Assembly (NCBI GenBank): GCA_964188305.1
Contig: OZ076893.1
Length of the DNA stretch: 64,000 nucleotides
Reading direction: 5' to 3' (one strand)
Source: Podarcis bocagei
Taxonomy: Eukaryota
The notes below the pieces were generated by a model. It ran no database searches, was not told where the DNA came from, and saw only the letters and a program-made list of their open reading frames with translations. Numbering within the stretch: position 1 is the first letter of the stretch; each line of letters opens with the position of its first letter. A program made the position numbers and the translations under genes. Shown one piece after another: positions 1 through 64,000 of the stretch.

Positions 1-1
1 C

Positions 2-3000
2 TTAGGTCCTAAAGAAGATTTATATAGTCAAGTGTCTAAGAAATCCCAGAAAAATGAATTAGAATCTAACCTGAAGCAAAATCTAAATAGACAGTTGCCT
101 AAGCTAAAAGCCAAATCAGACAAAAAACCTCACTTGAAAGCAGAAGAAGGGTTAATGGCTAAAGATCACCCCAAAAATGAAATTGAACAGATTAAAGAAG
201 GTACATGGGACACAGCTAATGTAACAGAACAAACAGCAGGTTGCATAGTTTCATGGAAGCCATTGACTGATACAGGAAGTGGTCCTAAGGCTGAAAAAGA
301 AAAGAAGGTAACTTCTGCCAAATCACACAAATCATCATTGAAACATAAAAAAGTAAAAAAGAATAAAAAACCTGAAAGTGCTTCAGGTAGTAAAGTCCCT
401 GTGTTGGATGAGACTAGAACATTGGATACTTTGAGGGATGCAGCCTTGACAAATGAGATTGCAGAACTTTCTCTTGAAAGTTATGTCCAAAACTGGTTGC
501 AGAACATATTCCCAAATGCTGCAATGCCTGAAAAGCATTTACCTCCCATAAATTCAGATAACAGAACAATGCATCAGTTGTCTGTCAAGTCTTTTTCAGA
601 TAAAGAAAGTCAGTTAGTAGGAAAGAATGTGTGCCTATCAGGGAATAAAAATATTAGTGAAAGTAAACTATCCAATGGTACATTAAATCATCTCAGTGAA
701 CTAGGAACTGTTGAAGAATCAGTTAAAAAACTGTACGAAGGACACATTGGCTGTTTGACAGATGCTGAGGCAAGTTTAATAGAAGAAGCCAAGTATTTAT
801 TACAGTCAGATAACCAGAGCAATAATAAACTATCCATGTGTAATATACATGAAAATGACAAAAAGAATGTTCTGTTAGAAACCAGTGATCAAAGGTACAT
901 TTCTGAAATTGCTGCCCGGGTTAGTCCCAATGGCACCAGTAACATTCTAGGACCTGATATGCAGAAGGATTGTGTCAGTGGTCTGTTGCTGCACCAGCTG
1001 AAATCAACAGTGCTCAGTGCTGAAAAGAACCATGTTGGATGCATTACAGACATTTCTTCTTCCTCCCTTCTTGGAGCTTCTTCCAATCTCCTCCTCGCTT
1101 GGCTCCTTCTACTTAACCTCAAAGAAACTTTGTCCAATATAAATAAAGATGACATGGTACAAACTACCTGTAGCTGTTCAGAAGTATTTACACTCCTGCA
1201 GTATTTGAAACAAGTTGCAATTAAAGAGGAAGCTGAAGACCTGAAGACTGCTGTCTCCAATCTTCAGGACTGCACAGCAAACCATTTAATATTCTCCGGA
1301 ATGCAAATAGAGAAACAGGAACCAACATACCACAAAGAAATTTTTCCTCAAGCTGAAATTAAACATATACCAGTCTTTGAAGAAGGAAAAGTAAACAAGA
1401 ATTTAACTCTTAAGAATAAGTTGAGTTCTGAGGAAGTTATTGATGCAGAAGTGTTAGCAGGAGAATTGGAGAGGTCTAGTGGGGAGGAGGAGGAGGAGGA
1501 GACCTGCAGAACTCCAGTAGAGAATTCAGATCTAAATGATTTGGATGTTCATGATGAAATGCAAAATTTGAACTGCATTAATGCTGACTTGAATAGCTGT
1601 GGCTTGGCTTCAAATGAGGATCTGCCTACAGAAAATGAACAAAGTTCATTTGAACATAGCTCATTTCAAGGCACACAGGAAAAAACCACAGATACATCAT
1701 TTAATAATGAAGAATCAGAGATATCACAAGAACCTAAGTCAAGCACTCACAGCATGACCTCTAATGATAAAGACCACATGTTTGATCTAGAAACTTCAGA
1801 GGTAGATGATAAGGAAGTAAAGGGCACAGAAGATTTAAACTGGACCAACTCTGTGTTGTTAAAGGAAAATTCAAGTGAGTGTCTTACTTCCATTGCTGAT
1901 AATACCACAAATGGTGACATTGTAGAAAATTCTGTACGGGAAGACATGGAGGAAGATGGTACTTGTGAGGAGACTTCAGAACGATTGTCTACACCATCAC
2001 CATTATCTTTTTGTTATGAATCTAAGCAAATTCCAGGAGAAGAGGAACAGGTGTCCCGAGTAAAACTGATAGTAAAGGAACTTGAGGGTGGATCCTACTC
2101 AAATTCTTCTTTGGAATTCAAAAAATGCCTGAAAAGTCCTGCCACTTCTGACTTGTCAGATTATCGACCAGAAACTGATGAAAGTGATTACAATGTTAGG
2201 CATTCCAGTGACTTGACGAATGAAAGTGTAGATGAAGCAATATATGAAAAAGAGTACAACAAAGGGTATGTGAAAAGAACTATTGAGAGACTTTATGGTA
2301 AAGCCGAAGCTTCCTTTAAGTCCCCTTCTAAGCTTGATCCTCCATATTTGACTCAAACACTACAAGGAAATGCTGTAGAAGAACCCTGTCATGATGTAAT
2401 GGAGGGAGCTCCTTTGTTGTGTCAAAAGAATCATACCTGGCTGGATGAATTTGCATCACCTAAAATCCCAGAAGATTTAAACGCAAATAATGACATGTGG
2501 GAAAAAGAAAATGCTACCTTGCCAGCACCACAGTTTAGTCTTAATGGGGAAGAAGCATATTATAATGATGACTGTTCAGTGGAATACACAAACCAGCACT
2601 GCCAATCTAGGGAACACATTGCTGAAGATGAAGGAGTACTGATTGATAAAGGAAAATGGCTTCTTAAGGAGAACCATTTAATAAGGAGGTCACCACCTGA
2701 GAACTCTGGATTGTATGGCAATACAGATACAACATCGGCCGACACGGCATTTGACAATCATAGTGATGAAATCCCATATTCACATTTTGGGAATCTGAAT
2801 CTCCGGCCGCCTCTCAAAGAAATATCATCTTCTGAACTTGAAGACATGGCTAAGCCATATGACAATGGATGCAACTACTTCAACATGCCTCATAACAGTG
2901 ATTCAGATCCGTTTCCTGATACTTTAAGTATACAAAGCAGAAACAACCAGTGTAGTAGCTCCGTGCTTTTTGAGGCAGCATGTAACAGTTCCACGCAATT

Positions 3001-3877
3001 TTATACAGAAGTGAAAAGTAATTCCCCAGCTCTTACTTCTGTAGAATTTAGATTACCAGACAATAAGGTGCATCCTGCAGAACAGTCTTCAAATGATGAG
3101 CCAATTCAAACCCAACCAATAAGCAACACTCATTCAAGCAGGAATAGCCGTGAAGATCAAGACTCGCTGGATAAACTCCATGCTATCTGTGGACAACATT
3201 GTCCAATATTGACAGCCATCATAAAGCCAACTAATGAGGAGATCAGAGGATGTGCTTACCAAAAAGCCTCCGATGTTGAGAACCAAGTGGGGTCACATTT
3301 GTTAACAAATACTCCATATTTCGTATGGCAAGGCAAAAATATAACTGGACTTTACAAATATCACACAGACCTGAAGAACAGCAGCATTAATAACATTGCA
3401 AATAATATTTTTAACAGACTCTATGCTGACAATACTTTAGATTTCATGAATGGCAGTACTTTCAGTTTACTTGTGTCAGCAGCACTGAAAGAAAATCAAG
3501 GTTTAAAGAAATTATATGTCACAGAAAATATTGATGTGGGCACACAGGAGATCAACAGTCATGAAAATAATGCCAGTAGTGATGCATTCAGTGAGATAAC
3601 AGTGGAGCAGAATAATAATTTATCTGTACTGCAGAACTCAAAAGATAAGGGAAACAAAATGGTTGCAGAGAAACCTGCTTCTTCATTAGCAGATGTAACA
3701 GAAAGGTGTAAACATGAAAATTTTCACCATCATGAGGCACTCTTAAATAGTACTGGCTTGAAATTAACTGTAAACTTGGAAGGTGAAAATGCCTTCAGTA
3801 TCAAAGAAGAAACTTCACCTTATGTAAAAGAAGATGAAAGTGACAATGAGTATTCAGACTCCGAAAAAAGTTATTAA
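2..3877 (+). CDS. RP1: RP1 giant coding exon (exon-4 equivalent), 3' part; terminal exon of the canonical short isoform
   Basis: The frame is open from base 2 (the exon starts upstream of the window; the track's GTG start at 32 is not a real start) to TAA at 3875-3877. The protein is low-complexity and S/E/N-rich, with RP1-type motifs: SSNLLLAWLLLLNLK, YVKRTIERLYGK, DEGVLIDKGKWLLKENHL, CNYFNMPHNSDSDPF, CGQHCPIL. Confidence 0.9.
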   Translation, partial: LGPKEDLYSQVSKKSQKNELESNLKQNLNRQLPKLKAKSDKKPHLKAEEGLMAKDHPKNEIEQIKEGTWDTANVTEQTAGCIVSWKPLTDTGSGPKAEKEKKVTSAKSHKSSLKHKKVKKNKKPESASGSKVPVLDETRTLDTLRDAALTNEIAELSLESYVQNWLQNIFPNAAMPEKHLPPINSDNRTMHQLSVKSFSDKESQLVGKNVCLSGNKNISESKLSNGTLNHLSELGTVEESVKKLYEGHIGCLTDAEASLIEEAKYLLQSDNQSNNKLSMCNIHENDKKNVLLETSDQRYISEIAARVSPNGTSNILGPDMQKDCVSGLLLHQLKSTVLSAEKNHVGCITDISSSSLLGASSNLLLAWLLLLNLKETLSNINKDDMVQTTCSCSEVFTLLQYLKQVAIKEEAEDLKTAVSNLQDCTANHLIFSGMQIEKQEPTYHKEIFPQAEIKHIPVFEEGKVNKNLTLKNKLSSEEVIDAEVLAGELERSSGEEEEEETCRTPVENSDLNDLDVHDEMQNLNCINADLNSCGLASNEDLPTENEQSSFEHSSFQGTQEKTTDTSFNNEESEISQEPKSSTHSMTSNDKDHMFDLETSEVDDKEVKGTEDLNWTNSVLLKENSSECLTSIADNTTNGDIVENSVREDMEEDGTCEETSERLSTPSPLSFCYESKQIPGEEEQVSRVKLIVKELEGGSYSNSSLEFKKCLKSPATSDLSDYRPETDESDYNVRHSSDLTNESVDEAIYEKEYNKGYVKRTIERLYGKAEASFKSPSKLDPPYLTQTLQGNAVEEPCHDVMEGAPLLCQKNHTWLDEFASPKIPEDLNANNDMWEKENATLPAPQFSLNGEEAYYNDDCSVEYTNQHCQSREHIAEDEGVLIDKGKWLLKENHLIRRSPPENSGLYGNTDTTSADTAFDNHSDEIPYSHFGNLNLRPPLKEISSSELEDMAKPYDNGCNYFNMPHNSDSDPFPDTLSIQSRNNQCSSSVLFEAACNSSTQFYTEVKSNSPALTSVEFRLPDNKVHPAEQSSNDEPIQTQPISNTHSSRNSREDQDSLDKLHAICGQHCPILTAIIKPTNEEIRGCAYQKASDVENQVGSHLLTNTPYFVWQGKNITGLYKYHTDLKNSSINNIANNIFNRLYADNTLDFMNGSTFSLLVSAALKENQGLKKLYVTENIDVGTQEINSHENNASSDAFSEITVEQNNNLSVLQNSKDKGNKMVAEKPASSLADVTERCKHENFHHHEALLNSTGLKLTVNLEGENAFSIKEETSPYVKEDESDNEYSDSEKSY

Positions 3878-4907
3878 GAATTATATAGCACTGCCTATAT
3901 ATTAAAACAAAACAAAACCACAAATGATAAAGACAGTGAATTTATGCCCTGGTTTGAGGAATACATGTTCCTAATTTCTTATTAATAATTCTTCTGTGAA
4001 AAGGTTTTTTTGTTCTTGTTTGTTTTTCGCACTCTTGTTACATATTTTCCTTAACAAATGCAAAATAACATTACAAAAATTTTGTGCATGAGAAACTATG
4101 GAAATATTAGTTAATAATGTTTTTTTGTGATGGTAGATTAAACTCATGACCCATGTTATTGAACATTAGAAATGCAGCCCATTATGCTAGCATGGACAGG
4201 GAGTAGGACTGATATTGTTTATTTTATTAGAGAGGCCATTTGTGATCATTTTATTTATTGTTATTTTTCTCTAATCTGCAAGTGTAATTAACTTACCTGA
4301 AAAAACTGTTAAGTTTACATTTCTAAATCTTCATAATTATTCTTATCATAGTTTATAATTATAATTTGTCCAGTGAAATACTTTGGAGATCCGTATACAG
4401 AACATTTTAGTTTTACAAAACAGATGTTAAAGATACTTTTTCTAACAAACTGTAAAAACAATATTGTATATTGAATGTATATTGAAATGGGCAACAGAAA
4501 GTATTGCAATTATAGGCAATAATCTTATGTATGATGTCGGTGAGCTTTACTCTTGTGTTCTATACACTGAGAAACTTAGAAAATACACAAAGGCATGATT
4601 CTAAGAAGGGCTAACTGATCTCATTTATGTATGTAACCAGGCCACTCTCTAGTTTTGTTGGGGTTGTTTTTTTTAAAACCAAGTTTGCCCTCTGTCTTAA
4701 TGAATATAAAATCAGACACTAGTTAGTCTTCAATTACAGAGACTACCCTAGAATGGTCAAAAAATGAAAACATCATATACATTACCACTTCTGTTGCATT
4801 TCTACTGGAGATAATCGTGATAGAAACTACTAGTCTAACACTGCAATAGCTAAATGTAGCTAGTGCAATAGAACTTGCTTCATATTTCTGAAAGTCCAAA
4901 AGGCAGC

Positions 4908-4971
<64 letters not shown>

Positions 4972-5406
4972 TTCTATACCACACTTCATCTGAGGATCAC
5001 AGGATGGTTTACAATACCTCCCCACAATTTAAAAGGCCATAGATTATTTAATTAGCCAAATTTCTTGGAGAAAAGGAATGTTTATGTCTGACATCTAAAG
5101 ATATGTAACAAAGGCACCGGCTGAGCCTCCCTTGGGAGAGCGTTCCACAAACTGGGAGCCACTGCAGAAAAGGGCCATTTTCATGTTGCCATCCTCCAGA
5201 CCTCTTGCGGAGGAAGCACACAAAGAGCCTCAGATGATGATTTCAGGGTCTAGGACAGTTCTTATGGAAGAGGCAGTCTTTGAGGTACTGTGGTTTAGGG
5301 AAGTTTTTAATGTTTAATGTTGTATTGTGTTTTTAATATTTGATTGGGAGCTGCCCAGAGTGGCTGGGAAAACCCAGCCAGATGGGATGAGTATAAAGAA
5401 TAAACA

Positions 5407-5456
<50 letters not shown>

Positions 5457-6050
5457 GCTCCTGAGCCATTTAAGACTTTATAGGTCAAAACCAGCACTCT
5501 GAATTGGGCCTGGATTGGTGTAATGTGGCTACTGAATTCTGCACCAGCAGAACTTTCTGAACTGTCTTCAGATGCAGCCTCATGTATAATGTATCGCAGT
5601 AATCTAACCTAGAGGTTACCAGAGCCCAGATGAGAGAGGTTATGCTATCCCTAACCAGGCACTCCATGCCACCAAGGCCACCTGAACCTCATCCAACAGC
5701 AGTGGGTCCAGAAGTACTCTCAATCTGTGTACTCACTCCTTTAGAGGGAGTTGTAGCTCCATCAAGATTTTCATCCATCTGATCTAGGGAACCACCCACT
5801 AACAGTGTCTCAGTGTTATCTGGGTGGAGTTTCACTTTATTGGCTCTCATTTGGTCCATTCCTGAGGCAGGAAAATGCTCTAGCATATCTACTGCCATGC
5901 CTGTAGATGTAAAGGTAGAGCTGTGTGTCATCAGCATATACTGTAGCTGACAATATACTCCAAAACTCCTGATGACCCCACTCAGTGGTTCCATGTAGAT
6001 GTTAAACAGCATGGGGGACAAAATCAAACCTTGAGGAAGCCCACACTGAA
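4908..6050 (-). mobile_element. L2-type LINE 3' fragment (degenerate RT) with (AAT)n tail
   Basis: Minus-strand peptides CGLPQGLILSPMLFNIYMEPL and ALVTSRLDYC...VQNSVA; ATT microsatellite tail at 4908-4971. Confidence 0.8.
5296..5456 (+). mobile_element. Short LINE 3'-tail fragment with (ATT)n tail, nested in the L2 copy in the opposite orientation
   Basis: Interrupts the host sequence gaggtactgtggt|...cctgagccatttaag and ends in AATAAA followed by (ATT)n. Confidence 0.55.
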
Positions 6051-7096
6051 GACTATGTGTTTTTTCTACAGATACTTGGCTGTTATACATTGTTTCAAAG
6101 CAATAGCTATCATTACCCTTGTATTTGTGTTTCTATGATAATGAATCTGTATTATGAACAATAAAGTAAGCTAAAAGAACAGCCCTTTGTTATTGGAGAA
6201 AAATGGAAGATTGCTGAACAGCCTGACCTCAATCTGTACCTTGTATAATTAATGAAAGCATAATGGATGACAACACCAGCCTTGGAGATATTACATATAT
6301 GTTGCACTAATTTTTGAAACCAGTTTTTAAAGGAATAATTATTGTAACACAATACAGCATTTATTTCATCTATCCTCACAATCCCTGAATCAGGCCTTCA
6401 CAATAACATTTCCAGTTTATGGATAGAAAACTGACTCTGAGGGAAGGTGATTCATCCAGAGACCAACCTGAGGGTTCGTGATTGAACATGTATTTGAAGT
6501 TGCATGTTCAACCCAATGGGCTGTAAATGTTGCTGCCAATGCACAAATGGAATGGTTTGTCAGTCACACAACAGGACCTCACTTTCTTCTCATGTCCCTG
6601 CATTACCTTGCACCCCCTCAAAACCTGCTCTTTAGGGTTGGGGGGATCCTCTGAAAAAGATTGGGGTGTATGTGTCGAATAATAGAAAGCTAACTCCTGT
6701 TGCACAAGCAGAGGTCCACTCATATAACATTGAATTCTGTCCAACATCAACCAGACTGTGCTGGTTGTATTAGATCAATGTAAGAATGCTGGGTCCATAG
6801 AACCAATAAGAAAAGTCTATAATGCAAATTAATTTATGATTGTGTAATCATTTATTAACATTTCAGTGCATTTTATAATAAGTAACTTAAGTAGTGCTAA
6901 AACAAACAAGGAATTGTTTTTGTTTATATTATTTTAGATTTTTTAAGCTAAACGTGTCTCAAAAATTGGGCACACTACAGTTCCCACCACAGATGAAAAT
7001 TGCTTTTTTGAATGGCCTGTATAGTTACTGAAGCTCGTAAGTGGTAAGAGCCTAGGATGGAGACCTTTGCATAGGGCTCCAACTTGAAGTACCATG

Positions 7097-7265
7097 CAGT
7101 GGCATAGCGTGGATTGTCAGCACCCGGGGCAAGGCAAGCAATTTGCGCCCCCTAACCCGTGGATTTGCGCCCCCTAACCCGTGGATTTGCGCCCCCTAAC
7201 CCTAACCCCCAGATGTTGCGCCCGGTGCGGCCGGCCCCCCCTGCACCCCCCACGCTACGCCACTG
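7097..7265. mobile_element. hAT-type MITE with telomere-like internal repeats (copy 1)
   Basis: TIRs CAGTGGCATAGCGTGG / CCACGCTACGCCACTG; perfect 8-bp TSD GTACCATG (7089-7096, 7266-7273). Confidence 0.88.
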
Positions 7266-9013
7266 GTACCATGAAGTACAACAAACAAACAAAAAAGGTG
7301 TATTTTTATCTTGTGAACTGCCCTGAGATCTTAAGATGAAGGGTGGTATATAAGTCAAACAAACAAACAAATTCCATCATGATAATTTTATACAAAAAAC
7401 ATAGTCATGAAGGCTGTAAGTCCCCTGATAGAATGTGAATAGCTGGAAAGTAGAGAAAGGCAAGATGGTAGCTGACTGGACTGTACTTCAGTGGTTGGAA
7501 CTGGAAAGAGGTCATTTAAGCAGCACAGCCCAACCACTCTGTTTTCCATAGCTGGAATGGAGCCTACGGTACAAAGGTGAGTCATGTGCTGCACACACTT
7601 TTTGCCTCTGGATTTGTCCACTACTGGCATGTGGTCCTGGAAGGTCACTCGGGAGGGGAAATGGCCCCTGGGTAGGAAAATGTTTCCTACTCTTCTTTTA
7701 CTCTATCATGAACACATGCATTAACTAATGAGATTAACCTAAAGGTTGCCATTAATATCTGGAAATTCATTATTAGGGCACAAACTATTTGGACTCCTTA
7801 GGTGTAATAACCAATGTGGTACTTCTGCTATACATATAGTATTTGTGTTATAGAAGTTTCTAAATATAAATATTGCAGCAAGTGGTTAATGGGTAGTGAC
7901 TAAATATTGAAAGCATTACACTGTTTCATTTGAGGATGCAGAGAATGATTTCTGCTTGACAGAATTGCAGGCCATTATGCACTGATGTTCAGTTCCCTTT
8001 CACAGGTGCTATTGCCCCAAAGAACCCATTGTCATTTATCTCTTAACTGCTGATTCTTAAAACCAGTTTCTTCTCTTAATCTCGTGGATATTGCTAAATT
8101 GGATTAAGCAAATGAGCATAATATTCAATTACAACTAGTGAAGAGAATGATTTAATAAAAGCAAAGCTGTACAGGTCTTATTGGTGCTATATTATTAACA
8201 TTATAAGTCATTATCAAGGCACAAGTACAGGGACAGAATGAGAAAAATTAAATGGCTGCCCGTTGAGTGTTCCTGTTCATTTCATGGATAATTCCCGTAA
8301 GGAGAAAATCACTGAGGAAAATCTGTGCTAAAACTGAATGTGATGGAAGACAGCCTCTGAATCTGGCTGTAATAATTGTAAATCTGTGTGACAAAGCAAT
8401 CTGTGCTGGAATTGGGACAATGGCTATGAGCCATAATGGCTACGCTCAGCCTGCACTGTTGGAGGCAGTATGTTTCTGAATAACACTTGCTGGGAATCAC
8501 AGTGCTGTTGCTCTCTGGTCCAGCATGTGAGTTTCCCATATGCATCTGTTTGGCCACTGTGAGAACATGAGACCAGACGAGATGGGCCTTTCTCCTGATA
8601 CGACAGGCCTCTTCTCATGTTCTTATCAACTTCCTTTGGAATTGGGATCCAAAAGGCAATCAAAATCGACCTTGGCGAAGAAAAGAAACTATAAGGCATG
8701 AGGAAGACTGTCTGAGGTTCACGGAAGCATGAGCGTGTTTGTGTGAATGTGTATCATTGAAGCCCTATTGCAGTAGTGGACAGTGTAGTGGAGTAGACCT
8801 CTTACCTGACCTGACCTCCTAGGTGAGTCAGGTAAGCACCTTTGCCCTACGATGCCATCTGCTACTGCCTAGTTGAAACTAGAGTGTGGAAAATGGGTAT
8901 TTCAGGTACAACTTCCAGTAATTTGTGATTATTTTAAGGAAAGGCAATTCTTACCTGGTGAGAGGCACATCCTAATTCCCATTAATTATAGATTTCTTTA
9001 TATGTTTCTTTAG

Positions 9014-9177
9014 CTAGGAAGTGGAAGGTAACAGTTTTTACCAGTGACCTACCATCTGCCAGCACCAGCTCACAAGTTTATATTGTACTATATGGGGATC
9101 AAAATAATTCAGGAGCTGTCTTTCTATATGGAGAGGAGAAAAAGGTGTTTGAAAGAGGAAATGAAGATACATTCATT
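9014..9177 (+). CDS. RP1: RP1 long-isoform exon A, PLAT/LH2 domain 1 N-terminal part (RKWKVTVFTSDLPSASTSSQVYIVLYGDQNNSG...FERGNEDTFI)
   Basis: ttctttag acceptor, gtaagt donor, 164 bp, phase 1 to 0. Classic PLAT motifs W-K-V-T-V-x-T, V-Y-I-x-L-Y-G and F-E-R-G-x-x-D-x-F. Confidence 0.88.
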
Positions 9178-9216
9178 GTAAGTTAATATAATGAAATACT
9201 GTTTTTTTATAAGGAT

Positions 9217-9322
9217 TGTTATTGTTGTTTAGTCGTTTAGTCATGTCCAACTCTTCGTGACCCCATGGACCAGAGCATGCCAGGCACTTCTGTCTTCCAC
9301 TGTCTCCCGCAGTTTGGTCAAA
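9217..9322 (-). mobile_element. BovB/RTE LINE 5'-truncated 3' end
   Basis: (CAA)n-type tail with tagtcgtttagtcatgtccaactcttcgtgaccccatggaccagagc; 12-bp TSD TTTTATAAGGAT (9205-9216, 9323-9334). Confidence 0.75.
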
Positions 9323-11260
9323 TTTTATAAGGATAGCACATGATTAAAAATAAAGAGTTAACTTTTTTTTTTGGTTAAGCAAAGTTTCCATTTCTTTATT
9401 GTTAAGTCCAGAACACAGTTCAGTCATTCTCCAGTTGTGTGGAGTGGAAAAGACTATAACAAAAAGTTATGTACGCTTCTAAAGTAGCTCTTTGTGGTTT
9501 TAGGGCTGCCATTCTTTTAGGGCTGCACCACATAATCCTGTTTACTGAATTATATTATTTGCCACCGTCACATGGCATTTTGAATTTGCAAAAACTGCTT
9601 TCATTACAGATCAGTTGTAATGGATGTTCTAAACATTTTGTCATGGGGAAGCAGTTCTCAATCCATTGGGTGGTGTTCAATGACTGCATGCTGTCAGCAC
9701 AAGATTTCTGCTTCCACGATGTGACTTTTCCATCCCTCTCATTCCACTACATGCCCTGAACCCTCTCGGTTCTGTTCCAGAGGGTTGGGAAAACCCCTAG
9801 AACACATATGGGGGTGTAGGGGGAGGAGATGGGGAGAGCAATATGTTGCATGAACAGAAATCTTTGCACGGACAAAATGTTTATGTAGTGCTACATTGCA
9901 TACAACCCATGACTTGAATTTAAGGTGGGTAAACAATAATAATGGGGTTTTCCTGATGGAGCTCACTTGTATTCCCAGGGTCAATTCATGACTTCCAGCA
10001 TATCAGCTGAGGCCAAGATGACTCTATGTTTTCCAGTGATACTTATTAAAGGTGAACTCAGTCCAGTTGGGTTTTGCAAAACCATGAGAAATGTAGCCTA
10101 AGATAGATGGGTGCAGTTGAAATCCATGGTTGCCACCATCAGAAATGGCCAGTCCCCAGAGGGAGCAGTAGAAATGAAAAATGAGTGAAGTATGCATCGG
10201 CCTGTATGATCTGTCCTAGCTTGGCTTATAGTACCCAGGGGAGGTTGGATTGAAGCAGTGCATTTACTGGAAGGATAGGGTCACATCCTGAAGAGCAAAG
10301 TCAAATCTTGAAAGGCAGAATCACATTTAATAAGCTGTACAAGATAATAACTGCCAAGGTAAAGCACAGTATGTTAGAACCCTGGACAGATCATTATGGC
10401 AAGTACAGGCAGAAACTGCTACCTCAGAATTATTCTGAGGCCTTCTGAAGGCCAACTGGTCTGGATCTACTTTTAACATCTCCCCCTATGAGGAGCTGTC
10501 TGTTTCTTAAAGGATCATTTCATAATTCTGCAGCTGCAGCCTCCAATGGCATGTGGAAGGTGAAGAATGGATCAGGGGGTACACTGAGTCTGAGAAGTCA
10601 GGGAAAGCAACATCCTCTGGCCTAGAAGGTACTTGAGTAAAGGGCAAAGGCTTCCCAGACAATGCTCCTTCTCCTCTGATTTTCCCCTGGGCTGGGAAGA
10701 AGAGTTGAGGCCAGAGAACAAGAGATTGTATTCCATTGGCTGGCTAGCCTTCTGCTTTTTTGGTCCATCTGAGGTAACCTCAACCCATATAATTCTCAGT
10801 TCATCACATTTCCCTGTAGAGGTTGGCTTCACGCTTCAAGGACTACAAGTATATAAAAATAAACAGCGATGTTCATATAAGTAATGAAGTCATTCCAGAC
10901 TGTAAATTGATAAGCTGGCTAATGTCCTAAGATGAAACACTCTATTTATCACACCATTCTAAGCAAGGATTTGCTGCTTCAATATGTTGTAGGCTGCATT
11001 GATGCCCTAAGATTGAACCCATTGACGCAAAAATCCTAAACACATTTACTTCATTTGAATTCTATTTCAAGTAAATTTACTCAGTTTTGCAGACTCACAG
11101 CTGGACCTACTTATTCAGTCCTCCTTGAACTAAATGCTTTACAAAGATGAAATAGTATTCTGAAGTAATATGTGAAACATATTGAACCAAAGTTACTGGA
11201 GCAGTTTTATGTTCAAAGAAGCTAGATGAACTGCTGTTTTGTGTGTGGTTATTTTAACAG

Positions 11261-11347
11261 ATACAAATGGAAGACCTAGGAGAGCTCTACAAAATACGGA
11301 TAGGGCACAATAACTCTGGAGAAACCCCTGCCTGGCACTGCAAAGCG
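11261..11347 (+). CDS. RP1: RP1 long-isoform exon B, PLAT1 middle (IQMEDLGELYKIRIGHNNSGETPAWHCKA)
   Basis: ttttaacag acceptor, gtgagc donor, 87 bp, phase 0 to 0. Contains the LGxLxKIRIGHxNxGxxPxW PLAT motif. Confidence 0.9.
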
Positions 11348-11560
11348 GTGAGCTATGTCCATATCTTAAAATCAATCATTCTTTCTGAAGATCTCGGCAA
11401 ATGACACTTTTGCTGCTTCGCCAAAACCTTAGTCATGCACATACTATATGTTCACATGTTGCATAGCTACACCATTGGAATAGTACATTGTTGCTGCTGA
11501 AGAAAATGTTATCCAGTAAACAAGATTTTGGTAAGCCACAGACTCATGGTTAATGATATA

Positions 11561-12086
11561 CAGTGGTACCTCGGGTTACAGACGCTTCCGGTTACAGACT
11601 CCGCTAACCTAGAAATAGTACCTCGGGTTAAGAACTTTGCTTCAGGATGAGAACAGAAATCACATGGCGGCGGCAAAGTACCATATTTTTCGCTCTATAA
11701 CACGCATCCGACCATAACACGCACATAGTTTTTAGAGGAGGAAAATCCGTAGGCATGCCACCCGTAGGCATTTCCTCCATAACACGCACAGACATTTCCC
11801 CTTACTTTCTAGGAGGAAAAAAAGTGAGCGTTATGGTGAAAAAAATACAGTACCTCAGGATAAGTACTTAATTCATTCCGGAGGTCCGTTCTTAACCTGA
11901 AACTGTTCTTAACCTGAAGCACCACTTTAGCTAATAGGGCCTGCTGCTGCCACTGCGCCACCGCTGCACGATTTCTGTTCTCATCCTGAAGCAAAGTTCT
12001 TAACCCGAGGTACTATTTCTGGGTTAGCGGAGCCTGTAACCTGAAGCGTATGTAACCTGAAGCGTATGTAACCCGAGGTACCACTG
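11561..12086. mobile_element. Tc1/mariner (Tigger-like) MITE
   Basis: TIRs CAGTGGTACCTCGGGTTACA / TGTAACCCGAGGTACCACTG, TA TSD, long palindromic arms. Confidence 0.88.
11681..11850. mobile_element. Small Tc1/mariner (pogo/Tc2-like) MITE nested in the Tigger-like MITE
   Basis: Termini CCATATTTTTCGCTCTATAAC ... GTTATGGTGAAAAAAATACAG, TA on both sides; a near-identical free copy is at 54967-55135. Confidence 0.82.
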
Positions 12087-12817
12087 TATACATATTTAAT
12101 CCCTATGAAAATTCTTCAGCATTTTACTGTTAATTTCTATCTAGTTACACATCTTTGTATGCTGTTTTGAGTAATGCAAACATATTTACAAGCAATTTCA
12201 CTCAATGCATTTTAGTATGTCATTTTCACTAATATATTAATTTTTATCTTCACTTCACCCTAATATATGCATTTTTTAAAACATTGGCTTGACAACTGCA
12301 AAATTTGATAAATGCAAAATTTGAAGGATGGTTGTGTTTTAGTTGTCATCAAAGTGTAAATTTGATAGATTCAGACATGAACTGAATTTGTTGTATTGTG
12401 TCTGCAGTTGGGAGACTGTTCTGGTCAAGTAAGCTCTTGGTGTGATTCAGAATACCAAAAAACCAGAGAAACATTTTGTGCATTTCTGGGGGGTTTAGTC
12501 AGGTTCCATCCTTGAATATACTCATCTTAGACTTCTAAAGGGCACAGACACAATTATCATGTATTCTGAGGGGGGAAAGGTAGATTAGAGAGATTTGTAT
12601 GGTTTACACTTACAGTACAAATTCAGGAAACCTCTGACATGGGTTTTGGTTGGAAAACTCATTCTCTATATTTACAATGCAGCATAAAAAGTGACCCTCA
12701 CATACTCAGGGGTCTGTTCCAGTAAAGACTGTAACAGCATTTGTTCATTTTTGAATAGTATTAGTTCATTTTTGCAAAGATACCACAATAATGTAGACTT
12801 GATTGTTTGCATTTCAG

Positions 12818-12947
12818 CTGCATTTGCAGAATCTTGTGACAGGGGAGCAGTTTGATTTCCCTGTAGATAGGTGGCTGGCACAACAGGATGATGGCGAAAT
12901 ATGTCAAGAACTTCCTGTTTTACATCTGGGTCAGCCCATTCTTCCAG
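12818..12947 (+). CDS. RP1: RP1 long-isoform exon C, PLAT1 C-terminal part (LHLQNLVTGEQFDFPVDRWLAQQDDGEICQELPV...)
   Basis: atttcag acceptor, gtaagg donor, 130 bp, phase 0 to 1. Contains the FPxxRWL...DG motif. Confidence 0.9.
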
Positions 12948-13084
12948 GTAAGGAATACAAAAATAGCAGGAGTTATGGGGACTCTTCCCGTCCCTATAAC
13001 TGCAATCAATAGGAAACTGCTTAGACATGGAAAATACTTAATGGGGAATGATAAATAGAAATATATGACCATTAAATACATGTT

Positions 13085-13367
13085 TAAGCCCAATACTTTT
13101 AACATTAAAAGATTCCCTAAACAGGGCTGCCTTCAGATGTCTTCTAAAGGTCTGGTAGTTGTTGTTCTCTTTGACATCTGGTGGGAGGGCGTTCTGCAGG
13201 GCGGGTGCCACTACTGAGAAGGTCCTCTGCCTGGTTCCCTGTAACTTGGCTTCTCACAGTGAGGGAACTGCCAGAAGGCCCTCAGTGCTGGACCTCAGGG
13301 TCTGGGTAGAATGATGGTGGTGGAGACGCTCCTTCAGGTACACTGGACCAAGACCATTTAGGGCTTT
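13085..13367 (-). mobile_element. L2-type LINE 3' fragment
   Basis: Similar in kind to the L2 3' regions at 5000-5300 and 15800-16150 (…gagggcgttc…gccactactgagaagg…ccatttagggcttt). Confidence 0.55.
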
Positions 13368-13650
13368 GCCCACAGCCCTCATATACTGCTCTGATCGCTT
13401 CCTACTCAGTGTTATATCTCGTAGCTACATTTGCTAACAGAGATTCTCCTCATTAGGTACAAGCAACCATTCCCCCTTCTCTACTCTCTGAGTTCCGATA
13501 GTAGATGTGGAAATATGCCAAGATAAAGAAGTTAATTTAGAAATTATGTCTTATTGGGTTGGAGACCCAACTCAGTCATGCTTAGAACAGTCCCAATGAA
13601 ATCAATGGGATTTAATGGTCCACTAACCCATTGATTTTAGTGGGACAATT

Positions 13651-15466
13651 TTTTTTTTAATAAAAATTTTATTGGGTTTTCCGCTTTTATAAAGACAATA
13701 CAGACACAAAAATAACACAAGACACAAACATGTATAAATTCAGCAGATCCTCTTTTCATAACCTTGTTCCCTGACTTCCCCCCACCCCCCCTCGTGCATC
13801 CCAATTCCCAAGATTATATCAGCAAGTTGGTATTTCTCCTCTTAACCATCTTATTCATTTTATTACCTCAAAAAATTGATTTTCCTAAGTTGGACTTAAG
13901 TTCTCTTCCATCGATTTTTCATTTTATCTTGATTAAAAGTCATATTAACCAAACCTGAAAGTCTTAAGAGTTTTTAAGAATCTCCTCTTCCCTCCCTCCC
14001 ATCCCCAGTTTTTGTCCCTTCCCAATAAAAATCCAAAGTCAAGATTCTCAGCCTGGGTTCCTCACGTCCGAGGCTTTCAAGTCCCTTTCAGTCCCTCTCC
14101 GCCGGTCTTGTTGGTAGTCCTTTATGTCAGTCGTCGAGTCTGGAAAAAGATCTTTCACCATGAAAGCATATTCTCTTCCCACATGGAGATTTGAAAGCAA
14201 CTGCTGGAGTATTTCCACAAAGCCTGTATCTTCAAAGTCAAAGTCCAAACGGAGGCCCCAATCATATTTCTTTATTTTAAGTTCCTGTATTCCATATTGT
14301 CCCAGAACCTCCTCCTTCTTCTTCTGCATCTTTCGCAGACTTGTGGTAGATATGTTCCCAGAGTCTCCTTGCTTGAGTTCCACAGATGTCAGCTTTTGGT
14401 TGTTGCTTCCCAAGGTTACTTTCTCTTTTTCTTGTTTAGTCTCTTCCACCTCTGTAGACATTGTTTCCCATTCAGCTGTGGATTCTTTCTCATTCAGGTC
14501 CTCAATACAAACAGCAGAGTTGCCTGTTCCCAAGGTCATAGTGATAAGTTGTTTATTCATGGCTAAGCTCTGCTCTTGTAAGATTCCCACCAATTGAAAC
14601 ATCCTTTCGATTTCCACTAGTAACTTTCCATCCACAGCCATTGTATCCATTGTAGTTTCACAGAATTCCCCCTAGGGGGAATCTGGTTACTTATTAGTCT
14701 TTTCTCCAACAGTCCTTTAGCTTATTATTGTTACTTTGTTTCCAACAATTTTAGCTCAATTATACCTCGTCTTAATCCAGAGGGATCTTAAATAGTGATT
14801 TTTCCGCTTTAAACTGCCCGTTTGACAGCTTTGACAGCTGTCAAACTCCGCAGCTCTTACACAGGCACGAAGGCAGGACGTTCCCGAGCCCGGGAGGGGG
14901 GGTTGTTTAAAACATAAAGAGGGTCTCCAAAACTCCACTCTCCAGCACACAATTTCCTTTAGCTAAATCTTGAAAGTTAGTGTCCTTTTTAACTCACCCC
15001 ACCAAGGGTAGGCTCTCCAACTTAGCTCTTATGTCGTTGCTTAGATCGTCTGCAGGGGGGGGTGCGGACTTCCTTTTAGCACACACCCCGGTCGTCTCCA
15101 ATTCAGGGTAAAATTTTTAAAGTCCCAATCCGTCTTACTCACGGGTAATTCTTTCAGTCCAAATTTTCAAGGAAGAAAGTCAGCGCTCTCTGGTCATGGC
15201 TCGCGGCTTCGCTCCACCGAGGTAGCGGTCGACTCTCAGTGCCACGCCACCCCCGTATCCTCTCCGCAGCCTTTAAAAAGGCTCTTCGTGGATCAGGGGG
15301 GGCGCTTAAGGCACCCGCCGAGTCTTCAGTCCGCAGGCTTCCGCGCCTGCGGTTTTTAAGGGTCCCCGCGTCACCGGCGCGGCAAAGACCCGTCCTCAGT
15401 AGAGCCGATTCCCTCCGCAGCTCGGAGGGAATCCGCCATTTCCAGATCGCGTCAACCCGGAAGTAC
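13651..15466 (-). mobile_element. Non-autonomous L1-like (HAL1-like, ORF1-only) retroelement of about 1.8 kb
   Basis: 18-bp TSD GATTTTAGTGGGACAATT (13633-13650, 15467-15484). On the minus strand: CpG-rich 5' end (ACTTCCGG...AAATGGCG), one 200-aa ORF, then AATAAA and a poly(A) at 13651-13675. Confidence 0.78.
14048..14650 (-). CDS. 200-aa E/K/Q-rich, probably coiled-coil ORF of the retroelement (ORF1-like)
   Basis: ATG-initiated intact ORF inside the TSD-bounded element; no RT or endonuclease motifs. Confidence 0.55.
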   Translation of the reverse strand: MDTMAVDGKLLVEIERMFQLVGILQEQSLAMNKQLITMTLGTGNSAVCIEDLNEKESTAEWETMSTEVEETKQEKEKVTLGSNNQKLTSVELKQGDSGNISTTSLRKMQKKKEEVLGQYGIQELKIKKYDWGLRLDFDFEDTGFVEILQQLLSNLHVGREYAFMVKDLFPDSTTDIKDYQQDRRRGTERDLKASDVRNPG

Positions 15467-15699
15467 GATTTTAGTGGGACAATTAAGCATATGTTTAAAT
15501 CTCTCCCAGTGAAATTGGATGAACTTCAAGATGCTTAACTTTGCCTGGTTGGTTTCTTTTCCACGTTTATTTATATACATTAATATTTTCCTTGTATAAA
15601 TCAGCTTAATGCCTCTGGGTCATTGCTCCCAGACAGATGTTACAGAAGTTGCTTGCCTTGATATACAACACTTTCTCCACATTATTGTAGAGAATTATT

Positions 15700-16600
15700 G
15701 TTATCTTAATTATTTATTAAATTTATATACTGTCCTTCTCTGAGGATCACAGGGCAGTTTACAATATTAAAAACACAAAAATGTATAACATCATAACAAA
15801 AATAATATCTCTCCCCCCTCCCCCCAGTTTAAAAGACATTTAATTGTTTAATTAGCCAAAGGCCTGGGAGAAGGGAATGTTTTTGCCTGGTGCCAAAAGT
15901 ATGTAACAAAGGTGCCAGATAACCCTCCCTGGAAAGAGCATTCCACAAGTGGGGAGCCAGGGCAGAAAAGGCCCATTCTCACGTTGCCACCCTCCACACC
16001 TCTTGTGGAGGAGGCACATGAGGAGGGGGCTCGAATGATGATTGCAGGGTCCAGGTCAGTTCATTCAAGGAAAGAGGAACAGGTGATCCTTGAGCCATGT
16101 TGAAGGTCAAAACTAGCACATTGAGTTGGGCCCAGAAAGTAATTGGAAGCCAGTGCGGTCGGGCCAGGATCGGTGTAAGACAGGCATAGGCAAACTTGGC
16201 CCTCCAGATGTTTTGGGACTACAACTCCCACCACCCCTGACCACTGGTCCTGTTAGCTAGGGATGATGAGAGTTGTCATCCCAAAACATCTGGAGGGCCG
16301 AGTTTGCCTATGCCTGGTATAAGATGCTCAAACCATCTTGCCCCAGTGAGCAACCTAGCCGCTGAATTCTGCACCGGCTGAAGTTTCTGAACCATCTTCA
16401 GAGGCAGCCCCACATAGACTGCATTGCAGTAATCTAACCTAGAAGTTACTAGAGCGTAGATGACAGAAGTTAGGCTATCTCTGTCCAGATAGGGGTGTAG
16501 CTGGGCCACCAGCCAAAGCTAGTGGAAGGCACTCAAGGCCACCAAGGCCACTTATGCCTCAAGTGATAGCAGTACCCTCAAGCTTTGCACTTGCTCCTCC
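15700..16600 (-). mobile_element. L2-type LINE 3' fragment, same family as 4908-6050
   Basis: Peptide ALVTSRLDYCNAVYVGLPLKMVQKLQPVQNSAARLL; 3' UTR aligns with 4970-5300 and 27440-27762. Confidence 0.8.
16181..16316. mobile_element. Palindromic hAT MITE (URR1-like) nested in L2
   Basis: TIR CAGGCATAGGCAAACT / AGTTTGCCTATGCCTG; 8-bp TSD GTGTAAGA/GTATAAGA. Degenerate relatives near 19350-19490, 33525-33640, 51723-51835 and 53470-53600. Confidence 0.85.
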
Positions 16601-16865
16601 ATATTGAAAAAGGCACACACCCTTTCATGAATGAGGCAGAGTACAAACATTTATTTTTCCATAAACACATACATCCTGATGTTGATGACACATAAGAAAC
16701 ACCCTATATATGATTTGTTTTCTTATAGACACTAGCTAATATGGGGGCAACTCTTCTTACTGTATAGTAAGCCAAACTTCCCAATAGGATGATACATCTG
16801 TATCAGTTGTTGGTGTTGTGCATGCAATAGTATGTTTGTAAAAGCCTGTCTTCTCTTACTGTCAG

Positions 16866-17017
16866 TGGCAGTGTACGAGGTGCATGTGGTAACAGGTGAT
16901 CTGTGGAATGCTGGAACAGAAGCTGATATCTACATTGCTGTCTATGGAGAAAAGGGTGACACTGGTTCCCGACAGCTCCGTAGGTCAAAGAAACCTAGGA
17001 AATGTGTAAAAGGACAA
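16866..17017 (+). CDS. RP1: RP1 long-isoform exon D, PLAT2 N-terminal part (VAVYEVHVVTGDLWNAGTEADIYIAVYGEKGDTGSRQL...)
   Basis: ctgtcag acceptor, gtgagt donor, 152 bp, phase 1 to 0. Contains the YxVxVxTG..AGT..IYI..YG.KGDTG motif. Confidence 0.9.
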
Positions 17018-17705
17018 GTGAGTGGATTATAGCAATGTGTCTATCTTCTGAAGTACTCCCCTGTTCCCATTTCATTGCGAATATTTCTACAGGGCTGTTC
17101 ATGCATTCAGAAAGCACAGGTTTCTAACCCATAAACTCATTTGTCCCAATAATGCTACTAGCAGTATGTCAGGACATTTTTTAAAAAATCATATCAGTAG
17201 GGACAGTTCAAATATGTAGGTTAGGAAAGTATTCTGCCAAAATCAGATCGGCTAGTGACCCTATGTAGTTTGGCTGAGATGTTCTTCAGCAGACTAAGGT
17301 CCCTGGGGTAGGGTGCAGCCAGCCTTTATAGGAGTGAAGCCTGCTCCACTCCCAAGCCCCACCCACTTGCCATGGCTGGATTAGCCCAAGAGTCAAATGG
17401 TTAGCTGGAGAGAAAGCCCATCAATCCAAGCAGCCGGCTAGGGGATTCCTCAGCTGCCAGCCACCTAGCTTCAGTGTTGCTTCCAAGGGATCTGAGCCCA
17501 CTGAACAATTATTTTAATTCAGGCGAGTTACTGTGATCAACAAGAATTATTTTTGCCATTTACTACACAGGCAGAAACTGGTTTTGGGTATCCATTCATA
17601 CTTATGTGCTTCACTGACCACATAGACTTATAATGTGGAGAGAGAGAGATCTAACATTTTTAATCCTGAAACTTTTCTAATCACACTTTAATTGTTTGAT
17701 TGCAG

Positions 17706-17784
17706 ACTGATATATTTTTACTTGAAGCTGTGCACCTTGGAAATCTGCATAGAATTGTTATAGGACACAATGGACTTGGCTCAG
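17706..17784 (+). CDS. RP1: RP1 long-isoform exon E, PLAT2 (TDIFLLEAVHLGNLHRIVIGHNGLGS)
   Basis: ttgcag acceptor, gtcaga donor, 79 bp, phase 0 to 1. Confidence 0.88.
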
Positions 17785-18702
17785 GTCAGAAATGTCAATG
17801 CAGTGAATTCTGTCAACCTGTTTTGCTGACATAGAAATGATGACAAGTAGCCCATTTATATGACTACTGGACTCACAGAAGCTACATATTTTTATTTTTA
17901 AAATGACAGATCAATATTTAGGACAAGCAGGTTATTTTAGGAAAAATATGCCTACCATCATTTGGTAGGCAAACTGGACATTCAAACTGTTTTCACCCAT
18001 GATTGTGTACACATTTTTTTACATATTTTTTCTTAAACTTCGTGTAGGGAAACTGTAATGTTTGAAGAGGTAAACTGATTTTCAGCCTTTTAGTGAGAAC
18101 TGCAGCATAAAAGAATCAATCTTCTCAGTTATGCTTTGTGCTTGTCAATATACAATTCTCCCAAACTGGTGACAATCTGCATTGTGAACCTTTGATTTGA
18201 TTGGTTGATGATTGAACCATTACTTTTCCGTGCTCCTGGAGTATGCCACAAAATTACACTGCTTCACAGCAGTTTATCATTCAGTAAGCACTGCAGCCTT
18301 TACAGCATAAACTGTAGGATTAGGGTTTTTTCCTCTACATACAATTCACATTTGATCCCCCCCCCAAAAAAAATATCATAGAGAAAAGTTTGCTAATATG
18401 TAAATACTATTCATATGTAGTACAAATAAATGGTCCACAGATGTGTGTTGATTATTTGATTATATAAGACTTGATTATTAGCAGGTGAGCATGTGCTCAG
18501 ATTGAACAGAAAAGGTGAATTCAAGGTGACATTGAGTAAGATATATGTTTCGTTAGCCCTGTGATGACTCAATTGCATATCTACAGCATCCCATGCATTG
18601 TTCATGCACATTTTATCTGGATCTTAGTAACAGTCAATTGTGTGTGTGTGATTAGTTCACTATTAAGAATGGAATCTTTATCATCTTCATAATTCCTCCT
18701 AG

Positions 18703-18778
18703 GAAATGGTTGGTTTCTGGAGAAAATTGTAGTCAAGGATTTTATTACCAGCTCGGATTATAACTTTGCGTGCCACAG
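18703..18778 (+). CDS. RP1: RP1 long-isoform exon F, PLAT2 (GNGWFLEKIVVKDFITSSDYNFACH)
   Basis: ctcctag acceptor, gtttgt donor, 76 bp, phase 1 to 2. Contains the GWFLxxIVV motif. Confidence 0.88.
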
Positions 18779-19892
18779 GTTTGTGAAGTTTATAATTTTG
18801 AAAAAGATTGTGTTAACCAACTCAGAATGTTAGACCTCATTGTACGTGATGATCAGCTACGATCTTCCAAGAACCTGTTGTTAAGTTAGAAGAATTGCAT
18901 ACTCTGAATTTCATAGAATCAAAGAATTGTAGGTTAGAAGGGATCCCAGGGGTCATCTAGTCCAACGCCCCAGCAATACTGTTTGTTTTTACTCAATAGT
19001 GAAGAAAATGCACTGAGACCACTCAAAGGCACACTCAACATTTATTATCTCACGTGATCCAGATATAGCCTTTAGTACTTAAAGAAGGTTCTGGGGCTTA
19101 CCTCACAGGTTCTGAGAAAAGACCTGGCTCAAAATGAGTCTTCCTCAGCAGATTCCAAATATTTTATCATCTTTTGACAATTATTTGTATTTTCATTATA
19201 AAAGAAGATGTTTCTATTTGGTGAGGTTGGGAAAAGGCTTACTGTTTCAAAACATGAAGCAAAAATTTCAAGGATATAGAGCACCTGTTATATGCATCTA
19301 CTAGTCAAATACTATGGGTGGTAACATTGCATATGATCTTTTGATCAAATCATGGGGTGTAGAACCTGTGCCTCTTGCAGTATTGCTGGGCTACAACTTT
19401 CACTGCCTCTGCTCATTGACCATGCTGGCTGGAGCTGATGGGAGCTGGAGCCTAACAACCTCTGGAGGGCCATAGATTTCTCAGTCCTCATGTAAGAGAG
19501 ATTAGATATGCCACATCGCCCCCTCCTGGGCAGTCAGCCCCATTCACACCTCTTCATTAAACATAATGTGAGGGGGAAGTTCCACAGTTGCTTGTGGGGT
19601 GTCAGGGAATACAAGTAACTATTTCTTTACCTCAGTCACCCACATAAAACAATGAAAGCAGAACTCATCCCCTTTTCATAGACCTTAGCACAGGTCTACC
19701 CCCAGCTAATGTTCCCTCTCAAGCTTTGGCCATCCTTTTTTATGGAGGCTGTATTTCATGAAATGTTCTAAATATAATCTTGTCCATGCAACCCAGTACT
19801 ATGCAAGTTTATTTGGAAGTAAGTCATTTGACTGCAGTGGGACTTGCTGCTCTCAAATAAGGCTGCTCCCAAACAAGGGAAATCCAGCCAGA

Positions 19893-19894
<2 letters not shown>

Positions 19895-19940
<46 letters not shown>

Positions 19941-19968
19941 GATTATGATTATTATTATTATTATTATT
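19895..19968. repeat. (TTA)n microsatellite
   Basis: Direct reading; it produces the spurious poly-Y and poly-N ORFs. Confidence 0.95.
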
Positions 19969-20529
19969 GTGAGCAGGATTTTCACAACAAAATATTATTA
20001 ATGACCCGTTCATATCTAGTTTGTTCTTTTACCCATTCATTTCCTTTAACATACAGATTTTTATCTTCCTATATTAATGCTAGTCCCCAATCTATCAATA
20101 GAAATCACACACTGCTCAAGAGGTTAATGGCTTCATCCAGTAGAGATCTTTCAGTACAGTTTTAATTTTATGGCAATCACTTTTTTTTCATAAACACAAG
20201 AATTGTTTGTGCTTGTACTTGTGTTTGTAGTAGCTTTTACTCTTCACATAGCTGTGCACCAGTTTTACAATACTGAGATTAAACTTTCTTAGGGGGAAAT
20301 ACTCATTATTAAACTTCTGAAAGAGAAGTTAACAAAATGTTGCTCTTTTAAAATATTTGTCTTTTCCTAAAGGTAGACCTTTATCTGGTCCCACAACCAT
20401 GTTTCTGATATGTAATCTAGAGTTGGCCAAACTAATAACCCAGGTTCATTTTAATATACCGTACTTGAGTTTATAAAGAGCAGCATGGAAATATGTATTG
20501 TTGTTATATAATGTGTTTTCCCCCCAAAG

Positions 20530-20606
20530 GTGGCTAGATCAAGGAGAAGATGATGGCAAAATTGTTAGAGAACTGTATGTCACTCTTGATGACACATTTG
20601 CTGGGA
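20530..20606 (+). CDS. RP1: RP1 long-isoform exon G, PLAT2 end (RWLDQGEDDGKIVRELYV...)
   Basis: ccccaaag acceptor, gtaagt donor, 77 bp, phase 2 to 1. Contains the RWLD..EDDG.I.REL motif. Confidence 0.88.
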
Positions 20607-20849
20607 GTAAGTATAAACCACTGGCAGACAAGAACATTTCATGAGCCATGGCACTTTGTGGTGTGTCTATAGAAGGTCACATTCTGGGTGTTTCAATGTT
20701 GGTTGTGCATGCAACCAGTATATAATTTCTTTGATATTTAAGGTTTAGCACTGATACCTGCTTCAAAGCCTTAAGGCTTAATCAGTCTGAGATTGTATTC
20801 TTATGCATGTTTAGTTGTGAGTAAGCCTAATTGAATGCATTGGGACTTA

Positions 20850-22143
20850 CCGTATTTTTCGCCCTATAAGACGCACCGGCCCATAGGACGCACCTAGTTT
20901 TCAGGGGGGGGGGAAATCAAGGAAAAAAATATGATTCCCCCCCGCAGCTCTGGGAGCAGCGGACAGGCTGCACGCAGCCTGTGCGCTACTCCAAGACCTT
21001 CTCCCTGCTTTTGCGGGAGGTGGCGGAATTCCCCCACCTCCCGCAAAAGCCCACAGGAGCCCCACGTAACTCCTGCGGGCTTTTCGACTAGGAGGGAGAA
21101 GGGACTGAAAGGGCCAGTCAGTCCCTTCTCCCTCCTTGGGGAAAAGCCCCCAAGAGCCGCTTGCTCTTTAAAGGGTGCGTGGCTCCTGCAGGCTTTTCTA
21201 GGAGGTGGGGGAATTCCCCCCCTCGTAGAAAAGCCAGCAGAAGCCGCGGAGCCCCTTTAAAGAGCGCACGGCTTTTGCCTGCTTTTGCGGGAGGTGGGGG
21301 AATTTCCCCATCTCCCGCAAAAGCCCAAAGGAGGGTTGGAGAGCAGCGGCAAGGCGTCGCGCGCCTTCCTGCTGCCCCCCATACTCTGGGGCTGGCGATG
21401 GGGGAAGCGCTGCTTTCCCCACCGCCAGCCTCAAACCCGGGTTGGAGAGTAGCGGCAAGGCGTCGCGCGCCTTCCTGCTGCCCCCCATCCTCTGGGGCTG
21501 GCGATGGGGGAAGCGCTGCTTTCCCCACCGCCAGCCTCAAACCCGGGTTGGAGAGTAGCAGCAAGGCGTCGCGCGCCTTCCTGCTGCCCCCCATCCTCTG
21601 GGGCTGGCAATGGGGGAAGCGCTGCTTTCTCCACCGCCAGCCTCAAACCCGGGTTGGAGAGCAGCGGCAAGGCGTCGCGCGCCTTCCTGCTGCCCCCCAT
21701 CCTCTGGGGCTGGCGATGGGGGAAGCGCTGCTTTCCCCACCGCCAGCCTCAAACCCGGGTTGGAGAGTAGCAGCAAGGCGTTGCGCGCCTTCCTGCTGCC
21801 CCCCATCCTCTGGGGCTGGCGATGGGGGAAGCGCTGCTTTCCCCACCGCCAGCCTCAAACCCGGGTTGGAGAGTAGCAGCAAGGCGTCGCGCGCCTTCCT
21901 GCTGCCCCCCATCCTCTGGGGCTGGCGATGGGGGAAGCGCTGCTTTCCTCCACCGCCAGCCTCAAACAGCAGACTCTCCTGGCTTCAGCGGAAGCAACGC
22001 GAAGCCTCCGGAGCGCAGGCTTCGGAGGCTTCGTGTTGCTATCGCTGAAGCCAAGGAGTCTGCATTCGCCCCATAAGACGCACCCACATTTCCCCTTCAT
22101 TTTTGGAGGGGAAAAAGTGCGTCTTATAGGGCGAAAAATACGG
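20850..22143. mobile_element. 1.3-kb non-autonomous Tc1/mariner (pogo/Tc2-like) DNA transposon
   Basis: Perfect 27-bp TIRs CCGTATTTTTCGCCCTATAAGACGCAC, TA on both sides, GC/CpG-rich interior, no transposase. Confidence 0.9.
21333..21967. repeat. 106-bp GC-rich tandem repeat, 6 copies
   Basis: Units start at 21333, 21439, 21545, 21651, 21757 and 21863 and differ by only a few substitutions. Confidence 0.95.
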
Positions 22144-22267
22144 TACTTCCAGAGCAACATACGTAGGACCACAAAGTTTCCCTGGAATTATATAGGATTT
22201 AAGTCTTGTTGATTCTAGTAAATTTGCCCCTTAGACTTTACTCATATTAGTGTTTTTATTTCTGTAG

Positions 22268-22299
22268 GACAAGAACTGGAAATCAAAAGAGCAGAAATG
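22268..22299 (+). CDS. RP1: RP1 long-isoform exon H, 32-bp linker exon (RQELEIKRAEM)
   Basis: tttctgtag acceptor, gtaaaa donor. Phase 1 to 0 exactly bridges exons G and I. Confidence 0.75.
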
Positions 22300-22653
22300 G
22301 TAAAATTCTACCTTCTATCCTTTTTTTTAAAGCTTTAAACAAAATTATTAGACCCATTTAAATCATGCTGTACAACATCTGTGGCTGTCCATGTGTTTCG
22401 CACAAGCAGTCTTTGGGAGGGGCCATAGGTTCGTAGTAGAAATGGGCACTGTGCAAGCACAAGGTACTGTCCTTAATTAGCATCTCCAGCTAAAAGGTCA
22501 TGGGTTGCGGGGCTAAAACGCTTCTGATGACACCCTGAAGAACTTCTGCCAGTCAGAGCAGACAGCAATAGGCTGGTTGAAATTTATATTAATTCAGTGT
22601 AGGATACTTGATGTGTTGCCGTTTGTGTGATGATTTGTTGTCTGCCTTTCCAG

Positions 22654-22783
22654 TGGGCAGCTGAAAAGTGGAAATTTCAGAAAGGCAATACACTTCAGTT
22701 TTACAACAAGGTATCCCATGGATTCATATGCCTGTCTCCTGATGGAACTGTTCATGCCCATGGTGACAAGAAAGATAAATACG
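22654..22783 (+). CDS. RP1: RP1 long-isoform exon I, FGF-like beta-trefoil domain 1, first part (WAAEKWKFQKGNTLQFYNKVSHGFICLSPDGTVHAHGDKKDKY)
   Basis: ctttccag acceptor, gtaact donor, 130 bp, phase 0 to 1. Confidence 0.85.
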
Positions 22784-22985
22784 GTAACTTTGTTGTCTCT
22801 TCTTTGTGAGCATGGTAAATTTTTGTTAACCCTTGTTGTGAAGAGGACTCTCTAAACTTTTGTAGATGTACAGTACAGAGTTAAGACAGTAGATTATTTA
22901 AACGAAATTCTTTGTTTTACACACATTACACTTATTAAGGCTAAGAGGAAGGGGCAGCTCCTTGAGCCTTTGTTGTACGGGCTGT

Positions 22986-23176
22986 CATTGGCGTAGCGTG
23001 GGGGGTGCAGGGGGGCCCGGCCGCACCGGGCGCAACATCTGGGGGTTAGGGTTAGGGGGCGGAAATCCACGGGTTAGGGGGCACAAATCCATGGGTTAGG
23101 GGGCGCAAATCCACGGGTTAGGGGGCGCAAATTACTTGCCTTGCCCCGGGTGCTGACAACCCACACTACGCCACTG
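22986..23176. mobile_element. hAT-type MITE with telomere-like repeats (copy 2, opposite orientation to 7097-7265)
   Basis: Same TIR family as copy 1; perfect 8-bp TSD CGGGCTGT (22978-22985, 23177-23184). Confidence 0.88.
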
Positions 23177-23299
23177 CGGGCTGTAGAACCACACAGAAAT
23201 GCTCACATTGGGTTTGTGTAGCTTCACAAATGAGAAGCAGCAAATATCAAGCCTGGAAATTGCTCTATTCATCCCAGCCACTTTCCTCTGTAATTCTAC

Positions 23300-23302
<3 letters not shown>

Positions 23303-23345
<43 letters not shown>
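23303..23345. repeat. (TG)n microsatellite
   Basis: Direct reading. Confidence 0.95.
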
Positions 23346-23348
<3 letters not shown>

Positions 23349-23739
23349 AGGTAGCTTGTAAGACCTACGTGCTGATAGCAGCAGTGTACACTACCTGCTT
23401 AAAATGCAGCAAGGTCATTTCTCCACACTGTGATTCAAATTGTATCTTCACATCCTTGTTTGTATCAGTATGTCTGGGTGTGTTTCGATGTCACCCACTG
23501 TCTAGTCACACTAGTGGGCAAGGATAAACATTCCTGAGAGAACAACATTGATATAGCAATTTCACCACCAGGACCATCACCAGAGAATCTAAAAGCCTCA
23601 CATTTTATCTGTGAGAGGAACAATATATTTCAGAAAGAGTAAACTTCATGCTGTCTTTTGGGTTTTAAGAATGAGAACATCCCAGACAAAATGCTATGAA
23701 ACAGCTGATCAGGTTTTTTTGCTTCTGTTTTTTTTAAAG

Positions 23740-23843
23740 GTCTTTTCGATGTGGCCATCAAAAAAGGAAACACATGTGTGTTTAAAAGTCACCCAGTGCC
23801 ACACCTAGCCCTTGGCTTTGCTCATGGTTCAGTTGCTGGAATG
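23740..23843 (+). CDS. RP1: RP1 long-isoform exon J, FGF-like domain 1, middle (GLFDVAIKKGNTCVFKSHPVPHLALGFAHGSVAGM)
   Basis: Poly-T then aaag acceptor, gtatga donor, 104 bp, phase 1 to 0. Confidence 0.85.
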
Positions 23844-25394
23844 GTATGAAGCTGCCCAGGTTTTTCCCATGTGTCTATGAATTTCCAAAAATGTAAACTG
23901 TATCGCAAATATAGTGGTCACCAAAACCAGACGTATGTGATGAATCTCATGAACCTTGCCTCCCCACCCCCATTTGTAATCAGTTTTTTGTTTATAAATA
24001 GCTAAATATCGAAATATTAAGAAGTTTCTTTTCAGGATGAGATTACAGGAGACAAATTGTGCCAGTATATTTCAAGTGACTATTCTCAAACTGTTGAAGC
24101 CTTCAGGATTTGTCCCTGAAAATGTGTGATACGTACTATTTTAGAGTGAATAATAAGAAAGAAGTAAAATAGTTGCTTGTTTTCACTATTTAAAATAGCA
24201 ATGTAGCTTTCTTTTATGCATTCTCACTGAAGCATAGTGGGAAAGCTATATTTGTGACATATTAACAGTTCTTGAGGGCCTTTTGGATTGAAATCATGCA
24301 GAGAAAGTGGAAATAAATAAAAGGTTAATACCTTACATTTTGTGGGTGGGTTTGAATTACCGTACTGGGCTCCATGATTTTTGGTTCAGTCTTTTCTCTT
24401 TGGCATAACCAAAACTACTAATGCTGCTGATATTGAGAATTTACAAAAAACCATACAGATTGCATTCAGTAGATAGGATGAAATATGGCAAGATCAGGAA
24501 CTGATTAATATGCAGTGCAGTCTTCCCAGCCTGATGGGAGTTGTCCAAAAACATCAAGAGAGCACCAAGTTGACAAAAGCCAACACAGTTTAAAGAGAGA
24601 ACCAGAGGGCAGTGGGGTGTGGTTCTAAGAAGCCTTGTACCACAAAGAAGTCTTCTTTGCCTAGAGTGTTTTATTCCAAAGCTGTGCACTGTGCTGCTGT
24701 ATTTTTATACTATTGCATATTAGTACCCGTTATAATTTACTTAATACTATGCTCTTAGCATTCTAGCTAAGAGCACCATCCATAAAACCACAGCGATGCC
24801 TGTAATGCTGGAGGATTATCCCACAAATCATATTTGCTGGTTTGGCCTTAATAATGTCTGTTTTTTTTCTTTATAAATACAATGTAACGGGATTTCACTC
24901 TTATAAGAAGCCACAGATAGTTTCTACTGGAGACAATGATAAGGTGGAAATCTTGAATTTGAACTGAACTGCCAAGAGACTTTGGTTCTAGAGTATGACC
25001 TTCTGATTTGAAGCCTTCTGTGTGACCTTTTGCAGCGTTGTTGTTGAAGGTGCTAAAGTACCCTTTAAGAAATAAGGAGAGGTGAAATTCTCTGGATACT
25101 TTATATCTCCAGATAGCAAAATCTGAGACTTGAAATCCTGCAGCATCCAGCAGCGTCAGAATGCAAGCCTGAAGGCAACAGAAGAAAAATGTCCCCATAG
25201 AAACTAATGTGTTAAGGATTTTATAAATTGTTGAACTAAATAATGAATAATAAATGAATAACTGCAAGGTGATCTTTGGTGCTTATGGCAATCTGCAGTT
25301 GGCCCTGCAGTTTGGGTGCAAAGAAAACCATTACTTTTTATCTGGCTCAGTTTTCAGTCTAATATACTGATTAGTCCCATCTTGCCCTTATTAG

Positions 25395-25568
25395 AACAAT
25401 GGTGACGTCCACTGTGAGCTGCAGGTTCACGTTCAACCAAATCGTTGCACAATTCTGGAATCTGCCCAGAACCCAGGGCAAATGGTGACTTTCAGTCTCC
25501 AAGGCACTGTAGCTGATGATGCCATAAGCTATGCAGGACTGACAAAGGAGTTTGTAGTTCATGTTAAG
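25395..25568 (+). CDS. RP1: RP1 long-isoform exon K, FGF-like domain 1, last part (NNGDVHCELQVHVQPNRCTILESAQNPGQMVTFSLQG...KEFVVHVK)
   Basis: cttattag acceptor, gtaaga donor, 174 bp, phase 0 to 0. Confidence 0.85.
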
Positions 25569-26160
25569 GTAAGATTGGAGGAGAAAGGCAATTGGGTGGT
25601 GTGTGTCATAAGCCAGTGCCTTAACTGGTTTCAACAGTTGAGAGAGATCTCTCCACCCACTAGGTGGAGCTGAAGACTGCAATCGTCAAAATCACTGTGT
25701 GAGGCTAGGGTTTCTTTTTAAATCCCTTTGTTGTTCCTTGTAGCCCTGAATAATTCTGCCATACACAACCAAAAGTCAGGTGAGGTTGTGTGCGAACACA
25801 TATAAAAACAACCAAGTCTGATATGTAGGACTGCTTCACACTTTGTGTGTGATTCCCCCCCCCCCTTCCTACATGGAAATGATATCTTTTTTTTAAGCTG
25901 TCACTTGCAAAGTGGAGCACAAGTTTTATTTCCCTGTGAAAAGATAAACTTCCCACATAGGTTTTTATTTAACTGGAGCAAAATAAATATATGTGCCACA
26001 TTTCACAAGTACCACATTTGTCTTAGAGTGAGAACTAGGAAATACTTAGGCTTGGTTTTAAGCAAGCCACTATCTCTCAGACCCCCTCTCCCAGCATCTA
26101 CTAATCCGGCTGAAGTAAGTGGAAGTGCAATCCTACACATGACATCTCCTCAAAAGTAAG

Positions 26161-26312
26161 TCATAGAATCATAGAATCCTAGAGTTGGAATAGACCACAA
26201 GGGCCATCGAGTCCAACCCCCTGCCAAGCAGGAAACACCATCAGAGCACTCCTGATATATGGTTGTCAAGCCTCTGCTTAAAGACCTCCAAAGAAGGAGA
26301 CTCCATCACACA
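26161..26312 (-). mobile_element. CR1-type LINE 3' end
   Basis: (ATTCTATG)n-type tail read as catagaatcatagaatc, plus the typical CR1 3' UTR. Shorter relatives at about 18912-18978, 28560-28628 and 33645-33750. Confidence 0.7.
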
Positions 26313-26546
26313 CAGTCCCAATGAGTTATTTGACACTTACTTCCAGGTAAGCTGGTATAGGATTGCAGCCTTATTGGCTTGTATCAAATGTGTGGGAGAC
26401 CTGGCACCATAAAAAAGGAAACATTTTGTGTTTTGCTGTGGGTAACAAGGATTGGAGAGTCACTGCACTGGGATGAAGGGTGAAGAAGTAAAGAGCTGTT
26501 TGAAAGGCCATATTATTTACAGTTGGTTCTTTTTGCTGATTTCTAG

Positions 26547-26759
26547 GGAGTGTTCCACAACAGTGCCATAATTTTGCTCACTACTAGCTACTGCCAGTCT
26601 CTCTGCCTGAGGCCTGATGGGAGCTGCAGTGGAGCAGGAAATCAATCTGATGACTCTTACTGGAGAGTACATAAAATCAGCTCTGGGGTTTGCATGTTTG
26701 AAAGTGTAAAAAACCCAAGAATGTATCTGAGGATCAAGGATGGGCAGTGTAATGGAACG
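26547..26759 (+). CDS. RP1: RP1 long-isoform exon L, FGF-like domain 2, first part (GVFHNSAIILLTTSYCQSLCLRPDGSCSGAG...GVCMFESVKNPRMYLRIKDGQCNGT)
   Basis: atttctag acceptor, gtaagg donor, 213 bp, phase 0 to 0. Confidence 0.87.
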
Positions 26760-27224
26760 GTAAGGAGCTCTTTTTCATGCTTTCTCTGTGGATGTGGACA
26801 TAACTTGCCACAAGAAGAAGCAATTTTAAGTGTGCTAACATAGAAGAATCTGGCTAAGACTTGACAGTACTATGATTTTTGTTTCCCAGAAATATGGTAA
26901 AGATTATATGAGACAGGTGTCATAATATGAAAGAACCACTGAGTAGGGTGGGATTCCTGGGAGGAACGAGGCAGGGGTGGAGCAAGGTGGGGACAGTGGG
27001 GGCCTATTGCCCGGGGTGTCATCTCAGAAGGGGGTGACATTCAGTCTGTTGCCCGCCCATGACTCCCGCCTACTCCGATCCGTCTGGAGAAGAGTGGGAG
27101 CTGTGGCAATCCCCCCTTCCACCTTCCTTTTTACAGCCCTGCACTCCTGGTCTGGTGGAGGAGGCATGTATATGGCATGCAGGGAGAGGACACGAAGGGG
27201 GGGGGGCTCACTGTCCCTCAGACC

Positions 27225-27430
27225 TTGTGGGGGGCTGGACTATATTTTGAAAAAAAATAATGAACGAATTTCTATGCCCCACAAATAACCCAGAGATGCA
27301 TTTTAAATAAAAGGACACATTCTACTCATCTAAAAACACACTGATCCCTGGACCGTCTGCAGGCCGGATTGAGAAGGCGATTGGGCCGCATCTGGCCCAC
27401 GGGCCTTAGGAGGCCCACGGGCCTGCCCCT
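27225..27430. mobile_element. hAT-like MITE remnant
   Basis: ggccggattgagaaggcgattgggccgcatctggcccacgggcc...cccctg is a typical hAT subterminal/terminal sequence. Confidence 0.45.
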
Positions 27431-27439
27431 GCCCTATAT

Positions 27440-27762
27440 GAACCAACCCAGGCCTTCAAAGATCATTGGAGGTCCTTTTTCAGGTGCCTGCTTCTGAGGT
27501 GTGGCAACACGAAAGCAGGCCTTTTCTGTGGTGGCTCCCTGCTTGTGGTATGCTCTCTCCAGGGAGGCTTGCCTGGCACCTTCACTACATATATTTAGGT
27601 GCTGGGCAAAAACATTCCTCTTCTCCCAGGCCTTTGGCTAATTAAATAATCTATGGCCTTTTGAACTGTTATTATGTTATGTATTTTTGTGTTTTAATAT
27701 TGTAAACTGCCCTGTTATCCCCAGATGAAGGGCAGGGTAGAAATGTAATAAATAATAATAAA
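27440..27762 (+). mobile_element. L2-type LINE 3' UTR fragment
   Basis: Reverse-complement match to 4970-5230 and 15700-16010; ends in an (AAT)n tail. Confidence 0.75.
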
Positions 27763-28726
27763 AACAGGAAAGCTTAAAACTTTTTTTTTACAAAACAAGG
27801 CCTGTTTTTATTCTGTAAGGGGTTATACAACAACCTTTGTAACAACCACAGTTATGTAAAATGTTTCAGATAGTCATGCTAATAGTTCCTGTAGATAGAG
27901 TGTGCCTACCTTAAGAGTCTCTCTCCTCCCCATGGATCAAATTGATTAACTGCGGGTTTCTTGATAATAATAATGTTAAATCTGGTTTTAAGGTCAGTGC
28001 AAATTGCTGATTAAAACTGGATGGCTGCCTATAATATGCCTGAAGTATTGCATCTAATAAGTATCAGTAGATCTTTAGTAATGTGAATGTCAATGAATAT
28101 ACTGAAATGGCCATTATAATGTTGTGTCAAACAGTACTATTAATAAGATGGCTGAGCTCTCAGGCTCTTAATAATGGCTTCTTCAGAATAGAGATAGACT
28201 ATTAGAGGGATAAATAGTAATATTACTTTAAGTATTATCCTGGGAAGCCAGTAGGAGACCTGTTATTTTGGAAGCTGTGTCAGATTCTACAGGAAATGTT
28301 ATGTTTAGAAATCCACTCCATGTTTTAAAGTCGTTCAGTATACCAAATTTGGAGCAGTTCTTTCTTTGGCGTTACTTAGGGTTTTGCTCTTTGTAGGTTG
28401 AACAGGGTCAAGCCGCCATGAGAGATTTTGGTAGGCTGCATTCTTTGTTTGGTTTGCACAGATTTATTTAATTAATCAGATTTATTCTGTCTTTAACATC
28501 TTTTCTGCATCTTTTGACCACTGAACTGCATGTTGAACTGTATATGAATGCTTTAGCTGAGATTCCTTCATTGCAGGGGGTTGGACTAGATGACCCTAGG
28601 GGACCCTTCTAATTCTATGATTCTATGAACTCCCTTGCCTTAATGAGAAATTTACCAGAAAAATAATCTTTGTATTGATGTGTGGACATTCAGCTGATTT
28701 CTTGTTATTATGCTGCTTTCTTACAG

Positions 28727-28904
28727 GGCACAGGAGATGTGGACTGTCATTTTAAAGTGGAAAAGAATTTAGAAAGTGGGTCTGTAAGCCTAGAATCTGC
28801 ACGAAACAGAGGGATATATGTAGGTCTCCTGCCTAATGGTCAGACCAAACCAGTTGTTCACACTGGAGAAAGCAACATTTGGTTTTACCCGCAAGTTGTC
28901 AAAT
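28727..28904 (+). CDS. RP1: RP1 long-isoform exon M, FGF-like domain 2, last part (GTGDVDCHFKVEKNLESGSVSLESARNRGIYVGLLPNGQTKP...WFYPQVVK)
   Basis: tttcttacag acceptor, gtatgt donor, 178 bp, phase 0 to 1. Confidence 0.87.
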
Positions 28905-29756
28905 GTATGTCACATTCTAAATGGTGGTCTTTTACATTAAAAATATTGTTTGGAGTCTTTTTAGAAAGCTAAAGACATTGATTGAAACTAAAGATGAAAA
29001 CTGTATTTGAGGCACTAATGCAGGGCTTGTTTATGAAGCATTTGCTCTATCGTACTGCAATAATCAAACATTAATACTAGTTTAATTAATGCAACTCAGT
29101 GTTATTGTGTTGATCAGGCAGCCCAGGTGATTTGCAGGAGCAGCCCAGGTAAGAGACGGTGCCATTTCATGTATCCCATTGCAGTTTCTCAGTATGCAGT
29201 CTACAAAATATACCATCCTAGAACCAGGCTCAGTCAAGAATTGCATTTAGATGGACACTTTTAGTTGAACATAACTGTTCAGAGCCAAACTAGTTTGGTG
29301 ATGCAGTCCTTCAGAATTCCACCAGAGGGCTGGAACCTCTCTCTGATTGGCTACCAAGCCAGCTAACCAAATAGGAGGTGCAGAGCAGCACTTTGGGAGG
29401 AACAGTTTCTGAGGGAGTTTTTAGACAGGGCTTTATTTGAGATGGGAGACAGGGATTAGGACAGGGTTTGTCTGAGGGAGTTTGGTTCAGAATTGAGTTT
29501 AACATCTCTGAGGAGAATATCTGTAGCTAGAGGAAGGAGCCTCATAGCTTAGATAGTAAGACTGTAGTGAGTGTCTTGGGGGAGTATACAGACAGGAGTT
29601 AACTGGAGGGCTGAGTCTGAGCCAGGGGAGATAGCAGGTGTGCAGATACAGTCTACCTGGGTCTCATCTCAGTCAGGAGGGGAGAGATCTTCTAGAAAGA
29701 GAAGACTCCCAGACCAGTTAAAAAGAGTGTGGTGATCCCCATGGTATATTATACTA

Positions 29757-29982
29757 CAGTGGTACTTCTGGTTACGTACTTAATTAGTTCCAGAGGTCCG
29801 TTCTTAACCTGAAACTGTTCTTAACCTGAAGCACCACTTTAGCTAATTGGGCCTCCCGCTGCTGCTGCACTGCTGGAGCACGATTTCTGTTCTCATCCTG
29901 AAGCAAAGTTCTTAACCTGAGGTACTATTTCTGGGTTAGCGGAGTCTGTAACCTGAAGCGTATGTAACCTGAGGTACCACTG
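29757..29982. mobile_element. Shorter deletion derivative of the Tigger-like MITE
   Basis: CAGTGGTAC...GTACCACTG termini with TA flanks; interior matches 11860-12086. Confidence 0.85.
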
Positions 29983-31522
29983 TATTTGAAAATACCTCAG
30001 GCGAGCTAAGTTTTCACTCACACAAGAACCCAAAAAGATGACTGGTGGCAATTTAGAAATTAAATTAATTGGCGCACCATACAATAAGTTCACTACACGT
30101 TTAACTGAGGGCAGTCAGTGGTGGTAGATCCATTACAGTTACTTTCCACTTAAGCATCATTAAGAGGCAATGCAGCACTGCAGCACTTTCTTAGGTGGAC
30201 TAAGTAAGCAAGATTTAATGTGTGTGCACACACATCTGTCTATCTATATGCACATACTTTTATCTTACAGTATTACTACCTGGCCAGAGCCCTTAGGGAA
30301 AGGATATATTTTTTATCATTCTGAAGAAATAATAAATGAATGCATGATCTTGCATCCAGACTTTGCTCCTGCAAAGTAACTTTGCTGATTTTCTTCTCCC
30401 CAACAACACCTGCTGCACAGTACTAGAGGGTTGGGAAGAAGTCACTCTGGGACTGCAGGATGTGAGGGGAATAGGCAAACATCAGCTTCCCCCTTTTGCT
30501 GGATCAAAGGCTTTCCATGGATGGAAACAGCCTTTCTATCTGTGAAAGGCAAAGTCTGGATTCATCCTGTGAAATGGTCTCATTTAGGATCATATTTAGG
30601 CCAATCCATTAATCTCCTTGCATTTGTAACTATTCCTATCATGTTTTTTGACTTCCTGGGGGGTATTGAGTTGGGGAAAATTAATTCAGTTACTCAGTTT
30701 GTATTTCTTGTCACAACTTGGCAGGTAGATGAGTGCTGGAAAGCACCTATTAGAGACTGGTGTGAGGGGTTACAGTATATGAGAGCAGGTAGAGAAGCTG
30801 CCTTGTTGTTCAGAGATGGGAGAGGGTTTGTTAGCTGGGCTGCAGAACCTGTCAGTGGCTGTGGGGCTGGACTCCCCTCCTTGACTGAAAAAACTGAGCT
30901 GGACCATGGAGTCACTCAGTGGTACAGCCAGGCTTGGCCCCAGGGGAACTGGAGTGGTTAGACCTCTTCTCCATCATGACCAGATTTGATTATTGCAATA
31001 TTTGTAAGTTTAAATTTTTCAATGGATTTTAAAAGTTGCAGCTTATTTCAAAGAAGATGTTGCCAATTTGAAATCTATAACTCTACATCTGATTCTTCTT
31101 TGCTGCTGCAGTATGTATAGGAGCAGAGCTTGGTGGACTGTGCACACATTTAATTTTGGCTGAAGAAGGCTTATGGCAGTGTTTTCTTCTTAAAGAGAAG
31201 GAAACAGAATTATGTGGTAGTGGAATATACCTCAGGGACAAGCCACTTGAAGCATACATAGCTGATAACACATGACTTGGATTTCCAAAGCAGTAATAGG
31301 AATTTATTACCATCTCATTTTGTGTAGGGAGATATTAAGGAGTGAGCTTCTAGGAGACCAAACTCAAATATGTATATCTTCCACAATGCATAAAGATAAA
31401 ACATGCATTAATAATATGATATATTGAAAAACTGCAAGACCTATTGCCTTCTTGATTTTTTGGGACATTTCTAGAGAAATAAAATATGATGACCTTTAAT
31501 CTTCCTTTGAATTAAATTTCAG

Positions 31523-31654
31523 TTGGAAGAGAGAAGCCTATGGGAACATCTGCAACGCCTGCTCAGCAGAAAGAAGTGATCAGAGAATCCAAACACCAAC
31601 AAGCAGGAACTCAAAATTTAGTGTCCTACAGATGTCCAGATTCTCCTCCCTCAA
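31523..31654 (+). CDS. RP1: RP1 long-isoform exon N, linker (FGREKPMGTSATPAQQKEVIRESK...DSPPS)
   Basis: aatttcag acceptor, gtaagc donor, 132 bp, phase 1 to 1, open frame. Confidence 0.75.
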
Positions 31655-31834
31655 GTAAGCGACCATGTAAAACAATAGCCTTATAGTGCAGCATTAATGT
31701 TGTCTTGATTCAGTTTGGCACCTAATTGATGAGACTTGATTTTTCTTACCACTTAAGCTCTACAATGAGTTGCAGATGGTGACCTTATGCTGTCATAGAG
31801 CTTATGTCATCTGATATCCCTCCAAGTTATGGCT

Positions 31835-32270
31835 AGAGATGGGCAATTTTTTTTGCTTTCTTTCACTTTCTCATTTTCCCAATCTTAAGTTCAATTATCC
31901 ATGTTTCCACATCAGTTTACAATTTTTTAAAATAAAAGTTCTTATGAAAATTCATCACAACTTTTGTGCAGGTTTCTCCTACTACACACATTTTTCAATG
32001 CATGTTCCCCTAATATTCATCATTATGCAAAGCAATTTTTCCTAATACAACGTATTTTTCTTTTTTGTAAACAAATATATGCATTTATGTGCACATCCAA
32101 CCCTAGTAGATGCATTTTTGTACACTCAGTGAAAAACTGCATTGCAAAATCTGGATAAGTGTGAATTTCCATAGACAATTGTGTTTCAGTTTATGTATTC
32201 TTTTGGAAAGTGCAAATTAAGTAAGAGTGTCTTCAAATGTTGACTGAACTGAATTTTTCCACCATTCCTA
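31835..32270. mobile_element. Old AT-rich interspersed element (probable DNA-transposon remnant)
   Basis: Similar to 12100-12390; termini tagagatgg...ccattccta are imperfect inverted repeats. Confidence 0.45.
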
Positions 32271-34819
32271 GTTATGAACTGTCTGTCATATGGTGCTAGG
32301 CATTTGAAGCTAAGCTACTAGGAGATTGAGCAGAGCTTTGTTTTAGATAATTAATTCAGTCCACAATTCTTTGTTGTGTATTAAACATTTTTTGTACTCT
32401 TCTTGCACACAGGAAATTGTTATAGCTGCTTTTTTATCTTGAATCAGGATTGGGAATGTCTCTTGCATACAAAGTACATTCTCTACCTCTGTTGTTGCTA
32501 TTCTCCTAACATGTGTTCATCCAAACTGATTGGGGGAGGAGAGAAAAAAATGGGGGAAAAAATGTTCTTATGATTGAACCCTGGGTAAAGTACAAGGTCT
32601 TTTCAAAATCTAAAGTAGCACGATTGTTCTCTTTGTGTGGATTGTGCTGGCTTCTATGTTATGCCTTTAGCCTTTAAGTTAACACAATCCTGATTTGTTA
32701 CTGTAGAATTCACTCTAAATGTCAATACCTTTACTCAAACGACCAATGTTTATAATGTTAGGAGTTACTTTTGAGCTACCCTTCTTCAAATGCAAGTGCT
32801 TAAGGCAAAAATTAAAAAAGAGATAAGTCCGATATAGAACCTGCATACAGCTGGACTGTGTGAACCTGATAAAGTTTAATGTTCTTTCAAACAAAGGAGC
32901 ATAAATTATATTATAAAGCATCTAGCCCCAAGAAACAAGGCAATGAAAAAATCAGCAAGAACTAGCTCACAATTTCAGCTAGGAAATATAAAGCAACTAG
33001 ATTGCAAGGTTTCTATGGGAATAAGTTTCTGTTTATTTATTTTGATCTAGATGCATTATAGCCAGAGACAAAAGGAAAAAAGATTTTATGAAGCAGCCTG
33101 AGTTACCCATCTATTTAGCCTTTAGAATATTTTTTTTTTGTCATGGTGGATTTGCATCTTGATCCCCTGAAGTGTGACTAATCCAGGGTAACAATCAAAT
33201 CCAGTTTTCAGAGTAGAACATTTTTAGCCTGTAGGAAACAAATGTCATTGGTTTACATGTCTCCAAAGAACTATTTATAACACAGAACTTGCAGAGCGTT
33301 ATTTGCGTATGGATTTTCTAAGGAAAGTTCATCATCATGGCAGGACCCAGGCATTATCTACAGTTTGGTCACAAAACATTACCCATTGCCTCAATACTTC
33401 AAATAGCATAATCTTATTTTCCTTCCTCTTTCTCCAGCCTCTTCAGGTTTCTGGTCTAAATACACACATTCTCAATTGTAATCAGATTCAAGCTAGTATG
33501 GCTGACTCATCACTAATGGTGTAGGCCAGCTTTCATCAACCTTGTGCCCTCCAGGTTTTTTGACTGCAACTCCCATCAGCCCCAATCAGCTGGTGGGAAT
33601 GTGGTCCAAAACATCTGAGAAACAGCAAGTTGGCAAAAGCCTTAGAGAATCATAGAACTGTAAAGTTGGAAGGGACTCCAAGGGTCATCTTGCCCTACTC
33701 CCTGCAATGCAGGGATCTCAACTAGGGCTTACATGACAAATGGCCATTAAACCAGCTACAAATCCACCTCTCATTGGAAATGGGAGGACCACCTGGAGGG
33801 GAATTCAGTTGAGTGGTGGCCCACTCCATTTCCCAGTGGCAGGGATGGCAGGAGGAGGCAGCAGAACACAGCTCTTTTCCATTCATATAAGGCTGAGAAA
33901 ATCAGAGCCAGCAGCCATCTCTAGGCATCCTTCCCATTTCTTGATGATAGTTTCTCTACAATTGTCATAGGGAAGTCTGGGGTGATCTTAAATGGGAGTT
34001 CAGAGGATGTCAGGACAATGCCCAGTTAACTGGGTCCTATATTTTAATTGAGCTCCATAATTTTAAATGATTGCATTTGATTAATCAGTTAATGTTGCAG
34101 CCCTTTGCTTAATAGTTTTCTCTTCTGCTGCTTCTGCTTTTGTTTTGTAAAAAACAGATTGGAAGTTCTAATAATAGTGATGAGGTTATTTATGTGTTTC
34201 AAACTGAACAATGTATTAATTTTTGTTCCGGGACTCAAAATGTATACTTGAAAGATTGCTTCTTCTTTTTTTTTTAGCAGTCAGTTTTGAGCACAGAACT
34301 AGGGCTTCCACACCGTAAATGTTAAATGGTACTTATACTTTCCCACCTTTTTGTGGAAGTAGGAAAGTGTTTGTTCTAACAGTGGATATGCTATCACACA
34401 TGAGGTGGAATCACACTTTGAGAGCTTCTGCTATCCATTCCCCGCAACCACTTTGCAATAGCACATTTCACAAGATTGCTGTCAGCTTCATTTGCTACTC
34501 CTGACACCAACGGATTCTGAATCATAAACTTCACACACACCCTCATTCTTCGAGAAATAAATGATTCAAATAATCCATAATTAGCTTGCACAGGTTTTAA
34601 AACAAAGAGCTGCTGTTTCAGTTTTACTGTCTTTCTCCCATGTTCAGTTTTCTGTAACCCATGTTTCAGATTTCAGGTTTCTCAATGCTCATCAGTCAGG
34701 TGGTTGCACACTTGACTCGAGCTCAACTGCTTCTTATCTTATGCCCTTGGGTACTTTTAGGTGTCCGTTCACTATGTTTACAGCAGGCTCCTTTTATGCT
34801 ATGTTCTTATTCTATGAGA

Positions 34820-35170
34820 TCATAAGACTAATCTGTTGAATCAGGCCAAGGGCCCATCCATTCCAGCATCCGGTTCTCACAGTGGAGAACCAGATGCCTG
34901 TGGGAAGCTTGCAAGCTGGACATGGGCACAGGGGCAGGCACTCTCTCCACCTGCGCTCCTCAGCAATTGATATCCAGAGGCCTACTGCCTGTGACAGTGG
35001 AGGTAGAATATAGGAATCCTGACTGGTAGTTGTTGATAACCTTGTCCTCCATGGAGTTGTCTCATCCTCTTCTAAATCCACCCATGTTAGAGTCTGTTAC
35101 TGTCTTCTGTGGGAGCAAGTTCCACAGTTTAACTATGAGCTGGGTGAAGATTTTATCTGTACTGAATCCA
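34820..35170 (-). mobile_element. CR1-related 3' end or CR1-tailed squamate SINE
   Basis: cataag...atcaggccaagggcccatc...ccagcatcc..ttctcacagtgg..aaccagatgcctgtgggaag; + strand relatives at about 8500-8627 and 55215-55376 end in cttatgttcttatg-like tails. Confidence 0.6.
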
Positions 35171-35172
35171 GA

Positions 35173-35995
35173 GATTATTATTATTTATTGAATTTATATA
35201 CCAGCCTATACTCGGAGGTCTCAGGGTGGATCACAGAATAAAATCAAAATATAAAACTACAAAGTAAATAAAATGAAAACAACAACCCAATAACCCCCCC
35301 CCAACCTCAACCCCATTTTAAAAGGGCATAGAATGTCAATTAAATCAACCAAAGTCCTGATTAAGAAGGAACGTTTTTGCCAGTGTTTGGTTGCATTCAT
35401 TCAGATCTTTCCTCCACTTGCATTCAAGCCATCTCCCAGCTTGTTTCCTCGCCCTAAGCTCTGGAGTATACCAGGGGGCGAAATGGACCCCACAAAGTGG
35501 GAGAGGACACTCAGGGGCCATTGTATCAATAGCCTGAGCCATTTGGGTGCTCCAGAGTTCGGTCAGGGCTTTGACAGGGGCGCCAGTCATATCAGCCGGA
35601 AAACCCCCAGAGCTGTTTGGAGTCCCACTGGATCCATCAGCTTCTGGGTGGACCTTCCTAATAGCCCCACCACCACCTCTAAGAAGGGGAAAGGTGCTGA
35701 CAGCCTAGATCTCAACAGGAAGTGATCTGACCATGACAAGGGACTGATGTCAATGTCCCCCACCTTCAAATCACCCTATTCCTGAACATTTGAGAAAACA
35801 AGGTCCAGAATGTGGCCAGACATGTGCATGGGGCTGGTGACATCCCCATGGTTGTCATGGTGGTCATGAAGTCCTGAGCTGCCTCAGAGCCAGCTGCCTC
35901 AGCATGGATGTTGAAGTCTCCCAGAATCAGCAGTCTAGGAGTCCACGGCACAGTCTCCGAGACCAGCTCTGTCATCTCAGACAGACACTTTAGCA
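35173..35995 (-). mobile_element. Internally deleted L2-type LINE (endonuclease region joined to 3' tail)
   Basis: Minus-strand peptides LLILGDFNIHAE, SWSDHFLL and APWYTPELRARKQ; the 3' tail with (AAT)n follows directly at about 35380. Confidence 0.7.
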
Positions 35996-36408
35996 TGATA
36001 GTTTCCCATGGCAACTATCACTATGTTGGGCACCACTGTTATTTTTGGGAGATTGAGTTATTTGCTCCATGCTGCAGACCCTTGAAAAAAGGGGCGGGGA
36101 TGTTGAAAAAAATAAATCAGTGTCTAATTGGCAACCTGCTGCACATAAACATTTAATCACATGTGGCAGCTGCAACATGGAGTCCTTTACTACAGACTCA
36201 AAAAGGTGCCTACGCTGTCCTGCACTTGCAAGGACTGCACTTGCTGTCCTTTCCCAAGCTTTCCATGATAGTTACATCAGTTATCCAGAGCACTGTGATT
36301 TGCACATATTGTGGTTGTTTTCAGTTCTCTGTCATTGTGTTTTGGGAAAAGGCCTTCAGACTCATATTTATCCTATTATAACTACTATTGACATTCTGTA
36401 CTTCACAG

Positions 36409-36611
36409 AGGATATGAGAAATATCCAAGATGGCGAGTCGCCTTTTCCTTCAGCTGATAAATGGAAAGTGTCAGTGCTGACAGGAAATGCAGGAACCCGA
36501 GCAAATGTCACTCTCTGGATATATGGAGACAAAGGGGTTGCTGGACCAATAGCTCTTGGCAAGGACAACAGAGAACAGCTGTTTCTACCCAGGATGGAAG
36601 ATTCATTCCAG
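36409..36611 (+). CDS. RP1: RP1 long-isoform exon O, PLAT3 N-terminal part (…DKWKVSVLTGNAGTRANVTLWIYGDKGVAGPI...FLPRMEDSFQ)
   Basis: cttcacag acceptor (an alternative in-frame acceptor lies at 36453), gtagct donor, phase 1 to 0, PLAT motifs present. Confidence 0.85.
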
Positions 36612-38978
36612 GTAGCTAATATTATTTTGTGACATATTTCCTACCCACACAATATCATTCTTTCCAGTGTTAGGGAGAAGAACTTCCTCCTATATTTACT
36701 GCCTCAAATAAATTTATCTAATGTCTTTGGATTCATCATTAAATCAGCTGAATGTATATAGGAAATGGCAGCTGGAATTCTCTTTCCTGCCATATCTCTG
36801 AGAGCAGGGGAAACTGCAGAAGCAAATTGTTTTCATTAAGACAATTAGTTATAGGCAATTGGTTGAAAACTTGTCTTTAAAACAATATGCCTCTGTCGAA
36901 ATCATAGGTAATGAAAGGAAAGTAAACATCTTGTCTAAGGAAAGGCATATATCGCTTCTGCAACATTTTTTGGTACTGAAATGTCATCTTGTGAACAGTG
37001 ATGTAAAAGAGGTAATTCATAGCTGGGTCTGTGAAGAGTGATAAAAGGGTTGTTTTCCAGAAAGAAATAAGAAGAGAACGAAAAGGGCTTCATTATAAGA
37101 AGTTACAAGGTACTTGTAGGCAGATTATGCTAGCTTGAAATTTTAGGACCCACTTTACTAAAATATTTCAGTAACTGGAACTGGACCGTACTGCTTTCAT
37201 GTTAGAACTGTCTTGGAAATATTGGAACTGTCCTTGGAAGGGCAGGATAAACAGAACCCTTTCTAATCACAGCAGGAGTGACTATCCCTTTCTGAAGGTT
37301 AGAAAGAATTTTTCATGTAGCTCATAGGGTGTACTGAACTACTCAAAATCACTTTCTGTGCCTTTGCCAAGGAATAGCCACCCCCTCTGATTATAGCATC
37401 TTTACTATGCTGTACTGATGGAGAAAGGATGTTGATGTTTCATTTAGGCTTTCTATTGGTGGATTTCAACACTGTCAAATCTGGAAGACCCGGTCCTTTC
37501 TAGCTGGCTTTTACCACCTGAATGCTAGGGCCACATTGCATGTTATGCCTGCCACAGAATTATAACCCCTGGTGGACACTCTCCTCTCTCCCCCACCCCC
37601 CTTAATGTTTAGGGATATTTTACCCATTGTGACTTGCCATGCCACTGCTAGGGACACAGAAACTAACAAGATGATGTTGCAACTTCACAGGGTGTAGTGT
37701 TCCTCACACTACACACGACAGTTGATAATTCTGTTTTCAATGGCATGCCTGTGGGACAAGTAATGTAGGGGAGAGTGTAGGGATTTGGCCTTTGCTGAGC
37801 TGGCCTCACCTATCTCTGGCTGTGGTAGTTTGGCTCTCTTCTCCTCTCCTCACTCCCAGGGACCTTCATAAACAGCCTGCTTGAACATCCAGAGAGGTAA
37901 AGATTGTGGTGATTTGAACTATGTTTCTGTGGCTTGGCTGCCAGGCATAAAGGTCAGACTTGCTGCCAAAATTGTTTAAACTGTTCTGGAATGTGAATTG
38001 ACTGCTGCTGTTGTGCTGTTGTGCCACCTTCAAATGTTGATCTGAAAAATCTGGTAGTGATCCTGAAATCCAGCAAGCTGTTGACAGTTCCACTTACTAC
38101 ATCTGCCCACATGAAGAAACATTACGTAGCTTCTTGACATCTGCGTTACAAGCCAAATCAATTGTAGTCTCATGAGCCACAGAGCAAATTATGTTTTCTC
38201 ACTCAAAACAGGAATTATTATTTTTTGAAGCCTTTAAAATTCAAACCCAGGAAACAGTGTGATCAGAAGCAAAACACAATTGCAGAAAACATAAATGTTT
38301 TTTTTAAAAAGAAAGAAAGAAAGAATAATAGGAAACAGAGAATAGGAAATTAATTTATGCATAGTAAGAGCATGCCAGAATTCATACTGACAACCAGATT
38401 TGTCATGGATATCTGCTACTCAAAATTAGAAAAATAGATCTACAAAATGAATTTTCTTCAGCAGGATTTACATGCAGCTAGTAAAGATACAGTCATCCCT
38501 ATAAGTTGGCATGAAGAAGGGAAGGCTAAAAGCCTTCACCACATTTGTTGCAAATGAACCCAATGCTTTTAAACAATACCAAGTCAACAGCCCAGCTATT
38601 CTATTCCACAGACTGAAAAGAATCACAAAATTTCACCTAAACACCTAAACTTGTATTGGAGGGACTTTTAAAATCTGATTGTGTAGAATGGATGGGATGT
38701 TTATAGTTGTTCTTGTTACATACTTTTTATATGCTTTGTGTAGCATAAATAGCCTCAGTGAAAGTTCTGGAGATTTTTGCTTTTGAAACCTATGTTTAAA
38801 GATCTCTGGGATTTCCTCTCCCTCACCTAGTGAATTATTCATAACCAATATAGGTAATAGCATGTCTGCAGCACTACCTTTCCTCAGAATACATGGATTC
38901 CCTGAGATACGAGTATATTGACCTGCCGCAAATCAGATGCTACCTAGTATTGTTGTGTTCTGAGGATATTGATCTTAC

Positions 38979-38982
<4 letters not shown>

Positions 38983-39017
<35 letters not shown>
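38983..39017. repeat. (TG)n microsatellite
   Basis: Direct reading. Confidence 0.95.
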
Positions 39018-39019
<2 letters not shown>

Positions 39020-40249
39020 CCTGGGCATTCAAGCTCTTCGTGCTGACCTGATTTTGCTTTATGCCTGATATAACCAATGCCTCTATAAAGGATTGCCATT
39101 AAAGAGACAAAGATGATCTGATAGGGAATGTGACCAGGATTTGACTGGCTCTTCAATTACACCATTATCTAGTACCTGTGATTCCTATGAATATTGCAAG
39201 CCACAAAAACCACATTTATTTTTAATTATAGAATTTGCTGTTCACCACTTTCTTTATTCTGATTTGCTATCATGCATGTCAAGGTAGAGGGATTAGAAAT
39301 TTGAAGTAGGATTTGAAAGTTATTGGCATTAACACAATAATAGATAAGAATGGGGGTAGGGGAGTTATCTGCAGCAGCTGCTCCCCCAACCAGCTCTTTA
39401 GTTGACATCCCAGATCTTCTCACTTGCTAAATAGCTGTCAGGCTGCAAACACATTTTTTGTCTCAGTAACTAGGAAGCAGGCACAGGGTATGAGTTCCTT
39501 AACGTTGTAAGCAATTAGACGTGGTTGTATTTCATCATGGGAAGGATGGAGTTAGCTGTGACCTAGATAGGAACTGCAATTGAGTGGGAGAAATTAGGAA
39601 GGCTTAAGACCCAAGGGAAGCAGTCATACAAGGCAGACCTGGAAAGGAAGGGTCTGAGAAACAATAGACAATGTAACAGAGAGAGTGAGAGATGAATCTC
39701 TGGGAAAGAAGAATAACCATGGATGAACTGAGTCTCTGGCTTTTCATAGGGAGCCAAGAAGTGTGCATCCAGCATAATGGCAGAATTTACCCTGCAAGTA
39801 AACAGCGCAGACAATCTAGCAAGAACTGCTGTTCTGCAATATCTATTTATTTCAATAGGTCTTGAACAAAAGGAACCCAATTAAAGTTCCAGGAGGTTTG
39901 TAGCAGCAGGACTTGCTTGGACACAAAACTCTGAAGGTGGTATCCATACTCAGAGTGGACCCATTGAAATCGGTGTGCTTAGATTAGTTCATGGCCAATG
40001 TGAATATGAGCTTTGAAATTGCATGAGCAATCCTTATGATGCCATGCTCCTTCTACCCCTCTCCTTCAGATACTCCCTTTTGATCAATTATTTCCACATA
40101 TGCAGAAATGGAAACAGGTGTGCATGATCTTGGTTTGATTACATAATTTAAACTTATTTAAATTTAATCTTATTTGGGGTCTTATTCGGCACTTTGGAGT
40201 TTGGGGCCTTGCACACTAATATAGTCATGGGTGGGGAGAAGATGTGCAC

Positions 40250-40370
40250 CTCAGCATGAGACTCTTATTCTCAGATTGTGGGCTTGAGCCCCACATTGGG
40301 CAAAATATTCCTGCATTGCAGGGGGTTGGGTATGATAACATTTATGGTCCCTTCAAACATCTACAATTCC
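40250..40370 (+). mobile_element. tRNA-derived SINE with CR1-like tail (degenerate)
   Basis: tRNA-like head (gcatgagactcttattctcag...gggcttgagccccaca) followed by ttcctgcattgcagggggttgg..., which matches the CR1-like tails at 28560-28628. Confidence 0.55.
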
Positions 40371-43300
40371 CCCTCTCCTGACCATGTGCTTAATCAGAGT
40401 TCTAAACTCTAATTAAATATGTAATCAGGAAGGAGAAGTGAGATTACATCTTCTCCCCCCAACACAAGACCTTGTTTAGTTGGTTGGGAGGAGGAAAGAA
40501 GAAGATGCACACAGGCTCCTTGTTAAATTCCTTACCAGCAGACATCACCCCCTTTGACAGGTGGATCTGATCCTATCTGCAGTGAACCAGGGTTGCCACA
40601 ACCTAATCCAATTGATTCCTGGATCAATCTGAATCAACTTGGTTTGGTTTAGAATCAGATTCAGCCACATCTGGTGCACAAACCTAGTTTAAACCATAGT
40701 TTGCTGGTTCAAATGTGATACTAAACTGCGGTTTTCGCAAAAGCAGAAGTAACTGGGTAAAACTAGAATTTGCGAGGGGAGGGAGAAGGCTGCATGTGCA
40801 AGGCCCATTCATGTGATACCAAACCATAGGTTGGCAGCACATGTGAGCCAGCACACTGTCTTGGTAGGTTAGCATTCTATACAATGGAGAAAAGTACTGT
40901 AATAAATGAGCAGACAGGATAAGTGGACAGTGCAACTGAGGGGTTTTTAAAATGGGAACTAAGAGGAAAGCTACTCTAATAAGTTCTTTGAGGTAGAAAG
41001 TGATGGTTGAGCAGGAAAAGAAAGAAAACATATCAGAGGAACCTGCCACCAGTTTTTATTCAGAAGAGCAATCATTTGATAAATAATTTGACAGAAGATC
41101 TGTTTTTTTAAGTGTTGAAAACCTCTTCTTGTAGTGCAGTGCATACATGAAGTGGTTTATTTTCAGGTTTAATAATGGTAGTAGTTTAGCTTCAAAAACA
41201 CCTGAGATAAATGGAATAGAGCTGGACTAAAAAAAGTGTCCTTTGTCCTTGGAGAACTGCAGAAAGCTTTTCCATTCACATGCAGTATGTCCATAACTAA
41301 AATGTTATGGTTTCGTCACCAATATTTTCCTCCTGTATGTATCTTTGCTTAATCTATCTGCTTCAACAAAGTGTTGGACTTTATCTCCCAACAAACTTAC
41401 AGGTTTCCTAAAAATCATGCTACCAGCTTGCTTTAGGGTTAGTTGATATATTTTTTAGAAATTCTTCTGCCATCTTTCTTCATATATTTCTGACTTGTAT
41501 ATATATTTGTTTTTTTATCAGGATTTTTTTGAAAACAGCCTGTCTTTTTGCTTTTTAAATGCTTTTGTTTGCTTTGCCAAAAGTGCCATAAGATCTGGTA
41601 TGTCTGAGAGAGAAATATTCCTAGTGACTATATAAAGCATTCTTTACAACTTCAAACTTGTACCATTTTTACCTCCTCTCCAAATGCAACCAGAGTATAA
41701 ATAGGAGTAACCAAAAAGCAGTCACCCTCTGCTTGAGTTTCTGTAATAAGTGGAAAAGTCTTGAGACAGGACCTTTCTTCTGGGCAGGGAGTCACAAAAG
41801 GGAGAGGGTCAACTGCATATTGGAATATGATGAAGGAACTGGTGGCCCCCTGGAAATGTCTTCAGTCTTCATAACTGTCCTAGGTCCTTTTTCTTTATCT
41901 TGATTGTTAATTTTCTTTGGTGCTGCATTTAAATAAGAGACTTCCCCCCCAACAATGTACTGCTTGTCAACAACAAATGGGAATTTTAATGACTAATCCT
42001 AGGTGTAACAAAACTTATCATCTTCATCTAATCTTTGTCAATTATCTGTGTTTAATTACCAGCAATTAATATTGTTCAGATTCGTCACAACCAGTTAATC
42101 TGAGTGTATCAGTAGACAATTGTATCAGTCAGTTAAGAAACAATTCTATCATTATTATTTGAGGCTTTTTGTGAATAATCAATGTGCTTTGGGTCCTTAA
42201 TAATTCAGACATTGGTTTTCTTCATTTGATTGATTTTATTTGGCTACAGCATTTGTATGCTCCCCCATAAGATGAATTGCAATTTATACTTAAGAAAACA
42301 AATGCAAAAGAAAACATAAAAGCAACACCAGTGCAGCAGAAACAACACACATACACCTCAATTAAAACATAGATAAAAAAGAAGAAGATTGATTAGAACT
42401 CACCCCAGAACTGGCCCTACTGAACATCTTCCAAGATCACAACGACTACTCATGTTATCCAGAGCTCATAACCCACCTACTCTCAGCAGCCAGAAGCCTC
42501 AGAGCCAGACACTGGCGAAATCTGTCAGGAGTAAACATGGACCAGTGGTATCAAATTGTACGGGAAATGGCCTTACTAGAAAAGCTAACCAATAAATTTT
42601 GTCTCAGTTTGTTTCAGTTCCATAATAAATTAATATATTGTCATAAACAGTCAGTTACCCCTAATTATTAGTAAATTTGTTGTTTTAAATTCATTAGTAA
42701 TCTGCTACCTTGGTTCAATAAGGATCCATACTATCCCTTATTTAAAAATGAATGGATCTCACCAAGTTATATCACTGTGGTCGAAATCAGCACCTCTCTG
42801 CTTCTTCTGCCTTTTGATATTCAGAATTCAAACACCCAATCTTTCCTCTGATCTCTCTGTCTTATTCAGCTCACAAGGCCAAGACAGGTAATATATCAAA
42901 GAGACACAAACAGTCTCCAACCTGACTCCTTCAAACAGCTTCTTCCGTGCAAAGCCAAAAGTGCAAGTGGCAGCATCACACTTTGGCACATGCCCAGCAG
43001 CTCATGCCAGGTGTCATGCCCTGGCAGAATGCCACAAGGAGCTGGAAATCAGGCTAGTGAAGAACTTGGGCTGCAAGTACACACCTCTCTCACCCGAGGA
43101 GTTAGGATGCCTTACACTGAGTACTTGTTGAAACGAGAAAACCAGCAGGTATCCTCAACCCCCAAAATCCACACTTCTCACCCCACAGAAAATTAGGCTA
43201 AAATAATTGTTGCATTTCGTTTTGACGAGAGTTGTTTGCTGCTTTGGGGAGGAGGGCTTGAAAGAGGCCTTAGGTTTCTCTCTCTCTTTTGCAACACACC

Positions 43301-43682
43301 TCTTAATGTCGAATTTGCACCAAAGTTTGATGTTTATCAGTCAGTCTCTCTTCTTAGGGGCTGTTCTCACCTTCTTAGGGGTGAAGGACCCCATATTGAG
43401 ACACTGAGACATTGAACACTGGCATCCCATACTTTAACAGAAACTGTGATAGACTAACCATTCTGATTAACCATCCTAATCAGGTATTCAGAACCATATA
43501 TAGGATGTGATGGAAAAATAAGGAAAAACAGGTTGTTGTGTGCATGTATGTATGTATGTATGTTCATATCAAATGGTATTTTGTATGTGTAATGGTGACT
43601 CCATGCTGCCAGCCATGTACACAATGGCTTTTTTTCTGTCATGCCATAGGTGATATATTGTATCTGTCTTGTCACAATTCAG

Positions 43683-43769
43683 GTTGAAATAAAACATATT
43701 GGAAACATCTACAAAATCAGAATAGGGCATGATGGAACAAGTAAACAGCCAGAATGGATGTTGGAAAAG
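43683..43769 (+). CDS. RP1: RP1 long-isoform exon P, PLAT3 middle (VEIKHIGNIYKIRIGHDGTSKQPEWMLEK)
   Basis: aattcag acceptor, gtaaga donor, 87 bp like exon B, phase 0 to 0. Confidence 0.9.
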
Positions 43770-46165
43770 GTAAGATTTCAGGTCTATTTTCTGGGTGCTT
43801 CTATAGTTGGTTAATGATTCATTTTATTGACCCCCCCCCCCAATGTTAGACTAGCCATTCTAAAAACAGCAGTGCTTATATAACATTTCTATCGAAGAAT
43901 AAAAGCACAGCTTTTCACTATGCAGTATTAGGTACAATGCAAAGGGAGCTTTGATATACTCTGAGTCTCAGGTTCAACCCACTAACTAAAAGCCCAAACA
44001 ATTTTTCTTCTTACATGCAATTACACAACAAAAAAGTGCTTTAAAAAAAGAAAACGCTTTCCAGTTGTGACTGTGCTCTTAAGGCTCAGGACTCATTCCA
44101 TTAATAAAATACAGTATACTATATGAACATTTGTCAGTTATTTTTAAAAGCACAAGTTACTTATTGAATTCACTGTTAATTGTTGAGGGAAGCAGGTGAT
44201 TTATTGGTACTAGTTTTGTTTTTATAAATAAGCACAACCTCAGAGCTCTACATAATGTCTTCTTATTTGAGGCACCCAAGAAACTGATATGTTTTCATTC
44301 ATAACATGCACTTCTACTGCCTAAGTGTATGTGATCTATAAATGCTGATTCATGTGATGGATTTAAAACTTTCAAAGGATTAATGGTCCCACTGCACCAA
44401 GCACTGCTGTAATATAATCAGTATTTATTTCAGTGGTGCTTATTCCATGCTTATATACTGTAGTTGCCGAAGATGTGAGTTGAGAAGTTCTTGGTTCAAA
44501 TCTCATCTTAGCCATAAAATCACTAAATCCTACTCTTCTGTACTCAGAAGTCCCACTGAGTTCAATAGCTCTTGCTCCCTGGTAAGTGTGCACAGGATTG
44601 CTGCCTAAGTAGCATTAAGCAAAGTGACTATCTCTGACAGCCTCCTTTATGCAATATGGAAATTAATAATATTGGCTTCCCTTGCAAAATTGTTGCAAAG
44701 ATTACAACATGATAATGTATTTGATTGTGAAGTGCTTTGAGCACTCAAAGTGAGCCCTCTAAATACTCAAGAACGACAGCCGTAATCATTGTTTGTGTTT
44801 TCTCTTCATCAGTTCTTAACTACGCCCCTTCTCTGATCAGTTCACTTCCATGCAAAATCTTTGCACAGTTGCTCTGTATGGCGTCTGGTTATGGTGTCCA
44901 TGACTTGAGTAAAGGCCTTTACCTATGAATTGCTCTTATCTATCACTTTCTGGATCAGGAAGCATGGATGCAAACTGGGTGTGCATCTAAATGCATGCTG
45001 TAATGGAGAATGTGCTTCTCTGCATCACATGAGTTTCTGAACGTGCACCCTGTTGAAATGGATGTGATGCTGATAGATGAGTTCTGCATTTCAATATGCA
45101 TCGGACTTGCAGGCCTTCTGGTTCTAATCCAGTACATGATTTGTGTGCAAAAGTCTGTTTCAGTGCACAAACCTCCCTCTTTAGTTTAGGGCAATTGTGC
45201 TGGGAGCGACATCCTCTTTTGACTCACAAGCATGGCATAGCGCTGAAGGTCATAAAATTGCCCCAGTGCCACAACCCTGTCTATATGGTTTTAAAAAATA
45301 AAACAAAACACTTATTTTCTCATGTTTTGCTCACAGCACCTGGTATTATATTGGAATATTTTTTCATGCTACAATGTAGTACACTTTCGGAACTCAATAC
45401 ATATCTGTGTCTTGCCTGGGTAGCTGGCTCCTGTAGCGGCATGCCCATGTTTTATTCTGACATTTTAGTTTATAAGCTGAAATCTTAAAACTTGAATCAT
45501 GTAGTAACAATAGCTTCCAACATCAGCTCAAGGACCTTAACTTCAGAACTTTAGAAACAGTAAGCCCAGTTGTACTGGAAACAGTTCAGTTCAGCTCCAA
45601 TTATTTCAGGGATTCTCCCCCCCCCACACACACACCTTGTCTTGTTTGCTTCACTTTTCTTTAACATCTGAGTCCAAGGCTCATAACAGTAGCTTTTGCT
45701 TTTCAAAGGGTGACTTTCAATCAAGGCAACAAATAACATATTGGAAAACTGTGTTTTTTGGCATTGCAGCTAACGTTTGCCCTTGCGGAGAAGCTGTGCC
45801 AGTAAACATGCAAAATTCTAGCCATTAAATGAAGCCATCAAAATTGCACCTGAAAATTTTATGTCAAAATGAAAATATTCAATTTTTAAATACAACTTTT
45901 TAAAAAAAGAATTAAATTGACACTCCCTTCTGTGGTTAACTATATAAACGTGGATGTTCTTGTGTTGTTTTTCTTTTCCATTATTAATCCTCAGGTTATT
46001 TCCAGAAAAATCCTGTGGTATGTTAATAGTTATAATGGGTAGTAACTGACAATTTCTGAAGTGGAATTTATTTATTTATATTAGTTACATCCTAGTGCAG
46101 CAGAGAAATGCAGTGATAAAACTACAAGGATAAAGGTTTTTGCTGTCTTTTTCCTCCTTTCATAG

Positions 46166-46298
46166 GTAATCCTACAACATCTAAAGAGTGGGAAAATTCT
46201 GAATTTTCCAGCAAACAAATGGTTGTCAAGGAGCAGAGGGAATGGAGATACTCTGTGTGAACTTCCAGTAGTGGAAAAAGGAAGAAGCCTTTATTCAT
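46166..46298 (+). CDS. RP1: RP1 long-isoform exon Q, PLAT3 end (VILQHLKSGKILNFPANKWLSRSRGNGDTLCELPV...)
   Basis: ctttcatag acceptor, gtaata donor, 133 bp, phase 0 to 1. Confidence 0.87.
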
Positions 46299-46901
46299 GT
46301 AATAGCATATTCTTTCTTCAAAGAACCATAATAATTAATATTACAACTATTACCAAATGAGATGGCCTTCACAAAGATCATTGGGCACAATCCAGTCAAT
46401 GCCAATCACTCATTCGAATCAGCGGGGCTTCACAATAGTATCCATGTATATTTATGTATTTATTTATTTGTTTGTTTGATTTCATTTATGAATCGCTTTA
46501 TAAAGCACTAACAGAAACAAACTAAAAGCAATTACACCCACACACCCATGTATTTACAGAAGGTTCTGCCAACCTTTTCGAAACTGTTGTGGGCACAACA
46601 ATGTGTATGCACCACAGTTATGCATGCACCATGTATGTGCATATATGTACCACATGTGCATGTGTGGACATGCACAAAAGAAGATTTCTTTCAAGCCTGG
46701 CCCCAGTGGTGTGAGGAGCAGGAGGAATAGAACTTGGTAGGTCCCAGGGAGGGCCTCTTATGTGCTCCATGAGTGCTAGGTTGACGATGCATGCTGTGTA
46801 TTTAAGCATGAGCCTGAAGGTTAAGTGTAACATGACATTACACTCAGTTTGTATGGTTTCAAATTATTTGCATCTTTTAAAATCTTGGTTGTCTTCTCTA
46901 G

Positions 46902-47053
46902 CCGTGAGTTACCAGGTTTATGTGTACACGGGGCACTTGGAAGATGCTGAAACAGATTCTTCTGTTTATTTATGCATATATGGAGAAAGAGGAGATTCTG
47001 GTTTGAGACTTCTTCACAAATCTGACAAGGTGGTGAAATTTCAGAGAGGAATG
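46902..47053 (+). CDS. RP1: RP1 long-isoform exon R, PLAT4 N-terminal part (SVSYQVYVYTGHLEDAETDSSVYLCIYGERGDSGLRLL...FQRGM)
   Basis: cttctctag acceptor, gtaagc donor, 152 bp like exon D, phase 1 to 0. Confidence 0.88.
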
Positions 47054-48629
47054 GTAAGCCTGCTGAAGAGAATCAGTATACTCCCATTTCAGATCAACTG
47101 AAAGTGGTTTCAATACACAGCATACTTAGCACTAGTTCTGAAGGAAATTGAGTCAAATTTTGCACCACTTTCTTTACTAACACTTAGTAAACTATAGTAC
47201 CTTTGCATACGTTTTCTGAGAGAGACTATCAGGAACCAGACAAAGCTCAGGAAAAGCAGGATCCTATAAATAACTGATAAAAGAAACTGAAGAAAAATAG
47301 ACAAGAGAAAAATAAGGCAGCAGGAAAGACTTTTGGGATGGTTGTGAAAGGTGAAGAAAAGGTAGACTCTTAACCTGTCAACTGCCAAGATATTTCTTGC
47401 TGCCAAAATGCATGACTTTGAATAACCTTTAAGAATTTCAGCTAACTGTTCTTTTGTCTGGTTTTATATTTAGAAGCCTAACGGTTTTTTATCTTTTAGT
47501 TTTGCATGAGCAATATGTGCATATATAGTAATCAGTCCTTCACAATATCTACCACTGAAGTAATCAGCCGGTTCATATATTTGATTAGCTAGGGCCCTTT
47601 CCTGCTTGAAGTTCAAAATCTCTATCAGGGTGCTGAGTTCTTTCATTTGCCTTCCTAATGGTTCTCTTCAAGTCAAATGTACTTGTTAGTGTTTAGATGA
47701 TGTGTGATGCATTTTGCTTCCTTAAAACAGAGCTCCCAAATGGTGCTGCTCACTCCCCTGCTAGGGCCAAAACTTTAAAAAGCCTTTCAGACCCAATTTT
47801 CTTGTCTTCATTTACTCACCTTCCGCCATACATGGTGCCACCTGCCCCTGGCTCATGGCTGGACCAGCTCTGGAGTCCAGACCCCAACAACAAGACTCTT
47901 TTCACTTCATGTGCCCTTCCTAGCAATGGATCCCTTGGCTGCTGTACTGTTTTTCTCCCTTCTGTGAAGGGAGCAGACAGATGTGGTTCATCAGTCTGAA
48001 ACATCTCTGATACAAAGCATCCTTGGAAAGGGAAAAATGCCTGGATAGTTCCAGATATGTATGCACCATCTGGAGTTTCATTGGAAATTGAGTTTCTGAT
48101 ACTGCAGTTACCTTCTTTGTGCTTCTTGTGACCTACATGGCTCTGCTGCTGCTTAGGATGGGCTTATAATTCAAGTTTAACAAAGCCATTGTATGATAGG
48201 GCAAATTAGCAGTACTTAGTGAGATAAAAGGTAGAGCATTCTATAATTCAAAGGGCTGTACCAGAATGAGATTTGTTTGCTGAAACCATATATTTATTTA
48301 CCATATTAAAAGGTGACATAATGATAGTCATTTCAAAAAACTTAATATTTCTGAAATGGTCTGTTGTGTTTTGCATTGCTCCTGCAAGGGTGTGTTGCCC
48401 AAGCTTCCCATAAATTAAGGGCTGCTGTATGATAATTGCATGTGTGTCACATGCAAATATTTCATTATCAATGTTAAAAGCTTTGTAGGACTTATGGAAC
48501 AATTCCTATCCTGTGCAACATGTTCACTTGAAGAAATTATCCCAGTTAGACTAATGCTACGTATGGAAATAACAAAACTTACTTCATTTTCTTTATTTCA
48601 TTTTGTTTTTTCTCTTTTCCGACTCTCAG

Positions 48630-48688
48630 GTGGCTGCCATTTACCTCCCAAGGCACAGTTCATTCAGAAATAGAACTCTCTGCTCAAG
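48630..48688 (+). CDS. RP1: RP1 long-isoform exon S, PLAT4 end (RWLPFTSQGTVHSEIELSAQ)
   Basis: Long pyrimidine tract with ctcag acceptor, gtaaat donor, 59 bp, phase 2 to 1. Paralogous to exon G (G|TGG CTx start). Confidence 0.72.
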
Positions 48689-49600
48689 GTAAATGATACA
48701 ATTAAAATATGGAGGTGGAGATCCTAAACACGAGGGGAGTAAGCGTCACTGAACACAGTGGGACTTACGTCTGAGTAACATTGCATAGGACTGCTCTGTA
48801 AATCAATTTGCTGTTTGCACAAAGGAAAATGAAAGCCAAGTGGCCCACTTGATTTTAGAGGCTAGCAGGGTGGGGGTTATAAAACAATTGGGACAAAGGG
48901 AGAATTTCCAGGCTGGAGTGGGAGGGTTAAGCACTCCCTTCATGCTTGCAATTTTTCTTTGCCTTTGCCCTCTGCTCCTGTATTAGTATAAAGATGGAAA
49001 CTACATAACACCAGGACAGAAACCCTTGTTTCCCTTAAAACTTATAGTATGTATCTTATCTGCAACTGCACAATAAGTTAGTTGTGTTGCTGCCGGTAAA
49101 TGCAATGCAATGCCCCTTTCACCTCTGGCCTTCCAGCTAGTAATGATTCATGAGCATATGTACCAACAGCTGACATGACTTTCCTGCCTTCTCTTCATCC
49201 ATGCAAATCACTGCATATGACCTTGCATTTCTATTCTATGGTAATAGCAGCAAGGGGGCATCGCTGCAGGAGTACCAGTGACCAGCCAATGATCAGTTTC
49301 TACTACAGGTATAATGGTCCAGGTATTTCTGCACCTATACCTCCAGATCTTCTATACTGCAGTGAGTTATGGGCAGAGCATAAAGCAGTAATTACCACTT
49401 ATTTAGTCTACCATGTCAAAGGACCATTTTTGGTTACTGTTTTCAAATGCTTCTACAGTCTCCATATTGGTTTGTGAAAGAATACATTTTTCTCTGTAAA
49501 AGCAGAAGTGTTAATATATGAACACCTCCTCCCTCCTTCCACTTTTCATTGTAACCTGACAACTGTATTATTAACTGCACTGATGTTTTATTTTTGGCAG

Positions 49601-49645
49601 AAATGCAAATAAATCATCAGCTGAAAATGCAAGAGGAAGAAAATG
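49601..49645 (+). CDS. RP1: RP1 long-isoform exon T, linker (EMQINHQLKMQEEEN)
   Basis: tttttggcag acceptor, gtaaat donor, 45 bp, phase 1 to 1. Confidence 0.72.
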
Positions 49646-52094
49646 GTAAATTCATCTTCTGCTTTCTATCATTTAATCAAGACTAAGGCTGAGCTGAAAC
49701 GAGTAGGGGTGGGCTTTCTGTGATTATTTCCAAAGTCTCACCTTTGCGGGCAGGGGGATTGCAAACTGGGGTGAAAGTGTTCATAGTTCCATTACCTCCA
49801 CAGCCCCCATTCCTGCCCTCATTTTGAATTAGCCTATTGATGTCATCATAAATTCAAACCTCATCACAAAGTTGATTCAGAAAGTGTACAAGGCTTTCTA
49901 CTTTCACTCTGACCTTGTGACATTGTGTTCATGATATGATCCTGGATTGGCTGGGATCTCATTAACATGCACTTGAAGAAAAAAAAAATAATGGTGCCAG
50001 GCAGCAGATTTTACAGAAAAGCAGCCCCACCCAGGAGGTGATCAAGTAGTGACTAAATTTAATCACATTTAAGCGCATCAGCAGGTGGGTGGAATTTGTA
50101 CCCTAGCGCAGAGAGAATGTGTGATTTGGTCCATCTCGGATCCCATAAGCACAGTTGAAGTAGTATCCTGCATTGGCCCCTAAACTGATGAACATTTAAT
50201 ATACTGTCAAGAGAAAGTTTTGAAAACGTGTATTCCTAATATGCAATTATATTCCACTACCTATAATTCAAATGCAGTCTGTCTGATGAATTGATTATTA
50301 TATTTGAACCTATTATGCAAAAATATGTGCAAAGTGACAGCTTACTTATGTAAACATCTACATAGATGCATAAATAGTATTTTCAAACAACTAGCTTTGT
50401 CTTCAGTACTTGCATGTATTTCTAAGAAGAGATATTATTTCTTTGACAGTGGAGTACCTTTTTATGGATCATATCTGTTTTAAATTAGGTGGCTGGCATC
50501 ACTCAAGTACACACTCACAGACCTACTCGTAGTCAAGTGTTACAAGTGTTTGTAATCCCAAGTCCAAAATTACAAACTTCTGCAGTATCCCTACTTTCAG
50601 ACATGTGCTGCCATCTATTCACATTCCCAGATCTTCAAGAGCACCAATTTACAGATGGCATACATGTGACATTTGTAGAATGCAGCCGCTGAGTGGCAAG
50701 TGATCCCAGTCCTTGCCATAATATGTAGATTCATTTATTTGTGTCAAAAGAAATTTAGGGTGCATGCTTGGCTTTTGCCAACTTCTCCAGTGGCAGGGGG
50801 AGATGAGGGAAGAGACTGGCAAGCTACTGAGAGAACAGAAGGAAAAAAAACACGGGGAAGAATGCACCCAGGAGGTGCTGGATGTTAGGGTCTTCAATCC
50901 ATAGGGTTGAGTTGAGGATAAAGTGTTCTTCACTGCTGAAAATACCAGCTGTAGGACATAGGAAAACTTTGGCTAAGGCTAAAGCTCTGGTTGACATAGT
51001 GGAGTGAGCTTTCTAACAAGAGGAAGGAACATCTAACAAGTTATTTAAAATATTTATGTGATGCTTTTCCAAGTCGCATTGTGGCTTGCAAAGAGAGAGA
51101 GATCAAACATTTTAAAACATAATAAGTATAATACAGCATTGACTGGGAAGACTAAACCATCTACCAGTGAGGCACTGCCCCATTTTCCACCTTTTCATCA
51201 AACCCTCAGCCAGTCAATCCCTCTCTTGCGATAAAGAAGACATTCAAGGGAAAGCAAAAGTGGGCGAAAAGAGAGACTGTGATTCCAGACTCCACCTTTG
51301 TTCACCAATTAACAAGCAAAAGGTTTTTCCCTCCCTATTAATATAGCTGAAGTACACACTGTGACATTTATTACTAACAAGTCTGTGGGTTGGTATTTTA
51401 TTAATTGTGTTTGCTCTCTGCAGACTGAATTGTAATTGCTAAATGGAGGCTGCTGCAAATAAAGGCAGAAAATCTCCAAGTGAACATACTTTCTGCTTTT
51501 TGATGTAGAAATGCAATACTAGACAGTAGTGATCTTACCTAGTCCTAGTTAATTATGTTTGTATTATCCTGCAAAATTCTAGATACGTACTGTAAACTAA
51601 GGGATACATGTAAGCATGCAGGGGGTTGCTTAGAAATGTCATTGTCCATCCAACTGCAATTACAAGAAGCTAATCATATGCAATGCATTAGTGTTAAAGA
51701 TGCATGATGCTTTCCCTCTAGAACAGGTATGGCCAATGTCTAGCTGTTGTTGGTCACCAGCTGTCATCAGCCCCATCCAGTATGGGCAGTGGCCAGGGAT
51801 GTAATCCAACCATATCTGAAGAGCACCTCATTGCTCTAGAATCTAATGCAATCTTGCCTTTAAATATTTATTATTATCCAACGAAACCTTTGTCTTCAGC
51901 ATTTTCTCATTCACCCATCTCTCCTTTGAGCACCACCTTCCCTATTTAATGGAACAATTACTCCTGTTCTGTAAACTTAGTGATGCATTGTTTGCAATAA
52001 AGCCAGTATTGCACACATCTCCAGGCACATGGTAGTCCCCGAGATAAAACTGCTCAGTCAGTGGCACTCATTTTCATTTTGTTTTTACCTGCAG

Positions 52095-52258
52095 GAGAAG
52101 ATTGGAAAATCACTGTAGTCACTGGAGGTTTTGAAACAGCTGGCACAACAGCAACTGTGTCCCTGTATGTTTATGGAGAAAATAAGGCTTCTGGTCCTCT
52201 TATTCTGGGATCTGGGAAACACCAGCTGTTTAATCCCCACAGTACAGATACATTCAAG
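52095..52258 (+). CDS. RP1: RP1 long-isoform exon U, PLAT5 N-terminal part (GEDWKITVVTGGFETAGTTATVSLYVYGENKASGP...DTFK)
   Basis: cctgcag acceptor, gtacaa donor, 164 bp like exon A, phase 1 to 0. Confidence 0.88.
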
Positions 52259-53994
52259 GTACAATTGCACTGCATATAAATAATGGAGAGTTTACTTACA
52301 CAAGCTAAGCAGAACAGGTTTATTCCAAGGTGAATAAGTAATAGATACTTAAAATGATTTCATTGTAATGATTTCAGTTCCACATTTCATTTTCTGAATT
52401 GTTCATTGATATGGCGTGCAGCATCCCTGGGAGAATAGAGTAATTGTATATTTATGGCAGTAATCAACTTAGCAGTACATTACTAAGATTAGTGTTCAAG
52501 CAGATGATTCAAGTCCAGGAAGATTGTAAGCCAATATTGGATATCTACTTCCCCATTCCTTTCTACTGCAGTACAATGTTATTATACTGACTTCAGGATT
52601 TTAATATTACAGCCTGCCAGGACTGAGCCTGACCTGGGGACTGAACCATCCACTTCAGCCACTAGTCCTCAAGCTTACAGGCATCCTTATCCAGGAATCA
52701 TCCACAATTTTGAACATGACAATCAGAAAACAGATCCTAGTTTTGAAGCAGCCAATAGGTCACTGAGGCAGCATCAACTACCCATATCTTCAGTTGTCTG
52801 ACACCTATAAAAAAATCTGGCTGTTTCAATCTCCATTAGCAATTGTGAACTAGGATGCTGTGGTTATTCTACATTAATCAAGCATGCCATCATTTCTCTC
52901 ATTTGGCTTTATGAGCCAAAAGCCACATATAACCCCCTTTCACCCCTTTCCATTTTTTAAAAAATTAAATGTGCAAAAGGTATATAGTTTAATTTTATAG
53001 TAGAGATTTGATTTCCTGGTTTTAGAATTAGAATGAGGGAAATGGAAGGGAATTCTACTCCCTTCTGTGTGTTGTTGATATGTTAAAATACTTGTTTTAG
53101 ATGTAAGAAATGTTGACAGTGATGGATAGGTAAGTACACTTATTGCTTGCAACAGTGAAATGAAATGTAAGAAGACAGAAGGGATGCCTCTCGTCACTGT
53201 ACTGTGCTGACAGTAATGTTCTGAAGGTTAGTAAGTATTGACAGAATGTCTTGCATAAGCAGTGGCTGCATAGGTTTAAGCTGTCTGCCCCTTCAGAACA
53301 CATCACATAGCTTGGCACATATCAGCGCAGTTGGCAATCTGTGCTTAAGATAGTTTTGGAACTGAAATAGCAGGTGATAAGGAATGAAGTATTTGTAAAG
53401 CTCTGTAGTGGGATGTTCAAATGATGCCTACTGTAAAATAATTCTGGGACCTTGCATAGATTTTCAAAATAGCCAGTGTGGTACTCCAGATGTTGCTGGA
53501 CTCCAGACCCCATCAACTCCAGTCAGCATGGCCAAAGGTCAGGAATAATGGAAGTTGTAGTCCAGCAACACCTGGAGGTTGCCATGTTGGCTATCCTTGG
53601 GTAAGGATTCAGAAGAGACTGGGAAATATAAATGTTTAGGTGTTTGGAGGTTTCCTTAGCTGTTTTTCTTTTTTAAACAACAACAACAACATGCAAGTTC
53701 TTCTGTACTGATAGAGTGAAATATTGTTTATATTGGCAGAAGAAGTCGCCTTAAGTGTAAATAATATTTCCCAATATCTAGGAGAGCAAGGAGATGTTTC
53801 ACACATCTTTCACATATGAGCTCCTCCTGAATGCAATCTGAAACCAAAGTGATATGCAGACTTGGAGTCCATAAATATGATGAAGTTGGATCAATGAAAT
53901 ATTATAGGGGGGAGGGGAATCACAATATTCCAAATTAAAGCAGGAAATCAGCTCCATGTTCAACATAATGTGTATACTTTGGATGGCTTCTTTC

Positions 53995-54400
53995 TTTGTT
54001 TGGCAATCATTCATAGCTGAGTAAGATTGTCTTCCATGAACATGGTCTTGACAGTATGTCCATAGGTGACTGTGGAGGCCATTTCTGGATCCACATGTCC
54101 TTCCACAGTGGGGATATAAGTTTCCAGGTGGGAGTTGATGATGGTGAGGGTTTGCCAAACATGCCCTCCTCTAAGCTCATTTCTCCCTTTCATCCTGAGT
54201 TTCTTTAAAGTCCATGACACCTTTGGTACGGGCTATTCTCCAATGGGAGCACTCACTGGCCAGTGTTTCCCAATTGCTGGTGTTTATATTATATTTTTAA
54301 AAGATTTTCCCTGAGAGGGTCTATAAACCTCTTTTGTTGACCACCAGCATTACGCATTTCTCAAATAAATTGTTTTTCTCCAGTGGTCAAATCTCTAATT
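53995..54400 (-). mobile_element. RTE-type LINE 3' fragment
   Basis: Minus-strand HCGRTCGSRNGLHSHL resembles the C-terminal Cys/His motif of RTE-clade ORFs; frameshifted. Confidence 0.6.
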
Positions 54401-54966
54401 GCTCATTGGAGAAGGTGGACCGGTCATAGTATCATTAGTTTTAAGGCAACACCTCTCTGTTTTTCTTTGCTCCAAGGCTTTTGACAGGCTTTTGAAGATT
54501 TGCCAAATGCTGACAAAATGGATATACTCAGACTTTCTCCTTTATATAATATTTAGATAGTTATTAAGACAGAGGCCTTACAGTTTGTATCTTAAAAAGG
54601 AATGCCAGTATGCTCTTTAGGTTTCCCTAGTTTTGCCCCTTTTTCATTTTTTTAGGATGCTTCCAAATGGGAGCTTCATTCTCAAACTGATCATTGAGTT
54701 ATTCCAAACAGGTCATTGGCAATAGGTTGTTGTTGTTTTTTTACCCAAAGAGTAAATCTGGATGAAATGGGAGAAAATATGGGTTGGCATATTGATGCTA
54801 GTGATGTCATAGTGGATGCTGCAAAAAACTTGTATGTGTGAACATTTCTGTCCCCACAACAAACTCCTGTCTGGAAGCACCTTAGTACCACATCAAACTC
54901 AAAACTACCTTTGCAGCCAAAATAATCTCCTAGGACCTAGAGCAATGTTTATCAACATTGCAAATA

Positions 54967-55135
54967 CTGTATTTTTCGCTCTATAACACGCACCCGACCA
55001 TAACACGCACGTAGTTTTTAGAGGAGGAAAATCCGTAGGCATGCCACCCGTAGGCATTCCCTCCATAACACGCACATAAATTTCCCCTTACTTTCTAGGA
55101 GGAAAAAAGTGAGTGTTATGGTGCAAAAAATATGG
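54967..55135. mobile_element. Small Tc1/mariner (pogo/Tc2-like) MITE, same family as 11681-11850
   Basis: Near-identical sequence, TA flanks. Confidence 0.85.
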
Positions 55136-56149
55136 TAACTGTAGACTCATGTAATGTAAAAATAGTCTTTCGATGAAAGATTTGTAGATGCTGCTTAGAA
55201 TTTGCATTATGCCTCTGAATACCAGTTGTTAGTTATTGCAGGTGATCAGAGTGCTGTTACAGTCATGTCCAGACTCCCCACAGGTATCTAGTATCTGGTT
55301 GGTCACTCTGAGATAAGGATGCTGGACTAGATAGTCCATTGGCCTGATCCAGCAGGCTTGTCTTATGTTCTTATGTCTCCTGCCATAGCAAAACAGTCCC
55401 AAACAATTGTGTGAATGAAAACAAGAATTTGGATAGCTGTGATGGTTGTTAACAAAAAAAAAGGGGGGGAATAGCAAAGTATAATATTCCTAACATATAA
55501 AAAATGTTTAGTGGTTCAGAGCTGTTGGGAGAGCTTTTTCATTTACACCACACCACAGATGACACTCCTCTGAGAGCTTCCTCATTGCCAAACAACTGCA
55601 TTTTATGAAGTCCAAACTGCTGAGATATTGATGTACTAACTGACCTATAAGTAAGATAGCTTCTTCGAACCTTAAACTGCAGCAATACATGGACTAAGCA
55701 CTATATTTTGTACGTCCTTTCAGAACTCATCACATGCCACTGAAATGTCTGGCTGAATTTCCAAGAGAAAATACACATTGATTTGTTGGCAAGGAAATAC
55801 GCTGCAATTATTTATAAATTTGGAAAAAATATTAAGTCTGTTTTTAATGTGAGAAAAAGTTGAACTTTCTCCCACAAATGTTTCTTCTTATTTAAGATAC
55901 AATTTAATCATTAATGGAAACCATGTTCTATTCCTTCCAATCTGGTGATACATTTAATTAGATTTGCTTACTGAACAAGGTTTCATTTGTGACCAGGGAC
56001 TTTTGCTGCGTGGACGCTGAAGAAAGTGGAAGGAGGGAGGAGGAAAAGCATTGATGGAGTGTGCACTTCCTTAGGATCAGATAGAAAATATGCCTCTCCC
56101 ACTCACTAGATTGCACAACTGTGGAACCTTTCTCCTTTCTCCAGTGATG

Positions 56150-56500
56150 CTCACTCAAACAATAGCCTGACCAGTGTAGTCCATGCATTGGTAACCTCAA
56201 GGTGGATTGCTACAATGAGCTCTATGCAGGGCTGCCCTTGGGCCTGGTTTGGAAGTGGCCAGGGTGCTTATGACTTGACAACATGTGGTACCATTGTTAA
56301 CATCTGAACTGGCTGCCCATCCACTACCAAACCAGGTTAAAGGTCCCCTTATTAATCCCTGAACAACTTAGATCCAGGGTACCTTAGGGACTGCTTAAAG
56401 CCTTACATCCCAGCTTAATCACTGAGGTCATCTGCAAGAGTTTTGTTGGTTGTCCCCCAAGTTGGCAAAGCACATTTGACATCAACATGAAACAGCTCCC
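56150..56500 (+). mobile_element. Degenerate L2-type LINE fragment
   Basis: catgcattggtaacctcaaggtggattgctacaatgagctctatgcagggctgccc resembles the ALVTSRLDYCNALYAGLP coding segment. Confidence 0.55.
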
Positions 56501-58263
56501 TAGTCCCTTCTCAGAGTTAAAATTCCCAGAGTTCCCTGGCAAGGGGGATGGACTGTTAAACCACTCCAGGGATCATATCTTAGGAGGGATAAATGGTTGT
56601 CCTAACAATTCTCAGCACCCTTAGCAAACTACAGCTCCCAGAATTTTTGGGAGGAAGCCATGATTGTTTAAAGAGGCATCAAAGTGCTTTAAATGCACAG
56701 TGCGAATGTGGCCTCTGTCTACTAAGGATCATATTTGTGTTAACTACTCTGAGCAAATATAAGCATATCCTCTTATTTCAGAAATACAGTTTATCTGTAC
56801 AATAGCAAAAGGGCTAGCAGATTTCATATGATAACAAGCAACTGTCAGAAGTAATTCCATGTAGTAATTTCAGATGTATGCACAGCGTTTCCCCTGGTAA
56901 CAAAATGAAAGCTAAGGAGTGTTTGCCTTTTGCTAAAGTTCATGCTGAGCATGACTACTGTGTTTGTACTTCAACAGGAGGAATGCTTTGGAGAGGTAGG
57001 CTGTCAAGTACATACATTTAGGACTACTGTCCAAATGCTGCCTGTGGCCATATTATGGCAAAACACAGGTCATAATCCCCAGCTATCCCCAGTTTTAGTA
57101 TCACATGCAATAACTGAAAGAGGAGGAAAAGGGGGTGCTGACTTGATGAAGTGTGCTTTAGTGTTCTGAATAGGAGAACTGAGCCTGCACTAACTCTCTT
57201 AAAAGGCTGCAGTGCACCATTCAAAACCGAAGGCATTTATGTCAGTTTGTCTGTTTTACAGACTATTCCTTGCCTGCAGGCACATCTTGTGTAATCTGCC
57301 ATGGTATATTCTGTAGAGAGTTAATGTTTCAGTGATTGCCTTGAGGCACTAGGTAGGAGTAGATTAGTTCTGGTTCTTTCTCCGTGATTTTTTGGGCAGC
57401 ACCTCCATTGCCCTCTTTTACCCTGGATTATCCAAGTACGGTTCTACTGTCACCCAGGCCATGGCTTCAGCCTTCATAATTTTACTGGGGTTAAGAATTC
57501 TCCCATCTAACTGTGTGGCAAGAATATCATGTTTATTTTTCCTGCGGTGTGTTCATTGCCTTTTCATTTTCTATCATTTGTTGTCATGGACATGTTTAAG
57601 CGTGCTTATGAAGGTTACAATTACTTAGCACACTCCTTTCACAGTCCAGGCCAAAGTGGAGTTTGTATCTATTTTCTGCATTCTGCATGACACAATGCTT
57701 GTGTTTTTCATTTAAAATGCAATGCACTAGTAACTTCCATGAATAAAATGCCTGCACCTTCTTTTTTTGGTAAAGGATTTTAAGGGTGCTGTGAAAATTA
57801 GTGCTGTTTTTCATGTTGAAATTTGTCCACTTGTTGGGCCAAATTAGATATATTTTTTCTTTTCTTTTTCTAAAGTTGCTGATAGTTTTGAGAAAGTGAA
57901 TGCAGAATACTTGTACCTACCCACTTGTCAAACTCCTCCCACAAATTATACGGGTTCCTACAACATGCATAAAATACCCACACTGGGAAGAGGAAGAGAG
58001 GTAGATGTCACCTATGGCATCACTGGAACCAGAGCTGCTTCTCCTTCCTCCACCTCCACCTTTAGCAAAGACGTAAATAAATCAACCATTGTTGGTTGGC
58101 CCTGCCTGTAATGTACGCATTACACACAGGTTCAAGAGAAAGGAAATCCATAGCTGTGGGGCTACCATAGAGATGGATTTCTATCACATGGCTGCCATCC
58201 TTGCTAGTTTGTGGTGTGGGTGCACTTGGAACTCAGCTAGATTGGTAAAGAAAAAGCGTTTTA

Positions 58264-58484
58264 CAGTGGTACCTCTGGTTATGAATGCTTCTGGTTACGA
58301 ACACTTCAGGTTACAATCTCTGCTAACCCGGAAGTAGCTGCTCCTGGTTGTGAACTTTGCCCCAGGATGCGAACAGAAATCACGTGATGGAGGCATGTGC
58401 ACAGTGGGAACCCCCATTAATGAAAGCATGTCTCAGGATAAGAATGGTTTCAGTTTAAGATTGGACCTCCGGAACAAATTAAGT
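58264..58484. mobile_element. Truncated Tigger-like MITE
   Basis: TA-CAGTGGTACCTCTGGTTA left end; related to 11561-12086. Confidence 0.7.
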
Positions 58485-58712
58485 CAGCAGTTTGAATCCC
58501 TGCGATGGGGTGAGCTCGAAAGCAAATCAAAGTGCAAGTAGATAAATAGGTGGGAAGGTAAACAGCGTTTCCGTGCACTACTCTGGTTTCTCCAGAAGCG
58601 GCTTAGTCATGCTGGCCACATGACCCAGAAAAACAGCAGACAAATGTCGGCTCCCTCGGCCAGTAAAGTGAGATGAGTCGTTCGTGACTAGACTAAACTA
58701 CCTTTACCTTTA
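58485..58712 (+). mobile_element. Sauria SINE fragment
   Basis: gatggggtgagctc...aagtgcaagtagataaatagg...gaaggtaaac..cgtttcc...gctggccacatgacc...ggctccctcggccagtaaag, ending in an (ACCTTT)n tail. Confidence 0.75.
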
Positions 58713-59077
58713 AGGTGCTACTAGAAGGAATTTTTTTATTGTTTCGACTACGGCAGACCAACACGGCTACCTACCTGTAACTAAAGTTTACAACGTGTTT
58801 CCCTGAAATGCTTCTTTGATGTGTCTAGATCGAGCCTAGGAGAGCCTCCTAAGCAGATCTTAAAGTGCAAGCAGGAAGGTACTGGTGCAGACAGTCAAAT
58901 AAATGGCTTTTATTTTATATATCACTCATGGATGACTTACTGCACTTAGGGGGGTGGGAATGATTGGTATACCTCTTTGGTAATCCGTACTAATTAGGGA
59001 AGTTTTGTGATGGGCAAATGAATTATAATGGGCCAATGAACTATAATAATAGCTTTTGCTATTTTATTATTTTGCAG

Positions 59078-59294
59078 ATTAATCTAAAAGATGTTGGAGA
59101 GCTGTATAAAATCCGGATTGGCCATGACAATAGTGGACCAGATCCTAGTTGGTACATTGATGAGATTAGAATGAACTCACCATTGGACCAAGAATTTTTT
59201 TTACCTGTCAACTGCTGGCTATCTGAAAGCCAAGGTGATGGAGAAACATGGAGAGAAATAGCAATAGGGAGGCCTAACAAAGCACTTCTACCAT
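59078..59294 (+). CDS. RP1: RP1 long-isoform exon V, PLAT5 remainder (INLKDVGELYKIRIGHDNSGPDPSWYIDEI...LPVNCWLSESQGDGETWREI...)
   Basis: ttttgcag acceptor, gtgagt donor, 217 bp, phase 0 to 1. The gene continues beyond the window. Confidence 0.9.
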
Positions 59295-59637
59295 GTGAGT
59301 ATATAATTACATATATTAAGCTACATGTGTAAAGGACTGAGCTCCATTGAGCATCTTTTATGATTCATCATTGCAAAGAAGTGAAACCAAAATAAACAGC
59401 AGAAACTGTTAGAACGTACGGTAAGTTGTTACCCTTTCCCCTTCTCTTTCAGGCACCGTTCCTGGAGCTATGACCAAAGTGTCCTTAAGCTCAATTATTT
59501 GTTTTAGCAGCTTCTTGCTGTTTATAGAGAGAGAAACAGAAGTTTATTCAAAGAGTTAGGACCTACAATTTCAGCTGTGGGATCTGGATGGGTTAGCTTT
59601 TCACTGTTATTAAATATAGTTTAATTGACAAGAAAAG

Positions 59638-59850
59638 AACCTGTGTGGTGTAATGATTAGACTGTAAGGCTAGGAGTGGGGAGATCTGTGGTTGAATTCC
59701 TACTCAGTCATGAATCTCAATGGATGACCTTGGCCCATTCACTATCAATGTCACAGAGTTGTTATGAGGATGAGTGTGTGTGTGTGGAACTATTTATACC
59801 ACCTTGCGCTCCTTGGAAGTAAGACCAGATATAAATGTAATAAATATAGA
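59638..59850 (+). mobile_element. Old tRNA-derived (MIR/CORE-like) SINE
   Basis: A-box/B-box-like head (gtggtgtaatgattaga...ggttgaattcc), core-like tgaccttggccc and an AT-rich tail. Confidence 0.5.
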
Positions 59851-62518
59851 AGAAAAGAGTAGTGCCTCCTGGTGGGAATACATGTGCTATCGTTTAGGCA
59901 AATGTTATTCAAGATGAAATAAAATATCTGAGGGTATTCAGAGATTCAAAATACAGTAAATTTATGTTTGGCTTCCTAATGAACTGAATTATTTATAGAA
60001 TCCAGGAATTGTAGGCCTAGAAGGGAAATGAAAGGCACCAAGGTCAAGCTTCTGCATACCAACTTAACATCATGGACTAGGTCATTTATAGTATAAAGTA
60101 TACCACAATAAGAATGAATGAGAAGATGAAGCACAGGAACTATTTGTAAGGCAGGATAGGTACAGTAGAATCCACCTAAGATCACTCAAAGGAAGGTGAA
60201 TGAGAACTCTGTGAGGCCAAAGTGGGAAAGCATTCCATGCGAACATCAGCTGAACATGGGATCAGTCCATTCTAAAAGGCAGACAAGTGCTGCCCCCAAG
60301 GAGTAGGTGATAGCCCTCTGCTGCTCACAAGGGAGTTGAGTTCAAGTCCTCACATCTGGAGTAGTGGAGACAGGCACCATGAGAAATCCAGTGTTAGCTG
60401 TGCTGAAGTTTATTATTTTTATACATAATTGTATTTCTACCATATCATTTTAGCTTTATTGTAAGCTGTTTTGTGAAGGCTTTTTGCCTTGAAATGTAGG
60501 GTGTACTGTAAATAAACACTGGAATGAATGAATGAATGAATAAAAGCAAAATAGGTACTGCACAAGGATTCATACAGAGATATTGTAGTAGGTACATTCT
60601 GTAGCCATTCTCTTGATTCAGCTGGAACAAGAACTTGTGCAAGCTATTGCATCTCCAGATGAACATCTTTGGTATCCTTAATGAGCAGAAGACAGCTTCT
60701 TTATGCAGAAGGGCACCTTTGGATCCAGCCCAATAATAATGTTTTAGAGTAAATGAGTTTTCAGTGTGGCCAGTATTTTTCATTGGATGTATTTTTTTTT
60801 CAAAGCAGAACATTTGTTCAGCTTTATTAATAATGGTGTTATAATGGTATATTTATATTTTCCTTCTCTGGCACATTATACTTATTGAAATATATTTGAC
60901 AAATAAATGCAAATGGAAACATTATATTGCTGTTAGACAAGTCCTAAATTCATAAGTTTATGACTTCAAATTACCTATTGATTTTTGGTTCATTTCAATT
61001 GAATATCAATAGACAGCCCAACTAAAAACTTTTGCTTTTCCCCCTCTGTCTCTGAGAAGGAAACTTTTACCATCTGCATTCCTATTTTAAAGGGATAATT
61101 GCTTAGAAGCACCAAATGTGCAGCCTTTATAGGTTGTTATATTACAGAAAACAAATGATGTATTACATGATACATAATTACAATCCAATATAAATTTCAG
61201 ATCAATCTGGATATTTTTCCAGCAATCCATTCACTTAATTATAAAAAACTTATTTTGTACAAAATATGAAGTAGCAGAAGAAATTATATTTCATAAATTC
61301 AACTGAGGTGTTAGCAGGCTTCAAGTTGCTACTGTACTTCATTATTTATTGCTGTAAGATTTTGCTTCTTTTTTATATTCTGCCACAATGGAACCATAAA
61401 GCTTGAAGATGGTTTTAATTTTTCTGTCCTTGCTGTGTAATTTCTCTGTCTGGCTATCTCTAGATAATGGTAGTTCTTTTTTTAGACATAATGTTTGACA
61501 CACCTTCATATTTCTCTGCATCTTGCATTGATAGGTTCTCACTTTTTGATTGTCTTCTTTCATTATACCAGTCAATGCAAAATGCTGACAATGAAATACT
61601 ATTTCTCCAGAATCTCTGGCCCAGCATGGTATGTTCCCCCAACTCTGTTAGTTTTGTATTCTTCATAGTTCAAGGCTTATATTATTTTGCCTATAATTCC
61701 ATGCCATTGAATTTTTCATCTCCCTGTCATGCTTTGTGTCTGTCTGGACCTTTATGTCTCATTTTCATATCCAGGTTCATTTTTATTTTTGTTTTTGCTT
61801 TTTACATCTTTCTAGAAATCCTTTCCTAGTAGTTTTATATGGTTGTTGTTTTTTTTACTCTGTTTGACAGCTGATTCGTAATCCTTAAATCATAACTCAC
61901 AGACGGGTAGACTTGAATAACTGCAGCATTAACCTTGAACTTGGTTTGAACATTGTAATGTAGTTCCTACTAAGAGAGTTTGAACAATCATATATCAGCA
62001 TTATAATCTGATGTAAGAATCTTTTTGACTTCACATGCAGTGCCTTTGCTTCTCCCTCTCTGGTGGGCACAAACAAATTCAAATGTCTTCCACTAATTAT
62101 AGGTTCTTGTTTTGTTATTCTTTGGATCAAGCCAGGATATTAAACCATCTTCATACCACTATTTAATATGTTGGCTTCTTCCAAAGCTCATCAACCATGG
62201 TTTCCTATATTGGACAATATGGGAATCTATGGTTAGCAGAAGAATTCCTGGTTTATTTGATCCTACTATAAAAAGTGGGGACTAAGACTATGTGCTGCTT
62301 TTAAAGGGCACAAATGGCTGTTTTAAATTTATTTATTTAGATAATGTATATATTGTTTCACATTTTGAAAAGAAAAATATCTAAGCAGTTCATGACTATT
62401 CCAAACAGCACATAAAGGTTACATTTTTTTAAAAAAAGAAAACAATAATAAATACAATGCATTATTTTAAATGATAAAAATTTAGCAGTCAGTAAGAAAA
62501 CAGAGTACAGTAACCTTC

Positions 62519-62706
62519 CAGGGGTGCCAGCTTGAATAAAATATTGGGGAGGCAGGTAAGCCCCACCCCACATAATCAATCACATGATGTGGCGCGCACA
62601 CACCATTTGAGTGACAATGCCCATCAACTTTGGGGGGCCCAGCTCCCTCAAATATTTTAATGGGGAAGCAGAATGGAACTTCGGCTCCTGGGAGTTGGCT
62701 CCTATG
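62519..62706. mobile_element. hAT-like MITE
   Basis: Imperfect TIRs CAGGGGTGCCAGCT / AGTTGGCTCCTATG; flanks aaccttcc/aaccctcc are a possible 8-bp TSD. Confidence 0.55.
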
Positions 62707-64000
62707 AACCCTCCTAAGTATCAAAATAGGGCTGGGTAAATAAATGAGGTTTTAAAAGACATTTGAAACATATAGCTGGTGGGGTTTCATGCACCTGTTT
62801 TGAGAGGAAATTCTGGAGTGTTCTTATTCAACACATGATTATCCGAATGTGGTCATTGTGACAAATATTTAACAAACTGCAAGAGATACATTAATAACTA
62901 GAGACCTGCAGTTCAAAATCTGGCAGTGAATTTAGATCTTTATTTAAAAGTTATCACTCCTGTCTTCTAATCTCACTGACTCAGAAATGCCTAACCTTCG
63001 CCCTTTCCTAGTCAACCGCTTCTTAATAGTTTGATTCTTCCTGAAGGTTCCATGACACCGCAGAAGCCAATTTCTGTCCATTTTTAGACCATTGGTTGAG
63101 GGAACTAAATTAAGGTTACTCTTATTTTTTCTAGACTGAGCTCAATAGATTTTAAAAGGCCTGTTCTTGTGTCCCCAACCATGACGTTTTCCCTAGAGCA
63201 CCTCATCTTCTGCTACCATTGAAATTACATAGGGCATTGGTTTGACTCACCAGCAATTATGATGTTTGCTTTTATAAGCCTGCAAAGCATTTGAAGGAAA
63301 ATACTGTTCAAATGCTCAGAGTAAACCTGTTATTGCTATATGTCCAATAAAAGTATACAAAGTTTGTCCCAGCAGATGGATTTAAGTTCAAAGACTGTCA
63401 GTCTGCATAGCAGAGACTTTCAAGATAATGTTTTCATGAGTTTGCTTTTAGAGTGCCCTGAATTTTTCAGATACACTTCAAAATATTGCAAAATGGCAAG
63501 GGGGAGGGAAATGAAGTGGGAAAAGAAAAACATTTGCCTAGTTCTGTTTGCCTTTTCAAATAGTCAAGAAATAGCTGATTGGAAGGGTGAAGTGGGCAAT
63601 CATTGGTAACCTATTAAAAAGAAAGCTTTGTTCTTGGATTTCCCCTTGCTTCACTTAACAGATTCCTGTTCTTCCTTTGCTCTTTTGCCTAGTAATGTGG
63701 TGATTTTGTTTCTGTGTGATATAAGAGCTTGATTAATGCTCACCTTTAAGAAATGAATCTCACATTTGAATCTCATATTTTCTTTAAAATAAAAATAAAA
63801 ATCACCCCTTTTCACTCCAGGAAGCACCATCGTGATATTTACATTAATTGACTTAATTTTTGCGCTTCATTTCTTTTTCATGATCTTGTATGCTTCCAGA
63901 TGAGTGTCTAAATATAGTGTCATTTCTGCATGCTAAAATAGCATCTCCAGGTTTGTGTTTTATCCTGTGAATGGTATTTGCCTATATTATTTCCCATTTC

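Follow-up and report, generated by a model that had tools for sequence, protein, structure and literature searches.

Exons for an alternative PLAT/FGF-like C-terminus of RP1, already annotated in many animals, downstream of the giant exon in Podarcis bocagei

RP1 is usually viewed as a four-exon photoreceptor gene. Its canonical product is a protein of the photoreceptor axoneme that is mutated in retinitis pigmentosa, and the giant exon is the site of the human mutations. The stretch of Podarcis bocagei DNA that we have analyzed (64,000 nucleotides; hereafter the window) contains the end of this giant exon followed by a long chain of exons on the same strand, which raises the question of what these exons encode and how they are connected to RP1.

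The 3' part of the giant terminal exon (2..3877, + strand; identified by homology and open frame) comprises 1291 codons plus the stop and encodes the canonical, low-complexity C-terminus. Its reading frame extends beyond the 5' edge of the window, being already open at position 2, and closes with a stop codon at 3875-3877, where an earlier note on this DNA had placed it. It matches the RP1 (oxygen-regulated protein 1) of lizards, turtles and birds with E = 0, and its homology to RP1 exon 4 assigns it to the RP1 gene. The identity is 98.0% to Podarcis muralis, 96.6% to P. raffonei (dN/dS = 0.43) and 46-61% to the RP1 of turtle, agamid and varanid species. A Pfam search of the giant frame in the window returned zero domains. 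Candidate poly(A) signals (ATTAAA at 3901 and 4137; 3901..4142, +; pattern only) are found 3' of the stop.

Beyond this stop we recovered 22 exons, all on the + strand between 9014 and 59294, using tblastn with orthologous proteins and splice-site refinement (ab initio splice scoring yielded too many candidates for use alone, and the exons were placed by the orthologous proteins instead). An AG acceptor and a GT donor flank all 22, and none contains an in-frame stop. The first 18 (A-R, 9014-47053) add up to 2303 nt with compatible phases throughout, which is the uninterrupted frame that the earlier note had described, and the last one indeed ends at 59294. Exons S-V share a phase among themselves, not with exon R. 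The earlier observation of a giant exon with a downstream exon chain is confirmed.

PLAT1 is encoded by exon A (9014..9177; first third; 54 of 54 residues identical to P. muralis XP_028592785.2), exon B (11261..11347; middle) and exon C (12818..12947; end), the last two being covered by contigs of three runs. PLAT2 starts in exon D (16866..17017), continues through exons E (17706..17784) and F (18703..18778) and ends in exon G (20530..20606), after which a 32-nt micro-exon H (22268..22299) supplies the linker RQELEIKRAEM. The first FGF-like trefoil is made up of exon I (22654..22783), the central exon J (23740..23843) and exon K (25395..25568; end; 51 of 58 residues identical to XP_028592785.2), the second of exons L (26547..26759) and M (28727..28904; end). 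Exon N (31523..31654) is a linker, and exon O (36409..36611; alternative in-phase acceptor at 36454) combines a linker with the start of PLAT3, of which exons P (43683..43769) and Q (46166..46298) form the middle and end. PLAT4 starts in exon R (46902..47053), which has a full codon at its 3' end, and ends in exon S (48630..48688), which needs two carried bases. The 45-nt exon T (49601..49645) is again a linker and is skipped in one P. lilfordi model. PLAT5 starts in exon U (52095..52258) and ends in exon V (59078..59294), which leaves one carried base at its 3' end; the gene runs past the window.

The assignment to the PLAT/LH2 family (PF01477; gathering cut-off 23 bits) follows from the scores. 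Exon V alone reaches 27.7 bits and exon R alone an E-value of 2e-4, and in P. muralis the segments corresponding to exons A-C, D-G, O-Q, R-S and U-V score 60-72 bits each. The minus strand of the window gave no PLAT matches comparable to those on the + strand. A Pfam search of open frames picked by eye gave just two PLAT pieces. For the FGF family (PF00167; cut-off 24 bits) the two P. muralis halves stay under the cut-off with 17.8 and 22.9 bits, and the whole protein of Bombina scores 54.9 bits across two stretches. The AlphaFold2 model of the P. muralis pair (P0324:539-805; 38 sequences) is all-beta with two lobes and a pLDDT of 91.5, and the best Foldseek matches of this model are tandem beta-trefoil proteins (E about 1e-12). 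The FGF-like pair is thus predicted to consist of two consecutive beta-trefoils. Fascin and HA33 are known proteins of the tandem beta-trefoil type. The likeness to the FGF and tandem-trefoil proteins lies in the consecutive pair and in the 104-nt central exon (phase 1 in, phase 0 out), whereas, unlike in the FGF family, the RP1 trefoils are part of a DCX-led, presumably cytoplasmic protein and have no signal peptide context. The Pfam order in the P. muralis protein, two DCX and two PLAT domains, two FGF-like domains and then PLAT repeats, is the DCX-DCX-(PLAT)2-(FGF-like)2-(PLAT)n architecture that had been proposed from the window, and models from frogs to invertebrates agree with it.

In this assembly the PLAT chain is incomplete, with the middle of PLAT4 absent. 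The two central exons of this domain, which are represented in P. muralis XP_028592785.2, are missing from the interval where they are expected (47054..48629, +). Five lacertids have models in the cluster, the species of the window not being among them, and in all five (P. muralis, P. raffonei, P. lilfordi, Zootoca and Lacerta) these 155 nt (51 aa) are retained with almost no variation. The two exons were not found in the window by tblastn (E up to 50) or by fuzzy matching in six frames. A weak PLAT4 resemblance at 47769-47920 was rejected, as it offers neither usable splice sites nor a suitable phase. The long frame breaks after exon R, and splicing exon R straight to exon S would shift the frame and meet a stop in exon U. 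A true deletion of the two exons, which would leave the long isoform truncated or decaying in this species, could account for a segment that is kept in five relatives and absent here. However, we consider it unlikely, as the exons after the break have all kept their open frames and splice sites, with 93-100% identity to P. muralis; decay would account for this less well than a collapse in the assembly, a polymorphism or an event of very recent date. In addition, the window has zero N runs, so that a gap may have been closed silently.

How is the chain linked to the DCX exons? Exon A has no ATG and opens with two nucleotides (CT) that complete a codon, so that an upstream donor leaving one nucleotide (intron phase 1) is required. 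Such a donor is found in the P. raffonei locus (L001), where the DCX exons lie at 3-608 and 7066-7242 and the giant exon 2.9 kb further 3'. DCX exon 3 ends there in ...AGA AAA A|GTAAGT, i.e. in phase 1, and the acceptors of the giant exon (cagatag|AC) and of exon A (tttag|CT) both fit this phase, the latter being identical in the window. One donor in P. raffonei thus fits two acceptors, which is the arrangement of an alternative last exon. In fact, the P. muralis RefSeq protein XP_028592785.2 reads ...EGRK-T-RKWKV..., which is exon 3 joined to exon A (9014 in the window). Both the common phase-1 donor and the joining of the DCX exons to exon A with the giant exon skipped, as the earlier note had postulated them, are supported by these phases and by this model.

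We therefore consider it probable (roughly 0.8) that the window is part of a single large RP1 gene, in which the phase-1 donor of exon 3 has two alternative partners, the giant exon and exon A. The near partner, with its own stop and presumably its own poly(A) site, would yield the canonical photoreceptor-type RP1, that is DCX-DCX followed by a low-complexity tail of about 1800 aa. The far partner, reached by skipping the giant exon, would yield DCX-DCX-PLAT-PLAT-trefoil-trefoil-PLATn (2811 aa in P. muralis). Splicing to the terminal exon in intron 3 and polyadenylation after it would then compete with distal splicing, and both splices would be used in this species.

The reads from this species were surveyed over 7000-12999, a region swamped by repeats, and no read over the exon 3-exon A junction, of which exon 3 lies outside the window, was found. 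Repeats dominate the coverage at 7000-7400, 9200-9400 and 11400-12200, and the tables of joints and loose ends listed only repeats. In three runs, which carry no RNA label, the contig depth over exons B and C follows the limits of these exons, and it is zero on the longer exon A; a fourth run has about two raw reads' worth of depth on exon A. The coverage of exons B and C would suit a separate, DCX-less unit with its own promoter, located 3' of the giant exon or in intron A-B, to which the PLAT/trefoil exons would mainly or only belong, the joins between the DCX exons and exon A being artefacts of the models. Isoform X2 of Ascaphus, in which MES is followed by exon A without DCX, points the same way, as do several DCX-less bird 'LOXHD1-like' models that start with exon B or from a Met inside exon L, and a 2534-aa 'LOXHD1-like' model of Lacerta agilis. 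Nevertheless, such a unit is quite unlikely to be the main arrangement, since exon A needs the very type of donor that exon 3 supplies and gene models of collinear, full-length DCX+PLAT proteins are available from more than 100 species, some of them invertebrates whose models show no giant exon. Moreover, neither a CpG island nor an ATG-to-donor open frame was seen in intron A around the X1 contig (9614-9883). Holes in contig coverage are no proof of absence, and an internal promoter would be compatible with a coexisting DCX-led form.

The giant exon might also be more than a terminal exon. A sequence AAG|GTGAAA at 3782 lies in the phase required by exon A, and a splice from this GT would produce a protein of ~4000 aa with DCX domains, giant tail and PLAT chain; such fusions have been modelled in ostrich, tinamou, penguin, coelacanth, bowfin and catshark. 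We regard this as highly improbable, because the position of the junction within the giant exon varies among these species, as bridging by gene finders would give, and newer bird, turtle and lizard annotations keep the two forms apart. The donor at 3782 is weak (2.4 bits with a crude matrix), and the giant exon retains its own stop and acidic tail.

The long form is also annotated in other species. Exon by exon, 900 of 918 residues (98.0%) are identical to oxygen-regulated protein 1 of P. muralis (XP_028592785.2), and such long RP1 models in RefSeq and Ensembl represent the same gene, exons and DCX exon 3 junction as the window. RP1 of P. muralis measures about 158 kb, and in P. raffonei and P. 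muralis the gene for the DCX+PLAT+FGF product (2810 and 2811 aa) spans a nested giant exon. Indeed, current sauropsid RefSeq annotations give the name RP1 to the PLAT chain and carry the giant exon as a nested model named 'RP1-like'. The same architecture, mostly in the form of computed gene models, is annotated in well over 100 vertebrates, among them macaque, lemur, horse, platypus, opossum, birds, geckos, tuatara, snakes, turtles, alligator, frogs, gar, bichir, sturgeon, sharks and lamprey, and also in amphioxus, annelids, molluscs, a brachiopod, nemerteans and echinoderms. Thus, the isoform is already known at the level of annotation; it is real, is annotated as RP1 in many animals and is nothing new in kind, being in RefSeq and Ensembl for Podarcis. 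The earlier note was right that long PLAT-containing forms are annotated in some vertebrates but undersold their spread.

The two C-termini are wholly unlike each other. The canonical one is of low complexity, has no Pfam domain and evolves faster, and the PLAT chain is under stronger constraint than the giant exon: the identity to Zootoca is 97.3% for the PLAT-chain exons versus 92.2% for the giant exon. Relative to P. raffonei, exons A-C diverge by 1.3% and intron A by 4.3%. Since amphioxus, annelids, molluscs, a brachiopod, a nemertean and echinoderms show the domains in the same order and at collinear positions, the PLAT chain seems to be the ancestral form, with the giant exon apparently a terminal exon of vertebrate type within intron 3. 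Tentatively, and with slightly less than even odds, the DCX-PLAT2-trefoil2-PLATn protein may be the original bilaterian RP1, to which vertebrates later added the giant exon, and the ancient form may be the RP1 that is now being detected in extra-ocular motile cilia. In that case, null alleles 5' of the branch point (exons 2-3) would be expected to differ from giant-exon alleles in their effects outside the eye. The long protein would be cytoplasmic and probably ciliary, with the DCX domains binding microtubules and the PLAT repeats binding membranes or membrane proteins.

Canonical RP1 would accordingly represent one of the branches of a gene that is far larger and older, and the other branch is the more strongly conserved. 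Both forms have exons 1-3 and the phase-1 donor in common, the window holding the 3' end of the giant exon, and variants in exons 2-3 bear on both, as both contain these exons. A literature search on RP1 combined with PLAT, LOXHD1, doublecortin, long-read and novel-isoform themes retrieved no functional study, and experimental work is what the alternative isoform still needs. In a figure of a recent clinical paper (2026; PMC13657128), the PLAT domains of human RP1 are placed at 264-381 and 392-510 and an FGF domain at 544-578; as given in that figure, these residue numbers correspond in lizards to the alternative isoform only. A preprint of the same year (PMC13082021) identified RP1 among the microtubule-associated proteins of multiciliated airway cells, and the alternative form is relevant to the reading of such reports; the isoform is named neither in the legend of the clinical figure nor in the preprint.

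LOXHD1 is a chain of PLAT domains and a protein of the stereocilia. The window resembles it in its long PLAT repeat chain and in a similar split-exon structure. True LOXHD1, however, shows 32-36% identity over about 46% of the query, versus 98% between the window exons and the RP1 models, and has neither DCX nor FGF in precomputed Pfam lists; the chain is not orthologous to LOXHD1, which forms a separate gene family. Many of the long RP1 models have been named 'LOXHD1-like' automatically. In mammals the long-form models are listed as an 'isoform X2' of about 1380 aa.

The window, which holds no runs of N, opens within a long frame on the + strand (2 to a stop at 3875-3877; 1291 residues) in which no Pfam domain was found. 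A word search paired the frame, with E = 0, with the RP1 (oxygen-regulated protein 1) sequences from lizards, turtles and birds, and its identity amounts to 98.0% in Podarcis muralis, 96.6% in P. raffonei and 92.2% in Zootoca vivipara, which points to a lacertid lizard near these species yet distinct from them. On the basis of these matches the frame is assigned to the 3' part of the RP1 giant terminal exon, and its stop is the one that had been placed at 3877 in an earlier note. Two candidate poly(A) signals ATTAAA, recognized by pattern only, are located at 3901 and 4137.

Pieces of PLAT domains were matched by Pfam in two open frames of the window. A profile-free search of 1.8 billion representative proteins with exon V (59078-59293) returned multi-PLAT proteins, among them an oxygen-regulated protein 1 of Bombina bombina (P0048; 1381 aa, with two DCX, six PLAT and two FGF domains) that is collinear with the window over 9019 to 59260. 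Using this protein, other orthologues and lastly the P. muralis RefSeq protein XP_028592785.2 (P0324), 22 exons (A-V) were placed on the + strand; domains were called on single window exons or on P0324 as a stand-in, and the residue numbers below refer to the latter. The two DCX domains (residues 1-272) lie upstream of the window. PLAT1 (273-399) is encoded by exons A (9014-9177), B (11261-11347) and C (12818-12947), and PLAT2 (400-527) by exons D (16866-17017), E (17706-17784), F (18703-18778) and G (20530-20606). Exon H (22268-22299) precedes FGF-like 1 (539-674), which is formed by exons I (22654-22783), J (23740-23843; 104 nt, phase 1 in, phase 0 out) and K (25395-25568; end of the first trefoil), and FGF-like 2 (675-805), formed by exons L (26547-26759) and M (28727-28904). 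Residues 806-989 comprise the linker exon N (31523-31654) followed by PLAT3 on exons O (36409-36611), P (43683-43769) and Q (46166-46298), PLAT4 (990-1111) comprises exons R (46902-47053) and S (48630-48688), and residues 1112-1260 the 45-nt linker exon T (49601-49645) followed by PLAT5 on exons U (52095-52258) and V (59078-59294). At least seven further PLAT domains (1261-2811) follow beyond the window.

All 22 exons have AG and GT borders and none contains an in-frame stop, while no comparable exon matches were present on the minus strand of the window. Each exon was compared with P0324 on its own, and of the 918 residues in all, 900 are identical. The phases of exons A-R match and their lengths total 2303 nt, precisely as recorded in the earlier note, whose 22 same-strand exons were likewise recovered and whose observation is correct in every number. 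Of the 18 residues that differ from P. muralis, seven fall within the 58 residues of exon K, and no other exon comes near this number. For exon O there is a choice of two acceptors in the same phase, separated by 45 nt: the P. muralis model takes the one at 36409, and the one at 36454 would give 15 linker residues fewer. Exon T is probably a cassette exon, since it is left out of one P. lilfordi model (SAQ/GEDWK).

The domain order thus agrees with the proposed arrangement of two DCX, two PLAT and two FGF-like domains followed by a PLAT series, except that both FGF-like halves of the lizard protein score below the 24-bit Pfam cut-off (17.8 and 22.9 bits); in the frog P0048 the family scores 54.9 bits. 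An AlphaFold2 model of residues 539-805, built with 38 orthologues, consists of two all-beta lobes (pLDDT 91.5), and Foldseek places tandem beta-trefoil proteins, HA33 and fascin for example, at the top of its matches. Judged by this model, the FGF-like label is sound as a fold, the predicted beta-trefoil being what the pair has in common with the FGF family, whereas it is marginal as Pfam membership in the lizard.

The P. raffonei locus around the giant exon (L001), in which DCX exons lie at 3-608 and 7066-7242, was used for the donor and acceptor phases as exon 3, a DCX exon, lies outside the window. Here exon 3 ends as AGA AAA A/GTAAGT, carrying over one base, the giant exon starts as cagatag/AC, and exon A starts as tttag/CT, with an acceptor identical in L001 and the window. 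Since exon 3 leaves one base and both starts match it, the two acceptors are, as read from the sequence, compatible with the same donor; the upstream phase-1 donor that exon A had been said to require is thereby found in P. raffonei. P0324 reads EGRK-T-RKWKV at this point, exon 3 being followed directly by the sequence that starts at window position 9014. Moreover, the annotation of both P. raffonei and P. muralis contains one gene spanning the region (157.6 kb in P. muralis) with a DCX+PLAT+FGF product of 2810/2811 aa; nested within it, the giant exon forms an 'RP1-like' model of its own with one exon and 1841 aa. The N-terminus of this model (L001 10001-10190) is intron 3 read from an ATG through the giant-exon acceptor; its start is an annotation artefact that comes from splitting two isoforms into two genes.

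The proposal that the DCX exons splice either to the giant exon or to exon A is therefore supported by the exon anatomy and by broad comparative annotation. Most probably the exon 3 donor is the point of an alternative-last-exon choice, the near route leading to the giant exon with its own stop and candidate poly(A) site and the far route to exon A. Some mostly older gene models (ostrich, tinamou, penguin, coelacanth, bowfin and catshark) instead fuse the giant exon to exon A via an internal donor, and the window has a weak phase-1 GT of suitable phase inside the giant exon (AAG/GTGAAA at 3782). Such a fusion is nevertheless unlikely, as the internal donors differ in place from species to species.

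Reads from three contig runs guessed to be RNA and from one raw RNA-Seq run were placed on 7000-12999. Interspersed repeats (7000-7400, 9200-9400 and 11400-12200) had very high depth in all four runs, with many chimeric joints, and dominated the tables, in which no exon junctions were listed for this stretch. Outside the repeats, depth shared by the three contig runs is confined to the bins of exon B (3.0-4.0) and exon C (3.7-4.9), on account of which both are probably expressed as exons. The exon A bin has zero depth in the three contig runs and a depth equal to about two reads in the raw run. With such coverage, a transcript that lacks DCX and starts at an internal promoter is a less likely alternative, which certain gene models suggest too; no promoter-like features were found in intron A, neither a CpG island nor an ATG-to-donor frame around 9614-9883.

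The long frame itself is interrupted within PLAT4, where exon R ends on a full codon whereas exon S needs two carried bases. Between the two, the models of all five other lacertids that have one (P. muralis, P. raffonei, P. lilfordi, Zootoca and Lacerta) contain a stretch of 51 residues that is nearly invariant (VD.FEIQAVSLG...YWYCEKVVIRE...IFNCE); it corresponds to 155 nt and, by likeness to exons E and F, to two exons. None of the six frames of the window contains this stretch, which would be expected within 47054-48629. The absence of the two PLAT4 exons breaks the long frame, a direct R-to-S splice leading to a stop in exon U. In other respects exons S-V are intact, with 93-100% identity to P. 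muralis, so decay seems less likely than a collapse in the assembly or a deletion that is recent or polymorphic.

The long isoform is already known to databases, also for this genus, and is not a discovery. Proteins of about 1380 aa that combine DCX, PLAT and FGF domains, under names such as 'oxygen-regulated protein 1 isoform X2', are found in mammals (macaque, lemur, horse, squirrel, platypus and opossum) and in birds, gecko, tuatara, frogs, gar, bichir and sharks. A second set, of about 2800-2830 aa, comes from frogs, turtles, alligator, birds, lizards, snakes, marsupials and sturgeon, and there are longer relatives in lamprey, amphioxus, annelids, molluscs, a brachiopod, nemerteans and echinoderms. 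All share the order DCX, PLAT1, PLAT2, trefoil 1, trefoil 2, PLAT, and PLAT1 starts at residue 266-333 across the compared forms. As one domain order is kept from vertebrates to invertebrates, the PLAT/trefoil form looks the older, and the giant exon like a terminal exon in the third intron. The constraint figures agree: identity to Zootoca is 97.3% for the PLAT-chain exons versus 92.2% for the giant exon, the dN/dS of the giant exon against P. raffonei is 0.43, and exons A-C diverge by 1.3% versus 4.3% for intron A.

By analogy with LOXHD1, the PLAT repeats of the long form may bind membranes or membrane proteins, while its DCX domains would bind microtubules and its trefoils would be intracellular. 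A 2026 preprint reports RP1 among the microtubule-associated proteins of multiciliated cells in the airway, the isoform being unnamed there (PMC13082021). In a 2026 clinical paper the drawing of human RP1 places PLAT and FGF domains within residues 264-578 (PMC13657128), so the long form is present in the domain databases that authors use. No functional study of it was found in the literature.

Some other elements lie among these exons. Between the giant exon and exon A, a minus-strand open frame (5692-6090) is a LINE remnant that encodes part of a reverse transcriptase (Pfam RVT_1, E 3e-6, below the cut-off). A 22-nt unit at 7141-7202 is found again in inverted orientation at 23049-23132. The intron between G and H contains a GC-rich minisatellite (21333-21967; six copies of a 106-nt unit, 97% match), which gives rise to several long spurious open frames on both strands (e.g. 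21161-22048).

Follow-up and report, generated by a model that had tools for sequence, protein, structure and literature searches.

A predicted pair of FGF-like beta-trefoil domains in the long form of RP1

Introduction

Among the genes behind retinitis pigmentosa, RP1 is a major one; as far as is known, work on it has dealt with the DCX domains and the long tail encoded by exon 4. The long form of RP1 considered here has a long PLAT chain like that of LOXHD1, a protein of stereocilia; many databases label this form 'LOXHD1-like'. To our knowledge, LOXHD1 has neither DCX domains nor a trefoil pair.

The trefoil proteins closest to those of long RP1 belong to several described systems. From the FGF ligands (FGF1, FGF2, FGF8 and FGF18; PF00167) the RP1 trefoils differ in forming an internal tandem module without a signal peptide at that point, and in having a shorter loop before strand 10. 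The FHFs (FGF11-14), FGF homologues that stay inside the cell, are free single-domain proteins that fall inside the FGF clade, whereas the RP1 repeats fall outside it. The two core introns of Fgf genes are described as ancestral (PMC11733497), and FGF-like domains have been reported from choanoflagellates and early animals (PMC8224027, PMC8226934). Tandem trefoils like those of RP1 are present in sponge and protist 'FGF-like' proteins (Sycon ciliatum XP_065178290.1, Planopodium, and Anaeramoeba KAJ6242516.1). The Sycon protein has a Pro/Tyr-rich N-terminus, unlike the DCX-PLAT arrangement of the RP1 long form; no DCX or PLAT Pfam matches are recorded for it, and none were found in a scan of the Anaeramoeba protein. 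Fascin and botulinum HA33 also carry side-by-side trefoils.

Here, we analyze a 64,000-nt stretch of DNA from the lizard Podarcis bocagei (hereafter the window), in which an original prediction had placed two FGF-like repeats, encoded by exons I-M, inside long RP1. The evidence indicates that these exons very probably encode tandem beta-trefoils truly homologous to the FGF domain, and that these belong to the long alternative 3' part of RP1.

Results

Position of the trefoil exons in the long form of RP1

The window opens within a long open frame (Table 1) that we read, from its position and size, as the tail of the classical RP1 exon 4. This frame was unmatched in tblastn searches of the window with P0005, an orthologue of the long form, and with residues 1-273 of P0087, the 'oxygen-regulated protein 1' of Podarcis muralis and the closest RefSeq model. 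The long RP1 form is predicted to skip it. The window exons are collinear with residues 274-1253 of P0087, with identities of 82-100%. PLAT exons flank the trefoil exons on both sides, P0005 has a Pfam PLAT match at residues 404-510, and the same strand carries the DCX exons 7 kb upstream of the window (G000:C8:53622593-53623081, plus strand). These positions bear out the proposal that the trefoils sit between PLAT domains of long RP1. The trefoil module corresponds to residues 539-804 of a 2,811-aa long-form model with two DCX and 13 PLAT matches, and the predicted long form, about 2,800 aa in length, runs from two DCX and two PLAT domains through the two FGF-like trefoils into eleven further PLAT domains. 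The joining of exons I-M to the RP1 DCX exons is a gene structure predicted from models and synteny; among the run records searched, none listed as RNA holds the exons.

Table 1 Features of the window that bear on the long form of RP1
Feature	Position	Strand	Length	Remarks
Open frame	2-3874	+	1,291 codons	Runs off the 5' end of the window
First PLAT domain of long form	9016-9183, 11261-11368, 12815-12982	+		tblastn with P0005, P0087
PLAT domain preceding the trefoils	~16856-17017, 17703-17786, 18702-18785, 20507-20632	+		tblastn with P0005, P0087
Exon I	22654-22783	+	130 nt	Out in phase 1; WxxEKWKF leader and strands 1-3 of trefoil 1
Exon J	23740-23843	+	104 nt	In at phase 1, out in phase 0; counterpart of FGF middle exon
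Exon K	25395-25568	+	174 nt	Remainder of trefoil 1; conserved Cys is residue 7
Exon L	26547-26759	+	213 nt	Covers the first two thirds of trefoil 2; lacks an internal counterpart of FGF intron 1
Exon M	28727-28904	+	178 nt	Out in phase 1; last third of trefoil 2; Cys is residue 7
Linker exon	31516-31659	+		Downstream of trefoil pair; tblastn with P0005, P0087
First exon of next PLAT domain	36405-36614	+		Downstream of trefoil pair; tblastn with P0005, P0087

Exon structure of the module

The five exons I-M, all on the plus strand, splice in frame into 266 aa and have AG acceptors and GT donors at their borders, with outer ends at 22654 and 28904. The two in-frame repeats described in the original prediction were recovered with these clean borders (136 aa for repeat 1 and 130 aa for repeat 2), and all of the peptide strings quoted for them were found on the plus strand. 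Alignment of repeat 1 with repeat 2 gave a score of 96 compared to 27.6 +/- 4.9 for shuffled sequences, indicating that the likeness of the two is far beyond chance. One border had to be moved. Exon L had been taken to begin at about 26598; however, orthologues have 17 extra residues and the pyrimidine tract is better at the upstream acceptor, arguing that the exon starts at 26547. Over this full extent, exon L is identical to residues 675-745 of P0087 (100% over 71 aa). A search of the Podarcis bocagei genome found no paralogues of exon M.

Sequence profiles

In comparisons with the profiles of trefoil families, FGF was far ahead of fascin, ricin and IL-1, as would be expected from the FGF likeness first proposed. 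The Pfam FGF profile (PF00167) matched repeat 1 in 10 of 10 orthologues (best E 2.5e-11) and repeat 2 in 8 of 11 (best E 6e-7). By contrast, RicinB_lectin_2 matched three members of ten (E 0.0041), IL1 one (E 0.35), and Fascin barely matched the RP1 repeats, with two (E 0.0058); IL33_bt reached 20 bits, below its cut-off of 27. The curated cut-off of PF00167 is 24 bits, and the orthologues of Bombina, Bufo, sawshark, and Saccoglossus scored 54.9, 43.6, 35.7, and 25.7 bits, respectively. The Podarcis orthologue, the nearest lizard, scored 27.9 bits as a whole protein, and its repeats taken singly scored 17.8 and 22.9 bits, under the cut-off; within this lineage alone, the Pfam FGF match is marginal. 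Single window exons matched Pfam weakly (IL33_bt E 0.045, FGF E 0.23). A genome-wide PF00167 scan returned 59 FGF exon matches and none among the window exons, since pieces the size of an exon score too weakly in a search of a whole genome.

Profiles built from the repeats were compared with all PDB sequences, and the best 60 of 127 matches for one and of 116 for the other were all FGFs or FGF1-derived Symfoils. The best of these were to FGF8, FGF2, FGF18, and FGF1, and no FHF was among the best 60. Comparison by hhalign with eight FGFs of the Podarcis bocagei genome yielded probabilities of 97.3% for repeat 1 and 94.2% for repeat 2, and repeat 1 was nearer to the FGFs than repeat 2 in every profile comparison. 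The repeat profiles also matched the tandem trefoils of Sycon, Planopodium, and Anaeramoeba with E values of 1e-19 to 1e-58. Since PF00167 matches amoebal multi-trefoil proteins as well, a Pfam FGF match alone does not imply kinship with animal FGF ligands.

Predicted structure

An AlphaFold model was made from the Bufo orthologue, which is 57% identical to the window's product. It has a beta-trefoil fold of about 120-130 aa with 12 strands at a pLDDT of 90-91, and the structures nearest to it are FGF18, FGF10, FGF8, FGF4, FGF2, and FGF1. The two-domain model has a pTM of 0.86. A Foldseek search with this model placed double trefoils (HA33 and fascin) on top, at an rmsd of about 10-18 A that reflects a different arrangement of the domains. 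We rejected these as the closest structures: their rank is an effect of covering two domains, and FGFs lead in both Foldseek and VIA-align when repeat 1 is used alone. On structure alone, the lead of the FGFs over ricin-type trefoils is just 2-3 Z units. The beta-trefoil fold that had been proposed is thus predicted with high confidence, and it shows a preference for FGF.

Introns shared with FGF genes

FGF genes have two core introns, ici1 (phase 1) and ici2 (phase 0), which enclose a middle exon of 104 nt. Both introns occur in repeat 1, where their alignment columns and phases agree with those of eight FGF genes from the Podarcis bocagei genome; repeat 2 has the second only (ici2, phase 0). 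Among the FGF middle exons of this genome that were examined, 12 of 13 are 104 nt long with the same phases, and the placement of the conserved Cys as residue 7 of exons K and M is like that in the third FGF exon. By a rough estimate, random placement would produce two shared introns including the 104-nt exon with a chance of 1 in 10^4 to 10^5. Both domains of the Sycon protein share the column of the phase-1 intron, and their phase-0 intron lies no more than 3 columns off. As the two sponge trefoils both carry both introns, we no longer read intron 1 as tying repeat 1 specially to the FGFs; the shared introns are an older common feature that predates the split between them.

Age and distribution

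Named orthologues were identified in frogs, a caecilian, turtle, alligator, birds, lizards, snakes, coelacanth, cartilaginous fishes, some mammals, and lamprey; in the ray-finned fishes Amia and sturgeon; and, among invertebrates, in Ciona, amphioxus, a hemichordate, sea urchin, and molluscs. The exon sizes of the module are identical in the hemichordate Saccoglossus (counterparts of exons J, K, and M of 104, 174, and 178 nt) and the snail Physella (counterparts of exons I and J of 130 and 104 nt). In addition, a Logan contig of 2,045 nt encodes PLAT-trefoil-trefoil-PLAT in a single unbroken frame, from which we infer that it is the spliced transcript of an orthologue. Judged from these sequences, the module is at least as old as the last ancestor that snails share with vertebrates.

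Discussion

Profiles, fold, and introns together uphold the proposed kinship with the FGF domain, whereas the suggestion that the modules belong to the FGF/FHF family proper is not favored by the phylogenetic analysis. The eight FGFs, one of which (gene L of the tree) we take to be an FHF, form their own clade (100/100) on a branch of 2.72, and all RP1 repeats fall outside. The last 32 residues of the FGFs contain 6-9 K+R with a net charge of +4 to +9, compared to 0-6 and -3 to +3 in the RP1 repeats, and the basic heparin-binding cluster (strand 10-12 region) is absent from the repeats. With this tree, FGF8, FGF2, FGF18, and FGF1 rather than any FHF as the best PDB profile matches, and a location internal to a protein of about 2,800 aa, it is extremely unlikely that the modules are cryptic FGF family members, acting either as FHF-like channel partners free in the cell or as ligands once released. 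Because the module is internal, has no secretion signal there, lacks the basic cluster, and lies outside the FGF/FHF clade, it appears to be a very old relative of the FGFs and not a growth factor or an FHF.

Homology with the FGF domain must also be weighed against a generic beta-trefoil, such as a fascin-like actin-binding or ricin-type sugar-binding pair, whose likeness to FGF reflects convergence or merely the shared fold. The double trefoils that top the two-domain search would favor such a pair, but they are ahead only through covering both domains. A single domain is FGF-first in Foldseek, VIA-align, Pfam, PDB profiles, and hhalign, and two introns match those of FGF genes in column and phase, including the 104-nt exon; we consider a generic trefoil very unlikely. 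A different objection concerns the gene rather than the fold: the exons could belong to a separate downstream 'LOXHD1-like' gene, the fused RP1 models being annotation artefacts. Some databases indeed list the PLAT-trefoil protein under the name 'lipoxygenase homology domain-containing protein 1-like', with models that lack DCX domains. However, frogs, sawshark, lizards, birds, Saccoglossus, and Physella each have one model, all of them predictions, that combines DCX, PLAT, and FGF Pfam matches, and in Podarcis bocagei the DCX exons are close by on the same strand. A separate gene is therefore quite unlikely, and we favor tandem FGF-domain homologues within RP1 itself.

A further idea is that an ancestral ciliary protein of the RP1 type, with DCX and PLAT domains, gave rise to the secreted FGF ligands through its first trefoil (exons I-J-K). 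In favor of this idea, the maximum-likelihood tree places the FGFs beside repeat 1 rather than repeat 2 (100/98), and repeat 1 is the nearer in profiles. Against it stand an AU test that does not reject the RP1 repeats as sisters (p 0.155), the long FGF branch, and the sponge introns, which are older than the split. We regard this descent as conceivable but doubtful; if true, the RP1 long form would be the closest living non-ligand relative of the FGFs.

As for function, the two trefoils could form one rigid unit, as the pTM of the two-domain model suggests, that serves as a binding adaptor. In such a protein, the DCX domains would keep long RP1 on axonemal microtubules and the PLAT chain would touch membranes, and the trefoil pair would most likely add one specific protein or head-group contact to this microtubule-to-membrane linker. 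We propose the adaptor function from domain context only.

The domains had been described as hidden. This was overstated, since RefSeq models of the RP1 long form already carry a precomputed PF00167 match. The finding is less new than first claimed: the domain is already visible in RefSeq models and precomputed Pfam matches, and earlier work had reported 'FGF-like' domains that do not belong to the ligand family. In the literature searched, outside which Bertrand et al. 2014 lies, we found no paper tying RP1 to PLAT or FGF-like domains.

For RP1, the analysis points to a second, deeply conserved 3' half composed of two PLAT domains, two FGF-like trefoils, and eleven PLAT domains, and tests that end at exon 4 would miss variants in its exons. 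For FGF biology, it provides a well-defined and intron-matched relative of the FGF domain that is not a ligand and occurs in most of the animal lineages sampled; with it, the origin of the FGF ligands becomes testable through trees and gene structures.

Five RP1 exons encode two tandem trefoil repeats

The original prediction held that exons I-M of RP1 encode two FGF-like beta-trefoil repeats. We find that the first comes from exons I-K and the second from exons L-M. Between 22600 and 29000 on the + strand, open frames without stops contain the peptides of both repeats, and every peptide quoted in that prediction was recovered there. For exon L, we considered and dropped a start at 26598. Because every orthologue has 17 further residues at this point, the acceptor 51 nt upstream has a superior pyrimidine tract, and its use leaves the frame intact, we assigned the start of the exon to the upstream site. 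The residues gained by this correction supply repeat 2 with its first strand. The spliced exons encode 266 amino acids, 136 in repeat 1 and 130 in repeat 2, and the two repeats align with a score of 96 compared to 27.6 ± 4.9 for shuffled sequence.

Exons of the RP1 trefoil pair in the window
Exon	Coordinates	Strand	Length (nt)	Phase in	Phase out	Splice borders
I	22654-22783	+	130		1	clean
J	23740-23843	+	104	1	0	clean
K	25395-25568	+	174			clean
L	26547-26759	+	213			acceptor 26546/26547
M	28727-28904	+	178		1	clean

The introns carry several repeats. The intron immediately 5' of exon I contains a G+C-rich tandem array (21333-21967; 6 copies of a 106-bp unit, 97% matches), which produces long but spurious ORFs in several frames. 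Intronic stretches at 5099-5314, 15852-16100 and 27410-27640 have similar translations (for example, '...EEAH.E....MI.GSR...') and probably stem from a single interspersed repeat. Microsatellites are present at 19895-19968, (TTA)25, and 23303-23345, (TG)21.

The trefoil pair belongs to a predicted long form of RP1

The 5' end of the window falls within a 1,291-codon frame (2-3874), a putative classical RP1 exon-4 tail judging from its size and position. On the same strand, a pair of DCX exons is located 7 kb upstream of the window (G000:C8:53622593-53623081). A search with exon M against 1.8 billion representative proteins returned 50 matches; in Bufo and Bombina the long ones bear the name of the product of RP1, "oxygen-regulated protein 1", and in a caecilian, sawshark, Saccoglossus, amphioxus and a snail they are called "LOXHD1-like". 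With the Bufo module (both trefoils) as query, a word-based search found ~80 models of roughly 2,800 amino acids in frogs, a caecilian, turtle, alligator, many birds, lizards and snakes, as well as Amia, sturgeon, coelacanth, catshark and three mammals. Most of these have precomputed DCX, PLAT and FGF Pfam hits. Two of the frog RP1 models, from Bufo gargarizans and Gastrophryne (P0058, P0067), also have reverse transcriptase/integrase hits (PF00078, PF00665), probably transposon pieces pulled into the gene models.

The closest model is the 2,811-residue Podarcis muralis RP1 long form (P0087), which is 93% identical across repeat 1 and 98% identical across exon M; Pfam identifies two DCX, 13 PLAT and one FGF domain in it. 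Because its residues 274-1253 are collinear with the window at 82-100% identity and residues 1-273 have no match within the window, the long form is predicted to omit frame 2-3874 and to run from PLAT exons through the trefoil pair into further PLAT exons. A 2,045-nt Logan contig (SRR17497070) reads PLAT-trefoil-trefoil-PLAT in a single unbroken frame, and we infer that it derives from the spliced RNA of an orthologous gene. Among runs on record as RNA, none was found to contain the exons, and our literature search found no description of the RP1 DCX-PLAT-trefoil architecture. Within the fourth PLAT domain, ~50 residues (P0087 1042-1091) are unmatched in the window, between 47068 and 48628; here the central exon of the domain may have diverged, may have been lost, or may be missing from the assembly. 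The adjoining small PLAT exons, 48628-48687 and 49600-49647, were found with 100% identity.

The repeats resemble FGFs more than other trefoils

We compared the repeats with FGF and with other trefoil families. The Pfam FGF model (PF00167; cut-off 24 bits) scored full orthologue domains at 54.9, 43.6, 35.7 and 25.7 bits, and matched repeat 1 in 10/10 orthologues, with a best E of 2.5e-11, and repeat 2 in 8/11, with a best E of 6e-7. By contrast, Fascin, RicinB_lectin_2, IL1 and IL33 reached no better than E 0.004-0.35 in 1-3 members. Scores with the FGF model were lower in the nearest lizard: the whole protein reached 27.9 bits and its repeats, taken singly, 17.8 and 22.9 bits. Searched against all PDB sequences, the repeat profiles gave 127 (repeat 1) and 116 (repeat 2) matches, the best 60 of each being only natural FGFs (8, 2, 18, 1, 7) or FGF1-derived Symfoil designs. 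Against eight FGF cores of the Podarcis bocagei genome, hhalign returned probabilities of 97.3% for repeat 1 and 94.2% for repeat 2.

Structure prediction was performed on the Bufo module, standing in for the window's own product. AlphaFold modelled the module with pLDDT 90.8 and pTM 0.86, and repeat 1 alone with pLDDT 89.9. In Foldseek searches with repeat 1 alone, the top 50 hits were all FGF1, FGF2, FGF12, FGF18 or Symfoil (TM 0.75-0.87, rmsd 2.5-3.2 Å, identity 17-28%). Double trefoils (HA33, fascin) ranked first with the two-domain model, at rmsd ~10-18 Å; we rejected these as a coverage effect. With confident models, and with profiles and the repeat 1 structure favoring FGF over fascin, ricin and IL1, the predicted FGF-like trefoils were upheld, and both the fold and FGF homology of the RP1 repeats are very likely.

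Repeats and FGF genes share intron positions

A PF00167 scan recovered the genome's FGF genes as separate exons, broken near positions 33 and 67 of the profile. Of the 13 middle exons examined, 12 measured exactly 104 nt, beginning in phase 1 and ending in phase 0. PMC11733497 describes this pair of core introns as ancestral for Fgf genes. We rebuilt eight FGF cores and aligned them to the RP1 repeats with MAFFT, which is blind to introns. Both introns of repeat 1 share columns and phases with all 8/8 cores, and repeat 2 has a sole internal intron, which falls at the second core intron. The conserved Cys is residue 7 of the exon 3' of the second intron in both repeats and in the eight FGF genes with the start of that exon fixed.

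The orthologous loci of Saccoglossus (104/174/216/178 nt) and Physella (130/104/177 nt, the last leaving in phase 1) have the same exon sizes as the lizard. Both trefoils of the sponge Sycon have a phase-1 intron at the matching column and a phase-0 intron displaced by three columns, which makes the introns an old trait of a broader FGF-like family. At this Sycon ciliatum locus (L050, gene 1001-11207), each trefoil consists of exons of 112 nt and 122 nt plus a last exon. No Pfam hit is recorded for the protein, whose N-terminus is rich in Pro, Tyr and Gly and includes a PPPSY motif.

The tree places the repeats outside the FGF ligand/FHF family

The RP1 profiles also match tandem trefoils outside animals, in Planopodium and Anaeramoeba. 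Two Anaeramoeba flamelloides proteins (P0039/P0057) contain 5-6 near-identical FGF-like trefoils and are annotated "fibroblast growth factor 1" ("FGF1"). Since these trefoils match it, the Pfam FGF model is not animal-specific. In a tree of 32 domains, a long branch led to a single clade of the eight FGFs (100/100), repeat 2 formed its own clade (100/99), and repeat 1 grouped with the FGFs (100/98). By AU test, a sister relationship between the RP1 repeats was not rejected (p 0.155), and a grouping of FGFs with repeat 2 was disfavored (p 0.024). Profile scores placed repeat 1 nearer repeat 2 (87) than the FGFs (68). The RP1 repeats thus fall outside the ligand/FHF family.

Other features point the same way. 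The final 32 residues contain 6-9 Lys+Arg in FGFs but 0-6 in the RP1 repeats, with net charge near zero, indicating that the heparin site is not conserved. Unlike free FGFs and FHFs, the module is an internal segment of a large protein, and no FHF was among the best 60 of 127 PDB profile matches to repeat 1. The suggestion that the repeats are cryptic FGF-family members or FHF-like domains is disfavored.

Microtubule binding is established for DCX domains, and membrane binding for PLAT domains. AlphaFold predicts that the trefoil pair forms one rigid unit (pTM 0.86), and leader residues W1, W6 and K7 are invariant across 11 aligned orthologues. Tentatively, the likeliest role we can propose for the pair, itself a doubtful one, is that it would act as a fixed binding adaptor within a microtubule-to-membrane linker of cilia.
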